In this document: positions 1 to 64,000 of the stretch, in pieces | How positions within the stretch are numbered: the stretch's first letter is position 1 | How the letters are laid out: each line of letters opens with the position of its first letter | Virus record (IMG/VR): IMGVR_UViG_3300023213_000432 | Coordinates: 64,001-128,000 of that record | Reading direction: 5' to 3' (one strand) | DNA from: a virus | Lineage: Duplodnaviria; Caudoviricetes | Length of the DNA: 64,000 nucleotides | Notes under the pieces: generated by a model | Database searches by the model: none | What the model was told of the DNA's origin: nothing | Seen by the model: only the letters and a program-made list of their open reading frames with translations | Made by a program: the position numbers and the translations under genes

Positions 1-21
1 GAGGGAACTGTAGTTAGTGTT

Positions 22-231
22 TTGAGCTTCGGAAGATTTTGTATTAATTTTTCTAACGGTATTACAAATCAATGGTTCGAAGGGAAACCTAGCATTCGTA
101 AAGAAGATGAATGGTTTGATCCACTAGACGAAGTGCCAACCCTTCGCTCTGATGAATTATCAAAACCTAAGAACGATTGGTGTTTATGTGGAATTTGGCA
201 ACAAGATTGTGTATATCATAAAAATTTGTGA
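22..231 (+). CDS. Hypothetical protein with C-terminal CxCGIxxxxCxYH Zn-binding motif (probably 5'-partial)
   Basis: Ends WCLCGIWQQDCVYHKNL; a related CPCGIHWSECPQH motif occurs in the split gene at 63112-63728. Confidence 0.55.
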   Translation: MSFGRFCINFSNGITNQWFEGKPSIRKEDEWFDPLDEVPTLRSDELSKPKNDWCLCGIWQQDCVYHKNL

Positions 232-710
232 GGAAAATTATGAGATTAATATTTTGTGTGATGTGGACATTTATAGCGGTATGGAATGGATTTTCGGCTT
301 ATTTGTGTTTTACGTCGCATCATCCAGTTTTTGGAGCTTTGTGCGCAGGTACGGCTCTATTATCTCTCTTAATGCTATGGTGGAATTTCAAACACCTACG
401 CGAATAACGAGGTGATTAATGAAAATAATATTGTGTGTGGTTTGGACGTTTTTTGTGATCTTGAATATTGCTTTTGCTTATTCGAGTTTCATGTCGCGGC
501 ACTTCGGTATGGGAACACTGAATATAGCCACAACTCTAGTTTCTCTCTTGATGTTATGGTGGTGGAGCTATGGTGGTGGAGCTTCAATTTTACATAAAGA
601 ATGGTGGAAAAAATGACTTTCTTTGTCTGCTTTTTTGGATTGTTTTTAATCCATCTGGTGCTACAGGATTGGTTAGACATTGAGGACGTAAAGAAAAGAC
701 ACCCAAACTA

Positions 711-1004
711 TTGGAGCAAAAGATCATGAATCCATATCGCGAACAAGATATTTCTATTACCAAACCCACCTTTTGGGTTAAACATACAAAAAGTTTAGCA
801 TATACATTTGTGCTAGCTTTAGGAATTGGTGCTGGAAGCGCATACACTTATTGGAAATTGACACACCCTAAACCTTGTGCGGATAAAGTTGAACGCGTTG
901 GAGACCTCTTAAGCACTTCATGTCCCTCTAAATTAGAATTCACTAATGTTGGCTATCAACTATATGCTATTTGTCGATGTCAAGAAACTAAAAAGGAGAA
1001 GTAA
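711..1004 (+). CDS. Hypothetical single-pass membrane protein
   Basis: Hydrophobic stretch LAYTFVLALGIGAGSAYTYW. Confidence 0.5.
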   Translation: MEQKIMNPYREQDISITKPTFWVKHTKSLAYTFVLALGIGAGSAYTYWKLTHPKPCADKVERVGDLLSTSCPSKLEFTNVGYQLYAICRCQETKKEK

Positions 1005-1005
1005 T

Positions 1006-1140
1006 ATGTATGGAGAGCCTGAAGATGTAGCGGGACAATGCAATGCTCATCTTTATATTGAAGATAATTTTGGTGACAATCATGCTACTATGCGATGCCA
1101 ATTAGCTCTTGGACATGCGGGAAAACATCGAGGTCAATAA
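1006..1140 (+). CDS. Small hypothetical protein; stop codon supplied by the adjacent isrB element
   Basis: AAGGAG upstream of ATG 1006; ends GGT CAA TAA inside the element end. Confidence 0.55.
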   Translation: MYGEPEDVAGQCNAHLYIEDNFGDNHATMRCQLALGHAGKHRGQ

Positions 1141-1435
1141 CCCATGACTAAACTCATGGGCTTGTGCGAAGGGAACCAGTCATTCTCTTTTGATCAAGAC
1201 TAAAATATTGTACTAGACGCAGATCAGAATAGGAGACATTAAGTCAAATAATAGATCAAATAGGCAGATCAGGATCGCTAATGACGAGACTGGAAAAGAT
1301 TACGCTACTGGATGTTTCGCTAGTCTGTAGCCGCATCTCCGTAAGGAGATGCCGATATCTCATCGATAATTTTATGAGGTATTCGCTGTGTTCTGCTTAT
1401 GTCGAAGCGAGTTGAACAAGGCACGTAAGTGCAAT
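1133..1435 (+). ncRNA. omegaRNA (HEARO-like) scaffold of isrB copy 1; guide = 5' flanking sequence; 3' end approximate
   Basis: HEARO-like blocks GTCAA..CCC/GGGCTTG, ACTGGATGTTTCGCTAGTCTGTAGC and TGTCGAAGCGAG; conserved in 6 copies. Confidence 0.85.
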
Positions 1436-2499
1436 TCTTTAGGAAAAGAAACAACATTGGTTCCCGTCATCGATAATCATAAACAACCATTAATGCCCTG
1501 CTCTGAGAAAAGAGCTAGGAAATTTATGGAGAAAGGCAGCGCTATCTCATATTGGCAGAAAGGTATCTTTTGCATTCGTCTAACTAAAGAACCTTCTAAC
1601 CGAAATAAACAACCCATTGCTCTTGGGATTGATCCGGGAAGTAAAAGAGAAGGATATACTGTCGCTACCAAGAAAGCGGTGGTTCTCAATATCACGACTA
1701 ATACTCCAAACTGGATTAAAGAACATATAGAAGCTCGTAGAAACCTTCGAAGATCTAGAAGATACCGAAAGACCCCTTATCGTTCTTGTCGAGAAAACAG
1801 AGCTACTTTACGAAAAAATCGTATTCCTCCTTCTACCAAAGCGAGATGGAACGCTAAACTGAGAATGGTTAAATTTCTTCTGAAAATTATTCCTATTACC
1901 ATCATTAATGTAGAAGATATTTCTGCTACCACTAAGAAAGGGCAGGCAAAATGGAATGCATCCTTTTCTCCTTTGGAGGTTGGAAAAACTTGGCTATATC
2001 AAGAGATAGAAAATTTAGGAGTTCAGCTTCTCAAAACCCAAGGATATCAAACTCAAGAAAAGCGAAATCAACGAGGCTTTCAGAAATCATCTTCTAAGCT
2101 TAGCTATTCTTGGAATGCTCATAACGTAGATAGTCATGTTCTTGCAGAGATAGCGTTAGGAACAGAAATCTCTCCATATTATGGATTGTGGAAAATAGAG
2201 TTTTTAGAATTTCATCGAAGACAACTTCATGTTCAGAATCCAATCAGAGGCAATATTAGAAAACAATATGGAACCACTATTTCTTTAGGAATGTCAAGAG
2301 GATCTATCGTGAAATATGAAGGTAAGCTTTATTATCTTGGAGGAAGCAGCAAAGATAAAATTGCTATTCATAATATCATTACAGGAAAAAGAGTTAAACA
2401 ATACGTCAAGATGGGAGATATTGACGTTTTATATACACAGAATAGGAGAGTTCAATTCCTCCCACGATTAAAATCGTGGGTCTCCTTGAACCAATTTTC
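1133..2499 (+). mobile_element. IS200/IS605-family isrB (OMEGA) element, copy 1, non-autonomous (no tnpA)
   Basis: Starts GTCAATAAC + hairpin CCCATGACTAAACTCATGGG; ends with hairpin CCCACGATTAAAATCGTGGG...CCAATTTTC followed by ATGA; ends shared with 5 other copies. Confidence 0.92.
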
Positions 2500-2503
2500 A
2501 TGA
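1457..2503 (+). CDS. isrB: IsrB RNA-guided nickase (PLMP + split RuvC, no HNH), 348 aa, TTG start
   Basis: PLMP motif; RuvC-I GIDPGSK; Arg-rich bridge helix RRNLRRSRRYRKT; RuvC-II VEDI; RuvC-III HNVDSH; no HNH motif. Confidence 0.9.
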   Translation: MVPVIDNHKQPLMPCSEKRARKFMEKGSAISYWQKGIFCIRLTKEPSNRNKQPIALGIDPGSKREGYTVATKKAVVLNITTNTPNWIKEHIEARRNLRRSRRYRKTPYRSCRENRATLRKNRIPPSTKARWNAKLRMVKFLLKIIPITIINVEDISATTKKGQAKWNASFSPLEVGKTWLYQEIENLGVQLLKTQGYQTQEKRNQRGFQKSSSKLSYSWNAHNVDSHVLAEIALGTEISPYYGLWKIEFLEFHRRQLHVQNPIRGNIRKQYGTTISLGMSRGSIVKYEGKLYYLGGSSKDKIAIHNIITGKRVKQYVKMGDIDVLYTQNRRVQFLPRLKSWVSLNQFS

Positions 2504-3645
2504 CAACAGCATCCAAAATTTTAACTAAGATGTTAGGAAGCGTGGTTCAGTCTTCCGCCAAATCATTGCTCGGCACCCAAATTAAAAAGACAGTGAATGG
2601 TCTGATCAAAAATCTTACTAAGAAATCTCAAGAGAATATTGAGAAAGAAATTGTTGAAAGACTTGGCTATATGAGTAGCCACTATCGTCTTGATAAGGAT
2701 CAAAATATTCTTTTTAAGCCGAGTCCAATTTTCTTTCATGAGTGGCTGAATAACTCCCCGATAATGGCGGGCAGGATCATTAAAGATGAAGAGAACGGGT
2801 CGATTTTCATTGATGACAAACTAATCGAAAATTCCCATAAGGTGGAAATTATCAAAGAGTTCATTAAAAATACTGATGCTCAATCTGCTGCATTGGGATC
2901 CTATTTGACTAGGGCTTTGGATTTCTTTGATGCCAGCGATTTCATTGGTAAAAAATTCGCCAAGACTTTTGATGGTTGGACAGAAGGAACTCCTAGCGTT
3001 ATTGATGAATTCTTGCAGGGATGCTTTGGAACCGCTCTGGAAACTGACGAAGAATATAGTCGTTTAATTTTCAGGAGATGGATGATTAGTGCAGCCCGAA
3101 GGATTATGAAGCCGGGTTCGGTTGCCGATCTGTGCTTCACTCTGCAAGGAAAACCGGGCGTTGGAAAAAGTGCATTTCTCAAAAACCTGATGCCATCGCC
3201 TTTTGATGAGCGCACCGGCATCGTCTATTGTGACATTCGTAACCCACAGAAACTTGTGGAAAATTTGATTGGATTGAGCATTGCTAATATGGACGAATTG
3301 AATATTTTGGAGATCCCGAAGACGACTGAGGTATTCAAAATGCTTTTAAGCGCTACTTCGGTGATTACCAGACTGCCTTGGCGTCGTGATCCTAAAAAGT
3401 TCGACCTCCGAGTTGCTTTTGCGGCGACCACTAATAAATCAAAATTCATTAATGATGAAGCTCTTAAACGAAGGATGGGAGTGATTGAATTGAACGGAAG
3501 CCAAAAACTTAATTTTCAATATCTTGAAGAACAAAAATCCAATTTATGGAAAGAATCAGTTTGGCTTGCTAATCAAGGAATCAGTTGCACTCTTGATATT
3601 AGAGAGCAGGAGCGTGTGGAATCATTCAATACAAAATTTATCTAA
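2500..3645 (+). CDS. VirE/VapE-like P-loop NTPase (primase-helicase type)
   Basis: Walker A LQGKPGVGKSAF; MDEL; RLPWRR..K; FAATTN; RRMGVI; true start is ATG 2500 just outside the element. Confidence 0.85.
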   Translation: MTTASKILTKMLGSVVQSSAKSLLGTQIKKTVNGLIKNLTKKSQENIEKEIVERLGYMSSHYRLDKDQNILFKPSPIFFHEWLNNSPIMAGRIIKDEENGSIFIDDKLIENSHKVEIIKEFIKNTDAQSAALGSYLTRALDFFDASDFIGKKFAKTFDGWTEGTPSVIDEFLQGCFGTALETDEEYSRLIFRRWMISAARRIMKPGSVADLCFTLQGKPGVGKSAFLKNLMPSPFDERTGIVYCDIRNPQKLVENLIGLSIANMDELNILEIPKTTEVFKMLLSATSVITRLPWRRDPKKFDLRVAFAATTNKSKFINDEALKRRMGVIELNGSQKLNFQYLEEQKSNLWKESVWLANQGISCTLDIREQERVESFNTKFI

Positions 3646-3897
3646 ATAAAGCAGAAAGCTCTCGTCTTTAAGCGAGAGATGAATGCGTTTTCTCAAAAAT
3701 ATTTTAACAAAAGTACGCATATGGTGATATATACATTAAACTAGATTGACGAAAACCAAGTCAATATAGCGGAATAAAACCTGTCTGGTTACGGAATATA
3801 GTCGGACATTAAACAAAAACGCGGTGAGGCGCTAGTAGAAGTATTAAACTAGGTCAATGAAACGCGAAGCTTTTGTTTTTAGGCAAAGGTAGTTCAC
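3642..3897 (+). mobile_element. Non-coding IS200/IS605-type MITE of a separate family; left boundary tentative
   Basis: Left hairpin CTCTCGTCTTTAAGCGAGAG; right end GAAG-CTTTTGTTTTTAGGCAAAGG-TAGTTCAC; removal after TTTAT leaves an in-frame stop for the convergent HNH gene. Confidence 0.7.
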
Positions 3898-4802
3898 GTT
3901 ACCTTGATGAATTTCTGATGTAGCCGAGTTGCTTCTAATAAGATGATAAGAAGTTTTTCGTCTGGAGTGATATTACGCTCTATCATCCACTCCCACACAT
4001 CTTTATTGCATTTGGATTGATTGCAACTAAGACATGCTGGAACAACATTGATTTTGGTGTGTTGTCCTTCTTTGAGCAGGGCAACAATATGATCCATGGT
4101 AAGATAATGGGGATGGTGATAATCTCCTAATGTTAATAAAACAATAGAACAATAGGCACATTTTCCATCAAATTCTTCTATACGGTCGGTCCATTGTTGG
4201 GTTGTGAGATCACCGCGGGCCGCAATGCGAGTGCGTTTTCCATTACTGACTGCACTCATAGCACGCATCGCCATTCGTCGTTCTGGCTTTTGTTCATATT
4301 CTTTTCGCCACGCTCTTCCTTCTAAACTTTGTTGCCATGCTTTTGTAGCATTCCTTCTTTTGGGGGATGCCTCATAAGCCTTAGATTTAGGAGTTTGACG
4401 ATACGCTTTTTCCCACGCTTTTCGCTTTGGTGCCCGACAATATTCTTTGATTTTTGCTTTGCCCTTTGAGCTTTGTCGATATTTTTTGCCAGCGGTTTTA
4501 TTGACGAAGATTCCTCTTGGTGTTTTTCTGTATATTTCACCAGCAATTTTATTACATTTAGGACACGATGCTAGATCAGCCGGATATTCGTGCAATCCTT
4601 TTTGACAGATACGTGTTTTCCCAATTCCACCGATCATCCTTTTTGCAATCCAGATCTCTTGACTTATTTTCTTACATTCTGGACATATTTTTAGATGACT
4701 TAGATATTCATGTAGTCCTTTTCGACATTTTTTCAATTCTCCTGTGATTGGTAGCAGTTTGCTCCTCCACTTCCTACACTCACTTTTTTGCATTCTGGAC
4801 AA
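3894..4802 (-). CDS. HNH endonuclease (homing type) with C..LH.Y...CP.C Zn repeats; C-terminal part
   Basis: CAYC...TMDHIVALLKEGQHTKINVVPACLSCNQSK. Confidence 0.88.
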   Translation of the reverse strand: MSRMQKSECRKWRSKLLPITGELKKCRKGLHEYLSHLKICPECKKISQEIWIAKRMIGGIGKTRICQKGLHEYPADLASCPKCNKIAGEIYRKTPRGIFVNKTAGKKYRQSSKGKAKIKEYCRAPKRKAWEKAYRQTPKSKAYEASPKRRNATKAWQQSLEGRAWRKEYEQKPERRMAMRAMSAVSNGKRTRIAARGDLTTQQWTDRIEEFDGKCAYCSIVLLTLGDYHHPHYLTMDHIVALLKEGQHTKINVVPACLSCNQSKCNKDVWEWMIERNITPDEKLLIILLEATRLHQKFIKVT

Positions 4803-5128
4803 GTGTAAGCGGTTTCAGGGTATTGATGCAATTTCTTTCGGCATAACTGCATGCCATCCACAATATCACCGCCTTTATATATACTGATAATGTTAGGATC
4901 GTTATGCCTTTGCATTCTGCCATAATGAACTATACAGTATCCTTTAGCGAGATTGCATGTCAAATTAGTTTCTGAACAACTATCGACTTTACATTTCTGT
5001 TCTTTTAACGGTCGCATCGGTAAACCCATGTCAATGTTATTTTTCCATCTATGGTAATGAACACGGCAATAACCTTTAGCGGAAGCGGGTCTTTCACACC
5101 ATTCTATCGAACATTTTGATTGGTTCAC
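4733..5128 (-). CDS. Cys/His-rich N-terminal part of the HNH endonuclease, joined to 3894-4802 by a -1 shift at an A6 run
   Basis: CSIEWC..AKGYCRVHY repeats; CRKKLHQY..CPECKK repeat continues in the other frame. Confidence 0.65.
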   Translation of the reverse strand: MNQSKCSIEWCERPASAKGYCRVHYHRWKNNIDMGLPMRPLKEQKCKVDSCSETNLTCNLAKGYCIVHYGRMQRHNDPNIISIYKGGDIVDGMQLCRKKLHQYPETAYTCPECKKVSVGSGGANCYQSQEN

Positions 5129-5319
5129 TTCTCCTCCAATATCGCCCTAATTCTCCGCAGTTTCTCTTCCGCATTCGAGAAACCATTATCCACCAATATC
5201 GTTCCATTTTCCATTTGTTTGGCATTAGGTATCTTTCCAGCCTTGAACCAACGATACGCAGTTATGTAAGAAATACCTTGTTCTTGTGCCCATTTACTCA
5301 ACTTCATTATAACCTCCAA
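5125..5319 (-). CDS. Small MerR/excisionase-like HTH protein resembling the IS607 TnpA N-terminus
   Basis: MKLSKWAQEQGISYITAYRWFKAGKIP...GTILV; no resolvase domain follows. Confidence 0.75.
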   Translation of the reverse strand: MEVIMKLSKWAQEQGISYITAYRWFKAGKIPNAKQMENGTILVDNGFSNAEEKLRRIRAILEEK

Positions 5320-5574
5320 TGGTATGTAATATTATGCCCATAAATGATAAGAAATAATAATGACAACACCTAAAAAGAAAAAGACGCCCGCCTCTATCAA
5401 AATAGAAATCAGACCTACAGATTTCAGCTTCTTATGCTGTGTTGTATGCAACGGATTCCATTGTGAATATGAATTGGTTTCCTATGTGTCGGAAGGCATT
5501 GTGGGAGAATCACAATATGGAATTCATAAGAATTGTATTAAGCATCTAAAAGGAAAGTAGAAGGAGAAAAAATC

Positions 5575-6192
5575 ATGAGGAAACAATTAGATGAAGCGTT
5601 ATGTCGAGACTTCCCGCTTACCTTTCGTGATCGCCACGGAGATATCCGTTCCTCATGTATGCCTTGGGGCTTTGATGTTTCCGATGGTTGGGAGCCATTA
5701 ATCAGAAAAGCTTGTGAGAAAATAGAGCCTCGCATTCAACAACTCATTGATGAAGGGAAAGAGAATGAATTTGTTCAGTATAAAGCTTCTCAATGTAAGG
5801 AAAAATTCGGGTCTTTAAGGTTCTACTTTACCTTTTGTGATGATATCATTGATGCCGCTATTGAAGAAGCCGAAAACGCTTCCGAACATACCTGCGAACA
5901 TTGTGGTGAGGACGGCAAAACTCGCGATGATGGCTGGCTCATTACCCTCTGCGATGAGTGTCATATCGAACGCATCACCAGCAAAGCCAGTTCCAATACC
6001 TTCTACGGTATCCTCGCTCACCTTCAAGGGCGCCGCGAAAATGCGTTTGATGAAATTGGGAAAGACAAAAAGATTTCTTTCAGCGGAGATCAGAAAACTC
6101 CTTCCGATGAAGCATTGAAGCAATACTGTGATTTCATGGATGCTGAAATTCAACAACTTAAAGTTTGGTTTAAAGAGAAAGAGTCAGGATAA
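5575..6192 (+). CDS. Conserved phage hypothetical protein
   Basis: GFDVSDGWEPLI..QCKEKFGSLRFY..TCEHCG..TLCDEC motif pattern; AGGAG SD. Confidence 0.75.
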   Translation: MRKQLDEALCRDFPLTFRDRHGDIRSSCMPWGFDVSDGWEPLIRKACEKIEPRIQQLIDEGKENEFVQYKASQCKEKFGSLRFYFTFCDDIIDAAIEEAENASEHTCEHCGEDGKTRDDGWLITLCDECHIERITSKASSNTFYGILAHLQGRRENAFDEIGKDKKISFSGDQKTPSDEALKQYCDFMDAEIQQLKVWFKEKESG

Positions 6193-6266
6193 AGGACGTT
6201 TCCCATCGCCTAACGGCAGTGATCCTCAAAATCCGATGCAAGCTGCAATATGAAAGAAAAAACCTG

Positions 6267-7979
6267 ATGACCGAATATAAACTCAAACATTTTAAACCGG
6301 GAGATCGTATCCGAGTTAAAATCGGAGGAGCTAAACGTTGGGCAACCGTTGTTCATAAAGGAACAAAAGGAGATGCCGCGACTACCTTGTATCTTGATAC
6401 GCCTTATCGCGGAGTCATCGGGGAAAGTTGGAATATAAATGAAGATAAATTCCGTCTGCTCCGTTATGAGAAGATGATTGAAAAATTAGGATTAAACACC
6501 ACTAGCAACAAATTTTGGGAAGCTTATCCTAATGAAACCATAGTGATTGATGTTGGGACTCGTGCTTCTAAAATCCCTAAAATCTCCGATCTTAAAGAAG
6601 GAGATTACATCAAGATTAATCATCATGGACACGTTTCTTGGGCTACGGTTGTTGAAGGAGCTGAAGATGCCGCGGATGTTTATTTAGATACACAAATGGG
6701 GGCGCCCCACAAATCATGGCTTGGTGATTCACAACATTTAAAATTGGCTCAAAAGTTTGGATTGAATAGCGACGCTCCTAATTTTAGAAGGATACGTGAT
6801 GATGACACTAAAGTTTTAGAGGTTGGTATTCCCAAGAAACCAGTTAGTCTTCCTGAAAAGGTTTATCAACTTGGCGAGCGAGTGAAGATTAAGGTTCTGG
6901 ATGACGGTAGGCGAATTACTGATGCCACCGTTATTGATGATGGACAAAATAGTACAAGAAAAGTACCTTTGTTTTACTTGGATAAATCATATGGGTGGTC
7001 TCCCAAAAAAGCAAAAGATGAATTAGCACAAGAAGCTTGTAAGAACTTTGGATTTAATGATAAAGAAAGTAAGGCTTGGTATGGATTTGAAGGTGACTTT
7101 CGATTTATTAGAACACTTGACGAAGAAATAATTAAACCAAAAGGAGAGAAAGAAATGCGTAGGAAAAAAATAAAATACAAGGTTGGTGAACGTATTAAAG
7201 TTCAGATTACCAATGATGATGACAAAAAACATCTAACTTGGGCTACCGTTATCTCATCTAAGGGTTTGGACGACGATCCTTATATGCCATTGTTGTATTT
7301 AGATAATGAGACCGATGATAGTTGGACATGGGATGAGGATTGGCAACGTAAAGCTGCCGTAAAGCAGAAAGCTGATCCCGACGAACCCAAATTTTGGTGG
7401 TTGTGCGCTATAGATACTGAAGTTGTGCAACGAGGAGAAGGAGACAATGTTATGGAAGAAGATAATAAGGATCACAAATTCACGGAAATGGTTAAAAAAG
7501 ACATGGTGGATGCTGGCTATCGTGTAGCATCCAATCAAATGGTAAAAGGCATCAAAGCCGGAGTTTTGAAACTTTTCAAGGATAAAGGAGCCGATGATGG
7601 CAAAATTGCAGTCCTTAAAGAAGTTCTCGATAGTGATGTAGGAAGCATGGCTATTTCACTTTTACTTGGTTATGGACTTGGATACGTGCCTAAGATCGGA
7701 GATGATCCGAGAGTAAAGAAGTTGTCCAAGGAATTCAGAGTTGAAGGCTTCACATTTGGAGGTAACTTGGCTGCGGATACTATCATGCAATATCTGGCAC
7801 CGGCAGTTATGGAAGCTGTTAATGCCCTTCCACCAGTTTCGGAAGTGGTGGAGACCGTTGCCGAAAAAACAGGTCTCAAAAAGAAGACCAAGAAACGTGT
7901 TGGTACTTCTGTTCGTGTTAAGGAAGAGGAACAAGAGCACGAAGAAGAGGAAACCAATGGCAAGCGAGCCCACGCTTAA
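6267..7979 (+). CDS. Modular protein A: 4 SH3/KOW-like repeats + conserved C-terminal DAGYRV domain
   Basis: Repeats K.G(D/E)R.(R/K)V...(W)ATV...LYLD; C-terminus DAGYRVASNQMVKG..LD..G..IS..LG..EFRVE. Confidence 0.8.
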   Translation: MTEYKLKHFKPGDRIRVKIGGAKRWATVVHKGTKGDAATTLYLDTPYRGVIGESWNINEDKFRLLRYEKMIEKLGLNTTSNKFWEAYPNETIVIDVGTRASKIPKISDLKEGDYIKINHHGHVSWATVVEGAEDAADVYLDTQMGAPHKSWLGDSQHLKLAQKFGLNSDAPNFRRIRDDDTKVLEVGIPKKPVSLPEKVYQLGERVKIKVLDDGRRITDATVIDDGQNSTRKVPLFYLDKSYGWSPKKAKDELAQEACKNFGFNDKESKAWYGFEGDFRFIRTLDEEIIKPKGEKEMRRKKIKYKVGERIKVQITNDDDKKHLTWATVISSKGLDDDPYMPLLYLDNETDDSWTWDEDWQRKAAVKQKADPDEPKFWWLCAIDTEVVQRGEGDNVMEEDNKDHKFTEMVKKDMVDAGYRVASNQMVKGIKAGVLKLFKDKGADDGKIAVLKEVLDSDVGSMAISLLLGYGLGYVPKIGDDPRVKKLSKEFRVEGFTFGGNLAADTIMQYLAPAVMEAVNALPPVSEVVETVAEKTGLKKKTKKRVGTSVRVKEEEQEHEEEETNGKRAHA

Positions 7980-8092
7980 AGAGGCCCTAGGTCTTGCTAG
8001 ACGTTGAGTCGATACCTCCATTGGCTCCGTCGCCCTAGACATACCTCGCAAATGGCAAGCTAGCGAGGCAATTCTTTAAAATTAAAAATCAA

Positions 8093-8455
8093 ATGAACAG
8101 TCAAGAAGTATTTGACCAAATTGTCAATCACCTTCGGCAACAAAGAGCTAAATCCATTGATATTTTAGGTCGGTGCGCCTATCGTGGATCGCAAGGTAAA
8201 AAATGTGCAGTTGGTGTTCTGATAAATGATGATGAATATTGTGATCAAATGGAGGGCAGCCCAGTGTGTGACCTTATTGATTCTGAGAGCAAGAGTCAAT
8301 ATGTGTCTATTGAATTGAGGGATCGTTTAAAACCTCATATGGAACTATTGAGAGCATTGCAGCTCACGCATGATCTGTCTGAGATTAAAATATGGGAACA
8401 ACAATTCAAAGAAATTGCCGAACATTTCAAATTGGAATATAAGGTGCTCAAATGA
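8093..8455 (+). CDS. Phage hypothetical protein, tandem paralog 1
   Basis: MNSQEVFD..HLRQQ..CAY..KKCAVG..EY..MEG; paralog of 8452-8904. Confidence 0.75.
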   Translation: MNSQEVFDQIVNHLRQQRAKSIDILGRCAYRGSQGKKCAVGVLINDDEYCDQMEGSPVCDLIDSESKSQYVSIELRDRLKPHMELLRALQLTHDLSEIKIWEQQFKEIAEHFKLEYKVLK

Positions 8456-8904
8456 GATCTCAAGAGATTTTTGATTGTATATTGAAACATGCTCGCCAAC
8501 AAGGTAAAAAATCTTTGTTTCCATCTGAGGAAGTGACTCAGTGTGCATATTTAAATAAAGATGGATTGAAGTGTTTTGCTGGCGTCCTCTTCGAAAAAGA
8601 AGAATATTCTAAAGCAATGGAAGGTTGTTCTATTCGCAATATTCTTCTTGGTCGAGTTCCTGAAATTGACAAGAAAATTGTTGAACAACTTCAGAAGAGA
8701 TTGTGGCAGCATGTGGATTTGATAGAACGCCTTCAAATAATTCATGATGATTATCATGTGGAACAGTGGGAGGAGAAATTTGTCCAAACAGCTAGAAAAT
8801 TTGGTTTGGAATATTCTCTTCCTCCTAAAAAGGAAGAATTAAAAATGGAAGAAATTTTGCAAGAGACGAAACCAGAAAACAAATCAGAAAACAAACAGGA
8901 GTAG
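8452..8904 (+). CDS. Phage hypothetical protein, tandem paralog 2
   Basis: MRSQEIFD..HARQQ..CAY..LKCFAG..EY..MEG; ATGA overlap with paralog 1. Confidence 0.75.
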   Translation: MRSQEIFDCILKHARQQGKKSLFPSEEVTQCAYLNKDGLKCFAGVLFEKEEYSKAMEGCSIRNILLGRVPEIDKKIVEQLQKRLWQHVDLIERLQIIHDDYHVEQWEEKFVQTARKFGLEYSLPPKKEELKMEEILQETKPENKSENKQE

Positions 8905-9012
8905 TGCCATGTGGTGGATTTTACGTAGAGTGATTTATATGTTGCTTAAAAAATTGGCGGACTGGCTAATCAAACTTTTGAAGCGTTGGTTGCGACGAAG
9001 ATATTGATAGCA

Positions 9013-9122
9013 GCCAATTACCCATGACTAAAAGTTATGGGCTTGTGTGAAGGATCCTAGTTAGATTCTTTTGATCAAGTTAAATTATTGCATTAGACAC
9101 AGATCAGAATAGGAGACGTTAA
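9013..9122 (+). mobile_element. Truncated isrB-element remnant (first ~110 nt of omegaRNA)
   Basis: GCCAATTACCCATGACTAAAAGTTATGGGCTTG...CAGAATAGGAGAC, then ATGA. Confidence 0.8.
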
Positions 9123-9386
9123 ATGACCCACGTTCGTATTTCTGCTGAACAAAATGAGCAAGAACTTACTATTCCTTGCACTAACTGCACTTCCGAATTT
9201 CGGGAAGAAAAGTTTGGTTGGCGTCCGGGATTAGTGTTTCATCCTTCATGGCATGAGTGGCTGGCTAAATTTCGTTTAGCGCGCGAAGAGAAAGTCGCTC
9301 CACCACCATTTCCCGAAGCACCATACTATATGGATTGTGATGTTTGTAAAGGTACTGGAGAAAAAGTAGTTTCGGTGGGTCAATAA
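9123..9386 (+). CDS. Zn-finger hypothetical protein (CxxC...CxxCxGxG)
   Basis: PCTNC; DCDVCKGTG; stop supplied by the next element. Confidence 0.65.
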   Translation: MTHVRISAEQNEQELTIPCTNCTSEFREEKFGWRPGLVFHPSWHEWLAKFRLAREEKVAPPPFPEAPYYMDCDVCKGTGEKVVSVGQ

Positions 9387-9835
9387 CCCACGATTTTAAT
9401 CGTGGGCTTGTGCGAAGGGAATCAGTCACTCTCTTTTGATCAAGACTAAAATATTGTACTAGACGAAGATCAGAATAGGAGACGCAAGTCAAATAGAAGA
9501 AGATCAAATAGGCAGATCAGGATCGTTATGACGAGACTGGAAAAGATACGCTACTGGATGTTTCGCTAGTCTGTAGCCGCATTTCGTAAGAGATGCCGAT
9601 ATTCTATCGATAAATTATAGGATATCCGCTGTGTTTTGCTTATGTCGAAGCGAGTTGCACAAGCCCTTTACAGGGAAGGTTTTCTGAGGATTTTTCCTTT
9701 CTCTCACGAGAGAATAAAGTCTTCGTTTTACTAAACAATTCGTCAAGAAAAGAGATATTGATGTCTTATACAAACAGAATAGGAGAGTTCAATTCCTCTC
9801 ACGACTAAAATCGTGGGTCTCCTTGAACCAATTTT
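9379..9835 (+). mobile_element. omegaRNA-only mini isrB element (internal deletion of the ORF)
   Basis: Both ends and the full omegaRNA present; only the last ~30 isrB codons kept; followed by ATGA. Confidence 0.9.
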
Positions 9836-10060
9836 ATGACACTCGATGAGATTAAGAAAGAACTTCAAGGCAGTCGGGATGAGACTGATAAGTTGGTCAA
9901 ATGTCTTCAGGACGCTATTCAGGCGGAAAATGAGGAAGATTTTATTCAAGCCTTGACTTGTGCTGATAGGATGGCTATTTCTTTATCAGGGACTATCTTT
10001 GAAGCATTATGCAAGATAGACCCAGAAGCAGCGATGGGTAATCTAGAAGACATAGATTAG
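9836..10060 (+). CDS. Hypothetical protein
   Basis: ORF starting at the ATGA flank of the mini element. Confidence 0.55.
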   Translation: MTLDEIKKELQGSRDETDKLVKCLQDAIQAENEEDFIQALTCADRMAISLSGTIFEALCKIDPEAAMGNLEDID

Positions 10061-10069
10061 AGGTCTAAC

Positions 10070-10474
10070 ATGTGGATCACTACTGGTATCATTATTATAT
10101 ACTTAATGGGCATTCCAGTGACATTTATATTGGAGCCTTATCTATATTGTCCAGATCCTGAAACGAAGGACAATCTGAAAGATGTCGTCCTTTTGTCTTT
10201 GTTTTGGCCCATTTTTTTGTTGATTGTATTACCCGTTAGCACACTCATCGTTCTTCGGGAAGCTACTCGTCAAAGAGTTCTTCGCAAGAAACAAGAGAAA
10301 AACCAAAAGACATCGCAAAAGAAAGATTCGGAATCATCGGTTCCTAAACGAGAGCCAATTAACTATCGTGTTGCCCCATGCCATATTTGCGGTCATGCAG
10401 TTCAATACCTTGATGAGATAGAAAAAGAATTAACTTCAGTTGAACACTATAATCCTCTGAAAAATCATTCATGA
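10070..10474 (+). CDS. Membrane protein with C-terminal CxxC
   Basis: Two hydrophobic segments; LFWPI motif; GAGGT SD. Confidence 0.6.
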   Translation: MWITTGIIIIYLMGIPVTFILEPYLYCPDPETKDNLKDVVLLSLFWPIFLLIVLPVSTLIVLREATRQRVLRKKQEKNQKTSQKKDSESSVPKREPINYRVAPCHICGHAVQYLDEIEKELTSVEHYNPLKNHS

Positions 10475-11718
10475 ACCCCATTGATAAAAACTACTTTGAG
10501 GAAAAGCTGGACGTAGCTAAAAAGCATTTGAAGAAAGTGCAACAGTTCCTCACCATTAACAAGCAAGTTATTAAGCTTGGGCAAATTGCATCTAATTCTA
10601 TTGTGGAAACTGTTAAAAACAAAACGCCGGTTTCTTTAGTTTCGGGTGCTTTGGAAGCTATTTCTGCCTTAACTATTGGGGATATGTGGTATGCGCGAGA
10701 CTATTTTCCTATTGGTCAGGGATGGTATGATCTTACGGTAGATGGAGAACGTAATCTTTCCGAGTTATTTGGAACTGTTATTCGAAAGTATCCCAGCAAA
10801 TCATTGTCAATTCTAGATGGAGATCGAACCCGAGTTCCAGAATTAATCGCTTTACCAATTGGCGTAATTGGGTGCATTTCCTCAGAAAGCGATATTTCGG
10901 TCTTGTATCAGCCCGAGAAGGTTGATAGAGACAAGCTCTTGTCCTTTTTAGTTAAAGAGAAAGTTAAAGAACTCAATAGCAATTTTTTCTCTTTGTTTTC
11001 CAAAAGCACTGGATATGGATCTCGGCACTTTTCTTTAGTTCCTGAGAAACTTAATCCATTACCTTCTCGAAGAGCCCAAGAGTATGTGGAATACTTCAAG
11101 CGATACTTCGACAAAGGCATTCATCGTTCAGTTCTATTTTATGGGCCGCCGGGAACCGGAAAAAGCACTTTAGTTCAATATCTTCTCAGTGAGTTTGGGT
11201 TCCGAACTTTCAAGTTTAGATGTGAAGGATTTATGGTGCCATTCGGTATGGTTCGTTTCATCATTGAGAATTTTGATTGCGAAGCAGTGATGATGGATGA
11301 TATGGATCATATGATTGGAAATGGAAGCAACTCTGATCTTTTGGAAACTCTAGAAGTAGCTAATAGGCATTCTAAGTTTGTTATTGGATGCGCAAACGTT
11401 TTGTCAGGTTTTCATAGCGCTCTTATTAGACCAAAACGTTTTGATGAAATAATTAAAATTGATACTTTGGATGAGGAAACTATTATCGGAGTATTGGGCG
11501 ATCTTAGCCCTGACTACAAAGATAAAGTTAGACATTGGCCTATTGCTTACGTTAGTGAGTTGAAGACCAAGAGCTTAGTAGTTTCTGCTAAAGAATTGGA
11601 AGCAGCATATGTTGAACTGAATGAGAGAGTTAAAAATCAATTGGTAATGGTGGGCAAAGAAAACGAAGATGGGGATGAAAAAAAGAGTAGTCCATCACTT
11701 GCGGAATCCGAATCATGA
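10471..11718 (+). CDS. AAA+ ATPase
   Basis: Walker A FYGPPGTGKS; Walker B VMMDDMD; ALIRPKRFD arginine finger. Confidence 0.9.
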   Translation: MNPIDKNYFEEKLDVAKKHLKKVQQFLTINKQVIKLGQIASNSIVETVKNKTPVSLVSGALEAISALTIGDMWYARDYFPIGQGWYDLTVDGERNLSELFGTVIRKYPSKSLSILDGDRTRVPELIALPIGVIGCISSESDISVLYQPEKVDRDKLLSFLVKEKVKELNSNFFSLFSKSTGYGSRHFSLVPEKLNPLPSRRAQEYVEYFKRYFDKGIHRSVLFYGPPGTGKSTLVQYLLSEFGFRTFKFRCEGFMVPFGMVRFIIENFDCEAVMMDDMDHMIGNGSNSDLLETLEVANRHSKFVIGCANVLSGFHSALIRPKRFDEIIKIDTLDEETIIGVLGDLSPDYKDKVRHWPIAYVSELKTKSLVVSAKELEAAYVELNERVKNQLVMVGKENEDGDEKKSSPSLAESES

Positions 11719-11945
11719 GTCCTTATCGAACTGATATGGTAGTTCGGGAGCAAAAACAAGAATTTGGTTTGATTATTGCTCCCAAAGCTTATGTCCATGA
11801 GTGCCGACTTCCAAGATTATTGTTTCATCTTTGGATGTGGATGAGAGGTCAAAAAGTTGAGAATAAAAGCTTATACCGCTGCACCTGCGGAAAAGTGTTT
11901 CAGTATATAGCAGTAATTGGTCCATTAGGCTCTTGGTGTCAATAA
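11715..11945 (+). CDS. Small hypothetical protein; last codons replaced by the mini element
   Basis: HECRLP..YRCTCGK; removing the element gives ...GSWYELDD*. Confidence 0.55.
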   Translation: MSPYRTDMVVREQKQEFGLIIAPKAYVHECRLPRLLFHLWMWMRGQKVENKSLYRCTCGKVFQYIAVIGPLGSWCQ

Positions 11946-12386
11946 CCCATGACTAAAAGTCATGGGCTTGTGCGAAGGGAATCAGTCACTCTCTTTTGAT
12001 CAAGTTAAAATATTGTACTAGACACAGATCAGAATAGGAGAAGAAGATCAAATAGGCAGATCAGGATCGTTATGACGAGACTGGAAAAGATACGCTACTG
12101 GATGTTTCGCTAGTCTGTAGCCGCATTTCCGTAAGGAGATGACAATACCTCATCGATAATTTTGTGAGGTATTCGCTATGTTTTGCTTATGTCGAAGCGA
12201 GTTGCACAAGCCCTTTACAGGGAAGGTTTTCTGAGGATTTTTCCTTTCTCTTACGAGAAAATAAAGTCCTTGTTTTTATAAAACAATTCGTCAAGAAGAG
12301 AGATATTGATGTCTTATATGTACACAGGATAGGAGAGTTCAATTCCTCCCACGACTAAAATCGTGGGTCTCTTTGAACCATTTTTC
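11938..12386 (+). mobile_element. omegaRNA-only mini isrB element
   Basis: Same ends, omegaRNA and deletion junction as 9379-9835; followed by ATGA. Confidence 0.9.
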
Positions 12387-12425
12387 ATGAGTTGGACGAT
12401 TGATATTTAATAGGAGTATATAAAA

Positions 12426-13043
12426 ATGAAAAAGTTTTTGATGATGTTAGTTGGATTGATGATGATGGCGTCACCGGTAATGGCGGAAGACAAAGATGCT
12501 ACGGCTGAAGTCACTCCAGTGGTCAAAGTGATAGAAAAGAAATCAGACGAAAACGCAGGGCAAAATACAAATCACAAATGGCATGGGCAAGTGGATGATT
12601 TTTTCCACTATACAGGCTTTGACTTGGACATTCAAGCAGGTATTGGTTATCATTTTGATACACGTATTGCCACCAATGATGCTAGTAATGGATTCGTTCG
12701 TGCAAGGATTGGTGTTCTCCATGTTCCTCAGTACCCGTGGGCAATTTTTGGTGGAATGACTTTGGAAGGAAATTATTTATCTGGATGTGTTTGGGGTTTG
12801 CAAGGCGAACTTATTCACCAAGCTTTTGGTGGATGGATTCGTGGTGGATTTGGTAGTGATCAATACGTTCGTCCTCACTTCAATGCAGCCATTGGTTATA
12901 GTCTATTTGGCGTGGAAGTGCAAGGATATAGCGTTGGACCATATGCTTCGGAATCATTCAATGATAAACGTGAAGGTATTGCAGTAATGGGTGTCGTTCG
13001 AATTCCCATTGGGTATATCGCTTACGTTTTTAGCAAGCGCTAA
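12426..13043 (+). CDS. Secreted, probable outer-membrane beta-strand protein
   Basis: Signal peptide MKKFLMMLVGLMMMASPVMA; alternating Gly/aromatic beta pattern; TAGGAG SD. Confidence 0.55.
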   Translation: MKKFLMMLVGLMMMASPVMAEDKDATAEVTPVVKVIEKKSDENAGQNTNHKWHGQVDDFFHYTGFDLDIQAGIGYHFDTRIATNDASNGFVRARIGVLHVPQYPWAIFGGMTLEGNYLSGCVWGLQGELIHQAFGGWIRGGFGSDQYVRPHFNAAIGYSLFGVEVQGYSVGPYASESFNDKREGIAVMGVVRIPIGYIAYVFSKR

Positions 13044-13621
13044 CGTTGGCACCATCTTAATCCATCTGTAGAGAGATGTTGGTATTTGGCTACGGTTAAC
13101 ACAGCAGACTGATCAATGCAACGATAAGCGTCTGACGAATACCATCTTCGCATTAAACATGCCTCACAATCTAGATGATTACTTCCTAACGCATGTCCAA
13201 TTTCGTGCAAAGCAATAAGTTTGAGAGCCATTTGGGAGTCAATTCTATCTCTAACAAAGTAAATGCGATTACCTCCTACACCAACAGTGAAGGCATACGC
13301 TACGAGCGTATCATCTTGATTAGCGGCTTCATTTTTGGAAGTGATTCTAATAAACATATAGCCCGGATCTCTTGATGTTGCATGGAGATGATAGTGGTAG
13401 TCATCTACTATTAATTGTAATTTTTGATCAAGAGCCCAATTCCATTCATTGATGGCTTCTTGTAATGCTGTAACATCTCCTTCGCTAAATTGGTCATCGA
13501 TATAGATAGGAACTACTCTCACTTCTTGACCACTAGGATCATGAGTTATTCTCATATAATCCTTGGATACACATGCACTAATTGTCAATAAAACTAGACA
13601 TAAAGCCCAAAATCTGCGCAT
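13040..13621 (-). CDS. Matrixin/M10-like zinc metalloprotease, lipoprotein
   Basis: HEIGHALGSNH zincin motif followed by Met-turn CLM; lipobox ISAC. Confidence 0.85.
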   Translation of the reverse strand: MRRFWALCLVLLTISACVSKDYMRITHDPSGQEVRVVPIYIDDQFSEGDVTALQEAINEWNWALDQKLQLIVDDYHYHLHATSRDPGYMFIRITSKNEAANQDDTLVAYAFTVGVGGNRIYFVRDRIDSQMALKLIALHEIGHALGSNHLDCEACLMRRWYSSDAYRCIDQSAVLTVAKYQHLSTDGLRWCQR

Positions 13622-14235
13622 ATCTTAATGATTATGCGATATTATTACCAAAGAAAGGAATCGTATTATGCTACCTTTAATTTTTGCTGCATTATTTGCT
13701 TATGGACTTTTTCACTTAGGATTAGGGATACCGCTAGTTGTCTTAGCCACTGTCGCCTATATTGTTTTTGGTGGAGTTCAAATTGTCGAGAACACTGTTT
13801 TCGATGAAGAAACAGCCAAACGTTTCTTTACCGAATGATGAGGCGATTTAAGCTGGTAGAATTTTCGGAAACTCTATCGGGCAAATGGGAAGTAATTTTT
13901 GTTTGGTCGGAAGAAGAGGCGCACCAAAAATGGAAAAAGCTAAGAGAGTGGATTGTACAAGAACAACCCTACGGCTTCTTTCGAATGATTAAAGAAGGAT
14001 ATGTCGATGAGTAGAGTGCCCATCGAAATAGTAGATTTTCAAGTGGCTCTGTTATATGCCGAACATCTTGACGATAAAGATTTGAAGGAAATTGATTTCA
14101 AATGTCGCTTGATTGCGGAATTCATCCAAGCGTGTGGATGGGACGAAACAGATTATTGGAATCATCAACTTGATGATTAAGATCGATTATAGATACAATC
14201 TAATACTTTGTTAATCATGTTTTAAATGGGATATA

Positions 14236-14538
14236 ATGTTTCGATCTGTTAATTATAAATACATTAGGTCTCAATATGAGATTACCATCGTGGATGATGA
14301 TTTTACCGAAATTGTCGTCGCCAGTAATACCTTCATCAACACCATCGTCTCCATTTTGATTGATGTTTATTCTCGAAGAAATCTCAATGTGGCTGGCAAT
14401 CTAGTGTTGTTGATGCAATGTATAGAACATAGATGGTCATGGCGAAATATTAAACAGCAAATCAAAGGATATCAGAAATATGTTCCTGAATATTCAAATT
14501 ACCATGATCAAGTGATGGACTATCTAGTATTCATGTAA
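14236..14538 (+). CDS. Hypothetical protein
   Basis: ORF track; codon usage like neighbours. Confidence 0.55.
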   Translation: MFRSVNYKYIRSQYEITIVDDDFTEIVVASNTFINTIVSILIDVYSRRNLNVAGNLVLLMQCIEHRWSWRNIKQQIKGYQKYVPEYSNYHDQVMDYLVFM

Positions 14539-14563
14539 AAAGTAATTATCAAGGGAAAAGATT

Positions 14564-14935
14564 TTGGAGACTGATATGTGGCAACACAAAGCAGAATGGA
14601 TCCGACAACTCAAAGTAGGGGATCGAGTTTGCGACTGTAACTATGATCATTTAAAAATTGTCGCTATCACAGACGAATATTTTCCATGGAGACCGTGGTT
14701 TTTTTGGCTTGTATTTCATCTATCGTTACCATCTAAAGTTTTGGATTGGTATGAGAATATATGGTATGCGATATGCGCTAAAATGGGATGGAAAGAATTG
14801 ATGGATCGAAGCTTAACTTTAGAGGGCGGAAGACAATGCAGCGCCAATCATTGTTGTGATCCAGTGGAACATGAGTGGAATCATATTATCAAAGGAAAAA
14901 CTAATGGACAATCAAAGACAGAACAAGAAAATTAG
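14564..14935 (+). CDS. Hypothetical protein
   Basis: LKVGDRVCDC motif; ends CSANHCCDP. Confidence 0.55.
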   Translation: METDMWQHKAEWIRQLKVGDRVCDCNYDHLKIVAITDEYFPWRPWFFWLVFHLSLPSKVLDWYENIWYAICAKMGWKELMDRSLTLEGGRQCSANHCCDPVEHEWNHIIKGKTNGQSKTEQEN

Positions 14936-15278
14936 AACATTCACTGTTAAACGGAGCAAATGGCTTCGAGGTGAATATGACAAGCGCTATGATCGTTGGA
15001 AGGGAAAACGTGCAACTTTGTTAAATAATAAAGGACATTCTTGCTGTTTAGGATTTGTTGGAATTAGTTGTGGTATTCCTAGAGTTCGACTTGCGAGTCA
15101 AGTCCAACCTGATATGTTAGATGAACAATTTTATAAGATGTATCCCAAACTAAAAAAGGATGACTGGGATAGCTTTATAGCTATTAATGATGATTGTAAT
15201 TTGTCTGATGCGGAGCGAGAAATAAAGTTGCAAAAATTAGCTAACAGAAACGGATTCCGATTTAAATTCGTTAAATGA
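14904..15278 (+). CDS. Phage hypothetical protein (CCLG family)
   Basis: GHSCCLG..F..INDD; related to 26174-26572 and 48478-48864. Confidence 0.65.
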   Translation: MDNQRQNKKIRTFTVKRSKWLRGEYDKRYDRWKGKRATLLNNKGHSCCLGFVGISCGIPRVRLASQVQPDMLDEQFYKMYPKLKKDDWDSFIAINDDCNLSDAEREIKLQKLANRNGFRFKFVK

Positions 15279-15294
15279 AGAATAGGAACACGCT

Positions 15295-15573
15295 ATGAGT
15301 GAAGAACAAGTTCAAGAAAATCAAAGAGGTTCCCGTGGAGAAGTTGGCAAAGGAACCCCCTCTACCAAGATTAAAGCTCTTTGGAAGCGAGAAGGTAAAT
15401 CAAACGAGGCTTTAAAACGTTTTGCTCGCAGGATGATTAAAGAAAAGAAAAACACCGATGCTCAAATGTGGTTTGATTGTAAAGCTGGCAAGTTTGACAT
15501 GGAACGAAGCGAAAAGAATATAGCACGTATTCAGTTGGAACGTCAAGCTAGCAAGAGCACTAAAAAGAAATAG
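15295..15573 (+). CDS. Basic hypothetical protein
   Basis: TAGGA SD; Lys/Arg-rich. Confidence 0.6.
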   Translation: MSEEQVQENQRGSRGEVGKGTPSTKIKALWKREGKSNEALKRFARRMIKEKKNTDAQMWFDCKAGKFDMERSEKNIARIQLERQASKSTKKK

Positions 15574-15576
15574 TTT

Positions 15577-17463
15577 ATGAAGTGTGATCATTGCGGAGCC
15601 CAAAAATCCGGTGCCCTTCCCACAGGAACTAGAATTGCTTGGTGCATTCAGTGCATCAAAGAAGAACATCTTTATTTAAGATCTTTGAATCTGGAAAGTT
15701 TTAGTTCATTCGACATTGATAATAGAATCAAAACTAATTCATGGCAAGAATTTGGGCTGCCTCAAAACATTAATAAACTTGGCGCTATCCCCAAAAAGGC
15801 ATCTATGAATCAACAATATTCTATCCCAACTCAATTTACTATTGGCTCTAAAGTTAAAGTTGGAGATGTTCCTTTAGGAACGGAAGTGGAATATAGTGGA
15901 ATTAAGGGCACTATTGTTGCAAAAGGCGGAAGCTCCTCCACTATTGCTTGGAAAATTGGAGACGCCCGCACATATAACGGAGCTTATGATATCACCAAAG
16001 CCGCTTCTGGAGCCGTTTCTGGCTCTGGAGAAAAGCTTCAAACGCTTTCCCAATATTCCTTGGGATACAATGTAGCAAATAGCGATCTAATTACTGTTAT
16101 CGCCAAACCAATAAGGATAGGTGATTTTCCTTTAGGAACTAGAGTTAAATGGAGTGGTTTGATTGGGACTATTATTGGGAATTATGCAGGCAGTTCTGTG
16201 AATGGTTCCGCTGCTATTGGCTGGAAATTAGGAGAAGAGCCCTATGTAGCTGCTCAGCAGAATTTTTTAGTTTCTAAATCTTATAACTATATTCCCAATA
16301 AAGAAAACTATGTAAATCATTATTGGGTTAACAATAATACTCAAATAGAAGTTTTGGAAAGTGAGGGCTGTATGAAAATATCGGAGTTGCAAATTGGTCA
16401 AGAGATAGAATGGAATGGAGTTAAAGGAATTATTGCAGGAAATCACACTAGTTCGGGAGAAAGATTATTTGTTAGTAAAGATCCTTTTCTTGGCACCTCG
16501 AAGCATACCAAAAGTAACGACACCAAGATAACTTATACTGATAAAGTAATTGATTACTCCTACTCCATTTGGCTTACGAGTCTTACCGAAGTGATAATGA
16601 TTGGAGAGAGGATTGGAAAGTTTGGATTGAAGTTAGGTGATAAAGTTGTTGTTTTCAGACGAAAGAACGATAACAGCCTAATGGATACCGGAGCTGAAGC
16701 GGATACCTCTCGTAGTTTAATAGGAACAGTAGCAGGGTTTAATGCCTTGGGAGAAGCCAATGTGTGGTTTGATCCCGCCCAATATGGAAATATTCAAGGC
16801 AATTCTACAGCTACTGCCAAAGCTGCGGTAGATAAGTCTTATATGGATAAAGTGGATCAAAATTATAACAACTTTTGGTTGATAAGAACGGATAAAGCAT
16901 TTATTAAAATCGAAATAAAGGAGAATAAAATGAGCAACGAAAAAAATGGTCAGAGTGAAACGAAGCCGACTTTTGTCGAAATGATGCGTACCGACATGAG
17001 CAGTGCAGCATATCGTGTAGCGGCAAATCAAATGAGCAAAGGCATTAAGGGCGCTATTTTGATGGCTCTCGAAAAGAAAGGCACTGATGGTGGCAAAGTC
17101 GCGGCTATTGCGGAAATGCTTGATACTGAAGTAGGTCAAGCAGCAATCAGCATGATGATTGGATTGGCACTAACGTATCTCCCGCATGTTAGCGCGGATC
17201 CGCGGGCTCAACGATTGGCAGGTGAATTCCGAGTGGAATCGATGACTATGGTCGGGAACACATTGCTAGATACAGTGGTGGAACATTTCCTTCCAGTGAT
17301 TACGGGAGCCCTCAATGCTCTTCCTCAAGAGACACCGGCAGTTCGTGTTTCCACTCCGCCTGTGGAGGAAACGAAATCAGTAGATAAACTGGCTTTGGAA
17401 GAAGCGGCACGGGAGGAAGCGGAGAAAGCCGCGGAGCCACAAGCCAAACAACAGCAAGCATAA
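15577..17463 (+). CDS. Modular protein B: N-terminal Zn finger, 4 SH3/KOW-like repeats, conserved C-terminal domain
   Basis: CDHCG..CIQC; repeats (V/I)GD.PLGT.V..SG..GTI; C-terminus AAYRVAANQMSKG..LDTEVG..EFRVE. Confidence 0.8.
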   Translation: MKCDHCGAQKSGALPTGTRIAWCIQCIKEEHLYLRSLNLESFSSFDIDNRIKTNSWQEFGLPQNINKLGAIPKKASMNQQYSIPTQFTIGSKVKVGDVPLGTEVEYSGIKGTIVAKGGSSSTIAWKIGDARTYNGAYDITKAASGAVSGSGEKLQTLSQYSLGYNVANSDLITVIAKPIRIGDFPLGTRVKWSGLIGTIIGNYAGSSVNGSAAIGWKLGEEPYVAAQQNFLVSKSYNYIPNKENYVNHYWVNNNTQIEVLESEGCMKISELQIGQEIEWNGVKGIIAGNHTSSGERLFVSKDPFLGTSKHTKSNDTKITYTDKVIDYSYSIWLTSLTEVIMIGERIGKFGLKLGDKVVVFRRKNDNSLMDTGAEADTSRSLIGTVAGFNALGEANVWFDPAQYGNIQGNSTATAKAAVDKSYMDKVDQNYNNFWLIRTDKAFIKIEIKENKMSNEKNGQSETKPTFVEMMRTDMSSAAYRVAANQMSKGIKGAILMALEKKGTDGGKVAAIAEMLDTEVGQAAISMMIGLALTYLPHVSADPRAQRLAGEFRVESMTMVGNTLLDTVVEHFLPVITGALNALPQETPAVRVSTPPVEETKSVDKLALEEAAREEAEKAAEPQAKQQQA

Positions 17464-17787
17464 GCGAAATAAAAAGGTTGTGAGAGCTTCCCTATAAAGC
17501 TCTTATTTAACAATTAACAATGGAGTATATTATGTTTCAATTTATTAAACGTACAGCATCGATGGTTCTGGCTAATTCAATCGTGGTCGGTTGCGATCAA
17601 TTTATCCGAACCCACGTCGAAGAAATTATTCGGGAACGCCGCCAGCGTAAGCAAAAAGAACAAGAGAACAAACGCTAAAACATTGCACCATTCGGGTTTT
17701 CGAACGATTTGAGGTGGTGTGCCTAGAACAGAAGAACTTAAGTAGTAGCCCGATCTTCTGATCTGCCTAATAACCTAGCATTTTATC

Positions 17788-18591
17788 ATGAAGAAAATCC
17801 TGTGGTTTTCAGATACTCATTTTTCTGTTTTTCATCCTTGGACGTTTTACACGTTTCTGCGAGAGGTTGAAAAAGAAAAACCCAACGGAATTTTTCTTAC
17901 AGGAGATATTGCGGATGGGGCGCCTCAATTATATTGGGTATTAGAGAGAATGGCCAAAAGCATTCCTTCTCCTATTTACTTTGTTTTAGGAAATCACTGC
18001 TGTTGGCTATCAAGCATGGCTCGGGTTCATCAAAAGGTAAGAGAGTTATGTCAAAAACATTCTAATCTTATTTGGATGCAAGACGCTGATGTCATTCATT
18101 TATCGGATGAAATTTCAATTTTAGGAGCCGACTCATGGTATTCTTGTGATCTTGGAAACACTGACTATTTGAAATGGACGGCAGATTGGTTTTTGATTGA
18201 AGATTTTCGAAAGTTGCCCTCATGGAATGATCGGATTGAAGCGTTTCGAAATTTGGCAGAACAAGCCAAAGATATAGTGGTCAGCAAGCTACAACGTGCG
18301 CTGGAGCAAGATTATAAAACTGTTTATATTCTTACTCATATCCCGCCATGGAAAGAAGCAACTAGAGATGAAGGATCTTTTTTAGAAAAATATTGGCTTC
18401 CCTATAATATCAATCTTCGAATGGGTAAAGCTATTGAGGATATAATGCGAGAACGAAAAAAGAAAAGAGTGGTTGTGTTAACAGGACACACCCATTCTCC
18501 GTTATATGTTCGAGTATCAAGAAACGTAGAATGTCAAGTTGGAGAAGGGCACTATGTTAAAGCGTCTCATTCTCAAAAGTTATTCATGTAA
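17788..18591 (+). CDS. Calcineurin-like metallophosphoesterase
   Basis: FSDTH; LTGDIADG; VLGNH; LTH.PP; TGHTH. Confidence 0.9.
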   Translation: MKKILWFSDTHFSVFHPWTFYTFLREVEKEKPNGIFLTGDIADGAPQLYWVLERMAKSIPSPIYFVLGNHCCWLSSMARVHQKVRELCQKHSNLIWMQDADVIHLSDEISILGADSWYSCDLGNTDYLKWTADWFLIEDFRKLPSWNDRIEAFRNLAEQAKDIVVSKLQRALEQDYKTVYILTHIPPWKEATRDEGSFLEKYWLPYNINLRMGKAIEDIMRERKKKRVVVLTGHTHSPLYVRVSRNVECQVGEGHYVKASHSQKLFM

Positions 18592-18602
18592 AGAGGTTAA
18601 TT

Positions 18603-18881
18603 ATGTATTTTATGGGCGATAAGGTTAGTTATATTGGGTCCAAATTTAAAAATTTAAAGATGGGCACCATCATTTCTCGAGTGCAAAATCAGACCCAAAC
18701 GTTTGTTGTAGATTTTGGAGAAGATGCATATGTGATACATGAGAAACTTCTTACTAAATATGATCCTTCCAAATCTACTGAAAAAGTTGATACCGAAACT
18801 GTTCGCAAAAAGAAACCAAACCTTGACAATAAACAAGTGCGAGAATTTATTTCCGATGAAGACGGCACCTACGTTGATTAA
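18603..18881 (+). CDS. Small SH3/KOW-like protein
   Basis: GDKVSYIG..GTII..VVDFG. Confidence 0.55.
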   Translation: MYFMGDKVSYIGSKFKNLKMGTIISRVQNQTQTFVVDFGEDAYVIHEKLLTKYDPSKSTEKVDTETVRKKKPNLDNKQVREFISDEDGTYVD

Positions 18882-19491
18882 AGGATTGTTCTGTCTGTTG
18901 CTATTGGGATGTGGTGGCTCTAGCTCTAACATTCTTGATGTTATCGATGCTGATATGGAAGAAGCAGTTGTTGATTTAGATAGTGCCATTCCACCAGACA
19001 CCACCCCTTTTAATAAATGTGTTTCTATTCGACAAGCTTTAACTGTCTATCCTAGATTACAGGAGCGAGATTGCGTCGCTTCTGATGGTACTATTTCCTT
19101 TAAGGATTACTGGGACATTAAACTCAAATTGGGATGTTATTGGAATATTGCAGGGGATGGGGTTGTTAGATGTCTTCCGGAAAGTGAAATGTCTTCTCCT
19201 TTCTATGCTGATAATATGTGTCAGAATCGGATTGCTTTAGCGGAAGTGAGCCAAGGAAAATTAGTAGAACCCTATATCGGATTAGATCGACTTGATGATG
19301 CTGGAACCTATTTAGACATGTATCTAGTAGGTGAGGTTTTTGGTGGAAGCACTATGTATCATTTAGAACAATGGGGTCAAGATTGGGGCTGTTATTCTTT
19401 TTGGATTAAGATACCGGGCACCGATCCCTATTACGTAGGTGCGAGTGTGGATCCATCAATATTTGTTCCTAAGATAGAAAGATCCTTGTGA
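18856..19491 (+). CDS. Cys-rich lipoprotein
   Basis: Lipobox LLLLGC; DGVVRCLP..YADNMC. Confidence 0.65.
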   Translation: MKTAPTLIKGLFCLLLLGCGGSSSNILDVIDADMEEAVVDLDSAIPPDTTPFNKCVSIRQALTVYPRLQERDCVASDGTISFKDYWDIKLKLGCYWNIAGDGVVRCLPESEMSSPFYADNMCQNRIALAEVSQGKLVEPYIGLDRLDDAGTYLDMYLVGEVFGGSTMYHLEQWGQDWGCYSFWIKIPGTDPYYVGASVDPSIFVPKIERSL

Positions 19492-20132
19492 TGTGGAAAT
19501 GGTTAACACACCATATTGCTTGGTTAGCTATTAGGTTTGGTGTTACATTAATTTGTTGTGTAGTTTTACAGAATTTAATCCGAGTTGAAACTGGACAATT
19601 TATTGGGCTAAATACCTTGTTGTGGGCGGCGGCACTGATTATTATTACTGTTAGATTTTGGACGCCTAAAGGATAACACATGCTAAAGAAATATTCGCCT
19701 CGACAAATATTAGGCACGGCACTAATGGCTTCTGGGGCTAGCATTAGCATAATGTTATTAGTCATTTTGTTATTTGGATTTAAACATTATGATCTTTCAG
19801 CTCCATGGAAGATTCTAGGATGCGTGATATTTTATGGAGCATCATTTTGGCTTCTTCTTCCGGAGCAAGTGGACATTGATGAATGAGGGAGAGCTACTAA
19901 GTCAATTAGTAGAAGCGGAGAAAGAATTAAAAACAGCTCGGATGCGGATGGTTGAACACCGTAATAAATTATGGAAGGCAGAGGATGATTTGGTGTCTGC
20001 TAAACTTAAGGTGGATCGGTTACAGGATCAGATAAAATCTTTCCGCCGGAATAATGTTTTAATGGAAGATGAACAGCGGAATGAAGATATTGAACGATTT
20101 CGAAAAATATTGCCGGAGTTAATTAAAAAGGT

Positions 20133-22949
20133 TTGAAAATGCATTTTTGTTTTAATTGTGGCACTGAAATAATCGATAAAAAAGAATTGTTACGACAACC
20201 AAATCGTGTTGGTTTTTGCAAAGACTGTGCCCATGATGCTTGTAAAAGGACAGGAATTGCATTATTATCTAGTGTTATCGATACTTTATTGAAATATGAT
20301 GGCTTCTTTCAGGCCTCTAAAGAAGAAGCATTAATAGCCACCCCCAATGGACCCGCTCCTCCAAAGATGGTTAATCCTAATCCAGTTGAGATTGACCCTA
20401 CCAAAACCAAAGTTAAAGTGGAGGTAGGTCAAAAATGGAAAATTTTAGGCGATACCTATGAGATCGTTGCCCTTGATTTGATTAATGGGCGGTGTGATGC
20501 TATTCGAGACCATGATAAGCAGGAATATAAAGGTTTTGGACTAATTGACAAAGATGGCTATCCGGGTTGGACTGTAGTTGGATGGCGAGTAATTCCCGCT
20601 CCCAAAACAAAAATTGAAGTAGGACAAATATGGATGTCGCTTAACTCCAGACTTACGTATGAAATTACTAAAGTTATGCCAGGGCAAGCTAAAGCCGAAG
20701 CCCTACGTTCGGATGGTAGAAATGATCGGTTCATTGGAATTAAGTTAGATGGGTATCCTGAAGAAGGTTACTGGAATGGTTTTGTGTTGATTTCTAAAAA
20801 ACCTATTGGATCCAAAAATATGAATAACATTAAAGTAGAGGTTGGACAGAAATGGACTTATTTAAATCAGACATATGAAATTACCGACATTAATTTGATC
20901 GATGGATATTGTCATGCAATTGACGTTGATACCGGTAAAAAAGTATTGAATTGGGCGACAATTGACAAAAAGACTGGAAAGGCGAATTTTCCGTCAGTTG
21001 ATTTATGGGAAGTGGTTGCAGCTCCTAAATTCAAAGTAGAAGTGGGACAAGTTTGGGCACACATCGGTACTCCAAAAATTACTTACAAAATTACTACAGT
21101 TGATTCTAAAGGGCGCCATTGTAGTAGTGAGCACGGTGGGTTTGGTAGTTTGGATGTTGATGGATTTCCTTTATGGAACTTGGAGAATTGGAGGATGATC
21201 TCAAAGGATCCAAAACTAAGCAAAATCAAAGTAGCAGTGGGACAGATTTGGGAAACCCAATCTAGAAATGGAAATGAGGTTGTCATTACCTCAATCGATA
21301 AGAAAGGCAACGTTGGAGTCATTACACACAATGGTGGTGATTCTAAAGAATGCACGTTTGGGACTATTGATAATGAAGGATATGGCAACTGGTACGGTTG
21401 GCAATTAAAAACAGATGCTCCTCATGCTAGTCAAACCAAGATCAAGGTGGGACAAGTTTGGAAGCAACATTCTTACAACAAAGAATTTACCATCACCAGT
21501 ATCAAAGACGGTATTGTTATGGGAAAATTTGATGATGAAACTAAAAGTCTCTTTTGGAATCATCTTAATTCGGATGGATGTTTAACAGCTGATGTTCCTA
21601 ATTGGAGATTAGTTAAGGAAGTTATTGTTCCTAAACCTGCTGTAGGGCAAAAGTGGAAGTGGATTTCAGATATTGAACCATCTATTAAGGGGCACGTTTT
21701 CACTTTGAAAGAAATTGTCGACTGTGATTGTTATTTTGACAATTTGAGTCGCCGGATTGCTAGAATTAATAAAGATGGAACCATTTGGAAAGACAATTTA
21801 CTATATTGGGAATTGGTGGAATTGGAAGATCATAATACTTCTTCAGCTGTAAACGATTTATTACTTCTGGAAAAGTTAGAAGCCATTTATAATGGAGGAG
21901 ATTCTAGCCTTTTAGTTAAATATCCAGGTCTTTGGAACGAGATGTGCAGTCTTGGATATTTCAAGCACGGAGAATATCCTAACAATCGCAAGATTGAAGA
22001 ACGACTTACTGTTCATGGTTATGCTAGGATGATGGAGTTACGCAAGAAAATTAGAGGTGCTTCTGAAATCAAAGTAGGACAGATTTGGAAGTCACCTTCG
22101 GGCGTTGAATATCGTATTAGTAACATACCCACTACTGACAAGGATGGGACTTATTTAATAAGTATCGATTTGCTTTGTGACGGCTTTTGGAAAGGTGGGT
22201 ATTTGTGTAGCGCCCGTAATGGAGTGTTAAACGATAACGGGGAAAGCTGGGTATTGGTACAGGATGTTGTAGAACCCGCCCTCAAAATTTCTCCTGTTCA
22301 GCCGGGACAAGTATGGAAAGATAAAATTAATAATGAATGGCGAATTAAAAAAATTATAAATGATAAACGTGCCATAGCAGAAATCAAAGGATGTGATGAT
22401 CAGTGGAATGGTGACTACGATGTGGGTTTGGACGAAGGATATTTAATAGGTGATTGGATATTAATTACAAACTCTCAAGACATCCCCAAGAAGTTGAAAA
22501 AAAATCCCAAACGTCAATTCACTCTCCGAGAAACCATCAAGGAAGATATTGCCGATGCTGGATACCGTGTAGCCGCTAACCAACTTACCAAAGGAGCACA
22601 TGCAGCTATTTCAAAGTTGTTGGAAAGTCGAGGATATTCTTCCGAGAAAATTAAGATATTTATTGAGCTATTAGATACTGATTTTGGGAAATCATTGGTT
22701 GGAATGATTTTAGGAATGAGTTTAACATATACTCCCCAACTTAAAACCAATACTCATGCTCAGAAATTAGCCCGAGAGTTTCGGGTTGGTTCCATGAGCA
22801 CCATGGGAAATGCCATGGCGAATTATATTCTTCCGGCAATTATGGATTCCTTATCTGAGGATAATGTTAGAATTGCGCCCGAAGTGAGAGTGGAAGAGCA
22901 AGAAGAATTAGTATTGGAAGAAGAAGCGAATAAAGAGGCATATGTATGA
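20133..22949 (+). CDS. Modular protein C: N-terminal Zn finger, 9 VGQ.W repeats of ~65 aa, conserved C-terminal domain
   Basis: CFNCG..CKDC; nine (V/P)GQ.W repeats each ending in an aromatic residue (mostly W); C-terminus DAGYRVAANQLTKG..LLDTDFG..EFRVG. Confidence 0.82.
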   Translation: MKMHFCFNCGTEIIDKKELLRQPNRVGFCKDCAHDACKRTGIALLSSVIDTLLKYDGFFQASKEEALIATPNGPAPPKMVNPNPVEIDPTKTKVKVEVGQKWKILGDTYEIVALDLINGRCDAIRDHDKQEYKGFGLIDKDGYPGWTVVGWRVIPAPKTKIEVGQIWMSLNSRLTYEITKVMPGQAKAEALRSDGRNDRFIGIKLDGYPEEGYWNGFVLISKKPIGSKNMNNIKVEVGQKWTYLNQTYEITDINLIDGYCHAIDVDTGKKVLNWATIDKKTGKANFPSVDLWEVVAAPKFKVEVGQVWAHIGTPKITYKITTVDSKGRHCSSEHGGFGSLDVDGFPLWNLENWRMISKDPKLSKIKVAVGQIWETQSRNGNEVVITSIDKKGNVGVITHNGGDSKECTFGTIDNEGYGNWYGWQLKTDAPHASQTKIKVGQVWKQHSYNKEFTITSIKDGIVMGKFDDETKSLFWNHLNSDGCLTADVPNWRLVKEVIVPKPAVGQKWKWISDIEPSIKGHVFTLKEIVDCDCYFDNLSRRIARINKDGTIWKDNLLYWELVELEDHNTSSAVNDLLLLEKLEAIYNGGDSSLLVKYPGLWNEMCSLGYFKHGEYPNNRKIEERLTVHGYARMMELRKKIRGASEIKVGQIWKSPSGVEYRISNIPTTDKDGTYLISIDLLCDGFWKGGYLCSARNGVLNDNGESWVLVQDVVEPALKISPVQPGQVWKDKINNEWRIKKIINDKRAIAEIKGCDDQWNGDYDVGLDEGYLIGDWILITNSQDIPKKLKKNPKRQFTLRETIKEDIADAGYRVAANQLTKGAHAAISKLLESRGYSSEKIKIFIELLDTDFGKSLVGMILGMSLTYTPQLKTNTHAQKLAREFRVGSMSTMGNAMANYILPAIMDSLSEDNVRIAPEVRVEEQEELVLEEEANKEAYV

Positions 22950-23368
22950 TCTATGTTTTGATGCAACGCCATCCAAGTAAAAACGCTCTTAAGTTTTATA
23001 GCATGTATGCGGATCCTCATAACTTTCTCTTGCATGTTGCCGCGGATCATTTAGTCGATGATTATGCAGATAGGTTTTGTTTTGACGATCTGCATCCAGA
23101 AGATCAAGTCAAGGCAGTTAGAAAATTAGTCAAGGAAAATCTTCAATCTGAAGAAGAAGTTGTTTTAATCGTTAATTCTTTAGTTGTTATTTATGCCCTT
23201 AATAACGAACTTCTTAGGAACAACAAATTGAAAGTAAATGCTTGGGAAGTGTTACCCACAGGCAAAAGAAACTCAGCCATCAAAGATCGTTGGATTGATG
23301 AAAGTGTCTTGGGTCATGTATCGGAAAAATTATCTTTGGAATTAAACAAGTTAAGAGATGAATCATGA
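22946..23368 (+). CDS. Hypothetical protein
   Basis: ORF with ATGA overlaps at both ends. Confidence 0.6.
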   Translation: MIYVLMQRHPSKNALKFYSMYADPHNFLLHVAADHLVDDYADRFCFDDLHPEDQVKAVRKLVKENLQSEEEVVLIVNSLVVIYALNNELLRNNKLKVNAWEVLPTGKRNSAIKDRWIDESVLGHVSEKLSLELNKLRDES

Positions 23369-23567
23369 AGATCAAATCCACATTGTTTCAGTTACGGCGC
23401 TTCATTGCTAAGACCATTCATATTGGTTGTGAGACGTGTCAAGATGGAAAGATTGAACTCACATTTTGGAGAGGAAAATGCCCGGTATGTGGAAGAGGTT
23501 TTCCATCGCTCCACGAAGTTAATTCTTTTACTCATCAAGAAATGAATCCTGAATTCCAAGACATTGA

Positions 23568-24146
23568 ATGGCAACGTGTAAAAGAAGAGTTAGAAAAATG
23601 ATAATTAGATTTTTCAAGTACCTTTATGGAGATTTTCAAGAAAATGAAAAGTGGACAGCCATCGTATTCGGATCGACTGTTTGTTCCTTTTTGAGTTGGG
23701 CTTTGTTAGCTACATTCCACGTTATACCTGTTCCTCATTGGATAATAATATTAGATATTATTGCTGTCGGACTTTTAGTTATCGGATTTTTTGTTTCAGC
23801 TTTTGCAGGTATTAAAGATGATTGGGAAAGAAAATGGGCTCTGGCGTTTGGGACAGCGTTGTTCCCTGGATTTGTGATTACTAACGTTTTGGCTGGCATG
23901 ATTATTGGGGCGATAAAAATGGTTGGTATCATCGGCAACTTTCATAAATTTCTTGGTTCGCTTGAAGACAGGCGACGTATTCGTCAAGAAACTAAGCGAT
24001 TGGCTCAACAAAAAGAAGCGGAGAAAGTGCGAATTCCTTCCAGTGGTTCATATCGCACTTCAGCCCCGACGTGTAGAGAGTGTGGTCAAGAGGTATTTTG
24101 TTTGCCATCGGAAGCGGTTCAAGAACAGAAGTATATTGATGGTTAA
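23568..24146 (+). CDS. Multi-pass membrane protein with C-terminal CxxC
   Basis: Three to four hydrophobic segments; TCRECG. Confidence 0.6.
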   Translation: MATCKRRVRKMIIRFFKYLYGDFQENEKWTAIVFGSTVCSFLSWALLATFHVIPVPHWIIILDIIAVGLLVIGFFVSAFAGIKDDWERKWALAFGTALFPGFVITNVLAGMIIGAIKMVGIIGNFHKFLGSLEDRRRIRQETKRLAQQKEAEKVRIPSSGSYRTSAPTCRECGQEVFCLPSEAVQEQKYIDG

Positions 24147-24859
24147 ACCGATTCTTACCATTCAAGAAGCTATCGCCATTTCGTCATATCGGGCGCAACG
24201 TGGAATGCTGCCACGATTGATTATAGAAAATTTGATCAAGGATGGGTTTGGTGCTCATCAGATCGGGATAATTATGCGATGGTCTAAATTATCAAAAGGA
24301 ATGAACGTATGGTAAATAAGAAAAAAAAGAATGTCGATTTGCACAAACAACTGTGGGAGCATACACAAGCCATCTTAAAATTAATCGGAATCTTTTTACA
24401 AAATGGAGTGAGATTATCTAGCCTCAGGCATAGAGGAGATCCTTGTCAAAAATGTAAAAGACCAGTAGCTAATAATTTGGCTCGGGAGGAATTAATAACT
24501 GACGGAGATGGGCCTGATTTATGTTGGGGATACTGCGCATTTAAGGAAAGTGATGGAGAGTAATCAAGCAAAAGTTTTGTATGGCATATGGTGCCAACCT
24601 AAAGATGGAAGTTTAAATGGTGTATGGCAACATAGCGGAAGCTACATTTGTTTGTGGGATAGTAAAGATCTGGTTGGTTGCGAAGTAGAACGGTCAAGAT
24701 TAAACTGTCCTGGATGGATGTATGAGGCAAGAGAATACGAATACGTCCCCAAAAAACAAGATGTGTTATATAGATATAGCCACCTGCTGTATAGATACAG
24801 CAAAAGGAACAATAATCCAAGATTTTAATTATGGAGAGAAAAATATTAAGGAGTAACGC

Positions 24860-25912
24860 ATGTCGGATTTCAACGCCATAGTAGTTAAGCTCGGAAAGAT
24901 CGATCCGCTTCCCAATTCTGATTTTTTGGAAATCACTACTGTGATGGGGGAGTTTCCTGTAATTATTAAAAGGGGACAATATCGTGAGGGACAGCTGGTA
25001 AGCTTTATACCTCACGACGCAGTTTGTCCTGATACAAAAATGTTCCACTTCTTAGCACCTCCTCCTAAGAAAGATGCTGATGGAAATATTATTAAACCTA
25101 CGCCACCTGTAGGAGAAGTGTTGATCAAAAATCGTACTATTAGGGCCAAGAAAATACGCGGGACGTATTCGGAGGGACTTATTGTGGATGCTCCGCCTGA
25201 TTTCAAGGAAGGAGATAGTATCATTGAATATTTTGGGTTAACCAAGCGCGTTTATGAAGAAGAACTTCCTGAGCGTGGTGGGAGAAACGAAGTGGCACCA
25301 ACCACTTTCCAACTCTTCAAATATGATCTGGAAGGCTTTGCCAAGTATGGATATGTGTTTGAGGATGGCGAAGAAGTTTTGATCACCGAAAAGATTGAAG
25401 GTGAAAATTGTGCTATCGTCTATGCAGAAGATCGACTTTGGGTTAGAAGCCGTAACTGGTTTAAAAAAGACGAACCTGATAGTCATTGGTGGGAACTTCC
25501 TCGAAGGCTCAATCTAGTAGAAAAATTGAAAGAACTGCCGGAGCTGTGTTTGTTTTTAGAGTTGTATGGTGCTGTTCGGGGATGGAAATACGATTGCCAA
25601 GTTATCAACAGCAAGATCCAACGAAACGGTAGAATTTTTGATGTTTGGGACATTAAGAAGAAAAAGTTTTTGGAATGGAAAGAAGTTCAAAGCATTGCTA
25701 AGCAGATTGGAATGGAGACCGTTCCTATTTTGTATCAAGGCGGCTGGAAGACGGATCGATCTCTTCACGCTCTTGCTGAAGGTAAATCAACAATCGGAGA
25801 ATGTGTTCGTGAAGGCTGGGTAATGCGCAGTATTCCCGAAGGATGGCATGAAAAACTTGGCAGAAAGATCGTGAAACTCAAAGGAAGAGATTATAAGATT
25901 ATCAAAGGTTAA
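24860..25912 (+). CDS. RNA ligase (Rnl2/DRB0094-like) with N-terminal OB-like domain
   Basis: Motif I ITEKIEGEN; FLELYG; IFDV; REGWV; C-terminal KLK; KKIRGTYSEGL. Confidence 0.9.
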   Translation: MSDFNAIVVKLGKIDPLPNSDFLEITTVMGEFPVIIKRGQYREGQLVSFIPHDAVCPDTKMFHFLAPPPKKDADGNIIKPTPPVGEVLIKNRTIRAKKIRGTYSEGLIVDAPPDFKEGDSIIEYFGLTKRVYEEELPERGGRNEVAPTTFQLFKYDLEGFAKYGYVFEDGEEVLITEKIEGENCAIVYAEDRLWVRSRNWFKKDEPDSHWWELPRRLNLVEKLKELPELCLFLELYGAVRGWKYDCQVINSKIQRNGRIFDVWDIKKKKFLEWKEVQSIAKQIGMETVPILYQGGWKTDRSLHALAEGKSTIGECVREGWVMRSIPEGWHEKLGRKIVKLKGRDYKIIKG

Positions 25913-26173
25913 TTCGCATGCTTAAACTCAACAAAAACCAGCAAAATAAAGAATCCATCTTCAAGATTATAGATAGAATTGTCAATGAGTGTATTCTTTC
26001 TGCTAAGTCAGATAAAGCTAAAAAATGTTTAATGAGAACTGTGGTGGCGGTTGAAAACATTGGAGAAGGTGTTGCTAAATTAAAGGAAATGGTGGAAGAT
26101 GCTTATTCTTTATCTGGCGCCCTTTCTACTGTGAAACATGATCGGTTCTCTAAATGTCAGGATCATTTAGAAC

Positions 26174-26572
26174 GTGCCCGCCAAGAATTGGAGTGATTCA
26201 ATTATGTTTTTTAAAAAACCTAATCTCAAAGATAAAATCGCAGATGCTATAAATTACGTCACCAAAGTCAAAGGATATCAATTAATCGAAAATGAGTGGG
26301 GCTCGGATATAGAAAAGAAATGTTGTGCCCTTGGGTGTGTGCTAGTTGTTAATGGAAAGCCAATAGCTTCTGATCATATCAATATTGATTCTGTTATGAA
26401 ACTGTTGAAGGTAGATAAAGTATGGATACATTGTTTCATGAATGGGTTTGATGGTCTTAGTCGAGATGGAATGCAATCTCTGCCTGATTATATTGATGCG
26501 TTTGAATTAGGAGCTACATTGAGATGCGAGTATCTTAGTCATTTGATTAAAAATAGATCATGTGAGGAGTAG
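26174..26572 (+). CDS. Phage hypothetical protein (CCLG family)
   Basis: KCCALGCV..FMNGFD. Confidence 0.6.
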   Translation: MPAKNWSDSIMFFKKPNLKDKIADAINYVTKVKGYQLIENEWGSDIEKKCCALGCVLVVNGKPIASDHINIDSVMKLLKVDKVWIHCFMNGFDGLSRDGMQSLPDYIDAFELGATLRCEYLSHLIKNRSCEE

Positions 26573-27269
26573 TCATGGGCATGTGTCTTGAAGAATTTGG
26601 GCGTATTAGTATTGAAGTACGGCGCGAGAGCTTCATCGTTCATACGAACTATGGTTACGACGAATCCGGTGACCGGCACTCCGATCGTGACGGTAACTTT
26701 GGAGTCACTTGGCGTGAGAGTCCGAGTCCAGAATTCTATCTCTCCGATCTCGATGATCTGATCAAAGCGCTCGAAGACGCTCGCCATTACATCAAAAACA
26801 GAAAGAATAAATCATGAAAAAATTATTTAGTGTATTAATAGTGTTAGCAGTTGGAATCTCGGCATGCACAGTATCAGTGTGCCGACCCGTGGTAAAACGT
26901 TGTCACACGGAATGTTATTCGGTATGTTGCGATCCTGTGTATGGCTATTGTTATGATTGTGATTGTCATCAGGTATGTGTGGATGATTGTGCAGCAGATC
27001 AAATTGATGGTGGAAGATGAAAGGCAATTGTATTTGCGGTGAACATTTTCGAGACGCGGAAGACTATCGAGATCATTTGCCGTGTCCGGGATCTCCTGAA
27101 GAACAAGCTGTTGTTAAAGAACGCTCTTTAATTGTTAAGTATCTTAAAATGATGCATTTCGAAATACACAAAGAGCCCATTGATTACGCCTTTGCTATCG
27201 AGCGTTGTGAGCACCATAAACTACCTCCTGATAAAAGTGTTCCTATTAAAGAGCTTTCCGAAAAATTAA

Positions 27270-28318
27270 ATGAACCCAAACCGTAGAAAACAATGGTGCC
27301 TTATTTTCGGTAAACCAGCATCATCTCATCCTGCTCCGCATCATTATGCTAAGTTTGTTGGAACTCCAGTATTAGATGCCAATCGATTCAATCCACGTCT
27401 CTTCTTTACTAAACTAGAGGCAACAAAGTTTGCTTCTGATTTTGTTAAAAGATATCATAATCGTTGGGAATTGATCGTGCAAAAATATAATCCACGAACA
27501 ACTAAAAATAACCCCACCCAAATCTGTAATTTTTGATAAGGAAGAACGTGTTAGAAAAATTCCGTTTGGCCCCGAATTCTAATCAAAGAAAACAGTGGGG
27601 TGTGGTTTATGGCAAGACAACTCAAGACCATCCTTACCGAAATGATCCTCAACAGTTGCTAAAAGTAGAGCAGAGCAATACAGGAACGTGGGCTATAATG
27701 GCATGCTTCTACACGCGACGGGAAGCTCAAGAGTCCGCACATCGTTATGAGGTTTCCAATCGTTTCTGGCATTTCCTTCCCAAGAAATTTAATTTTCATA
27801 AAGATAATCCGTGGCGCTCCTTCTAAATAAGAAAAAACAGTGGGGCATAGTGTTAGGAGAGCCCACCGCTGATAATAAAGATACAAGTCTCCATATAAAC
27901 AAAATTGGTAAATGGGTTGAAGCATGTGTTTATGCTGGTTGTTGGCTTGTTACTAACGGAGAAAATAAATCTCTCTTTTTTACCAAAAAGGAAGCAGAGG
28001 CGTGTGCCAAAGAACTTTGTCAAAAGAATCGTCTATGGACGTATATAGCTAAGAAATTTAACCCTCACAAAAATAATTATGAATCCCAACCGAAAATTTA
28101 ATTGGACGATTGTTGCTTTTGAAGTTGGCGGTATCGTTTTTGACGGATATTGTGGCGATCCTGATAATGAAGGACAAGGACTTAGCGTTATTAAAACATC
28201 CATTCTATTTTATACTCGCAAGGCTGCCCGGAAGGTGGCTTACAAGTGGAATAGAGAAAATAATATGTCCGACTATAAATTTAAACCCGCTAAATATAAT
28301 CCAAGACAAGATACATGA
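27270..28318 (+). repeat. Tandem array of 4 small paralogous genes (27270-27536, 27533-27826, 27811-28101, 28079-28318)
   Basis: Shared pattern: W..(V/I) near the N-terminus, F(Y/F)T(R/K)..A...A, C-terminal K(Y/F)N(P/F). Confidence 0.8.
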
Positions 28319-28864
28319 ACCTTAACGAAACTATTCGTTATCCTAATGGCACTGTTTGTGTCGTTAAGAACGGTAAAGTATTCCATATTCACTACCATAA
28401 TGGAGATAAGATATGGTTTGACACCCACGGCAAGGTGATCAAATTGGAAACCCATGATGGTATTTTTTGGAAAGAATCTGACAATCGATTTTTCAATGCT
28501 AATGTTTTTGGAGTTGTTTTGATGGTTATCATTTTTGGATATTTGTTTGTTAGAGGTTTCTTTCTTTAAAATGAACGTTCGAACTTTTATTGCTATTTCT
28601 GAGGCTCCTACCGCTGATGAAGCTTTTACTCAAGCTAAACAGGATGCCCAAAATTATGAAGACGATAGTGGAGAAGTTGGATCCATTGTAGGTAAAACAT
28701 CTTTATATATTGCAGGCGCCCAAAATGCCATCACGAGCAAGAAAAGCCGCCCGAATTTGGTTGAACAATGCTTTTCAAAACAAAGAAGAAATTTTTATCT
28801 CGACTTGATGTTCGAGATTAAATAAGAGGCAATCAAGCCTTTTGATGTATTATGGAGAAAAATT

Positions 28865-29212
28865 ATGGATAAACATACAATTCGCAACGACAAAGGCGAG
28901 ATCGATATTAATGCGTCTGTTAATGAATACTCTAAAGCGCTCTCGCTTTGGGTAAAAGAAAACGAAGTTAACCAAGACGAGATCTCTAAAGCAATGGACA
29001 CGATATTGGATCGATTTGATCTTTTGCCTATTCAGATGTTGGTTCAGGAAACGGTGCAGGAATTAAATCCAACGCCTGAGAAATTCAACGTTCTGAAGAA
29101 ACAGGTGCAAGGATTTATTAAAGCCCAGCGAGAGATTGGTGTTTTAATGGTTAAGACTGGAAAACATGGTGGTATTCATCGAACTCAGATAGAAGATAAA
29201 ACGAGCAGTTGA
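28865..29212 (+). CDS. Hypothetical protein
   Basis: GGAGA SD; ends KTGKHGGI. Confidence 0.6.
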   Translation: MDKHTIRNDKGEIDINASVNEYSKALSLWVKENEVNQDEISKAMDTILDRFDLLPIQMLVQETVQELNPTPEKFNVLKKQVQGFIKAQREIGVLMVKTGKHGGIHRTQIEDKTSS

Positions 29213-29303
29213 TAAAGACAAAGGAGGTAAAACGGATCATCATAGTTAAAGAGCGTGTCCGTTCCCTGCCTCCCTTTCTTTAGAATACAAAGGAGAGCAA
29301 ATA

Positions 29304-30050
29304 ATGGAAACTAAAAAAGTATATTCAGTTTGGGCAGAATTAAAAGATGGATCAAAAAACGGTTATTGGCTTAATGATGCTGAGTGGAAATTTGAAAGTA
29401 TCGCAGATGCCCAAGATTGTGCGCAAAGATTTAACCGTTACTATCCTGACAGGAATTATCGAGCGAGAGAATATGAGGATTCGAAGTCATGAAGAAGTAT
29501 GCAATTTGGGTAGAATACAAAGATGGCTCGGCAAATGGTCGTTGGTTTCTGGAGTTTAATGGTCGTTTGGAATTTGACGATATCTCGAAAGCTAAAGATT
29601 ATGTCGCTCAACTCAACGAGTATTATGACGCTGTTCAGGTTCAAGTTAGAGAATGTGAGGAATTAAAATCATGAAGAAGTATGGAATTTGGGTAGAGTAC
29701 AAAGACAATTCAAAAAACGGTCGTTGGTATCTAAGTAATGGTCGGTTGGAATTTGACAATATCTCAGAAGCTAAAGATTATATCGCTTCACTCAACGAGT
29801 ATTATCACATCATACATTACCAAGTTAGAGAATGCGAGGAATTAAAGCCATGAAGAAATATGCAATTTGGATAGAAGACAAAGCCGGCTTAACAAATGGT
29901 AAGTGGTTTAGATCTCCCCATGCATTATTTGAATCAATCGCAGATGCTGAGAGACTTGCTGAACTTTCCAATTGCCAATCCGACAATTTCTATTATTATC
30001 AAGCGAGAGAGTACCAAGCGGATTACTGTCAGTCAATTACCAATGACTAA
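29304..30050 (+). repeat. Tandem array of 4 paralogous ~60-aa genes (29304-29492, 29489-29674, 29671-29853, 29850-30050)
   Basis: KKY..W.E.KD...NG.W....F..I..A...RE motif; the two middle copies are similar at DNA level; ATGA overlaps. Confidence 0.88.
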
Positions 30051-30386
30051 AGTCCTTGGCTTGTCGCTCATCCTACCATAAGCAGGAGATTATTTTTTAA
30101 TGGCAACAATAGGCTGATTGACAGCAGCCCTTAATAAAGTTTGGCGTTTCTAATAGCGACCTTTTAGAAAACCGTTTGCTTATTCAATCATAAATGATCG
30201 AGTTAAGTGCCTTCTAGGTCTCGATTCGCTAAACGTAGGATAATAATTTTCTAACGCATATCTTACCTCTTTCTGTATTTGGATAGCAAAAGATATATAA
30301 CCATCATTCTGAAGTTTTTAAGAAAAAAGAAAGGAAAAAGCAATTCCTCCCATGATTAAAATCATGGGCTTCTTTGCTAATAGATC
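30032..30386 (-). mobile_element. reRNA-only mini tnpB-type element (subfamily with TCAC target)
   Basis: Minus strand TCAC|GATCTATTAGCAAAGAAG-hairpin ... GGCTG..TCAATCAGCC ... TAATTGAC; removal restores CAG TGA stop overlapping a GTG start. Confidence 0.88.
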
Positions 30387-30782
30387 GTGATTCGTTCCCA
30401 AATTCTCACTTTATGTGTTGCTATTCGAAAAGCCTGCTTGAACATTGGTTTTGATAGAGATTTGAATGGAGCTTGTGCCATCGCTTCTTATTTTCTTCAT
30501 TATAAACTTCATAGTCTAAAAGTTAAATCAAAATTCATTCAAGGAGAATATGAGGGATTGGCTCATTGTTGGGTGGAAATTGGAAACGCTATTGTAGATA
30601 TTACTGCTGTTCAATTTAGCGTGGATACTGATTTTTTATTGGTTGATGCCTTGGATGCTCGGTATAATTCGACAGTTAAGAGATATATAAAGGATAATTT
30701 GAAATCCTGGCCCGAAAAGCAGAAACCAGAGAACTATTGCGGGACATGGGTAAATGATAAGTTGAAACTGGTTAGGAGATAA
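30387..30782 (+). CDS. Hypothetical protein, possibly papain/transglutaminase-like
   Basis: GACAIAS..HCWVEI..IVDITA (Cys/His/Asp pattern); GTG start. Confidence 0.55.
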   Translation: MIRSQILTLCVAIRKACLNIGFDRDLNGACAIASYFLHYKLHSLKVKSKFIQGEYEGLAHCWVEIGNAIVDITAVQFSVDTDFLLVDALDARYNSTVKRYIKDNLKSWPEKQKPENYCGTWVNDKLKLVRR

Positions 30783-31430
30783 ATATGGATTTAGTGGAAT
30801 TGGAAGACGCAATTCAGGACTTGTTGGCGCCTGACTTTGAAATAACGATAGATAAACATGGACAAGTAATTATCCTCACTGGACTTCGAATTGATGATGA
30901 AAGTGGAGAACTAGTGCCCTTTGAGGAAGAGGAATTAGAGTTGCCAGAAGATGAAGACGACGAAGATGAGGACGATTAAATTTTGTTTGTTATTTTTGAT
31001 GAGTTGTAATGATTTTAGCTTTGGTTCGATGGATTCCAATGCCAACTATCCTCGTCAAAAACCAACTACTATTGATGGACATTGCACCAATGATGAGCAA
31101 TGTGGGGAGGGATTAGTGTGTTGGAAACAAGGAGATAATTATGTGGGAGTGTGCGCCAGCGTAAGATAATTGTTAGGTATTGATTTTTCCACCATGAAAA
31201 CCAAAAAGAAACCCAAAATCCCACGCAATCCATATGTTCTTCCAGCTCGAAAACGTAACGGAGCAGGCTCTCATAAACCTAAAAAGCCTATTACTAAAAA
31301 ACAAGATATTAAAGAACGATTAGATGATACCTAACTGGGAAGATGTGGTTTGGTGGGGTTTGATTTGTTTGCTAGCTGGAGCTATTTTTGGATTGATGAT
31401 TTTTAGCAATAGGTAAAAGGAGAAATAGCC

Positions 31431-31841
31431 ATGCAGTATTGGTGGTTAGTTGGATTAACAATTTTAGGTTGGAGCGCCGGCGCGACCGCTTGTAAGGTAG
31501 CGACTAACTATGTGTCTCCCTTAATGCTTGCAGCAATTACGACAGGTATTTATGTTTTGCTGATGCCATTTCTGTTTGTCTTTATTAAGTTTGATCGAAC
31601 AGTTAATGCGGTTGGAATTGGTTATTCAGTGCTTGGCGCTTTGTGTATGGCGCTTGGTTCAGTTTTCTATTTTTTCGCTTTACAGAAAGGAGATGCGGGA
31701 ATCACCACATTACTAGCTGGGATTTACCCATCGCTGACTTTATTGTTATCATGTTTATTTTTAGGTGAGCCAATTACAGTAAAGAAGGTAGTAGGTTTTT
31801 TGGTAGTGTTGTTAGGATCGTTCATTTTGACGAGAGGATGA
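31431..31841 (+). CDS. EamA/DMT-family transporter
   Basis: Five TM segments; FFALQKG..YP..LL..LFLGEPIT..G; AAGGAG SD. Confidence 0.88.
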   Translation: MQYWWLVGLTILGWSAGATACKVATNYVSPLMLAAITTGIYVLLMPFLFVFIKFDRTVNAVGIGYSVLGALCMALGSVFYFFALQKGDAGITTLLAGIYPSLTLLLSCLFLGEPITVKKVVGFLVVLLGSFILTRG

Positions 31842-31860
31842 TGTGGAAAAGAGGAAATGA

Positions 31861-32727
31861 TTACTTAACAAACGCCCAGCATTGACCAGTTTTTATGCGT
31901 AATATAGTTGATTGTCCAACACCATATTGAGCAGCAATTGTTGTCGCTGGTATTCCTTGTGCTAACAGCACCCTAATCTCTCTAACCTTGTCTTCTGTTA
32001 GTTTAGCCGCAGAATTTCTTTCTCCTTGCCGCGTTGTTCGCTTAGCGAATAGAGCAACGTCCTCATCTGTAAAGAAGTACCGATGACTTTTTCCACGTTT
32101 CATATCCGCTACCACTGATTGCGTAATGTTGAATTGATTGGCAATTTCGTACATTGAGACGTTGTCAAGCAATAATTGACGTATCTGTTTAAGTTGTTCA
32201 ATTGTGAGTTTAGCTTTACTTCGACTCATTTTGAGGCGTGTTTCTGTTGGGTGACGAAATCCCATCCTGCTTTTACTCAACTTCTGGCGCCGTTCTTCTG
32301 ACCATTTTTCACCATCACTACCATCAGTTAAGTTATATCCAGCATTTTTACCATACTTATACGCATTAGTTTGGTAAAAAGATATCCAATATATTTCTGC
32401 TTCTTTCATTTCTTTAAAACTGTTCAATTCTTGAACTATGCGGAACTCAAAATTATCTTCTCCGTATTTTAACATCGCTTTGTGAATCAAGTAACGTCCG
32501 CTTTCTTTACTATCTAGGCGGACACACTTGCGATGTTCTTTCCATCGCTCGATTAAATTTTCTGTTCTCCCGATGTATATCTTACCATTGATTAAGTTGA
32601 ATATCATATACACGTGATATTTGACGCATTCCTTGCATTTTGACTTTTTTCTTTTCAACTGTTCTTGATCAAAATCACCAATCGATTTAATTTGCGAACA
32701 ATGCCTGCAAAAGATAACGATGTCCAT
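31861..32727 (-). CDS. GIY-YIG homing endonuclease with NUMOD3-like and HTH repeats
   Basis: VYMIFNLINGKIYIGRT..RW..H; GYNLTDG; HPTETRLKMS; KLTEDKVREIR. Confidence 0.9.
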   Translation of the reverse strand: MDIVIFCRHCSQIKSIGDFDQEQLKRKKSKCKECVKYHVYMIFNLINGKIYIGRTENLIERWKEHRKCVRLDSKESGRYLIHKAMLKYGEDNFEFRIVQELNSFKEMKEAEIYWISFYQTNAYKYGKNAGYNLTDGSDGEKWSEERRQKLSKSRMGFRHPTETRLKMSRSKAKLTIEQLKQIRQLLLDNVSMYEIANQFNITQSVVADMKRGKSHRYFFTDEDVALFAKRTTRQGERNSAAKLTEDKVREIRVLLAQGIPATTIAAQYGVGQSTILRIKTGQCWAFVK

Positions 32728-33104
32728 ACTTTAATTATATATCAAGTCATACTAAAGTTTCTGGTTCTGTGTTTTTTATTAAAAGAAATGTAGCCCATTA
32801 ATAATGGAAGAAGTCCCAGTTTTTGGATATGTAGCTACGTTAATTGCGTTGATTGCAATTATTCTTATGACTAAAAATATTCAGGGCGCAGGGTTAGCAG
32901 TTAATTTTTTGGAATAGTAAAACTACCATACAGGGGCGGGTTCCCATCGCCTAACGGCGTGAATTTACTCCAAAAAAACTTCTGTATAACCAGATATAAG
33001 ATTTGGGGCAGGATGATCGCGTTAATTGCTTCCCTCCTTTGTAATTAACGTTGATCCCTCCCCAAAACAACTAACATATATATTTTAAAAAAAAGGAAAT
33101 AAAA

Positions 33105-33383
33105 ATGAAGAAGCTAATGTTAGCATGTATATTAATGCTATTTGGTTGTGCTCATAGCAGATATTCGCTTATCCAAACTAATGAGCACACTTATGAAATT
33201 GATGCGAGTAGGAGAGATGGTAATTTAGCACATATGCGAGCAGAAGCCATCAAGATAGCCACAGATACTTGTTCAGCGTGGAACGAAGGTTGGCAGGTTA
33301 TCTGGGTTGAAGAAAGAGAAAATGATCTTGGCTGGACTTATTTTAAACTAAAATTTCAATGTGTTTCGCACGGTATCAATTGA
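33105..33383 (+). CDS. Small lipoprotein, paralog of 33664-33939
   Basis: Lipobox LFGC; A...A..TC...W...F.C. Confidence 0.65.
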   Translation: MKKLMLACILMLFGCAHSRYSLIQTNEHTYEIDASRRDGNLAHMRAEAIKIATDTCSAWNEGWQVIWVEERENDLGWTYFKLKFQCVSHGIN

Positions 33384-33663
33384 TTGTCATGATGCCTCAA
33401 TATATGATTACTTTTGTTAGTCGTTCCATCACTAAAAGCGAAGGGCATGCGATTGTAGAAGCTAAGAATAAGAAGAAAGCAAAGAAGCGGTTCAAGAAGC
33501 GATTTGGAGAAAGATATAAAGTTAAAGACATTCAAAAGTATGTTGAAGTGGATTTAATGCCCGAACAAATGAGCAAAAAAGATTGCACAAAACGGCAATC
33601 GATCTTTGAAGCATGGTACTGATATGTTGTTGATGGGTTAACCATTTCGAAAGGACAAAAATC

Positions 33664-33939
33664 ATGAATAAATTATTAATATTGTTATTGATGGGATGTG
33701 TGCAGTATCATCCTATTGAATACAATCTTCGATCCAATTCCTCAGATAGTAGTAATTATGATCTATCTATGGATGGAAAAGATGATCTTATTGATACTGT
33801 TCGCGCCAATGCTTTTGCTCTTGCCGAAAAAACCTGCAAATATAACAATAAAGTATGGAAACTTACTTCTCTTTCCGAAACCGATAGCAAAGATGGCGCT
33901 CATGTTCATCTAACTTTTATTTGTCAAGGCAATGATTAA
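33664..33939 (+). CDS. Small lipoprotein, paralog of 33105-33383
   Basis: Lipobox LMGC; A..LAEKTC..W..FIC. Confidence 0.65.
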   Translation: MNKLLILLLMGCVQYHPIEYNLRSNSSDSSNYDLSMDGKDDLIDTVRANAFALAEKTCKYNNKVWKLTSLSETDSKDGAHVHLTFICQGND

Positions 33940-34360
33940 ACTTATTGAAATGGCTGCAAAAATTGCTTTACCTACACACATCAACGATCAGCGATCCTTT
34001 TGGGTTGGAAGCGTCGGAATTAGAAAAGATAATGTTTTCGTATTTGCTCGAAATGGTGCAGTTCGTTGTTTAGATTCTGATGATTATCAGGTTATTCCAT
34101 CAGCTCACGCAGAGTTCCGTTTGGGAGCCAAGTTAGGCAAGTATGGAATTGTGTATATCGCAAGAGTGGCCAAAAAAGACGGCAGTTTAGCGATGTCCCG
34201 CCCGTGCGGAGTGTGTCAGGTAAGACTTCGTAGCCTTAAGGTGGAGCGTGCCTATTACTCGATTAATAATTTCCAATATGGTTGTTATTTTGTCCAAGAA
34301 GATAAAGATGTAATCTATCATGAACGACCTCCTCATCGTCAAACCCAACATCCTATCTGA
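33932..34360 (+). CDS. Zn-dependent cytidine/dCMP deaminase-fold protein
   Basis: HAE ... SRPCGVC. Confidence 0.85.
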   Translation: MIKLIEMAAKIALPTHINDQRSFWVGSVGIRKDNVFVFARNGAVRCLDSDDYQVIPSAHAEFRLGAKLGKYGIVYIARVAKKDGSLAMSRPCGVCQVRLRSLKVERAYYSINNFQYGCYFVQEDKDVIYHERPPHRQTQHPI

Positions 34361-35345
34361 CGTAATAGATACGTCCATAGGAGAGCCACATATTGTTAGG
34401 GAGTGTCTGCTCAAAATCTTTGATCTTACCTATACTCTGCCTAAAGAAAAAGGGATGTGGGAATACCCTAATCCCAAAGGACACCCTGAATTGATTAAGA
34501 TATTAGAGGATAAGTATAATGCACCCATAGTTATTACCAACGGTGCAATGCAAGGGCTGCATGCCGTGTTTCATGCACTTAAATCAATGGGAAAGGTATC
34601 TATCTCTTGGGCAAAACCGTGGTTTCATTGTTTGCCCAAGATAGCTGAGATGAACGGATTGCAGTGGAGCGAAGGAGAGAATGGGGATGCGATTTTGTTG
34701 GTGGCACCACGTAATCCTGATGGTTTTATGCCATCTCCAGAAGAAGTTAAGAAACTTTTCGAGAATTGCAAAGAGCAAGGACGCTATTTGATCCATGACT
34801 CTGTTTATTATTCTCACACCTACCTTCCTGAAACTTATCCTTTAAAACCTGTTGGAGATGTTCAGATCTTTAGCGCTTCTAAGCTTTTAGGTCTTTCGGG
34901 ATTAAGGGTTGGTTGGATCATCTGCCACAACAAAGATTTTTATCACCCTATCGTAGAATATATGGAAGCTATGACGGTGGGCGCCTCTATGCTCTCCCAA
35001 ATTTTCTTGCGAGATTTATTGGAGCGAACGCGCGCCTATCCATATTTGATTCGAAATTTTGAGAGACTTTCTTCTATTGCTTTGGAGAAATCTAAAGCCA
35101 CCCTCAAAGGAGTTGATCCTGAAGTTTTAGAGGTGCCCGAAAATTTTGAGAAGATTAATGGAATGTTTGCATTCTGTAAAACCAATGATATGGGGCGTTT
35201 TGTGAAAGCAAAAGTAAATGTTGCTGATGGTAAGTATTTTGGTATGGAAGGCTACGTTAGAATGAATTTAGCATTTGGAGAAGAGAAAATGAAAGAGATT
35301 GTTAAAAGATTAAACGAGGTAAAAATGTCAATTACCCATGATTAA
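34320..35345 (+). CDS. PLP-dependent class I/II aminotransferase-like protein; C-terminus extended by the mini element
   Basis: ITNGAMQGL; PRNPDG; IHDSVY; SASKLLGLSGLRVGW; YVRMNL. Confidence 0.9.
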   Translation: MNDLLIVKPNILSDVIDTSIGEPHIVRECLLKIFDLTYTLPKEKGMWEYPNPKGHPELIKILEDKYNAPIVITNGAMQGLHAVFHALKSMGKVSISWAKPWFHCLPKIAEMNGLQWSEGENGDAILLVAPRNPDGFMPSPEEVKKLFENCKEQGRYLIHDSVYYSHTYLPETYPLKPVGDVQIFSASKLLGLSGLRVGWIICHNKDFYHPIVEYMEAMTVGASMLSQIFLRDLLERTRAYPYLIRNFERLSSIALEKSKATLKGVDPEVLEVPENFEKINGMFAFCKTNDMGRFVKAKVNVADGKYFGMEGYVRMNLAFGEEKMKEIVKRLNEVKMSITHD

Positions 35346-35787
35346 AATCATGGGCTTGTGCGAAGGATACTAGCCAGATTCTTTTGATCAAGACCAAAAT
35401 ATTGTACTAGACACAGATCAGAATAGGAGACGCAAGTCAAATAAAAGAAGATCAAATAGGCAGATCAGGATCGCTATGACGAGACTGGAAAAGATACGCT
35501 ACTGGATGTTTCGCTAGTCTGTAGCCGCATCTCCGTAAGGAGATGCCAATACCTCATCGATAATTGTGAGGTATTAGCTGTGTTTTGCTTATGTCGAAGC
35601 GAGTTGAACAAGCCCTTTACAGGGAAGGTTTTCTGAGGATTTTTCCTTTCTCTCACGAGAGAATAAAGTCCTCGTTTTTACTAAAACAATTCGTCAAGAT
35701 AAGAGATATTGACGTCTTATATGCACAGAATAGGAGAGTTCAATTCCTTCCACGACTAAAATCGTGGGTCTCCTTGAACCAATTTCC
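35327..35787 (+). mobile_element. omegaRNA-only mini isrB element
   Basis: Same architecture as 9379-9835; removal restores AAA ATA TGA stop overlapping the next ATG. Confidence 0.9.
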
Positions 35788-36090
35788 ATGAACGCAGAAA
35801 AAGAAAATCAATCCGAATTGGAGCAAGAGTTTCGAGGGCTTGTTGAACGACATTCGCAAGAGATCGAAGAAAAATTGAATGATGCCAATACTGCCATGAA
35901 AGAAGCGATGACACTTTCTGAAAAATATGGCATCCCTTTTCCAGCTAATATATCCCAAATAAGTCAGTCTTATACTCCAAAATCTTTTATAACAAAGTTT
36001 GGTCAATTAGACAGAGAACTAATTGAAGAATTATCGGGTGCCGAGCTTAATGGCTATTACGGTTGGGAACATTCGGACGTTTGTTATTAG
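35788..36090 (+). CDS. Hypothetical protein, GW..S..C C-terminal family
   Basis: LEQEF..A..A.KEA..L..K.GIPF..GWEHSDVCY. Confidence 0.65.
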   Translation: MNAEKENQSELEQEFRGLVERHSQEIEEKLNDANTAMKEAMTLSEKYGIPFPANISQISQSYTPKSFITKFGQLDRELIEELSGAELNGYYGWEHSDVCY

Positions 36091-36327
36091 AAAATTTTAT
36101 TAAAAATTTAATAAACTGAAACATAGTTAATAGAAAGGAAATCATGAAAGCCAAAGAAGTTGAGATTGGTTCTCGCGTCTCCAGAGAAGGAGAATCCGGA
36201 ACCATTGTCGGAAACCAACACAAAGATGGCGATGAAATTGTCATTGTGGAGTGGGATGATCGTTATGATGATAACTTTGAGAAAGTTAATGTTAACGATT
36301 TGATCATTCGGCCCAAGAGAACTAAGA

Positions 36328-36545
36328 GTCAATTACCATCAGCACAAGGCTAATAGCTTGTAAGTAGCATTTCTGCTCCTACAATAGGCTGATTGACAAC
36401 AGCCCGATCCGATAGCCCTTGGCTATCAAGATGCTTGAGGACAATATTTCTACTGCCATTCAAGTCTGCATTTAATCTAAATCCACATTGCTTGCAGCAA
36501 AAGTTAGCTTGACTCTTTCGATTAGAGCGACAAATATATCCACAT
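36328..36545 (-). ncRNA. TnpB reRNA/omegaRNA overlapping the tnpB 3' end; guide = downstream flank; 5' end approximate
   Basis: GGGCTGTTGTCAATCAGCC hairpin and right-end hairpin conserved in 5 ORF-less minis. Confidence 0.7.
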
Positions 36546-37477
36546 TTGCTACACCTCTGAGAAGTATAGCGAGCATCAATATAAACTATGTTAATACCCT
36601 TAGCGGCACCCTTATAGATCAAGAACTGTTCTAATTGAAAGAAAGACCAATTGTTGAGCAAAGTGCGTTGTTCTTTTCTTAATCGCTTGTTGCGAATCCC
36701 TGTTAGATCCTCTAATACGATAGTGTCTCCTGGATTTAGTTTATCGATAATCTCCTTGCTAATTTGATGGTTAACATCTGCTCGAAACCGTCTCTCCTTT
36801 CGAGATAATTCTCGAAGGTGTCTTTTGGCAGATTTGCTTCCTGTTCGTTGAAGTCTTTTGCGAAGTCTCTGATAGCGGCGCACAACTCGCTTTACCTCTC
36901 CTCCTCCAAAGAATTGATTGTTGGAGGAAACTGCTAGGTTATTAATCCCTCTGTCGATGCCCACAAAAGTTCCAGCAGGTTGAACGTCTTCAATATCCTT
37001 TTCAAAAACGATATGCAGGAAAACTTTCTTTTTGATGATGCAGAGATCTGCGGAAGTATGCTTCCAAGTTTTAAAATATTCTTTGTAAAAGTTTGGAATT
37101 GTAAGCTGATAGCGTTTTCGTCCATTGATGGTCAGCAGAGAAAGTTGTTGAACATCTAAGAATAGCGTATAAGAATTCTTATCTAAACGAATGCTACACA
37201 GATGGGAATGAGGACAAGAATAATAGCGCTTAGGTTTGGAAAAGACTCCTTTGAGAGCCTCGGTAGCTTTCATCCTAGCGGAGATAGCAAGTTGAGAGGG
37301 AAGATAATCACGTGTCGTATAATAGCAAAGATCGTGAAGTTTGACGCCGTTCTTTTCTTTCTTCTCGAAACCTGTTTGAGCCACGAAGTTAAACGCTTTG
37401 GTATAAGCCTCTAAGGTAGGTAAAATCTCAGGAATTGAGATATTAAGTTTGATCTTAGCGGTTCTTACCAACTTCAT
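36350..37477 (-). CDS. tnpB: TnpB RNA-guided nuclease, catalytic residues intact
   Basis: RuvC-I VGIDRG; RuvC-II VLEDL; ZnF CSKCG/CKQCG; RuvC-III NADLNGSRNI. Confidence 0.95.
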   Translation of the reverse strand: MKLVRTAKIKLNISIPEILPTLEAYTKAFNFVAQTGFEKKEKNGVKLHDLCYYTTRDYLPSQLAISARMKATEALKGVFSKPKRYYSCPHSHLCSIRLDKNSYTLFLDVQQLSLLTINGRKRYQLTIPNFYKEYFKTWKHTSADLCIIKKKVFLHIVFEKDIEDVQPAGTFVGIDRGINNLAVSSNNQFFGGGEVKRVVRRYQRLRKRLQRTGSKSAKRHLRELSRKERRFRADVNHQISKEIIDKLNPGDTIVLEDLTGIRNKRLRKEQRTLLNNWSFFQLEQFLIYKGAAKGINIVYIDARYTSQRCSKCGYICRSNRKSQANFCCKQCGFRLNADLNGSRNIVLKHLDSQGLSDRAVVNQPIVGAEMLLTSY

Positions 37478-37481
37478 ACTG

Positions 37482-37511
37482 ATTATATAACTACATATTG
37501 ATAGATGTCAA
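37482..37511 (-). promoter_or_regulatory. Sigma70-like promoter of tnpB, probably leaderless mRNA
   Basis: TTGACA-18 nt-TATAAT, ATG 4 nt downstream; TTGACA also present in minis 54466 and 62334. Confidence 0.7.
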
Positions 37512-37822
37512 GAGAAAAAGAAAGGAAAAGACAATTCCTCCCATAGCACAAGGCTATGGGTATCCTTGCCTAAGAGATCATGAAGTTGATGCGGCTTGGG
37601 AAGAGTGTGAAGTTAAATTTGAATCCGCCCGAAATAAAATAGAAGGTGCAGTAGAGGACTTGGAACGAGCCAATAATTTAGCAATCGAATTCGATATTAA
37701 GATTGCAGCTCGGTTTAATAAGATTGATGTTCTGAGTTTGTTGAGCCAGTTAACTGAAGCAGGTTGGTCGCATTCGAGTTTAGAGTGTTAATTATAATTG
37801 TTGAAGAAAAATCTGAAAAATA

Positions 37823-38209
37823 ATGAAGAATTCCATGGAAGACAAACTCAAAGACTTACAGCAAAAATTGAGAGTGCAAAAGGCTGAAATGCGACGTTTA
37901 GAACAAGAGATCCAAAAAGAGCAGTCTCTTGCATGGGACGAAGCCCGCCGCCAAGGATTCGAAAGAATTCGAGAAAAGCATGGCACTACTATCGATGAGA
38001 TCAATGTCAAAATTCAAGTAGCAATATTTGCTTTGAAAGAAGCAAATGCTCTTGCCAAAAAAGCAGGAATACCTTCCTTGACTGGATATTCTTCTTGCGA
38101 AGATACTAATTTTGATGAAGCCGATTTAATATTAATTGGCGAATGTCTTGATTTACGTCTTTTAACAGAAGAGTTGTATAAAGCTGGGGTAGAAAATATT
38201 ACATGGTGA
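37823..38209 (+). CDS. Coiled-coil hypothetical protein, GW..S..C-related family
   Basis: KIQVA..ALKEANALAKKAGIP..L.KAG. Confidence 0.6.
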   Translation: MKNSMEDKLKDLQQKLRVQKAEMRRLEQEIQKEQSLAWDEARRQGFERIREKHGTTIDEINVKIQVAIFALKEANALAKKAGIPSLTGYSSCEDTNFDEADLILIGECLDLRLLTEELYKAGVENITW

Positions 38210-39022
38210 AATAATGGACAACAAAATTAAAACTTTGCGGGCAATCATGAAAATCAAGCGAGCCCTGAAACTTATCAAGGAAGCCGCCACAGATCTCTCA
38301 GATGATCCGGAATTGATAGAAGAATTTTCGGAACTGGAAGAAATGTTAAACAGTGCGGAGGGTCTCCATGATTGATTTGGAACTCGAGTGGCAAAAATTA
38401 GTGGATGTTATGTTCAAGCATGTGGATGGTAAAGAATTCAGTGGGGAGTTGTCTGAGGAAGATGCTAGTGCTTTGCGAGAGATGATCAAGTAGCGAACTG
38501 TGCCCGTCGTAAATACGGAAGAGGAATGGAAGTGTTCTTTTTATTGAATGGGAACGAACTGCGTATATTCATCGAACGAATTGAAAATTGCAATCATAAT
38601 CAAAGATAAATAATCGGAGTATAAACAATGGTAGATACAATGATCTTGCGAAACTTGAAAGACGTATATAACGAAGCTAACTCCACTTGCGAGCATAAGA
38701 GAACCCATCCTCATGGGTGCGATGATTGCGAAGCTAAATGGTGCGATGCTTGTTTTAGATACCATCAAAACCCGATCAATCTTGGATGCAAATTTTCTCA
38801 AATGCTTGCTAAATATGCTATTGATTTGATCAATTTATCCTTGAATAATGATCAAGTATTAAATGGTTTTATTCGGGATCATCATAATCCAATCGTGTAT
38901 AGTCTCAACGAACAAATCAAGAAGTTGGAAAAGCAAAGTGTAGACAAATCAAGCATTATTAGGATGCTTGAAGAGATTGAATTCCTCAAACAGAAGTTAT
39001 CTCGGATTAGGTGCGAAGTTTT

Positions 39023-39994
39023 ATGATCCTCATCGGTAGCCGAGCCCTAAAACTTCGATGCTCCCAAGCACTCCTTCGTGAGCCGCTTGACTTTGACTGG
39101 ATCTGTACCCAAGAGGAACATGATCAGTGGGTCAAAGAACACTCTCATAAAGTTAATCCAATCAAGATGTATTCTATTGAAGCTAACGGTACTACCAAAC
39201 ATATTGTGGAAGGTTCACCGTGTCTTGAGTTTGAGATTATCAAGACAGGACACAGCACGGAGTTGTTAAAAGAATTGGTGGAGAAGGATCCGGAGACGAT
39301 GGATGCGGTAATGTTTGGGAAAATTCCTTCACTTGATTTGCTTTTTACAATTAAAGATAGTCATAAATTCAAAAAATTCCACATTGACGATCGTATATTT
39401 TGGAAAACAGCTACTGATTGGCATGCCATGAATAGGATAGGTGCCAAAGTTCGGGAAGAACACCGAGAATTTCTTTCTCTTAGAGAGAAGGAAACCTATA
39501 CTAATAGTCTTCCTAAACTGAATATGTCGAAGGTAAACTTTTTCGACGAGACCCAAAATGGGGTGCATATGACTTATCAGCACGACGACATCCACTGTGT
39601 CATTTGTCTATACGACCGTCCCGCCTACACTTATTACCTAAAAGAGGGCAGTGAAGTGCTAACCGACAACAAGAAGTTTTGGGAGTGCTCGGAAGAGATC
39701 CGATTGGCGGGTGTGATGGAAGAGGCAATGGTTTTGGCGATTGAGAGATCTTTGGTAAGTTGTCCCAATGTCCTCATGCCCGATAGGGCGTTTAGGCTGG
39801 CCTTAGCCAAGGTTGCGAGCAGTATCACCAGCGGGGCGTTTAGATCTTATGCTCACCTTCACCTCTTCGAAGCACTGAAAATATACCCGCGAGATTATTG
39901 GGAAAAATTTCAAAAGGCGGTCGAAAATGGCATTGTTCGTCGATATATAATGAATGATGCCAAAAAGATTGAATATAGACAAGATAGCGTTTGA
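39023..39994 (+). CDS. Conserved phage protein with nucleotidyltransferase-like N-terminus
   Basis: MILIGSRAL..DFDWI; HDDIH; EEAMVLAIER. Confidence 0.7.
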   Translation: MILIGSRALKLRCSQALLREPLDFDWICTQEEHDQWVKEHSHKVNPIKMYSIEANGTTKHIVEGSPCLEFEIIKTGHSTELLKELVEKDPETMDAVMFGKIPSLDLLFTIKDSHKFKKFHIDDRIFWKTATDWHAMNRIGAKVREEHREFLSLREKETYTNSLPKLNMSKVNFFDETQNGVHMTYQHDDIHCVICLYDRPAYTYYLKEGSEVLTDNKKFWECSEEIRLAGVMEEAMVLAIERSLVSCPNVLMPDRAFRLALAKVASSITSGAFRSYAHLHLFEALKIYPRDYWEKFQKAVENGIVRRYIMNDAKKIEYRQDSV

Positions 39995-41327
39995 AAATTT
40001 GATTATTGGATCGCTATCATATAGTGATGCTGCAAGAAAATTGGGAATAAATCCTAGTACGATCATTCGATATTGTAAAAAATTCGAAATCAATATTGAC
40101 CACTTCGATCCCTATAAGGATCGCAAAAGCCCACCTAAACTTGAGTTGGCAGGACAAAAATTCAATAGATGGACTGTAATTCGAGAGGTAGAAAAACCCC
40201 GAAATAAACCATCCAATTCTTACTGGGAGTGTCAATGTGATTGTGGCACAATTAGAGTGTTGAGTGGAAATGTGGTTAAGACCGGACATTCAAAGTCGTG
40301 CGGCTGTTTGCGTTCCGAGAAATCTGCCGAAAACATTATAGGATTCCATCCGCAGCAGATTAAATATACTCCTCAAGAGGCAACTGCTCGTCGAGCATTT
40401 AGAAACTACGATGATGGATATTTATCATTCGAAGAATTCTTTGAATTGTCCAAATTTAACTGTCAATATTGCAACATTGTCCCATCTAACTTGGCTAAAT
40501 CAGAAAACTTATCTGACTATTTTATTAAGAATGGAAATTTCGCATACAGCGGTCTTGATAGGGTAGATAGTTCTAAACCACATTGCATTGACAATATTAT
40601 CACTTGTTGTATGTATTGCAATAAGGCTAAAAGTGCATTGGAAATGTCTCAATTTATAAAGCATCTTATCAGAATGATTGGATATCGTTCGTTAATGTGG
40701 TTAGATAGTTATTTGAATGTTATTCCTCCATCCATTATTCATTTGCCAATATTATTCAATAGATCAAATGATTATTTAACACCCTTTGATGGAGATATTG
40801 TTCCTGGGATTATCATTGGCAAATGGACGATTATTGCTGAAGCCGGACCAGATGAGGGCGGTCGAAAACGAATGTGGTGTAGATGCGTGTGTGGTATTGA
40901 AAGATCGGTTGATGCTTATAGTATAGCGAAAGGTACTAGTCGCTCTTGCGGTAGTCCACAATGCTATCAACTATATACCCCGATTATCTACAAAGCCAGA
41001 ACGATTTGGAGTAGTAGATATAAAGACGGTGATTTGATTTTTGAAGATTTTTATACACTCACACAAATGAATTGTAGTTATTGTGGGCGACCGCCATTTC
41101 GCACTGTCTTTGCTAAAGACAGCTCACTATTTACCTACAATGGATTAGACAGAATTGATCCATCTGTAGGACATTTTACATCTAATGTTGTACCTTGTTG
41201 TTATGACTGCAATAAGGCCAAGAATGATCGCACGCTCTCCCAATTTGATCAATGGCTTACCAACATCAATACCCACTTCATCCTATCTGGCAAAGCCGCC
41301 GAATATCTGGCTAAATTTGCATCCTAG
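39954..41327 (+). CDS. HNH-type homing endonuclease with an internally duplicated module
   Basis: Two copies of [G.K..(R/K)WT..W.C.C.CG..SCG ... C.YC..GLDR(V/I)D..H..N(I/V)..CC..CN.AK]. Confidence 0.88.
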   Translation: MMPKRLNIDKIAFENLIIGSLSYSDAARKLGINPSTIIRYCKKFEINIDHFDPYKDRKSPPKLELAGQKFNRWTVIREVEKPRNKPSNSYWECQCDCGTIRVLSGNVVKTGHSKSCGCLRSEKSAENIIGFHPQQIKYTPQEATARRAFRNYDDGYLSFEEFFELSKFNCQYCNIVPSNLAKSENLSDYFIKNGNFAYSGLDRVDSSKPHCIDNIITCCMYCNKAKSALEMSQFIKHLIRMIGYRSLMWLDSYLNVIPPSIIHLPILFNRSNDYLTPFDGDIVPGIIIGKWTIIAEAGPDEGGRKRMWCRCVCGIERSVDAYSIAKGTSRSCGSPQCYQLYTPIIYKARTIWSSRYKDGDLIFEDFYTLTQMNCSYCGRPPFRTVFAKDSSLFTYNGLDRIDPSVGHFTSNVVPCCYDCNKAKNDRTLSQFDQWLTNINTHFILSGKAAEYLAKFAS

Positions 41328-42870
41328 CATGCCCAAGCTCTCCTTCGATGACATTCGCCAACAAGCCGATGCCCTTCTTGACAAGGCTCTTTTTGCCAAG
41401 ACCGAGGAAGAGGCTCATGAGGCATACAATACTTATTTAGCATTTTTGGAAGCAGTTAATTGGACTCCGGCAGAATATGACGCACAAATTGCCAAACGAC
41501 TAGATGAAATAGTCCCACCCGAAAGATGGGAAGAAACCGAAGATCCATTCAAACCTGTTCCTAAGAAAATTCTGAATTAATTCATCGATAGAAGAAAGTA
41601 AGTTATGCTCCGTTTTATCTGGTTTTTAATCATGGGCGCGTGGAGATACCCGTGGGAAATAAATGTTCCGTTGCTCCCGTCCCCTCAAAAAATAGAATGC
41701 CCTAATTACGAATGTGGAGCAAAGATATCGTCTCTATGCTCTGATGGAAGATGTCGTTATCATTGTCGTCTAAGATGCGAGTGCGAAAAGAAACCATTAA
41801 TTCAATTTCTGCCAGAACCTAAATCGTATTCCGAACAACCATACCGATAAACTTTTAAGGTTTTATGAGCCTATTTTCTAAATATACATTCTATTGCAAT
41901 AACTGTGGCAAAGAACTCAAGATTGAATGGATGAAAATGTTGGGCAGAACCTTTAAGGTTTGTTCAAAAGAATGTATAGATGCTATAGAATTAAAAATTG
42001 CTAGATCGATATTGGGAGAAGAAAACAAAAATAATGAAGAGATCAGATAGTATTGTCGATACGTTTTGTCGCGCCGGTATTCTTGGTAGTATTTTATCCT
42101 GTGGGTTTTTATATTTAAAATTAGCTGGAACTCTCAGTTGGTCGTATTGGTGGGTGTTTGCACCATTGTGGATTGGCACAGGCATTATTTCTTTAGGGAT
42201 TGGGACTATTTTGTTAGGGTTGTATTTATTTAGAAAAATGTACTGCGAATGAGGTGATTTAATGGATTGTAAAATCTGCTTACGAGAATACAAAGATCGT
42301 CCTAATGATTTATGCGATTACTATTTGCATTGGCAGAGCTATGTGTATAAATTGGAAGCCAAAGGATTGATTGAAAAACGAGAACCGCCAAAGTTTGCGA
42401 TTGGTGACAGAGTTAAAATTGCAGTTGGAAAAGCTGGAACGATTGAAGATATTTACCCTCGTTCCCGAAGAGCCTCGCAGCATTATAATGTCAGGATTGA
42501 TGATAGAGAATTTACAATAAGAGTGGCTGAATGTGACTTGAGTAGAGTTGAATGAAACCTATGACTGAGCAAGATCTTATTGAACAAGAGACCCAAAAGA
42601 TCGTTGATTGTTGTAGCCACCCTGCTGGTTTCGATATTGGCAATGGTGGAATGTTATGTCTTCGTCCTACTGATGAAGCATCTCCGCCCAAGACTTGGGA
42701 AGTAGATTGGAGTGAATGGGAAGATGATCTTTCTAAGTTGAATCAGGCATTCCCATGGCATCATTGCAAAAACTTCGATAACTTAAAAGACGCGGCTCGT
42801 TTCTTCGTGGAGAAAAGACGTTCGATGAAACTTGGATGCGATTATTTGGGCAAGAAAGCTAAGCAGTAGA

Positions 42871-43902
42871 CTAGATATGTTTCCAAGTCCGTCTATGGAC
42901 AATGTGGGCTATTGTTTGATTTGTGCACTTATATTCATCTGCCAAAGCTTGTTGGGTATAATTATTGGTTGCCCATTTGGATCGGATCTCCAAGATATTT
43001 TGTTCGGTTAATCCATATTTGTTTTTGGTTCTTTTTCTTGGACGCTCTTTTGAAGGGAGTATCGCGATACCATGCCTACGAAGTATGTTTTTCACGCTGG
43101 TTGAAGATATGTTATATTCTTTGGCAAGAACTTTCATTTCGATTAAGTGATCGACATATTTAGTTATAAGATCAAGTTCTTGTTCATTGGTTAGGCGACG
43201 GCAATTTAATCCGTTGATTGCTGCTCTTTTGCTTTTAATTCGCTGAATATCTTCTTCGGTAATGATGGAGTGCCCCCTGATCGCTATATAAGTCCCATGA
43301 ATGATACTATGGATAGCGTGGGTATTATATTTAATGGTCAATTCTTCAAAGGGAGTATGTTCGTTGAGATATTCTTGCTGGATTGCAAGACATTCCTCTA
43401 ATGAGAGATCGCATTGTTTGATGTTCATTTGATTGAATTTTTCTTTGTTTGTTTCAATGTATTGCGCTCGGGCTGCTGACATTATCGCAACCGCTTCTGG
43501 TGAGTGTTTTTTTCCAAAGAATGGATTTGCTTTACCAAGGTATTTCTCTTTTTTATGTTTACTCATTTTCTTTTTGGCTTTTTCAGTGTGCTTGTAGCCA
43601 GATGCTCCGTCTCCCCCTTCGGTTATGTTGTATCCGATATTATCATTGCGGGTACCATACATCGCGATATATCGTTTTTCAGCTTCCAAAGCATCGGATT
43701 CTATTTCAAATCTTTCAACCTCTTCTATTTTAAAGTTCTCAAAACCGTATTTGTTTATGGCTCGATGAATATAGCTGTAGTCGTTAGGATCTTGTTTCCG
43801 AGCTGCTGCTTTATGTCCGTTCCATCGCATTCTTATATTATTAGTTTTACCAAAGTAAATTTTATTATTTAATAAATTAGTTATTTTATAGATATACCAC
43901 AT
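42871..43902 (-). CDS. GIY-YIG homing endonuclease with NUMOD3 and HTH repeats
   Basis: YIYKITNLLNNKIYFGKT..RW; GYNITEGGDG; HTEKAKKKMS; NPFFGKKHS. Confidence 0.9.
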   Translation of the reverse strand: MWYIYKITNLLNNKIYFGKTNNIRMRWNGHKAAARKQDPNDYSYIHRAINKYGFENFKIEEVERFEIESDALEAEKRYIAMYGTRNDNIGYNITEGGDGASGYKHTEKAKKKMSKHKKEKYLGKANPFFGKKHSPEAVAIMSAARAQYIETNKEKFNQMNIKQCDLSLEECLAIQQEYLNEHTPFEELTIKYNTHAIHSIIHGTYIAIRGHSIITEEDIQRIKSKRAAINGLNCRRLTNEQELDLITKYVDHLIEMKVLAKEYNISSTSVKNILRRHGIAILPSKERPRKRTKNKYGLTEQNILEIRSKWATNNYTQQALADEYKCTNQTIAHIVHRRTWKHI

Positions 43903-43932
43903 GATCATACTATATATCATATCGTCTGGAGA

Positions 43933-46104
43933 TTGTTGATGAAAATTGAGTTTGCTGCTCCCAATGTTGAAGCGTCTGATGCATTCGTAGAGCGTATGTT
44001 CTCTATCGGAGATTACGGTGTAGTGTTTGATATTTTGCGCTCTAAACTTTATTCTAACCCAATAGCGTCTATTTGTAGAGAATATGCATCTAATGCGAGA
44101 GACGCAATGCGAGAGTGTGGAAAACCCACTGAACCGATCCAAATCCAACTTCCCAATAGTCTTGATCCAACTTTTAAAGTTAAAGATACGGGCGTTGGTA
44201 TATCTCCTGATCGAATTGAGAACGTTTTTATTAAATATGGATCTAGCACCAAACGAGATACTAATGAACTTTGTGGAGCATTTGGCTTAGGCGCTAAGGT
44301 CGCGTACTCTTACTCATCGGATTTCACCGTCATCACCAACTACAACGGCATCCAATACCATTACTCCTGTATCATCGACGAGACTCGCATCGGTAAGCTC
44401 ATCACCCTCTCCCAAAAACTCACCAAAGAATCCAATGGCACCACTATTTCTGTTCCCGTTCGTGAATCTGATTTCCGAGCCTTTTCCGACTATGTAGAAC
44501 GTGCTTGCCGTCATTGGAATCCGCGCCCCATAATAACCGGCAATTCCAAATTTACATGGATAGACGTCAAAAAAGTCATTGACGGCGCCAACTGGATGAT
44601 GAGTTCCTCTTCTGATTATAATAGCGATCGTGTCAAGTTAATCATCGATGGAATTGAATATCCACTGGATATTAGTGCTCTTAAAGATTATGCGGACAAT
44701 ACCCTAATCAATTCTGCACGCGGAACTATCTATCTTTACTTTGACAATGGATTGCTCAGTCTTTCAGCCAATAGGGAAAATGTTTTTCTTGATAAATCCA
44801 CTCAAAAGAAAATCGCTAAACGTCTCCAAGATGTTAAGTCGGAACTTACCAAAAACATTCAAGTCAAGATCGATAATTTCACCAATCTTTGGGAAGCTTT
44901 ATTATATCGCAACAAAGCCTTATCTGAATCTTTTTATCATCATGACTTTTTAGGTAAATTGACTTGGAAAGGGATGGAACTTAAAGTTGGTAATCTTAAA
45001 GTTGATTGTCCAGTTTATCTTTTCACCAAGGGAAAGTCACAACGATATGGTGCTGATCCGGAAAAGATCACCCGGAGTATGACTCGATTTCTATTGTTGG
45101 AAGAGAAAACTGACATCTATATTAATGATCTCTCTATCAAGGAGCCCTCCACCAAACACATCAAGAAAGCCTTTGAAGACAACAAAGATTTGAAAAATCT
45201 GATGGTTATTTGCCCCACAGATGATGTCAAAGTAGAAGATCTTAACCAATCTATTGGTTTGGATAAGATGAATCCCCAGCTTCTTTCCACTGTTACTCAA
45301 GCTAGTGGAAGGAAATATACTGCCCCATCTTCTCGTTTGTTAGTGTTTAAGAACGATGGTAATCATTTTTATCAAGTAGCCATTAATGACATTGAAACAG
45401 ATGTTAAACCAACTAAAGTGTTGTGTTTGCTTCATAAACAAAATGATCAGTGGTCTTATCAAAAAGAACGGTGGGCGGTCATTAAGGAAGGTAAGCAAAA
45501 TATTTATAATGATATTATGAATAAATTAATCCATTACTTTCGAGATGAGACTTCTTTTTATGGGGTGGATGAGAATGCTCCTAAGGATCGAATTAAAGAA
45601 GAGTTCGGAGGATTCATTTCCTTGGAAGATTTTATTCAAGAACGAGTGATTGATGATAAGAGCATTAATTACCCGGAAATAAAATTTATCAAAAATCATT
45701 GTGGAAACGTGGATGCCGATATGTTAAAGGATTGGGAAGAGTTTAAGTTGATGATTGAGGATCCTAATAGCCTTTTCTTTAAAAGATTGGAATTGCATGC
45801 TAAATTCCAAAAGACATGTAATATGGATGCTTTATTGTTATATCTTTATGAAGCTTTTAATGGGGATATGATGGTAAGTAAAATTAAAAGGTTTGCGGCT
45901 GATCATCCAGAGCTTGACATTATGGCTATGGAGATACAATATGGCAAACAATATCCGTTGCTGAAACATTTGGAAAAATGGGTCGTTGATGGTGATGGTA
46001 AGAGAAAAGGCATAGCACATTATATTAATTTAGTCGATGGTTCTTTAGAACAAGAAAAACAAAAGAAAGAAAAGAAAGAAAAGAAAGAAAAGGAAGACAC
46101 ATGA
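43933..46104 (+). CDS. rIIA: rIIA-like protein (GHKL/HSP90-type N-terminal ATPase)
   Basis: LYSNPIASICREYASNARDA; D.GVGISP; STK..N..GAFGLGAK; adjacent rIIB. Confidence 0.88.
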   Translation: MLMKIEFAAPNVEASDAFVERMFSIGDYGVVFDILRSKLYSNPIASICREYASNARDAMRECGKPTEPIQIQLPNSLDPTFKVKDTGVGISPDRIENVFIKYGSSTKRDTNELCGAFGLGAKVAYSYSSDFTVITNYNGIQYHYSCIIDETRIGKLITLSQKLTKESNGTTISVPVRESDFRAFSDYVERACRHWNPRPIITGNSKFTWIDVKKVIDGANWMMSSSSDYNSDRVKLIIDGIEYPLDISALKDYADNTLINSARGTIYLYFDNGLLSLSANRENVFLDKSTQKKIAKRLQDVKSELTKNIQVKIDNFTNLWEALLYRNKALSESFYHHDFLGKLTWKGMELKVGNLKVDCPVYLFTKGKSQRYGADPEKITRSMTRFLLLEEKTDIYINDLSIKEPSTKHIKKAFEDNKDLKNLMVICPTDDVKVEDLNQSIGLDKMNPQLLSTVTQASGRKYTAPSSRLLVFKNDGNHFYQVAINDIETDVKPTKVLCLLHKQNDQWSYQKERWAVIKEGKQNIYNDIMNKLIHYFRDETSFYGVDENAPKDRIKEEFGGFISLEDFIQERVIDDKSINYPEIKFIKNHCGNVDADMLKDWEEFKLMIEDPNSLFFKRLELHAKFQKTCNMDALLLYLYEAFNGDMMVSKIKRFAADHPELDIMAMEIQYGKQYPLLKHLEKWVVDGDGKRKGIAHYINLVDGSLEQEKQKKEKKEKKEKEDT

Positions 46105-46850
46105 ATGTTAAATATTTGATTACTGATAACAGTATTACTGTTCATTTTGATGGACAAACTCACATCGTAGCGCGAGGTGATGCTTTGTCGGAGCGTCTAA
46201 TTGAGGTGCTCCGAAGTGGAAAACATGAAGAAGTTCCTAATTTGGTATCTGCTTCCATGAGAATTACAAACTTTTCCAAAGGAAATTTTACCGTGGAAAA
46301 TGGAGACATCCTAGTTAATGGAATTAAAGCTCCGGATGCTTTGGGTAAAAAGATTGTCAAGTTTGCCAATGAAGGATTACCATATCAACCATTGGTGAAG
46401 TTCGCAGAGCATTTGCAACAAAATCCATCGAGACGATCGGTGGAAGAGTTGTTTATGTTTTTGGAGAAGAATGACCATCCTATTACTCCAGATGGATTAT
46501 TTATTGGATATAAGCGCATTCGTGCTGATTTCAAGGACATTTACTCTGGCACCTTTAACAATACACCGGGTGCGTTGGTGGAAATGGCTCGTCAGGAAGT
46601 GGATGAAGATGCGAATCAGACATGTTCTCGAGGGCTCCATGCCAGTAATTGGGAGTATTGCACCAAGCATTATGCTAGCAAAGATGCCGAGAGTGATGTT
46701 ATTGTAGCTTTGGAAATTGACCCTGCGGATGTTGTGTCGGTACCCGTGGATTATAATAATGCTAAAATGCGTGTTTCTAAGTATCGCGTTATAGAAGTTG
46801 TTAAAGAGCCATATCAAGAGGGCATAGTTATTCGAAAGGTTGGTCAATAA
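46101..46850 (+). CDS. rIIB: rIIB-like protein
   Basis: NPSRRSVEELF.FL..ITPDG.F..YK; CSRGLH; IDPADVVSVP.DYNNAKMRV. Confidence 0.92.
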   Translation: MNVKYLITDNSITVHFDGQTHIVARGDALSERLIEVLRSGKHEEVPNLVSASMRITNFSKGNFTVENGDILVNGIKAPDALGKKIVKFANEGLPYQPLVKFAEHLQQNPSRRSVEELFMFLEKNDHPITPDGLFIGYKRIRADFKDIYSGTFNNTPGALVEMARQEVDEDANQTCSRGLHASNWEYCTKHYASKDAESDVIVALEIDPADVVSVPVDYNNAKMRVSKYRVIEVVKEPYQEGIVIRKVGQ

Positions 46851-48206
46851 CCCATGACTAAACTCATGGGCTTGTGCGAAGGGAATCAGTCACTCTCTTT
46901 TGATCAAGTTAAAATATTGTACTAGACACAGATCAGAATAGGAGACGCAAGTCAAATAAAAGAAGATCAAATAGGCAGATCAGGATCGCTAATGACGAGA
47001 CTGGAAAAGATACGCTACTGGATGTTTCGCTAGTCTGTAGCCGCATTTCGTAAGAAATGCCAATATCTCATCGATAATTTTATGAGGTATTCGCTGTGTT
47101 TTGCTTATGTCGAAGCGAGTTGAACAAGGCACGTAAGTGCATTTTTTGAGGAAATAATAGAAATTGGTTCCCGTTATCGATAACCACAAACAACCATTAA
47201 TGCCTTGCTCTGAGAAAAGAGCCAGGAGACTTATGGAGAAAGGTAGCGCTATTTCATATTGGCAGAAAGGTATCTTTTGCATTCGTCTAACTAAAGAACC
47301 TTCTAACCGACAAACACAACCCATTGCTCTTGGGATTGATCCAGGAAGTAAAAGAGAAGGATATACTGTTGCTACTAGAAAAGCAGTAGTATTGAATATT
47401 ACCTCCAATACTCCGGGCTGGATTAAAAAACATATTGATACTCGAAGACAATTACGGAAAAGCCGAAGATATAGAAAAACTCCTTATCGTTCTTGTCGAG
47501 AAAATAGAGCTACTTTGAGGAAAGATCGTGTTCCTCCTTCCACCAAAGCAAGGTGGAATGCTAAATTGCGAATGGTTATTTTTCTTCTGAAAATTATTCC
47601 TATTACCATTATTAATGTAGAAGATGTTGCCGCTTACACTAAGAAAGGACAAGCAAAGTGGAACGTTTCTTTCTCTCCTTTGGAGGTTGGAAAAGTTTGG
47701 TTTTATCAAGAGATAAAAAACCTTGGAGTTCAGCTTCTCAAAACTGAAGGACATCAAACTCAAGAAAAACGAGATCAGCGCGGGTTTCAAAAATCATCTT
47801 CCAAGCTTAGCTATTCTTGGAATGCTCATAACGTAGATAGTCATGTTCTTGCGGAGATGGCGCTAGGAACAGAAATCTTTCCATATTATGGATTGTGGAA
47901 GATAGAATTTTTAGAATTTCATCGAAGACAACTTCACGTTCAGAATCCAATTAAGAATAGCATCAGAAAACAATATGGGACTACTATTTCTATGAAAATG
48001 CCCAGAGGATCTGTCATAAGACATAAAGGTAAGTTCTATTATCTTGGAGGAAGTAGCAAAGGTAGAGTTACTATTCATAGCGTCATTACAGGAAAGAGAA
48101 TTAAGCAATCTGTCAAGAAGGAGAATATTGTTGTTTTATATGCACAGAATAGGAGAGTTCAATTCCTCCCACGATTAAAATCGTGGGTCTCCTTGAACCA
48201 ATTTTC
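46843..48206 (+). mobile_element. isrB element, copy 2
   Basis: Same ends and omegaRNA as copy 1; followed by ATGA. Confidence 0.92.
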
Positions 48207-48210
48207 ATGA
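47164..48210 (+). CDS. isrB: IsrB, copy 2
   Basis: PLMP; GIDPGSK; VEDV; HNVDSH; no HNH. Confidence 0.9.
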   Translation: MVPVIDNHKQPLMPCSEKRARRLMEKGSAISYWQKGIFCIRLTKEPSNRQTQPIALGIDPGSKREGYTVATRKAVVLNITSNTPGWIKKHIDTRRQLRKSRRYRKTPYRSCRENRATLRKDRVPPSTKARWNAKLRMVIFLLKIIPITIINVEDVAAYTKKGQAKWNVSFSPLEVGKVWFYQEIKNLGVQLLKTEGHQTQEKRDQRGFQKSSSKLSYSWNAHNVDSHVLAEMALGTEIFPYYGLWKIEFLEFHRRQLHVQNPIKNSIRKQYGTTISMKMPRGSVIRHKGKFYYLGGSSKGRVTIHSVITGKRIKQSVKKENIVVLYAQNRRVQFLPRLKSWVSLNQFS

Positions 48211-48477
48211 ATCTATTAGACAAGTCTCTTTGGATACCAACTTTATTCGCTAATCGTTTGATGGCAGATTTAGCCAAAAATCATCTTTTGGATCATTTTC
48301 GATGGGAATGCACTATTGTAGTGGATGATGATGGGTATTATATAGTGCGCTTACCAGATAGTTTAAAGCCCGAAGAGTTTTGTCTCGGGCAAAGTTTTTT
48401 GCTGGCATATGCTCATGGATTTTCGGATCGTGGCATGCCAAATTTTAGGGACATTTAAAAAAGAAAGAAGAAAAAAT

Positions 48478-48864
48478 ATGAAGAATAAAATCAAAGATAA
48501 AATCAAACAATTGACGATCGATGAAAGTAAATGGACGGAAGGAACTTTATATAGTGATGGTTCTTATTGTGCGCTCGGGGCTCTCTGTAAATCTTTAGGT
48601 TATTCCGATCGAAAAATGAAGGGGTGCGCGTTTCCGCGCGATTTAGGAGATTACCCGGAGTGGATGGACAAGATAATCGAGAATGAAGAGTACGAAGATA
48701 TTTTGGGTGATTATCTACCTGATGTAGACGACAATTCTTTTCAGGAAATCGTTCCGGCAATTAATGACGATATGGACTTAGACGTTGAAGAAAAGAAATC
48801 TCTTCTTAGAAATGTTTTCAAGTGGGTTGGAATCGACCTTCACTTCAAAAAATCTAAGAAGTAA
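48478..48864 (+). CDS. Phage hypothetical protein (CCLG family)
   Basis: W..G..YCALG..INDD. Confidence 0.6.
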   Translation: MKNKIKDKIKQLTIDESKWTEGTLYSDGSYCALGALCKSLGYSDRKMKGCAFPRDLGDYPEWMDKIIENEEYEDILGDYLPDVDDNSFQEIVPAINDDMDLDVEEKKSLLRNVFKWVGIDLHFKKSKK

Positions 48865-48889
48865 TCGGATAATTCGGCATTATTTTATA

Positions 48890-49930
48890 ATGTCCGAAAG
48901 GTTAGAAGAAATTAATCCCAAGTTTCGACAACTTACCGATCTCCTTCTCTTTACAGATCGGGTTGATCTTGATCTCTCTAACTTCAAACATCTTTTTCGT
49001 GAAAATCATTCTAAGAATTTAATATACTTCTTAGAACGTTTAGAAAGATCTTTGGAGATTGCATGGGAAAATGGAGAGCAATTTTGGCAGCATCGTTTGT
49101 CTTTCTTGCTTTCTTTGCGAGAGAAGGGATTAATTTCCTGTCTTGATAAGCGTTTAGAAAAACGCTTTGTTACTTTGATGAAACAAAAATCTCAAATTAA
49201 CATCCAATATGATCTTCCTTATTTACAATACTGGACATATTGCAATGTGAAACGACAACGAGGAGAAAATCTTTTCACTGCCAAACAACAACTTATCAGG
49301 TTGCTGGATTATGTTAGTGTGGATAAGATGATCCCCATAATCCTTTCCTTTATTCCCTCAGTCTTTCGCAGTATTAATGAATTTGCGGAAATGATCACTC
49401 ACAAAATTACGCAATCCACTCGTTATTTTGATACCTTGTTGGCTTTAGAAAAACGAGGAATTGAATTTGATTGGATGCCATTATTGGAATTAACCAATGA
49501 AATTATCTTGGTGCGTCCTTATAATGAGAGGAATTGTCGCGCCTTTTTTGTTTTGTTGAACGATTCCTGTATCTTGTCGGAGATCAAAAAACACTATACT
49601 CCTTTACACCGAGAAGGCATTCTAGAAATTTTGGAAGAGTGTGATTATCGACGAATTGAAGAAAACCACCTTCGAAATATCAAAAACTTGATTGAATTGG
49701 ATGAAACTTTGGCGGATGAAATCGTGGAACGATATGCCGATAAATTATATCTTCATCCGATTCATCATAAGAAAGGCAACATCAATAAACTCATTAGAAT
49801 ATTGAAGAAGTTTCCTCAAGCTTCTTCTAAAAGATTATTGTTATATCTTTCTGTTAATGGATTAATGAAAGATATTGAAGAATTGGTTAAGCACCATAAA
49901 GAGCTGGAAGGATTAGTAGCTTTTGTTTGA
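48890..49930 (+). CDS. Helical hypothetical protein
   Basis: Long Leu-rich ORF; ATG 48890 lies inside a hairpin. Confidence 0.6.
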   Translation: MSERLEEINPKFRQLTDLLLFTDRVDLDLSNFKHLFRENHSKNLIYFLERLERSLEIAWENGEQFWQHRLSFLLSLREKGLISCLDKRLEKRFVTLMKQKSQINIQYDLPYLQYWTYCNVKRQRGENLFTAKQQLIRLLDYVSVDKMIPIILSFIPSVFRSINEFAEMITHKITQSTRYFDTLLALEKRGIEFDWMPLLELTNEIILVRPYNERNCRAFFVLLNDSCILSEIKKHYTPLHREGILEILEECDYRRIEENHLRNIKNLIELDETLADEIVERYADKLYLHPIHHKKGNINKLIRILKKFPQASSKRLLLYLSVNGLMKDIEELVKHHKELEGLVAFV

Positions 49931-49934
49931 GGGC

Positions 49935-49962
49935 TTGACATCGAAATGTAAATGGTTAAAAT
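49935..49962 (+). promoter_or_regulatory. Sigma70-like promoter
   Basis: TTGACA-16 nt-TAAAAT in an intergenic region. Confidence 0.65.
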
Positions 49963-50270
49963 GGGGGTTTAACTCAAATTTTGAAAAATGCATGCAAGGT
50001 GGTGCCTTGCTAGTGGGGCAAGCAGACCCATTAAAACGAGATTAACCCCTCGAAATCTCTGCCGGCTATGAGCACTCAAAAGAGTAAAAGTTCGGCGCCA
50101 AGGGACGTCGATATTATTGATCCGATGCTTTACGAAGGTTACTGCAAAGTGATATAAGTTTAGCAGGAACGATCATATCAAAGCAGACACTATCCAGAAA
50201 CGCAGACATTTGACTTTCGAGTCATTGTCGTCGAAACGGGTTAGATTGCATCCCGATACAACTCTTCAGA
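49963..50270 (+). ncRNA. Candidate structured non-coding RNA or long leader
   Basis: No ORF >30 aa seen on +; at least 7 helices by eye, including a TTCG-loop stem at 50205-50229. Confidence 0.45.
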
Positions 50271-50281
50271 ATTAGGAAATA

Positions 50282-50410
50282 ATGGCACCAACAAAGTTAG
50301 AAGTGGGACAGCGAGTTCGTTGTGTGTTCGCTTATCCGCATAAAGGCAAAACCGGCATTGTCCAGAAAGTAGATGCTATCGGATTAGATATTAAGTGGGA
50401 CGGTCAATAA
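50282..50410 (+). CDS. Small SH3/KOW-like protein; stop supplied by isrB copy 3
   Basis: LEVGQRVRC..GKTGIV..IKWDG. Confidence 0.6.
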   Translation: MAPTKLEVGQRVRCVFAYPHKGKTGIVQKVDAIGLDIKWDGQ

Positions 50411-51761
50411 CCCATGACTAAAATTATGGGCTTGTGCGAAGGATCCTAGTCAGATTCTTTTGATCAAGACTAAAATATTGTACTAGACAAAGAGAGAAGA
50501 AAGGTTATTTAACCAAACGATATTTCAAATAGGCAGATCAGGATCGCTATGACGAGACTGGAAAAGATATGCTACTGGATGTTTCGCTAGTCTGTAGCCG
50601 CATTTCGTAAGAAATGCCGATATTCTATCGATAAATTATAGAATATCCGCTGTGTTTTGCTTATGTCGAAGCGAGTTGAACAAGGCACGTAAGTGCAATT
50701 TTTTGAGGAAAAGAAACATTGGTTCCCGTCATCGATAACTACAAACAACCATTAATGCCTTGCTCTGAGAAAAGAGCTAGGAAACTTATGGAAAAAGGAA
50801 AGGCTATTTCATATTGGCAGAAAGGTATCTTTTGCATTCGTCTAACCAAAGAACCTTCTAACCGACAAACACAACCCATTGCTCTTGGCATTGATCCTGG
50901 AAGTAAAAGAGAAGGATATACTGTTGCTACTAAGAAAGCAGTAGTTATCAATATCACAACTAATACTCCAGGCTGGATTAAAGATCATGTAGAGACTCGT
51001 AGAAACCTTCGAAGATCTAGAAGATACCGAAAGACTCCTTATCGCTCCTGTCGAGAAAATAGAGCAACTCTTCGAAAAAATCGAGTTCCTCCTTCCACCA
51101 AAGCCAGGTGGAATGCTAAACTGAGAATTATTAAATTCATTCTGAAAATTATTCCTATTACAATCGTTAATGTAGAAGATATTGCCGCTTACACTAAGAA
51201 GGGACAAGCAAAGTGGAATACTTCCTTCTCTCCTTTAGAGGTTGGAAAAACTTGGTTCTATCGTGAGTTAGAAAACTTCGGAGTTCAGCTTCTCAAAACC
51301 AAAGGAACCAAAACTCAAGAAAAACGAGATCAGCGAGATTTTCATAAGCTATCTTCCAAGCTTGATTATTCTTGGAGTGCTCATAACGTGGATAGCCATG
51401 TCCTTGTGGAGATAGCATTGGAATCAGAAATCTCTCCATATTATGGACTATGGAAAATAGAGTTTTTAGAATTTCATCGTAGACAACTTCATGTCCAGAA
51501 TCCAATCAGAGGCAATATCAGAAAACGATATGGAACTACTATTTCTATGAAAATGCCCAGAGGTTCTGTCGTAAAACATAAAGGTAAGTTATATTATCTT
51601 GGTGGAAATAAAAAAGGGAAAGTTTCGCTCCATAGTATCATTACAGGAAAAAGAATTAAACAATCTGTCAAGAAGAGAGATATTGGCGTTTTGTATGCAC
51701 AGAATAGGAGAGTTCAGCTCCTTCCACGATTAAAATCGTGGGTCTCCTTGAGCCTATTTTA
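50403..51761 (+). mobile_element. isrB element, copy 3
   Basis: Same ends; omegaRNA has a variant segment at ~50490-50525; followed by ATGA. Confidence 0.92.
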
Positions 51762-51762
51762 A
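50719..51762 (+). CDS. isrB: IsrB, copy 3
   Basis: PLMP; GIDPGSK; VEDI; HNVDSH; no HNH. Confidence 0.9.
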   Translation: MVPVIDNYKQPLMPCSEKRARKLMEKGKAISYWQKGIFCIRLTKEPSNRQTQPIALGIDPGSKREGYTVATKKAVVINITTNTPGWIKDHVETRRNLRRSRRYRKTPYRSCRENRATLRKNRVPPSTKARWNAKLRIIKFILKIIPITIVNVEDIAAYTKKGQAKWNTSFSPLEVGKTWFYRELENFGVQLLKTKGTKTQEKRDQRDFHKLSSKLDYSWSAHNVDSHVLVEIALESEISPYYGLWKIEFLEFHRRQLHVQNPIRGNIRKRYGTTISMKMPRGSVVKHKGKLYYLGGNKKGKVSLHSIITGKRIKQSVKKRDIGVLYAQNRRVQLLPRLKSWVSLSLF

Positions 51763-54326
51763 TGAAAATGAAAGTAGATGCTTTTATGCCTTCCATCGAT
51801 GCCGCCAAAACTCAAACTTTACTTAAAGATAATTCCGAGTCCTCCATAAAACCTGACCTTCAAGATCGAAAACAATATAAAATCGGAGATCGTGTCAAAC
51901 TTCGGATCAAAGAAAAGCAAGAAGTTTGGGGCACCGTTATCGAGCATAATTCTGCTCATAGTTTGTGTCTTTTTTTGGATGAGGCAATAGACATTGAACA
52001 GAAGAAAAGCTTCAAAACTATAAATCATGAGCGTCAGGAAACTCTTAAGAAATTGGGCATCTCGAATCCAGAGCGCCCTAACTGTTTTTTGTGGGGAGAT
52101 TTTTCCCCTAACTACATTATTGGAACTGACAAAGTTATTGTTTTGGATCGCCTTCTTGACGAAGAAACCATTAATCCGGCAGGTAAATCGATGGACGTTT
52201 TACCAGATTCCATCTTTTTTGATTGTCATAGTAACAGGTTCAGTGGATGCAGGCATGACTCGCAACACGAGCCATCCACTCGAAAAGTATATGCGGCTCT
52301 GAAAATAGATAAAGGAAATCCAGATTTAGTCTATGTTTGCGATCAGCATTTTCAAAATCGAGTTAGCTATAATTGGGAAAATCGTTCTTTAGGTTTTGAA
52401 GGTTTGGTACCATTAGATGTTGGTCCCGCTCCGTCCTATAAATTTGGAGATCGGCTTCAAATTAAGATTAATAACGAGATTGTTTGGGCCACCGTAGTAG
52501 ATGAACGAGGTTCCGGCGCCCATGAACCTCGTCTATCTTATCCGTTATTGCATTTAGATAAACCCAATCCCGCCTCTCATGATTTTATTCCGGAAGATCG
52601 TGTTAAACCTATTTCAGATATGGGTATAAATGTCAATGAGAAAAAGTTTTGGTGGCTTCTCCCTGATAACAAAGTTTTGTATCGTCTTCCTAAAGAACGT
52701 CCATGCACTCCATCTAATCAGCCCACAAAAGAAGGTAAGGGCGATATTGATGGTGCCCAAGTCAAACCACCCGAAGTAAAACAGTTTAAAGAAGGAAGCC
52801 TCGTTAAATATATTGCTGAGAGCGCACAAGTTGGAAGTAATCCAGCCCTGGTTATAGGACAATTATATAAGATTAGGAAAATAGGAAAGAGTATCGATGG
52901 CAGCGATCAAATTTTCTTGAAGGGATTTGATGAAGAAGATATTTGGTGGCGGAAAGAAAGATTTGAATTAATAACTGTTAAGAAAGATGTTCCTGTTGCT
53001 TTAGAGACGCCCACTAAACAAGAAGACAAATGTCAAATTGGAGATCATGTCTCATTGCTCATTGATGGAGTGTATAATACTGGTGGCACGGTAGTGGGTT
53101 TTCAGGATCAAGTTCCATTAATTTGGTTAGATCTTCCTAAACCAGGAAAGTATGGTGGGACAGTTGATTACTATTCCAATAAAGATGTAATTTGTGCTAA
53201 TATCAAAAAGTTAGGCTATGATACAAGTTTGCATCGTTGTTGGATTGCCCATCATTGGCATACCAGGATTCTCAACATTAAACACCTTTATTGGCTGGAT
53301 GCAAACGGCATGCCCTTGAAGTTTGATGATGCTAACTCAACTTTGAAGAATGCGGTAGCACCTCAGCCGCAAGCGAATGAAGTAGTTGATGTTGATAAAG
53401 CTAAATCATTTTCTATTTCCGGCGATGTTTATGGTCCGTATCCTGTCCCAACTACTAATTGGTGGCCGCTTGGAAATCAGTCCAACATCGAACAAAAGCC
53501 CCTTTTCAGCCCGCAGGATATTGAACGTGCCATTAAAACTTTGGAACAAGCATTTGCTATGGGTTTGGCAAAATCAGATCAAAAAGATGCGTTGAATGTT
53601 TTGGATCAAGTGGCTAAAAGATTGGAGCAAAAGGAAGATATTGTAAATACAATAACCAAAACTTATACTTTTTCTCAAGACAATACTTCTAATTGGATGC
53701 CGTTTGTTATAAATGCCGGTGCCAATTCTAAACCCCTTAACTTCAAGTTTGATGGTAAATCATGGAATATTGTTTCGGATGCCCCCATTAATGTTAGTGG
53801 TGGCAAATTAGATCCAGAAGAAAATTTCAAGGTATTTGTTGAAGAGGAAGAACAACCTAACAGCGACGACGAAGCTAAAAAGCGACCCTTTAGCGCTATG
53901 GTTAAAGAAGATGTCATTGATGCTGGATACCGTGTAGTTGCCAATCAACTTACCAAAGGCATTAAAAATGTTTTTCTCCTTGTTCTCAAAGACAAAGGAG
54001 CAGATGATAAGAAAATTACTCTCGTTCGAGAACTATTGGATAGTGAGATCGGCAATGCTTTTGTTTCTATTATCTTGGGATATTGTCTTACTTATATGCC
54101 CAAAGTTAAGGAAGATAAGCGGGCTCAAAAGTTGGCGGGCGAATTCCGCGTAGAAGGGTTATCAACTGCTGGTAATGCTTTGATGAATGTGGTATGGCAA
54201 TATGTTAAGGATTTGCCAGCATCGGAAAAAATAAGAGTGGAAACGAAAGAAGTTCGAGTTTCAGAAGAGGAGATACAAGAAATTGACGAAGTCGGCGAAG
54301 CAAGCGGCAATTGTGCTAATCATTAA
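51762..54326 (+). CDS. Modular protein D: SH3/KOW-like repeats + conserved C-terminal domain
   Basis: YKIGDRV..WGTV..LFLD repeats; C-terminus DAGYRVVANQLTKG..LLDSEIG..EFRVE. Confidence 0.8.
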   Translation: MKMKVDAFMPSIDAAKTQTLLKDNSESSIKPDLQDRKQYKIGDRVKLRIKEKQEVWGTVIEHNSAHSLCLFLDEAIDIEQKKSFKTINHERQETLKKLGISNPERPNCFLWGDFSPNYIIGTDKVIVLDRLLDEETINPAGKSMDVLPDSIFFDCHSNRFSGCRHDSQHEPSTRKVYAALKIDKGNPDLVYVCDQHFQNRVSYNWENRSLGFEGLVPLDVGPAPSYKFGDRLQIKINNEIVWATVVDERGSGAHEPRLSYPLLHLDKPNPASHDFIPEDRVKPISDMGINVNEKKFWWLLPDNKVLYRLPKERPCTPSNQPTKEGKGDIDGAQVKPPEVKQFKEGSLVKYIAESAQVGSNPALVIGQLYKIRKIGKSIDGSDQIFLKGFDEEDIWWRKERFELITVKKDVPVALETPTKQEDKCQIGDHVSLLIDGVYNTGGTVVGFQDQVPLIWLDLPKPGKYGGTVDYYSNKDVICANIKKLGYDTSLHRCWIAHHWHTRILNIKHLYWLDANGMPLKFDDANSTLKNAVAPQPQANEVVDVDKAKSFSISGDVYGPYPVPTTNWWPLGNQSNIEQKPLFSPQDIERAIKTLEQAFAMGLAKSDQKDALNVLDQVAKRLEQKEDIVNTITKTYTFSQDNTSNWMPFVINAGANSKPLNFKFDGKSWNIVSDAPINVSGGKLDPEENFKVFVEEEEQPNSDDEAKKRPFSAMVKEDVIDAGYRVVANQLTKGIKNVFLLVLKDKGADDKKITLVRELLDSEIGNAFVSIILGYCLTYMPKVKEDKRAQKLAGEFRVEGLSTAGNALMNVVWQYVKDLPASEKIRVETKEVRVSEEEIQEIDEVGEASGNCANH

Positions 54327-55074
54327 GGATGGATTAATCCTTGGGATTTCTCGAAAAAACGATCCAACCAAATTTTCTCTTATTGGTGGAAAATGCGAAG
54401 TTGGCGAATTACCAGTAGAAGCTGTTCTTCGAGAAACTCTTGAAGAGACCGGCATTGAAGTTCATGATCTCTTAGGCAAGAGATACCCATAGCCTTGTGC
54501 TATGGTAGGAATTGCCATTTACTTTCTTTTTCTCTTGACATCTATCAATAAGTGATTTATATATTAGTACGTTCTTTGAAAATTTGGCGGTTCTATTTCC
54601 ATTGGTTTAATAGCGAAGACACTTCCCGAGTTCAAGAAGGATCTCGAATAGTAATACAGTTGTTCCAATCCTTTTAGATTGGTCTCCGATATAAGAAACT
54701 TAGAACTTAAAAACTTGGATCGTTTAACGATCCCAAGATCATTTCTGGCTATATGCCAGAATGACGGGCTGTCGTCAATCAGCCTATTGTTTCCATTACT
54801 TCGTGATGAGGAACAAGCCATCAGCCTTGTGCTGATGGTAATTGACGGTGGTGCTTTTATCTATGAGCGTGTAGAGCCGAAGGAAAGTCCTGATGGAGAT
54901 GATTTTCGCACGTTTGCTTTCTACGCCACTGCATGGACGGGAGAGCCCAAAAATCTTGAAGGAGGCACAGTTAAATGGTTAACGGCGGCAGAATTGACTT
55001 CCAAAGAAACTGGTGCTTTCCAGAATACAATGCTAAGACACTGGAGCGATTTAGAAAGTTGTATCCGAAAGTAG
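54283..55074 (+). pseudogene. NUDIX hydrolase split by mini element 54466-54846, with a probable extra frameshift near 55020
   Basis: Nudix box GGKCEVGELPVEAVLRETLEETG; removal joins IEVH|GGAFIYE in frame. Confidence 0.88.
54466..54846 (+). mobile_element. reRNA-only mini tnpB-type element (TCAT target), + orientation
   Basis: TCAT|GATCTCTTAGGCAAGAGATA-hairpin ... CCATCAGCCTTGTGCTGATGGTAATTGAC|. Confidence 0.9.
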
Positions 55075-55113
55075 AATTAAAGTAGAATTTAAGTTTAAAT
55101 AAGAGGAACAAAA

Positions 55114-55590
55114 ATGAAAAAACAACCATTTACGATCGGAGATCGAGTAGGATTTAATGCCATTTTCAAAGATCAGGATACTTATAATGATTGCGATGCA
55201 GGATTTTATGATCTTGCTTTCGATGAGTATTATGATCCGTGTTATGGGGAAGTTATTGAAATAATCGAACCGAGTGACAATCTTATTATCAAGTGGGATG
55301 AAAATGACGACTATATTGACGAGTATAAACCTGAGGACGGCTGGAATGCCAAAGACTTCCTCCCCGAGAAAGAATTAAAAAAGAAATATTCTCATCTGGA
55401 AAAAGAATTCCGAACTATGGAAAAAGCAGTAAAAGCTAAAGTTAAAAAGGCAGCTGTTATCATCAGAGAAGCCAACAAAATGACAAAAGAACACGGTAAA
55501 ACTTTATCAGAATTGTGGGACGTCCGTCGTCCTTTATACGATGCGATGGATAATGCAGGCTGGCACACCTCTTCATTTGATTGTCCATGA
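55114..55590 (+). CDS. SH3-like + GW..SS..C family protein
   Basis: FTIGDRV..IIKWD..NAGWHTSSFDC; AGAGGA SD. Confidence 0.7.
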   Translation: MKKQPFTIGDRVGFNAIFKDQDTYNDCDAGFYDLAFDEYYDPCYGEVIEIIEPSDNLIIKWDENDDYIDEYKPEDGWNAKDFLPEKELKKKYSHLEKEFRTMEKAVKAKVKKAAVIIREANKMTKEHGKTLSELWDVRRPLYDAMDNAGWHTSSFDCP

Positions 55591-56028
55591 GCTTCAAAAA
55601 TAGTTTTTGTTCCTACTGTGGAGTTAAATTCACGGAGCAAATTAAATACCCACGAAAGTGTTTTAGCTGCTATCAGGATACTTATTTTAATCCATTGCCT
55701 GCGACTATCTCTATCCTTCGAGTATTTGATCCAGAGAGCCATGGTTATTATAGAAGATGGGGAGTGCTAATCACCAAACGAAACATTGAGCCACATAAAG
55801 GTAAATTTTGTTTGGTGGGCGGGTTTTTGGAAAATAATGGCGAAACATGGCAAGAAGCCTCGGCTCGGGAAATGCAAGAAGAAATCCAACTATCTCTTGA
55901 TCCTAGCGAATTCAGTTTAGTGGATATTAAAAATTCCACTGCACCTAAAGGAATTTTATTAATTATAAATATGGTGATTACCATTAAAGAATTCGCCCAG
56001 ATCAAGTTTCAGCCTAATAACGAAGTTA
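55587..56028 (+). pseudogene. Zn-ribbon NUDIX hydrolase interrupted near the C-terminus by mini element 56029-56377
   Basis: CSYCG..CFSC..NPLP; GGFLENNGETWQEASAREMQEE. Confidence 0.8.
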
Positions 56029-56377
56029 GTCAATTACCAATGACTAAAGTCCTTGGCTTGTCGCTCATCCTACCATTGATAGGAGGTTGTTTTTTAATGG
56101 CAACAATAGGCTGATTGACAACAGCCCTAAATAAAGTTTGGCGTTTCTAATAGCGACCTGTTAAAAACCGTTTGCTTATTCGATCATAAATGATCAAGAA
56201 AGTGCCTTCTAGGTCTCGATTCGCTAAACGTAGATATTAATTTTTAACTCATCTCTTACCTCTTTCTATTTAGATAGCAAAAGATATATAACCACCATGC
56301 TTGAAGTTTTTAAGAAAAAGAAAGAAAAAAGCAATTCCTCCCATGATTAAAATCATGGGCTTCCTTGCTAAGAGATC
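56029..56377 (-). mobile_element. reRNA-only mini tnpB-type element (TTAC target)
   Basis: Near-identical to 30032-30386 and 63328-63687. Confidence 0.88.
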
Positions 56378-56445
56378 GTAATCGATTAATATTGCTTAGT
56401 TCGCTGAACCAAGTCGAGCCTCTACCACCAACTAAAAGGAAATCT

Positions 56446-56736
56446 ATGACCAAACCTCAAATCGGTATGGGCGCTACTATTAACTATGTTTCAGATAAAG
56501 TCCCAGCTACTATTGTAGAAATTCGTTCCAATTGTATTATCTTGCAAGAAGATAAATATACCCGCACCGATAATAACGGTTTCTCCGAAGTACAGGAATA
56601 CACTTACGCGCCTAATCTTGAAGGGTTGCTTTACACCGCCACACTTCGCAAAGACAGAGTATATAGACTTAAGGGTAGTCCCAATATCTATATTACATTG
56701 GGAAAGCGCCGCCGTTATTTCGATTATTCTTTTTAA
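56446..56736 (+). CDS. Conserved phage hypothetical protein
   Basis: PQIGMGAT..D..PATIV..G.RR.Y.DYSF; AAGGA SD. Confidence 0.65.
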   Translation: MTKPQIGMGATINYVSDKVPATIVEIRSNCIILQEDKYTRTDNNGFSEVQEYTYAPNLEGLLYTATLRKDRVYRLKGSPNIYITLGKRRRYFDYSF

Positions 56737-57019
56737 TTTTTGACCAAACCCGCAAAAATCGCGATATATGCTTATTTTTAAAGATTGTATTACTTATCAA
56801 ATTTTAGAAAAGGAAATCACGATCTTTTCTGACGAAACTGCTTATGGGCGCAATACCGTAGCCGAAATCGATAACTATTATATCTATTGGGGCGCTGAAC
56901 CATGGACAATTTCTACTGCCATCTTATCTTATGAACGACACTATAACCGAGAACTTATGCCCGCCGAACTTCGACAGGTATTATTAGACAACAATTTCAT
57001 TTCTCAAAGGAATTAAATC

Positions 57020-57367
57020 ATGAAAAAAACAACAAAGAAAACAAGCAAGACAGCCAATAAAATGCTCAAGAAGACAACCAAGCCAGTCAAAAAGACGGTA
57101 GCAAAGAAAGCTCCCGTCAAAAAGACAAGTAAAAAGGCAGTTGCAGCATCAACAGTGAAGCCAGTTGCCCCTAAAGCGTCTGCTAAGCCCGCTGTGAAAC
57201 GCACCTCCAAAAAAGAAGTTATTACGGCCAAACCCGTTAAGGATAATAGTGGGATGGTGATTATGCGAGGCGTTGATGAACAAGAACAAATGGATACCGA
57301 TGACGGTATTGATTTGACCGCTTCATTGGACGATGGCATGGTCATTTTGACTACCGACGAAGAATAA
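57020..57367 (+). CDS. Histone H1-like Lys/Ala/Pro-rich protein with acidic tail
   Basis: KKT..AKKAPVKK repeats; C-terminal D/E-rich segment. Confidence 0.65.
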   Translation: MKKTTKKTSKTANKMLKKTTKPVKKTVAKKAPVKKTSKKAVAASTVKPVAPKASAKPAVKRTSKKEVITAKPVKDNSGMVIMRGVDEQEQMDTDDGIDLTASLDDGMVILTTDEE

Positions 57368-57458
57368 TCATGGGCATTTCTTATCTTACTTTTGCTGCAA
57401 TTCTGATTTTTGGATTAACTTTCCTCTCGATAATCCTTTGGATTAAATCTAAAGAATA

Positions 57459-58079
57459 ATGCAAGTCCTCAGACTTATCCAACAAAATGGACTATCTTTA
57501 CCTTTTCGTTTAGGGAAGGAGTTAGGACATGGATTAGATGGACAAGTATTTAAGATTGCCGATACCTTGAAACCTGCTAAGGTAGTCAAGTTATGTGCTA
57601 TTTTCGAAAGTGAAGAAACTGATCTTAATATTGACTATCAACAAGTTAGTCAAGTGTTGGATTGCCTTCTGCAAAAAAATCCGCTTGCTTTTGTTCGAAT
57701 ATTTTCTCACGCTAAACTTGGAGAATATTATCGAACCATTTATGGTAATCAACAGCAAAAGTATCTTCTTCATTATTATGTGATGGAACGTCTCCAAGCT
57801 ATTTCCGAAGACGAAAAGAAGGTTTTTCATACTATTCTATCTCATGAAGATCGGGGCATTGAAAAAACCTTCACTATTACAGAATTAGAAAGAACTTTGG
57901 AAGGATTGCATTCGGGGCTTGATTTCTCGATGGACAAGATGAGGAGGTTTCGGTTAAACCTACATGCCGCTCCTATTATTCACAATGATCTTCACCCTCG
58001 GAATATTTTGAAGAATATAGAAGGAAACTATAAATGTATCGATATAGATTGGTGCGAATTAAAGTTTCAACCCACGTGA
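57459..58079 (+). CDS. Protein kinase-like phosphotransferase
   Basis: LGHGLDGQVF Gly loop; VVK; YVMERL; HNDLHPRNIL; CIDID. Confidence 0.85.
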   Translation: MQVLRLIQQNGLSLPFRLGKELGHGLDGQVFKIADTLKPAKVVKLCAIFESEETDLNIDYQQVSQVLDCLLQKNPLAFVRIFSHAKLGEYYRTIYGNQQQKYLLHYYVMERLQAISEDEKKVFHTILSHEDRGIEKTFTITELERTLEGLHSGLDFSMDKMRRFRLNLHAAPIIHNDLHPRNILKNIEGNYKCIDIDWCELKFQPT

Positions 58080-58087
58080 TATAGTAG

Positions 58088-58133
58088 GTCAATAACCCAT
58101 GATTAAAATCATGGGCTTGTGCGAAAGGAATCA
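58088..58133 (+). mobile_element. 46-nt remnant of the isrB-element end
   Basis: GTCAATAACCCATGATTAAAATCATGGGCTTGTGCGAAAGGAATCA, then ATGA. Confidence 0.8.
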
Positions 58134-58424
58134 ATGACCAAAGATAAAAATAAAGTAGATTTGACACTGTTGAAAAAGTTAGTGATTGAATTGGAGGCTT
58201 CTCTTACCACTGCGGAAGGAGTTGTTGAAACGGATCATAATGGATATTTCGTGGAAATGTCTAAAGGAGCCGGATTAGCCGCAGGAGTCATGCAAGAAGC
58301 GTCTATGTTAATTATGGATATTTACGGAGTGGTTCAATCTAAGCAGGGCGGTGTCTCTGTCAAAGAAAGTTTTTTTGGTGATTTGCTTGGAAAGTTTAAA
58401 GGCGGAATTGGAGGTTCTAATTGA
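58134..58424 (+). CDS. Hypothetical protein
   Basis: Starts at ATGA; SD AAAGGA comes from the remnant. Confidence 0.6.
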   Translation: MTKDKNKVDLTLLKKLVIELEASLTTAEGVVETDHNGYFVEMSKGAGLAAGVMQEASMLIMDIYGVVQSKQGGVSVKESFFGDLLGKFKGGIGGSN

Positions 58425-58674
58425 TGTTACCATCTGTTAAGCATTTGTTTTTGGTGATTCCTTTAATGGCTCTATTAACCTTTACTAACACGTTCATTGG
58501 GTTTGTGTGTGGTAGTTTTGTGGATATGCAATTGGAATACAGGGGCGTCAATAAGTTTGTCGCTTTGTTTTGTAGCGTTCTGACTGTTTGTGGAGTGTAT
58601 GTTTTTATGATAGGCAATCATCGAATTCGGAATTTGATTGGTTCGTTAGACCGTTAGCTATTGGGGCAGTTAAA

Positions 58675-59247
58675 ATGAGAAAATTATTAGCACTGGCATG
58701 CTTGTTAATGGCATGTGCTGCGGACAATAAAAAGGTAATTGTTATTCCGCCGCCCACGGTAACTGAATCGCCAACTCCTCCGTCTATGACCGTAATTGAA
58801 CGGGGCGAAGATTGGTCGATTGAAGTTCTTAATGGTTGGGAGAAGGTTGGGATCACTACTATTCCAACGAATTCTGCTGGAATGCAATTTGTCAATAAGG
58901 AGCAAAAAATTGGCTTAGCTGTAGTTAGAGAAGTTTTGCCTACTCATATCTCAAATGAGGAATTAGCGTTTGGATTTGAATTGTATTTGAAATCAAAGGA
59001 CATTGGCATCGATGATCTTCGTAATGTTAAACTGAATGACAGATCTTTTATTTTGATAGAATTTCATGCTATTCCCCATCAGTTTGGAGAAACAATACAA
59101 GTTCAAGCATGGATGTCGGCTGAAGATAAAGTAACTTATACTATGATATGTGGGTCTGTCATCACTAATCAACAGACACCTGAGCTTTGCAATCAGATGG
59201 TTTCCACCTTTAAAGTGGATAACAAAGATGGCATTGTTCAGCCCTGA
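58675..59247 (+). CDS. Lipoprotein, possibly PsbP/DcrB-like
   Basis: Lipobox LMAC; Pro-rich linker; WSIEVLNGW. Confidence 0.65.
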   Translation: MRKLLALACLLMACAADNKKVIVIPPPTVTESPTPPSMTVIERGEDWSIEVLNGWEKVGITTIPTNSAGMQFVNKEQKIGLAVVREVLPTHISNEELAFGFELYLKSKDIGIDDLRNVKLNDRSFILIEFHAIPHQFGETIQVQAWMSAEDKVTYTMICGSVITNQQTPELCNQMVSTFKVDNKDGIVQP

Positions 59248-59258
59248 TATTTAGAATA

Positions 59259-60089
59259 ATGGATAAAGTTCTTCTAATCGATGGACTAAATATGGTTCAT
59301 CGGACTTCTCATGTTAAGTTGGACATGGATAAGACTTCGGAAGATGCCGACAAAATTGACTATACGCCTATCTATACTTTTTTTCGTAGCCTTCGTTCCT
59401 TGATTGAATTATTTTCTCCTGACAAATGTTTTTTTGTTCTCGAAGGACATGCCAAGTTTCGCTACGATCTTTTTGCGGATTATAAAGCTAATCGACTGAT
59501 CAAACTCGGTTCCAAAACCAAAGAAGAAGTTTATGCGTATGCCGATGAGATAGTTCGGCTCCTTCTCATGCTTCCAATTACAGTGTGTCGGGCAAGCAAC
59601 TATGAAGCAGACGATGTAATCGGCAGTTTATCTGAAAATATGAAGAATGAGGAACTAACAATAGTTTCGACTGATAGTGATTATATTCAATTGCTTCAAC
59701 GTGGATATCCTAAGATTAGCATCTATAATCCGATCCGAAAGGAATTCATGGAAGCACCTCCCCAAAATTATATCGCTCTCAAAAGCCTTCGAGGTGATAA
59801 ATCAGACAATATACCTCGATTAGTTTCAGATAGAAAAGCCGAGTCATTTTGTGAAAATCCTGCTCTATTTAAAAAATGGATGTCAATTGAAGAGAACAGG
59901 GCAACGCTTGCTATTAATAAGCAATTGATAGAATTTGCTTCCGTTCCAATGGAAGAAATAGAATTCAAGGAAGGGCAACGGGATTTTAAAATCCTTAAAG
60001 AAGAATTTAAAAAAATGGAATTTGAGAGCATCACTAATAACAAGTCGTGGGATAAATTTGAAATCACTTTTAATTGCCTAAGGTATTGA
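59259..60089 (+). CDS. 5'-3' exonuclease / flap endonuclease (T4 RNase H, T5 D15-like)
   Basis: LLIDG.N; RY..F.DYKANR; YEADDVIG; STDSDYIQL; LRGDKSDNIP. Confidence 0.92.
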   Translation: MDKVLLIDGLNMVHRTSHVKLDMDKTSEDADKIDYTPIYTFFRSLRSLIELFSPDKCFFVLEGHAKFRYDLFADYKANRLIKLGSKTKEEVYAYADEIVRLLLMLPITVCRASNYEADDVIGSLSENMKNEELTIVSTDSDYIQLLQRGYPKISIYNPIRKEFMEAPPQNYIALKSLRGDKSDNIPRLVSDRKAESFCENPALFKKWMSIEENRATLAINKQLIEFASVPMEEIEFKEGQRDFKILKEEFKKMEFESITNNKSWDKFEITFNCLRY

Positions 60090-60489
60090 TATGTTGATCT
60101 TATCGCCTTCGCCAAATTCTATCCCCGTTCCATCCAATCAAAACTTGGAATACTTCGCTTTGACGTATGGCAAACGCGGTGTCATTATGTGTGTTCGAGA
60201 TCGATCTAAGGCTCTGATGGAAGTCAAACAATTGCAACGGTGGAGCACAGAGTATAGCCCAATATCTGCTCATTGGGAAGGCTGGGGAAATGTCATCATT
60301 CCTGAAGCGGAAAGAATCCAATACTTAAGAGCTATTGAACGGGATGCCCAAGTCCATCGTGCTTATATTGATGGCGGCAACTATAATATTCCCATTGGAT
60401 TAAAACGATGGGTAGAAACTTATGAGCCCGAATATCAGGAATTGGGAAAGTTGAAAGTTTTCGATTATTATTGAAAGGGAAAGTAAATC

Positions 60490-60876
60490 ATGTCTAAGGA
60501 AATCATTATGTGCTGTTTATCTTGCGAGCGAAATCAAAAAACGGGCAAGTTTTGTCAGGATTGTGGAGGTGCGCTTACCAAGAGAACGCCGCCACTGTTA
60601 GAGGAAGCATTTGCTAAGTTGGTCAAAGAAATTACTCCCAAAATCAAAGCGGAACTCGATCAAGCTAATGATCACCTTTGCAATGCTATGCATATTGCTA
60701 ATCAAGAGGGCGTGCCATTTTATGATCGAGCAGACGATACAGTTTTTATTCCTGAAAGTTTCTACCTCAAACATAATGTGAGTGGAAAGATTGTGGAAAA
60801 ACTTATACCTCAAATATTCGAATATGACATTGAGGGCAAGTTTGAAGGCTGGATTAGTTCAAGCGATAGGTGTTAA
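60490..60876 (+). CDS. Zn-ribbon + GW..SS..C family protein
   Basis: CLSC..FCQDCG; ends EGWISSSDRC. Confidence 0.65.
   Translation: MSKEIIMCCLSCERNQKTGKFCQDCGGALTKRTPPLLEEAFAKLVKEITPKIKAELDQANDHLCNAMHIANQEGVPFYDRADDTVFIPESFYLKHNVSGKIVEKLIPQIFEYDIEGKFEGWISSSDRC

Positions 60877-64000: not shown

What the first reader, a model, noticed from the sequence alone, without database searches (positions are those of the whole stretch)
6267..54326. Family of four large modular proteins: variable SH3-like repeat arrays on one conserved C-terminal domain
Seen: 6267-7979, 15577-17463, 20133-22949 and 51762-54326 have different N-terminal repeat types. All end in a ~130-aa domain: F...(V/M/I)(K/R).D...A(G/A)YRV(A/V).NQ..KG....L...G....KI.....LD...G...IS..LG..L.Y.P....D.R...L..EFRV......GN, then an acidic tail. 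Two also share an N-terminal CxxCG...CxxC finger. I do not recognise this domain. Inference: a polymorphic effector or adaptor system in which a constant amphipathic helical module acts as a sorting or assembly tag (capsid packaging, ejection, membrane anchoring or oligomerisation) and carries interchangeable binding modules, possibly against host defence proteins.
Basis: partly seen in the sequence, partly recalled or inferred. Interest (0 to 1): 0.8.

Follow-up and report, generated by a model that had tools for sequence, protein, structure and literature searches.

The report
Undescribed C-terminal domain on jumbo-phage repeat proteins
An uncultured giant phage carries seven related proteins (four in this window) in which strings of small SH3-like barrel modules all end in the same, so far undescribed, helical domain and tail; the domain is widespread in uncultured large phages, but its function is still only inferred.

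Summary
Four window genes end in one conserved domain of about 135 aa plus a tail of about 40 aa (39-48% identity; E 1e-66 to 1e-86). The record is an IMG/VR jumbo-phage fragment and holds seven copies. The three upstream copies were already noted by this scan on other DNA of the same genome (e1-5401746).

A profile search finds 1,245 representative clusters. The domain is at the extreme C-terminus in all 154 proteins examined (144-3,283 aa). Nothing matches in Pfam, PHROGs, NCBIfam, PADLOC, PDB sequences, 50,697 GenBank phages, or (by a narrow pattern scan) 185,579 prokaryote genomes.

AlphaFold gives a confident five-helix domain with no significant fold match. The commonest repeat type folds as an SH3-fold barrel. 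No enzymatic domain is attached anywhere.

The tail is new detail: Pro-rich linker, basic cluster, RV, acidic run, and a position-specific K-x-A-x-A carboxy-terminus.

The paralogues are old. They fall into five supported clades, each with orthologues elsewhere that share the repeat type, so modules are not freely interchangeable. Repeat number changes fast.

Function is inferred: a shared docking or assembly element for multivalent, non-enzymatic binders. The site of action (cytoplasmic hub, virion, Clp machinery) is unresolved.

The parts
6267..7979 (+). Gene 1 (P0001, 570 aa; alternative GTG start at 6219): four type-A repeats, then the C-terminal domain and tail
6276..7466 (+). Four type-A repeats of about 100 aa each (6276-6584, 6576-6851, 6849-7145, 7161-7466); SH3-fold barrel with an inserted helix
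   Evidence: HMM hits E 7e-16 to 2e-22; AF2 model of the fourth unit, pLDDT 89.6, pTM 0.80; best structural neighbours are all SH3-fold barrels at modest scores
7455..7973 (+). C-terminal helical domain plus tail of gene 1
   Evidence: E 1.7e-86; AF2 model m5cdad1829c0f, five helices, core pLDDT above 90
15577..17463 (+). Gene 2 (P0002, 628 aa): N-terminal zinc ribbon, three type-C repeats, one A-like unit, then the C-terminal domain and tail
15583..15654 (+). CxxC-16-CxxC zinc ribbon (C3, C6, C23, C26)
   Evidence: read directly from the translation; 20 of 154 family members have such a finger in the first 80 aa
15844..16944 (+). Three type-C repeats (15844-16608) and one A-like unit (16618-16944)
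   Evidence: type C E 7e-22 to 2e-20; A-like E 8e-5
16939..17463 (+). C-terminal helical domain plus tail of gene 2
   Evidence: E 8.1e-83; the 'stop inside' is the gene's own terminal TAA
20133..22949 (+). Gene 3 (P0003, 938 aa from TTG 20133; ATG at 20139 is the likelier start): zinc ribbon, nine type-B repeats, then the C-terminal domain and tail
   Evidence: the ESM Atlas record of this protein begins at residue 3
20148..20228 (+). CxxC-19-CxxC zinc ribbon (C6, C9, C29, C32)
   Evidence: read directly from the translation
20409..22490 (+). Nine type-B repeats (K-V-G-Q-x-W, about 68 aa each), with a non-repeat insert at about 21834-22058
   Evidence: E 7e-9 to 1e-16; fold not modelled
22485..22943 (+). 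C-terminal helical domain plus tail of gene 3 (shortest tail; no basic cluster)
   Evidence: (E 4.5e-66)
51762..54326 (+). Gene 4 (P0004, 854 aa; alternative GTG start at 51738). Its ATG overlaps the stop of the preceding RRXRR (IsrB-type) ORF by one base
51861..53291 (+). Three type-A repeats (51861-52175, 52425-52712, 53016-53291), separated by other unassigned segments
   Evidence: E 1e-14 to 7e-18
53853..54323 (+). C-terminal helical domain plus tail of gene 4
   Evidence: E 7.4e-70

Best explanation
These are paralogous 'beads-on-a-string' proteins of an uncultured jumbo phage. Each has the same layout, in this order:
- an optional N-terminal zinc ribbon;
- an array of small barrel modules (type A is SH3-fold);
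- a charged flexible linker;
- a constant five-helix domain of about 135 aa;
- a flexible tail of about 40 aa: Pro-rich stretch, K/R cluster, (V)RV, acidic run, and a K-x-A-x-A carboxy-terminus.

Shown: this architecture, its conservation, and the absence of catalytic domains.

Inferred: the constant part is a docking or co-assembly element. The helical domain and the terminal peptide tie every paralogue, and the naturally occurring cargo-less copies, to one common partner or to each other. The arrays then supply multivalent, non-enzymatic binding.

My pick for the site of action is the cytoplasm of the infected cell. There the proteins would act as tethered or clustered binders (scaffolds or sponges) in host take-over or counter-defence. 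Neither the partner nor the ligands are identified.
For: - Domain position: at the extreme C-terminus in 154 of 154 proteins examined, with N-terminal parts of 0 to 3,106 aa.
- Copy number: 7 copies in this 198-kb record; 2-4 per locus elsewhere, often in tandem.
- Conserved polar residues: K16, D18, R25, Q30, D86, R88, E95 and R97 on the two long helices are invariant or nearly so across 74 sequences. This fits a conserved interface.
- Tail end: conserved by position counted from the carboxy-terminus (-5 K, -3 A/M, -1 A/V/G). K.A occurs in the last 10 residues in 49 of 131 proteins, against 13 +/- 3.2 in shuffles. This fits a peptide read from a free end.
- Cargo-less copies: genuine stand-alone domain genes sit beside full-length ones in complete context (L015, L016, L019, L030). 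This fits co-assembly or competition for one site.
- No enzymes: no catalytic Pfam domain in 70 full-length relatives or in three giants. The only hits are small barrels: SH3_12, MazE, ProQ_C, MS_channel beta, DUF4176.
- Type-A fold: an SH3-fold barrel whose nearest shapes are CAP-Gly, Tudor, chromo, KOW and WYL.
- Cytoplasmic pick: zinc ribbons at the N-terminus and no signal peptide visible in the sequences. The genes lie among non-structural genes: VapE-like, AAA ATPase, metallophosphatase, RNA ligase, rIIA-like, FEN. In other contigs they lie among runs of small same-strand ORFs with RadC, NADAR and HNH, with no structural Pfam hit among the neighbours.
Against: - No partner was found. No neighbouring gene is conserved across 25 loci, and the nearby AAA ATPase is absent from a complete related genome.
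- Very long repeat proteins (up to 3,283 aa) are more typical of structural, fibre or ejected proteins than of early cytoplasmic factors.
- Gene position is weak evidence. T4 internal-protein and decoration genes also lie outside the main structural clusters (established knowledge).
- There are no expression or localisation data.
- Only type A was folded. The ligands of the modules are unknown.
Confidence: 0.35

Rival explanations
1. Virion targeting. The helical domain plus tail behaves like the C-terminal part of a scaffolding or core protein. It co-assembles into the prohead, or onto the capsid, and so carries the arrays into or onto the particle as internal, ejected or decoration proteins. 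The terminal K-x-A would then be a site or docking peptide for the maturation protease.
For: - Giant phages have multi-member paralogue families of head proteins and long targeting propeptides (SPN3US and phiKZ; PMC5694885).
- The proteins are non-enzymatic bead-like repeats of up to 3,283 aa.
- Cargo-less copies fit a core building block.
- The tail's basic cluster could contact DNA or coat protein.
- The K-x-A end resembles the candidate K-x-A protease motif that another first-stage note reports in head proteins of this same genome (e1-5401820; not checked here).
Against: - The genes lie more than 130 kb from the head genes that the scan notes place in this genome, among non-structural genes.
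- The candidate promoter motifs that scan notes report for other regions of this genome (e1-5401824, head-gene region; e1-5401810) are not enriched in the window and none precedes these genes.
- Known capsid-targeting sequences are N-terminal, and Pfam PF12699 does not match.
- There is no homologue in 50,697 GenBank phage records, so no proteome to consult.
- A cleavage two residues from the carboxy-terminus would be odd.
Confidence: 0.3
2. Clp-type protease link. The tail is a degron or docking peptide for a Clp unfoldase, of the host or of the phage. The proteins would then either be timed for degradation or act as adaptors that deliver whatever the arrays bind.
For: - The conserved basic-then-small carboxy-terminus (K-x-A-x-A, often K-K-x-A) and an internal (V)RV motif resemble ClpX C-terminal recognition signals and the SspB ClpX-binding peptide. 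This comparison is from memory and was not tested.
- A complete related genome with 2-3 family members encodes two tandem ClpP genes and a 748-aa AAA_2 Clp ATPase.
Against: - No ClpP and no AAA_2 hit above the cut-off in the 198 kb of this record that could be read.
- The host is unknown.
- The reading leaves the 135-aa helical domain without a role.
- Short motifs in K/E/A-rich tails are easy to over-read.
Confidence: 0.1
3. Peripheral membrane anchor. The Gly/Ala-rich hydrophobic hairpin dips into the inner membrane and the basic cluster binds anionic lipid. The arrays are thereby held at the cell envelope, for example for superinfection exclusion or lysis timing.
For: - The most hydrophobic, Gly-rich segment (G.A.IS..LG.GLTY.P) sits in the central hairpin.
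- The weak sequence and fold neighbours are mostly membrane proteins: GltPh, KcsA and K2P channels, MotA, site-2 protease.
- A K/R cluster lies in the tail.
Against: - The maximum 19-residue Kyte-Doolittle mean is 1.14, below the usual 1.6 threshold, so there is no classical transmembrane helix.
- All fold matches are below background for helical models (best Z 7.5).
- The model is a compact bundle with high confidence as a soluble monomer.
Confidence: 0.1

Closest known systems
Head paralogue families and capsid-targeting propeptides of giant phages (SPN3US and phiKZ families A/B, PF12699; T4 CTS of the internal proteins and Alt)
   Same: Several paralogues per genome; copy number varies between related phages; a shared segment is thought to direct different proteins to one assembly (PMC5694885).
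   Different: Those targeting segments are N-terminal and are cleaved off; here the constant part is C-terminal. There is no sequence match to PF12699. Virion presence is unknown, and the genes are not in a structural cluster.
Decoration proteins with displayed domain arrays and one capsid-binding domain (T4 Hoc type; from established knowledge)
   Same: An N-terminal string of small beta domains with a C-terminal attachment domain.
   Different: Hoc uses Ig-like domains and a non-helical anchor. Here the modules are SH3-fold (type A) and the anchor is a five-helix domain. N-terminal zinc ribbons are present. No capsid association is shown.
Polyvalent and polymorphic effector proteins of phages and conjugative elements (Iyer et al. 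2017, as cited in PMC7824862)
   Same: Large modular phage proteins with variable domain content, found in jumbo phages.
   Different: Polyvalent proteins string together enzymatic anti-host domains. No enzymatic domain is found here, and the modules co-diverge with the constant domain instead of being swapped.
SH3-fold small barrels (CAP-Gly, Tudor/chromo, KOW, WYL/Sm-like)
   Same: The type-A repeat model gives a small barrel whose 50 best solved neighbours are mostly such domains. ESM Atlas neighbours include WYL_2 and WYL.
   Different: Scores are modest (best Z 6.1; no Foldseek E<=0.001). The unit is about 100 aa, with an inserted helix and two extra strands. No family-specific motif is shared; the CAP-Gly GKNDG motif, for example, is not seen in the sequence.

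Membership tests
Any curated family (Pfam-A, PHROGs v4, NCBIfam 20, PADLOC 2.0) for the C-terminal domain | Profile match at or near the curated threshold | tested here: not met
   No hit on the domain in any of the seven proteins at E up to 0.1-1. Profile against PDB sequences: best E 0.019, to a membrane transporter segment.
Known fold for the C-terminal domain (including ESCRT-III/PspA, colicin-type or K+ channel pore domains) | Significant structural match covering the domain | tested here: inconclusive
   Foldseek PDB: no E<=0.001. AFDB clusters: best E 0.14. VIA-align over 48,161 chains: best Z 7.5, below the background for helical models. ESM Atlas: TM <= 0.42. BFVD: only a sequence homologue from an uncultured phage.
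Tail-anchored or integral membrane protein | A hydrophobic segment of about 19 or more residues with mean Kyte-Doolittle hydropathy above about 1.6 | tested here: not met
   Maximum alignment-averaged 19-residue mean is 1.14.
SH3-fold small beta-barrel (type-A repeat) | Compact barrel of about five strands whose nearest structural neighbours are SH3-fold domains | tested here: met
   AF2 pLDDT 89.6, pTM 0.80, with strands 11-17, 23-32, 44-47, 78-80, 86-91 and helix 60-68. Top VIA rows are CAP-Gly, Tudor, chromo, KOW, Hfq-like, WYL proteins and ZapC-C, at Z 4-6.1. ESM Atlas rows include WYL_2 and PemK. This is fold class only; scores are too low to assign a family.
CAP-Gly domain | Conserved GKNDG-type glycine motif that binds C-terminal EEY/F | tested here: not met
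   The type-A consensus is L-K-x-G-D-R-V ... A-T-V ... L-D ... S-W ... L-G-L ... W. No GKNDG is seen in the translations.
Giant-phage head paralogue family A (PF12699) / T4-type capsid targeting sequence | PF12699 match, or an N-terminal propeptide removed by the prohead protease; presence in virions | tested here: not met
   No PF12699 hit, and the constant part is C-terminal. Processing and virion presence cannot be tested with these tools.
Polymorphic toxin or polyvalent effector | Variable catalytic or toxin domains on a constant trafficking part | tested here: not met
   No catalytic Pfam domain in the 4 window proteins, 70 relatives or 3 giants.
ClpX-type C-terminal degron or adaptor peptide | Clp-dependent recognition of the carboxy-terminal peptide | not testable with these tools
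   Only the motif is shown. The host is unknown, and the resemblance is recalled from memory.

The most novel reading that the evidence does not exclude
The constant domain is a self-assembling building block of an undescribed intracellular or intracapsid phage structure. Bare copies would form the lattice or core, and array-bearing copies would decorate it with tens of SH3-fold binding sites. The conserved carboxy-terminal K-x-A-x-A peptide would serve as the handle by which a protease or unfoldase (prohead protease or Clp) remodels or dismantles the structure. This would be a new kind of phage-built scaffold or condensate, specific to a large clade of uncultured jumbo phages.
Probability: 0.12. 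Interest if true: 0.85.

Novelty: new variant of a known kind. Interest (0 to 1): 0.55.

Why it matters
The domain defines a large protein family that no library describes: 1,245 clusters at 50% identity, 712 of them at E<=1e-10. So far it is seen only in uncultured phage and metagenome contigs, several of 330-470 kb, and it occurs in up to seven copies per genome.

It gives a name and a boundary to a sizeable part of the unannotated coding space of huge phages. It also provides a clean handle for experiments, namely one constant domain plus a five-residue terminal motif, to find out where these proteins go and what they bind.

If the domain proves to be a targeting or assembly tag, it would also be a natural fusion tag for directing cargo in such phages.

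Tried and rejected
- Homodimer prediction of the domain (residues 8-145, two copies): 'no answer', score 0.19 against a mark of 0.42, controls not run. This is evidence neither way.
- Sequencing-run search for expression: no RNA holder listed.
- tblastn of the domain against 50,697 GenBank phage records: no match.
- Pattern-based scan of 185,579 prokaryote genomes: 116 pattern matches, none a relative. The patterns were narrow, so this is weak evidence of absence.
- The search for related loci with the deeper alignments failed for lack of a conserved 7-10 column stretch.
- Conserved-neighbour analysis over 25 loci: nothing recurs except among near-identical contigs.
- The Cdc48-like AAA ATPase at 10471-11718 was considered as a partner and rejected. 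It is absent from the complete related record G001.
- Candidate promoter motifs taken from other scan notes (ATAAT-N4-YAT; TGATATAT): not enriched in the window, and none lies before these genes.
- Isoelectric points of the arrays (median 6.3) and of the domain (median 5.3) say nothing about nucleic-acid binding.
- ESM Atlas look-ups by features gave only scores of 0.80 or less, i.e. chance level.
- T4 Gp23 and Terminase_6C searches, meant to place the phage, found nothing.
- Recurrent amber interruption of family genes: only one case among 43 genes.
- Literature searches found no description of this family.


Full report
**What the window is.** The window is bases 64,001-128,000 of an IMG/VR virus record of 198,652 bp, which CheckV rates 46% complete. 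The same protein is also on record on a contig of 327,423 bp. GC is about 0.38 and nearly all genes are on the + strand.

Neighbouring genes are non-structural:
- three RRXRR (IsrB-type) ORFs
- a VapE-like protein
- a Cdc48-like AAA ATPase
- a metallophosphatase
- an RNA ligase
- an rIIA-like protein
- a 5'-3' exonuclease

This is a fragment of an uncultured jumbo phage.

**The observation.** The four ORFs translate without interruption.

A profile search of the whole record finds seven copies, at E 1.7e-86 to 8.4e-37. Four are in the window. Three are in tandem upstream: P0005, P0006 and P0007. Another first-stage note had already seen those three (e1-5401746).

Both zinc fingers are there.

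The 'stand-alone' upstream copy P0006 is not really alone. It lies in the same frame as the 421-aa array ORF before it, separated by a single TAG and no other stop. Reading that TAG as Q gives a 633-aa protein colinear with P0007, and the TAG aligns with a Q in P0007.

**Reach of the domain.** A profile of the seven domains was scored against 1.84 billion representative proteins. It finds 1,245 clusters at E<=1e-3, 712 at E<=1e-10 and 219 at E<=1e-30.
- In all 154 proteins examined the domain ends the protein, with a median of 8 residues after the profile's end.
- Protein lengths run from 144 to 3,283 aa.
- Named members are 'uncultured Caudovirales phage' proteins, for example CAB4196649.1, which sits on contigs of up to 447 kb.
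- A complete 472,749-bp UViG has 2-3 copies and a 35-kb fragment has three in tandem.
- Seventeen further metagenome loci were fetched; several hold 2-4 copies within a few kb.
- No match was found in 50,697 GenBank phage records, nor in a narrow pattern scan of 185,579 prokaryote genomes.

**What the domain looks like.** No library matches it: Pfam, PHROGs, NCBIfam, PADLOC and PDB sequences all fail.

AlphaFold2 with a 74-sequence alignment gives pLDDT 84 overall and above 90 through the core. There are five helices, at 4-45, 50-61, 63-78, 87-126 and 130-141, and the last 35 or so residues are disordered.

Fold searches of PDB, BFVD, AFDB clusters and the ESM Atlas, plus a Foldseek-independent pass over 48,161 chains, give nothing above background. 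The best Z is 7.5, where helical models typically reach 14 by chance.

There is no transmembrane-grade hydrophobic stretch, and amphipathicity is ordinary.

Conserved positions include polar residues on both long helices (K16, D18, R25, Q30, D86, R88, E95, R97) and glycines in the central hairpin.

**The tail.** After a conserved L-P, the family shows these elements in order:
- a Pro-rich stretch
- often a K/R cluster (K-K-x-K-K-R-V)
- one or two (V)RV
- an acidic run
- a carboxy-terminus conserved by position: -5 K (53 of 131), -3 A (52) or M (19), -1 A (60), V (17) or G (11)

K.A falls in the last ten residues in 49 of 131 proteins, against 13 +/- 3.2 in shuffles of the same tails. A motif anchored to the free end suggests a reader of carboxy-termini.

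Two leads fit this, and neither was tested. One is the K-x-A candidate protease site that another note reports in head proteins of this genome (e1-5401820). The other is Clp-type degrons, recalled from memory. The complete related genome G001 encodes two ClpP genes and a Clp ATPase.

**The arrays.** Iterated profiles over the 157 proteins in hand define three repeat types:
- Type A: about 100 aa, 162 units in 53 proteins.
- Type B: K-V-G-Q-x-W, about 68 aa, 56 units in 13 proteins.
- Type C: 30 units in 8 proteins.
- About half of the proteins use other, unassigned modules.

A type-A unit directly precedes the domain in six of the seven local genes.

A type-A unit folds with pLDDT 89.6 and pTM 0.80 as a small barrel with an inserted helix. 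Its nearest solved shapes are mostly SH3-fold domains: CAP-Gly, Tudor, chromo, KOW, Hfq-like, WYL proteins and ZapC-C. Scores are modest, at Z 6.1 or less, and Foldseek finds nothing significant.

No catalytic Pfam domain occurs in 70 relatives or in three giants. The few hits are small barrels.

**Evolution.** On a quick maximum-likelihood tree of 153 domains the seven local paralogues fall into five supported clades (SH-aLRT 95-99). Each clade has orthologues from other contigs with the same repeat type.

Repeat type is clustered on the tree: 43 changes against 69 in shuffles, with 0 of 200 shuffles as low. The careful tree search did not finish, so this is the quick tree.

Within clades, length varies greatly. 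For example, 259 and 3,226 aa occur in one clade with 99% support.

The family is therefore old and stable in kind, but fluid in repeat number. It is not a cassette-swapping system.

Genuine cargo-less domain genes (146-175 aa) lie next to full-length ones.

**Reading.**
Shown: the architecture, its conservation, the lack of enzymes, and the tail motif.

Inferred: the constant part is a docking or co-assembly element shared by all paralogues, and the arrays are multivalent binders.

I place the site of action in the infected cell's cytoplasm, at 0.35. The grounds are the gene context and the zinc ribbons.

The rivals are:
- virion targeting, at 0.30 (giant-phage head paralogue families, PMC5694885)
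- a Clp link, at 0.10
- a peripheral membrane anchor, at 0.10

The single complex prediction gave no verdict.

**Verdict.** The function remains open, but it can now be tested through one domain and a five-residue terminal motif.

Noticed in passing
L006:1417-1419 (G000 33646-33648, upstream of the window): A single in-frame TAG splits one family gene into a 421-aa array ORF and a 192-aa domain ORF that has its own Shine-Dalgarno and ATG. Read-through gives a 633-aa protein colinear with its neighbour P0007, and the TAG aligns with a Q there. It is either a recent nonsense mutation or an amber-gated gene. Another note reports amber suppressor tRNAs in this genome. This is the only such case among 43 family genes examined.
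   Followed up: partly
window 1388-2503, 47164-48210, 50719-51762: Three ORFs with strong RRXRR (IsrB-type) Pfam matches (E about 1e-40). The third ends one base into the ATG of family gene 4, so a mobile element abuts that gene.
   Followed up: partly
window 17788-18591 and 24860-25912: A calcineurin-like metallophosphatase and an RNA ligase (with PHA02142 OB domain) flank family genes 2 and 3. This looks like an RNA-repair set in the same gene run.
   Followed up: no
window 10471-11718: A 415-aa classic-clade AAA ATPase whose ATPase domain is closest to the D2 domain of Cdc48/p97 (E about 1e-8), with an unassigned 200-aa N-terminal part. It is not found in the complete related record G001.
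   Followed up: partly
G001:C1:172530-173690 and 354259-354777 (related complete 472,749-bp UViG): Two tandem ClpP genes (E 2e-48 and 3e-40) and a 748-aa AAA_2 Clp-type ATPase in a megaphage that also carries the family.
   Followed up: no
window 43933-46104: An rIIA-like protein whose N-terminal half matches rIIA of many T4-like and jumbo phages (25-37% identity). The ORF that follows (46101-46850) has no Pfam match.
   Followed up: no
window 39011-39994: A protein with DUF7277 and DUF7275 domains (E 6e-49 for DUF7275). It is followed by a 457-aa ORF with weak HTH and HNH matches.
   Followed up: no
L015 (Ga0307379_10001074), 7412-15806: Four family genes within 8.4 kb: 352 aa, 157 aa (domain alone), 841 aa and 146 aa (domain alone). 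This is the densest cluster seen, and it shows that cargo-less copies are natural.
   Followed up: partly

What the first reader, a model, noticed from the sequence alone, without database searches (positions are those of the whole stretch)
30032..30386. reRNA-only tnpB minis: guide scaffold freed from coding overlap, with its own promoter
Seen: five 349-420-nt ORF-less elements keep the GGCTG..TCAATCAGCC and right-end hairpins. The divergent 62334 copy shares short blocks with 30032/56029/63328 (TTTTGCTA, AGAAAGAG, TCGAGA..AAGGCACTT, ACGGTT, TCGCTATT) separated by variable stems; some blocks weakly resemble the tnpB 3' coding region. TTGACA/-10 boxes are present in 54466 and 62334. Three copies also have AGAGGT + ATG-X-stop. 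Inference: independent guide-RNA genes evolving under structural rather than coding constraint, a step towards tracr/crRNA-like autonomy. Four of the five would also transcribe antisense into phage genes.
Basis: partly seen in the sequence, partly recalled or inferred. Interest (0 to 1): 0.6.

Follow-up and report, generated by a model that had tools for sequence, protein, structure and literature searches.

The report
Gene-less TnpB guide-RNA mini-transposons in phage
Five short, protein-less copies of a TnpB "jumping gene" in a huge phage keep both transposon ends and the folded guide-RNA scaffold of the nuclease. They are clear new examples of an already described kind of hitch-hiker element (PATE), not a new step towards CRISPR-like RNAs.

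Summary
Five ORF-less elements of 349-420 nt lie at 30032-30386, 56029-56377, 63328-63687 and 62334-62753 (all minus sense) and 54466-54846 (plus). All share ends with the one intact tnpB element in the window (36328-37579). Each keeps the right-end module: a hairpin GGCTG-NN-GTCAAT-CAGCC, a pseudoknot between its loop and the last six bases of the element, and two further stems.

Across 49 distinct full-length and gene-less relatives this structure covaries strongly: 92.5% of cells are paired against 23-42% in slid controls. Its layout matches the solved ISDra2 TnpB guide RNA.

The TTGACA/-10 boxes in two copies are the inherited tnpB promoter of the left end, not a new one. The interiors of the 30032 type and of 62334 are related to each other but not detectably to tnpB. 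I found no relatives beyond one other phage contig, so structural constraint there cannot be shown. Expression could not be tested.

Gene-less IS200/IS605 elements (PATEs) that encode guide RNAs for TnpB supplied in trans are already described (Meers et al. 2023). This scan has reported the same kind in several other genomes. Verdict: real, correctly read in outline, a new member of a known kind.

The parts
30032..30386 (-). Gene-less TnpB-type mini-transposon (355 nt), 30032 type. Right end at 30032, left end at 30386.
   Evidence: Copies at 56029 and 63328 are 92-94% identical. Boundaries from copy comparison. Removing it leaves the upstream ORF ending ...YCQ-TGA.
30032..30132 (-). Right-end guide-RNA (reRNA) scaffold of the 30032 copy. 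S3 hairpin at 30112-30129, S4, S5 hairpin at about 30040-30059, and pseudoknot 3' strand ATTGAC at 30032-30037.
   Evidence: CM hit of 82.8 bits. Pairs counted in A5. Fold.
30012..30031 (-). Predicted guide segment: the flank just 3' of the right end, antisense to the 3' end of the + strand ORF 29832-30050.
   Evidence: Anatomy by analogy with TnpB reRNA. Its only exact match in the 198 kb is the flank itself.
30387..30391 (-). Target/TAM motif 5' of the left end (ATCAC on the element's sense strand).
   Evidence: Flank comparison gives TTCAT x3, then ATCAC, ATTAC and TTCAC.
30293..30386 (-). Left end: TnpA-type hairpin (30349-30368), T-rich tract and a -10-like TTATATAT (30293-30300). No consensus -35.
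30251..30270 (-). AGAGGT + ATG-CGT-TAG start-stop mini-frame.
   Evidence: Also present in 56029 (TAA), 63328 (TAG) and the L045 copy (TGA).
56029..56377 (-). Second 30032-type mini (349 nt). Scaffold 56029-56129, guide flank 56009-56028, TAM ATTAC.
   Evidence: 84.2 bits.
63328..63687 (-). Third 30032-type mini (360 nt). Scaffold 63328-63428, guide flank 63308-63327, TAM TTCAC.
   Evidence: 82.8 bits.
62334..62753 (-). Divergent mini (420 nt). Its ends resemble the tnpB element and its interior resembles the 30032 type. Promoter TTGACA-18-TATATT at 62654-62683. Scaffold 62334-62453 with an enlarged, poorly fitting S4.
   Evidence: (57.1 bits).
54466..54846 (+). Mini (381 nt) on the opposite strand, inserted inside a NUDIX gene. 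Promoter-like TTGACA-17-TATATA at 54535-54565. S1 and S2 hairpins and the scaffold lie at 54764-54846. Guide flank 54847-54866. TAM TTCAT.
   Evidence: (81.4 bits).
36328..37579 (-). Full-length tnpB element (TnpB 375 aa, ORF 36350-37477). It is the likely source of nuclease in trans for the 54466 and 62334 minis. It has the same left-end promoter (37482-37511), and its scaffold at 36328-36407 lies almost wholly inside the ORF.
   Evidence: Pfam OrfB_IS605 + Cas12f1-like_TNB. D175/E256/D338 and four Cys fall at invariant columns of 32 homologues..

Best explanation
The five elements are non-autonomous, protein-less derivatives of TnpB-type IS200/IS605 insertion sequences (PATE/MITE-like). Shown: each keeps a left end with the TnpA-type hairpin and the tnpB promoter region. 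Each also keeps a right end holding the complete core of the family's guide-RNA (reRNA/omega RNA) scaffold: hairpin S3, a pseudoknot between the S3 loop and the last six bases, stem S4 and the subterminal hairpin S5. They sit 3' of a TCAY/TTAC-like target motif. Inferred: a Y1 TnpA moves them in trans. Transcription from the left-end promoter, or read-through, runs across the right end into the flank. This would give an RNA whose last 16-20 nt are a guide matching that copy's own insertion site. TnpB made elsewhere would load it: the 36350-37477 gene for the 54466 and 62334 types, and an L035-like TnpB not seen in this partial record for the 30032 type. TnpB would then cut the empty site (TAM + flank) after excision, or in a co-infecting phage genome that lacks the insert. 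Repair from the occupied copy would restore or spread the mini. On this reading the minis parasitise both the transposase and the nuclease. I put about 0.9 on their being PATE-like elements that keep the scaffold, and about 0.5 on their working as guides in trans.
For: - Ends and copy structure.
- Three 92-98% identical copies lie at different sites with different flanks, which indicates recent transposition.
- Removing 54466-54846 restores an in-frame 152-codon NUDIX frame, which fixes the boundaries and the TAM.
- Structure on 49 distinct relatives: 92.5% of cells are paired against 23-42% when partners are slid. The covariation score is 0.439 against 0.05-0.09. Twenty of 30 pairs show double changes.
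- The pseudoknot is fully Watson-Crick in 45 of 57 sequences and G.U in 10 more, with the pair types UA, CG, AU and GC at the variable position and a double change AGC:GCT.
- The layout matches ISDra2, where scaffold bases -5 to -3 pair with bases about 100 nt upstream (PMC10097598).
- In full-length relatives the same module lies inside the tnpB 3' coding region.
- The right-end core is the least variable part of the 30032-type copies: 0.03-0.08 variable columns per nt against 0.23 in the interior.
- In another huge phage, a deletion series of nine copies always keeps at least 210 nt at the right end.
- A second phage contig holds a 30032-type mini together with a full-length tnpB that has the same ends.
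- The window's TnpB has the RuvC D-E-D residues and the zinc-finger Cys at invariant columns.
- Meers et al. state that PATEs often encode omega RNAs that TnpB must act on in trans.
Against:
- The three 30032-type copies have no consensus -35.
- Their matching TnpB lineage (L035 type, only 33% identical to the window's TnpB) is absent from the 198 kb held.
- The one tnpA in the record belongs to an element with different ends.
- The S4 of 62334 fits the model poorly (57 bits).
- S5 and the terminal bases are also what TnpA needs, and the copies may be too young for their conservation to prove RNA function.
Confidence: 0.6

Rival explanations
1. They are plain TnpA-mobilised MITEs/PATEs with no RNA role. 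The right-end module is conserved only because the copies derive recently from full-length elements and because TnpA needs the subterminal hairpin and cleavage site.
For: The three main copies are 92-98% alike, so little time has passed. S5 and the terminal ATTGAC are shared even with the IsrB elements, which points to a TnpA requirement. Three copies lack a clear promoter. No cognate TnpB for the 30032 type is present in the record.
Against: S3, the pseudoknot partner and S4 lie 30-90 nt inside the subterminal hairpin, further in than I recall TnpA needing for IS608-type ends (about 30-40 nt, not checked in a paper here). They are nevertheless the best-kept parts of the minis. They are kept in three mini lineages whose interiors are otherwise unalignable. 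Deletion variants in another phage never enter the last 210 nt.
Confidence: 0.27
2. One reading: these are autonomous guide-RNA genes with their own promoter, evolving under purely structural constraint as a step towards tracrRNA/crRNA-like independence from the transposon.
For: The scaffold is kept outside any reading frame. Two copies have a consensus promoter. One compensatory change (C-G to U-A) sits in an interior hairpin between the window copies and L045. S1 of 54466 keeps the outer stem of the tnpB version through an A-U to G-C change, judged by eye.
Against: The promoter is inherited from the tnpB left end. The elements keep full transposon ends and target motifs and have recently moved. 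There is no repeat-spacer array and no anti-repeat. The interior family is found only in this phage and one other contig, so no covariation test is possible. The interior is the fast-evolving part.
Confidence: 0.05
3. They are dead relics: immobile, decaying fragments of tnpB elements with no activity of any kind.
For: The S4 of 62334 is degenerate. Fragments of the same family exist elsewhere in the record: a right-end piece at g34337-34413 and a micro-element at g153912-154093.
Against: Both ends are intact in all five. Three near-identical copies lie at distinct sites. The boundaries are precise enough to restore a NUDIX frame.
Confidence: 0.05
4. They are IsrB-type omega-RNA minis read from the + strand, because their first 33 bases match the start of the IsrB omega-RNA region.
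For: 30032-30064 matches 1133-1165 and its paralogues at 85% (family D7).
Against: The match stops after the shared TnpA-type hairpin. Nothing else of the roughly 255-nt IsrB upstream region is present. True IsrB minis, which keep the whole upstream region, exist separately at 9379-9841, 11938-12390 and 35327-35791. The G.U pairs make the structure specific to the TnpB-sense strand.
Confidence: 0.02

Closest known systems
PATE-like, protein-free IS605-family elements that encode omega RNAs (Geobacillus stearothermophilus; Meers et al. 2023, PMC10055086)
   Same: No ORF. Left and right ends resemble those of the resident tnpB/iscB elements. A guide-RNA module is kept at the right end. Both TnpA and the nuclease are presumed to act in trans.
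   Different: Here the host is a huge uncultured phage, and several insertions lie in or at the ends of phage genes. Three mini lineages co-exist, one of them a mosaic. The 150-200-nt interior of two lineages is not recognisably tnpB-derived.
ISDra2 TnpB reRNA/omega RNA (Karvelis et al. 2021, PMC8612924; Nakagawa et al. 2023, PMC10097598)
   Same: The scaffold ends at the transposon right end with the guide taken from the flank. The stems are joined by a pseudoknot between the last bases before the guide and a far-upstream segment. In full-length elements the scaffold overlaps the tnpB 3' end.
   Different: No sequence similarity. The core here is shorter (77-120 nt from S3 to the end, against 116 nt). 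The upstream pseudoknot strand sits in a hairpin loop. Nothing here is shown biochemically.
Stand-alone omega RNAs without an adjacent nuclease gene (Altae-Tran et al. 2021, cited as reference 26 by Meers et al.; not read here)
   Same: Guide-RNA loci separated from the nuclease gene, implying action in trans.
IsrB omega-RNA-only minis in the same window (9379-9841, 11938-12390, 35327-35791)
   Same: The same process acts on the sister nuclease family. The ORF is deleted and the guide-RNA region and both ends are kept. They share the TnpA-type terminus GGT[A/T]ATTGAC, a similar left-end hairpin and the TCAT target.
   Different: Their guide RNA is read from the other strand, with the guide at the 5' end. 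Their interiors are plainly an internal deletion of isrB (88-93% identical to the full-length copies).

Membership tests
PATE / protein-free non-autonomous IS200/IS605 element | Left and right ends with subterminal hairpins like those of full-length family members | tested here: met
   The left end is 75-93% identical to that of the tnpB element. The right end carries the S5 hairpin plus GGTAATTGAC.
PATE / protein-free non-autonomous IS200/IS605 element | No protein-coding gene | tested here: met
   No conserved frame under code 11 or with TAG or TGA read through. The single 85-aa antisense frame in 54466 has no Pfam hit.
PATE / protein-free non-autonomous IS200/IS605 element | Dispersed copies with precise boundaries next to a short target motif, without target duplication | tested here: met
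   Five sites, each 3' of TTCAT, ATCAC, ATTAC or TTCAC. Removing 54466-54846 restores a NUDIX frame.
PATE / protein-free non-autonomous IS200/IS605 element | Mobilised in trans by a Y1 TnpA | tested here: inconclusive
   One tnpA lies in the record (g45433-45786), but its element has different ends. The record is only 46% complete.
TnpB reRNA / omega RNA | Structured scaffold at the right end that stops at the transposon boundary, and that overlaps the tnpB 3' end in full-length relatives | tested here: met
TnpB reRNA / omega RNA | Conserved secondary structure with a pseudoknot involving the bases next to the guide | tested here: met
   Covariation in S3, S4, S5 and the pseudoknot. ISDra2 layout for comparison.
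TnpB reRNA / omega RNA | Transcribed, processed and bound by TnpB; directs TAM-dependent DNA cleavage | not testable with these tools
IscB/IsrB omega RNA | A scaffold of about 200-300 nt following a 5' guide, homologous to the region upstream of isrB | tested here: not met
   Only the first 33 nt (the shared transposon-end hairpin) match.
crRNA/tracrRNA of CRISPR-Cas12 | Repeat-spacer array and/or an anti-repeat RNA separate from a transposon end | tested here: not met
   Each scaffold is a single copy inside a complete transposon. No arrays were found and there are no Rfam hits.

The most novel reading that the evidence does not exclude
In this huge phage the guide-only minis, TnpB-type and IsrB-type together, may act as a dispersed set of gene-drive loci. 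A few master nuclease genes would load the minis' guides and cut co-infecting relatives that lack the inserts. This would convert or exclude them, much as free-standing homing endonucleases do in T-even phages. The non-tnpB interior module, found behind two different kinds of ends (30032 type and 62334), would then be a functional RNA part, for example for stability or processing, rather than filler.
Probability: 0.15. Interest if true: 0.65.

Novelty: new member of a known kind. Interest (0 to 1): 0.3.

Why it matters
These copies act as a natural control for a question raised by overlapping tnpB/reRNA genes: which layer constrains the shared sequence? With the reading frame gone, the 18-nt S3 hairpin, the pseudoknot partner and the stem closures stay intact while everything else drifts. 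That points to RNA-level constraint. The family-wide alignment also gives a well-supported structure, including a covarying pseudoknot, for a large uncharacterised TnpB clade. This could help anyone wanting compact guide scaffolds. Biologically, the window shows a huge phage colonised by two RNA-guided nuclease families and their guide-only parasites, some of which split phage genes. The concept itself is already published, so the gain is documentation, not discovery.

Tried and rejected
- Rfam at gathering and at E-value thresholds gave no family for the minis.
- Megablast and blastn against cultured phages gave no match.
- I looked for a tnpB origin of the 30032-type interior. Local and global alignments to the window's tnpB and to the L035 tnpB are no better than shuffles. 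The few shared 9-mers are not colinear, so I treat them as chance.
- I looked for more interior relatives to allow a covariation test. The pattern scan found only L045 in viral contigs and three chance hits without transposon ends in metagenome contigs. RNAalifold on five sequences is uninformative, with a covariation term of +1.36.
- Empty-site search through the NUDIX C-terminal half found no relatives.
- Look-up of the TnpB's other contig returned nothing on record.
- Second targets for the guides: none closer than 2 mismatches over 16 nt in the 198 kb.
- The IsrB-type reading of the minis was rejected.
- The stop of the start-stop mini-frame appears as TAG, TAA or TGA in different copies. 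I considered this as a sign of selection, but single transitions explain it, so I did not count it.

Full report
**Setting.** The window is bases 64001-128000 of a 198,652-bp viral record judged 46% complete, with 39% G+C. Nearly all long ORFs are on the + strand. The window holds two families of IS200/IS605-type elements. One has three intact 347-371-aa genes with the RRXRR domain; I read them as IsrB-like from their size and that domain. The other has one intact tnpB at 36350-37477 on the minus strand, 375 aa, with the OrfB_IS605 and Cas12f1-like_TNB domains. Elsewhere in the record there are three more tnpB genes and one Y1 tnpA.

**The observation.** Self-comparison and alignment give five ORF-less elements:
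- 30032-30386 (355 nt)
- 56029-56377 (349 nt)
- 63328-63687 (360 nt)
- 62334-62753 (420 nt)
- 54466-54846 (381 nt), on the other strand

The first three are 92-98% alike.

All five, and otherwise only the 3' end of the intact tnpB, contain GGCTGNNGTCAATCAGCC and end in GGTAATTGAC. Their other end matches the region upstream of tnpB: a hairpin, a T-rich tract and the promoter region. No frame is conserved among copies, even with TAG or TGA read through. The 85-aa antisense frame in 54466 is unique to that copy and has no Pfam match.

**Boundaries and target.** On the elements' sense strand each begins with GATC directly after TTCAT (tnpB, 54466, 62334) or after ATCAC, ATTAC or TTCAC (the 30032 type). 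Each ends with ATTGAC.
- Removing 54466-54846 joins two fragments into a 152-codon frame. Its first 61 residues match NUDIX profile positions 5-60 of 134, so this mini splits a phage NUDIX gene. This also validates the boundaries.
- The 30032 copy sits exactly at a stop codon.
- The 62334 copy sits inside an ATGA stop/start overlap.
- The IsrB elements share the terminus GGT[A/T]ATTGAC, a closely similar left-end hairpin and the TCAT target. One kind of TnpA probably serves both families.

**What the right end is.** A scan of viral contigs for the S3 motif and a search for TnpB relatives gave 57 distinct right ends. Thirty-one lie behind full-length tnpB genes, in phages and in bacterial and archaeal MAGs. 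The rest are gene-less or truncated.

On an alignment of 50 of them (49 distinct) I tested a structure taken from single-sequence folds and RNAalifold. The structure has:
- S3, a hairpin of 5-6 bp with an 8-nt loop
- a pseudoknot between loop bases GTCAAN and the last six bases NTTGAC
- S4, a stem of variable length whose closing pairs are usually UUGU/ACAA
- S5, the subterminal hairpin

The result:
- 92.5% of cells are paired, against 23-42% when the 3' partners are slid by 1-3 columns.
- The covariation score is 0.439, against 0.05-0.09 for the slid controls.
- 20 of 30 pairs carry double changes.
- No shuffle reached the observed values.

The pseudoknot is fully Watson-Crick in 45 of 57 sequences and has a G.U pair in 10 more. 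The variable position takes the pair types UA, CG, AU and GC, and there is a double change AGC:GCT. Frequent G.U pairs tie the fold to the tnpB-sense strand.

A further hairpin, S2, abuts S3 in 74% of full-length relatives and in all five copies classed as having no tnpB remnant upstream. Its sequence is very different from case to case.

The layout matches the solved ISDra2 omega RNA. There the bases just before the guide pair with a segment about 100 nt upstream to form the pseudoknot (PMC10097598). In full-length elements the module lies inside the tnpB 3' coding region; in the window's gene the stop codon lies within S5.

A covariance model of this module finds exactly six strong matches in the window: the five minis at 57-84 bits and tnpB at 78 bits. 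These six were part of the training set. The next tier, at 30 bits or less, is the IsrB ends, which share only S5 and the terminus.

**So the minis carry the guide-RNA scaffold.** All five keep S3, both pseudoknot strands, S5 and a form of S4. The S4 of 62334 is enlarged and fits the model poorly.

Within the 30032 subfamily (three window copies plus one in another phage contig, L045), the density of variable columns differs by region:

| Region | Variable columns per nt |
|---|---|
| S5 and terminus | 0.03 |
| S3 | 0.08 |
| Interior | 0.23 |
| Promoter tract | 0.35 |

Because the reading frame is gone, the intact 18-nt S3 and its partners argue that the RNA layer, not the protein layer, constrains this overlapping stretch. 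The youth of the copies weakens this argument.

In a 353-kb phage contig, a family of nine related copies forms a deletion series. The longest copies, about 580 nt, still encode the C-terminal half of TnpB. The shorter ones lose interior sequence but never the last 210 nt.

**Promoter.** The full-length element has TTGACA-16/18-TATATA/TATAAT at 37482-37511, only 4-6 nt before the ATG, which suggests a leaderless message. The same box is present in 54466 (54535-54565) and 62334 (62654-62683, 11 of 12 matches). The 30032 type keeps only a -10-like TTATATAT, and the scan calls no promoter there. The promoter is thus inherited, not acquired, and is intact in two of the five.

**Interiors.** The 150-200 nt between the promoter and S2/S3 behave differently in the three lineages.
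- In 54466 the part next to S3 still shows the tnpB-derived S1 and S2 hairpins. By eye, from the folds, the outer stem of S1 is kept through an A-U to G-C change while its inside is replaced.
- In 62334 the S2 hairpin is nearly identical to that of a bacterial full-length tnpB (L104).
- Further upstream, the interiors of 62334 and the 30032 type are homologous to each other (z = 5.7). Neither resembles tnpB coding sequence (z = 0.2 and -0.5; local score at shuffle level).
- 62334 is a mosaic: its ends are those of the window's tnpB element and its interior belongs to the 30032 lineage.
- The only other carrier of this interior is L045. One compensatory change in one hairpin is all the covariation available.
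- Structural selection on the interior is therefore neither shown nor excluded.

The AGAGGT + ATG-X-stop motif is real in all four 30032-type copies. It is not found in the nearest full-length relative, and its meaning is open.

**Which nuclease?** The right ends of 54466 and 62334 go with the window's tnpB element: the S5 hairpin is near-identical and the left ends are 92-93% identical. That TnpB has Asp, Glu and Asp at positions 175, 256 and 338 and four Cys, all at columns invariant among 32 homologues. I read these as the RuvC triad and a zinc finger.

The 30032 type instead matches a different lineage, the L035 tnpB. Its ends are 89-91% identical to the 30032 type, but the protein is only 33% identical to the window's TnpB. 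That lineage lies in the same foreign contig as the L045 mini but is absent from the 198 kb held here.

The record's only tnpA sits in an element with unrelated ends. The trans partners are therefore plausible but incomplete in the data.

**Mechanism proposed.**
- Shown: the transposon anatomy, the target motif, the scaffold and its covariation.
- Inferred: TnpA moves the minis. Transcription across the right end makes an RNA whose 3' 16-20 nt match that copy's own flank. TnpB supplied in trans cuts TAM + flank at empty sites. Recombination with an occupied copy then restores or spreads the insert, possibly between co-infecting phages.

Each predicted guide has only its own flank as an exact match in the record. 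Four of the five minis point against the + strand genes, so their guide parts would be antisense to the 3' ends of phage messages. This follows from a shared insertion orientation and need not be a function.

**Comparison with what is known.** Meers et al. (PMC10055086) found protein-free PATE-like elements among the Geobacillus IS605 family. They wrote that PATEs often encode omega RNAs that must be used in trans by TnpB from other elements. A 2026 review lists homing of transposons into co-infecting phages as a recognised mode (PMC13565253). This scan has already reported at least eight gene-less TnpB guide cassettes on other genomes, including phages. The present case adds a well-documented phage example with three lineages, a mosaic copy and a strong structure model. 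It is not a new kind.

**Verdict.** These are new members of a known kind, of modest interest.

Noticed in passing
window 54283-55074: The 54466-54846 mini splits a phage NUDIX hydrolase gene. The N-terminal 61 aa match NUDIX profile positions 5-60 of 134, and removing the element restores a 152-codon frame.
   Followed up: yes
window 62314-62760: The 62334 mini is inserted inside an ATGA stop/start overlap between an Rv2179c-like 3'-5' exoribonuclease gene and the next gene. The upstream ORF now runs 33 codons into the element.
   Followed up: partly
window 9379-9841, 11938-12390, 35327-35791: Three IsrB-type minis keep the roughly 290-nt region upstream of isrB (presumed omega RNA) and the last 108 nt, with the ORF deleted. 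They are 88-93% identical to the full-length IsrB elements at 1133-2503, 46843-48210 and 50403-51768.
   Followed up: partly
window, all 13 elements: Twelve of the 13 TnpB- and IsrB-type elements share one TnpA-sense orientation (minus strand). This is as expected if insertion is biased to one replication strand.
   Followed up: no
window 62334-62753: This is a mosaic element. Its left and right ends resemble the window's tnpB element (92-93% and 91%), while its interior is homologous to the 30032-type minis. This suggests recombination between mini lineages.
   Followed up: partly
window 30251-30270, 56244-56263, 63548-63567; L045 about 4160: A conserved Shine-Dalgarno-like AGAGGT is followed by ATG-X-stop. 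The stop is TAG, TAA, TAG and TGA in the four copies. Its origin and meaning are unknown, and it is not present in the nearest full-length tnpB.
   Followed up: partly
window 36328-37579 and flanks: Removing the full-length tnpB element joins the flanks into a stop-free frame of about 138 codons, so it too may interrupt a phage gene. This was computed with a left boundary 3 nt off, which keeps the frame.
   Followed up: no
record outside the window: g34337-34413 and g153912-154093: At g34337-34413 there is a 77-nt right-end fragment of the 30032 type that lacks S3. At g153912-154093 there is a 46-nt micro-element in which the left-end hairpin is fused directly to the right-end terminus TAATTGAC, followed about 120 nt later by a second right-end hairpin.
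   Followed up: no
L037, L048, L049, L052, L053, L056, L077, L087, L096 (viral contig IMGVR_UViG_3300028735_000003, 353 kb): Another huge phage carries at least nine copies of a 5'-truncated tnpB element of about 580 nt, plus shorter deletion variants. All keep at least 210 nt of the right end. One copy carries an extra insert of roughly 670 nt.
   Followed up: partly
window 58088-58170 and 9013-9108: These are solitary IsrB-type right-end remnants (28 and 18.7 bits to the right-end model; repeat families D7 and D14) with no partner left end nearby.
   Followed up: no
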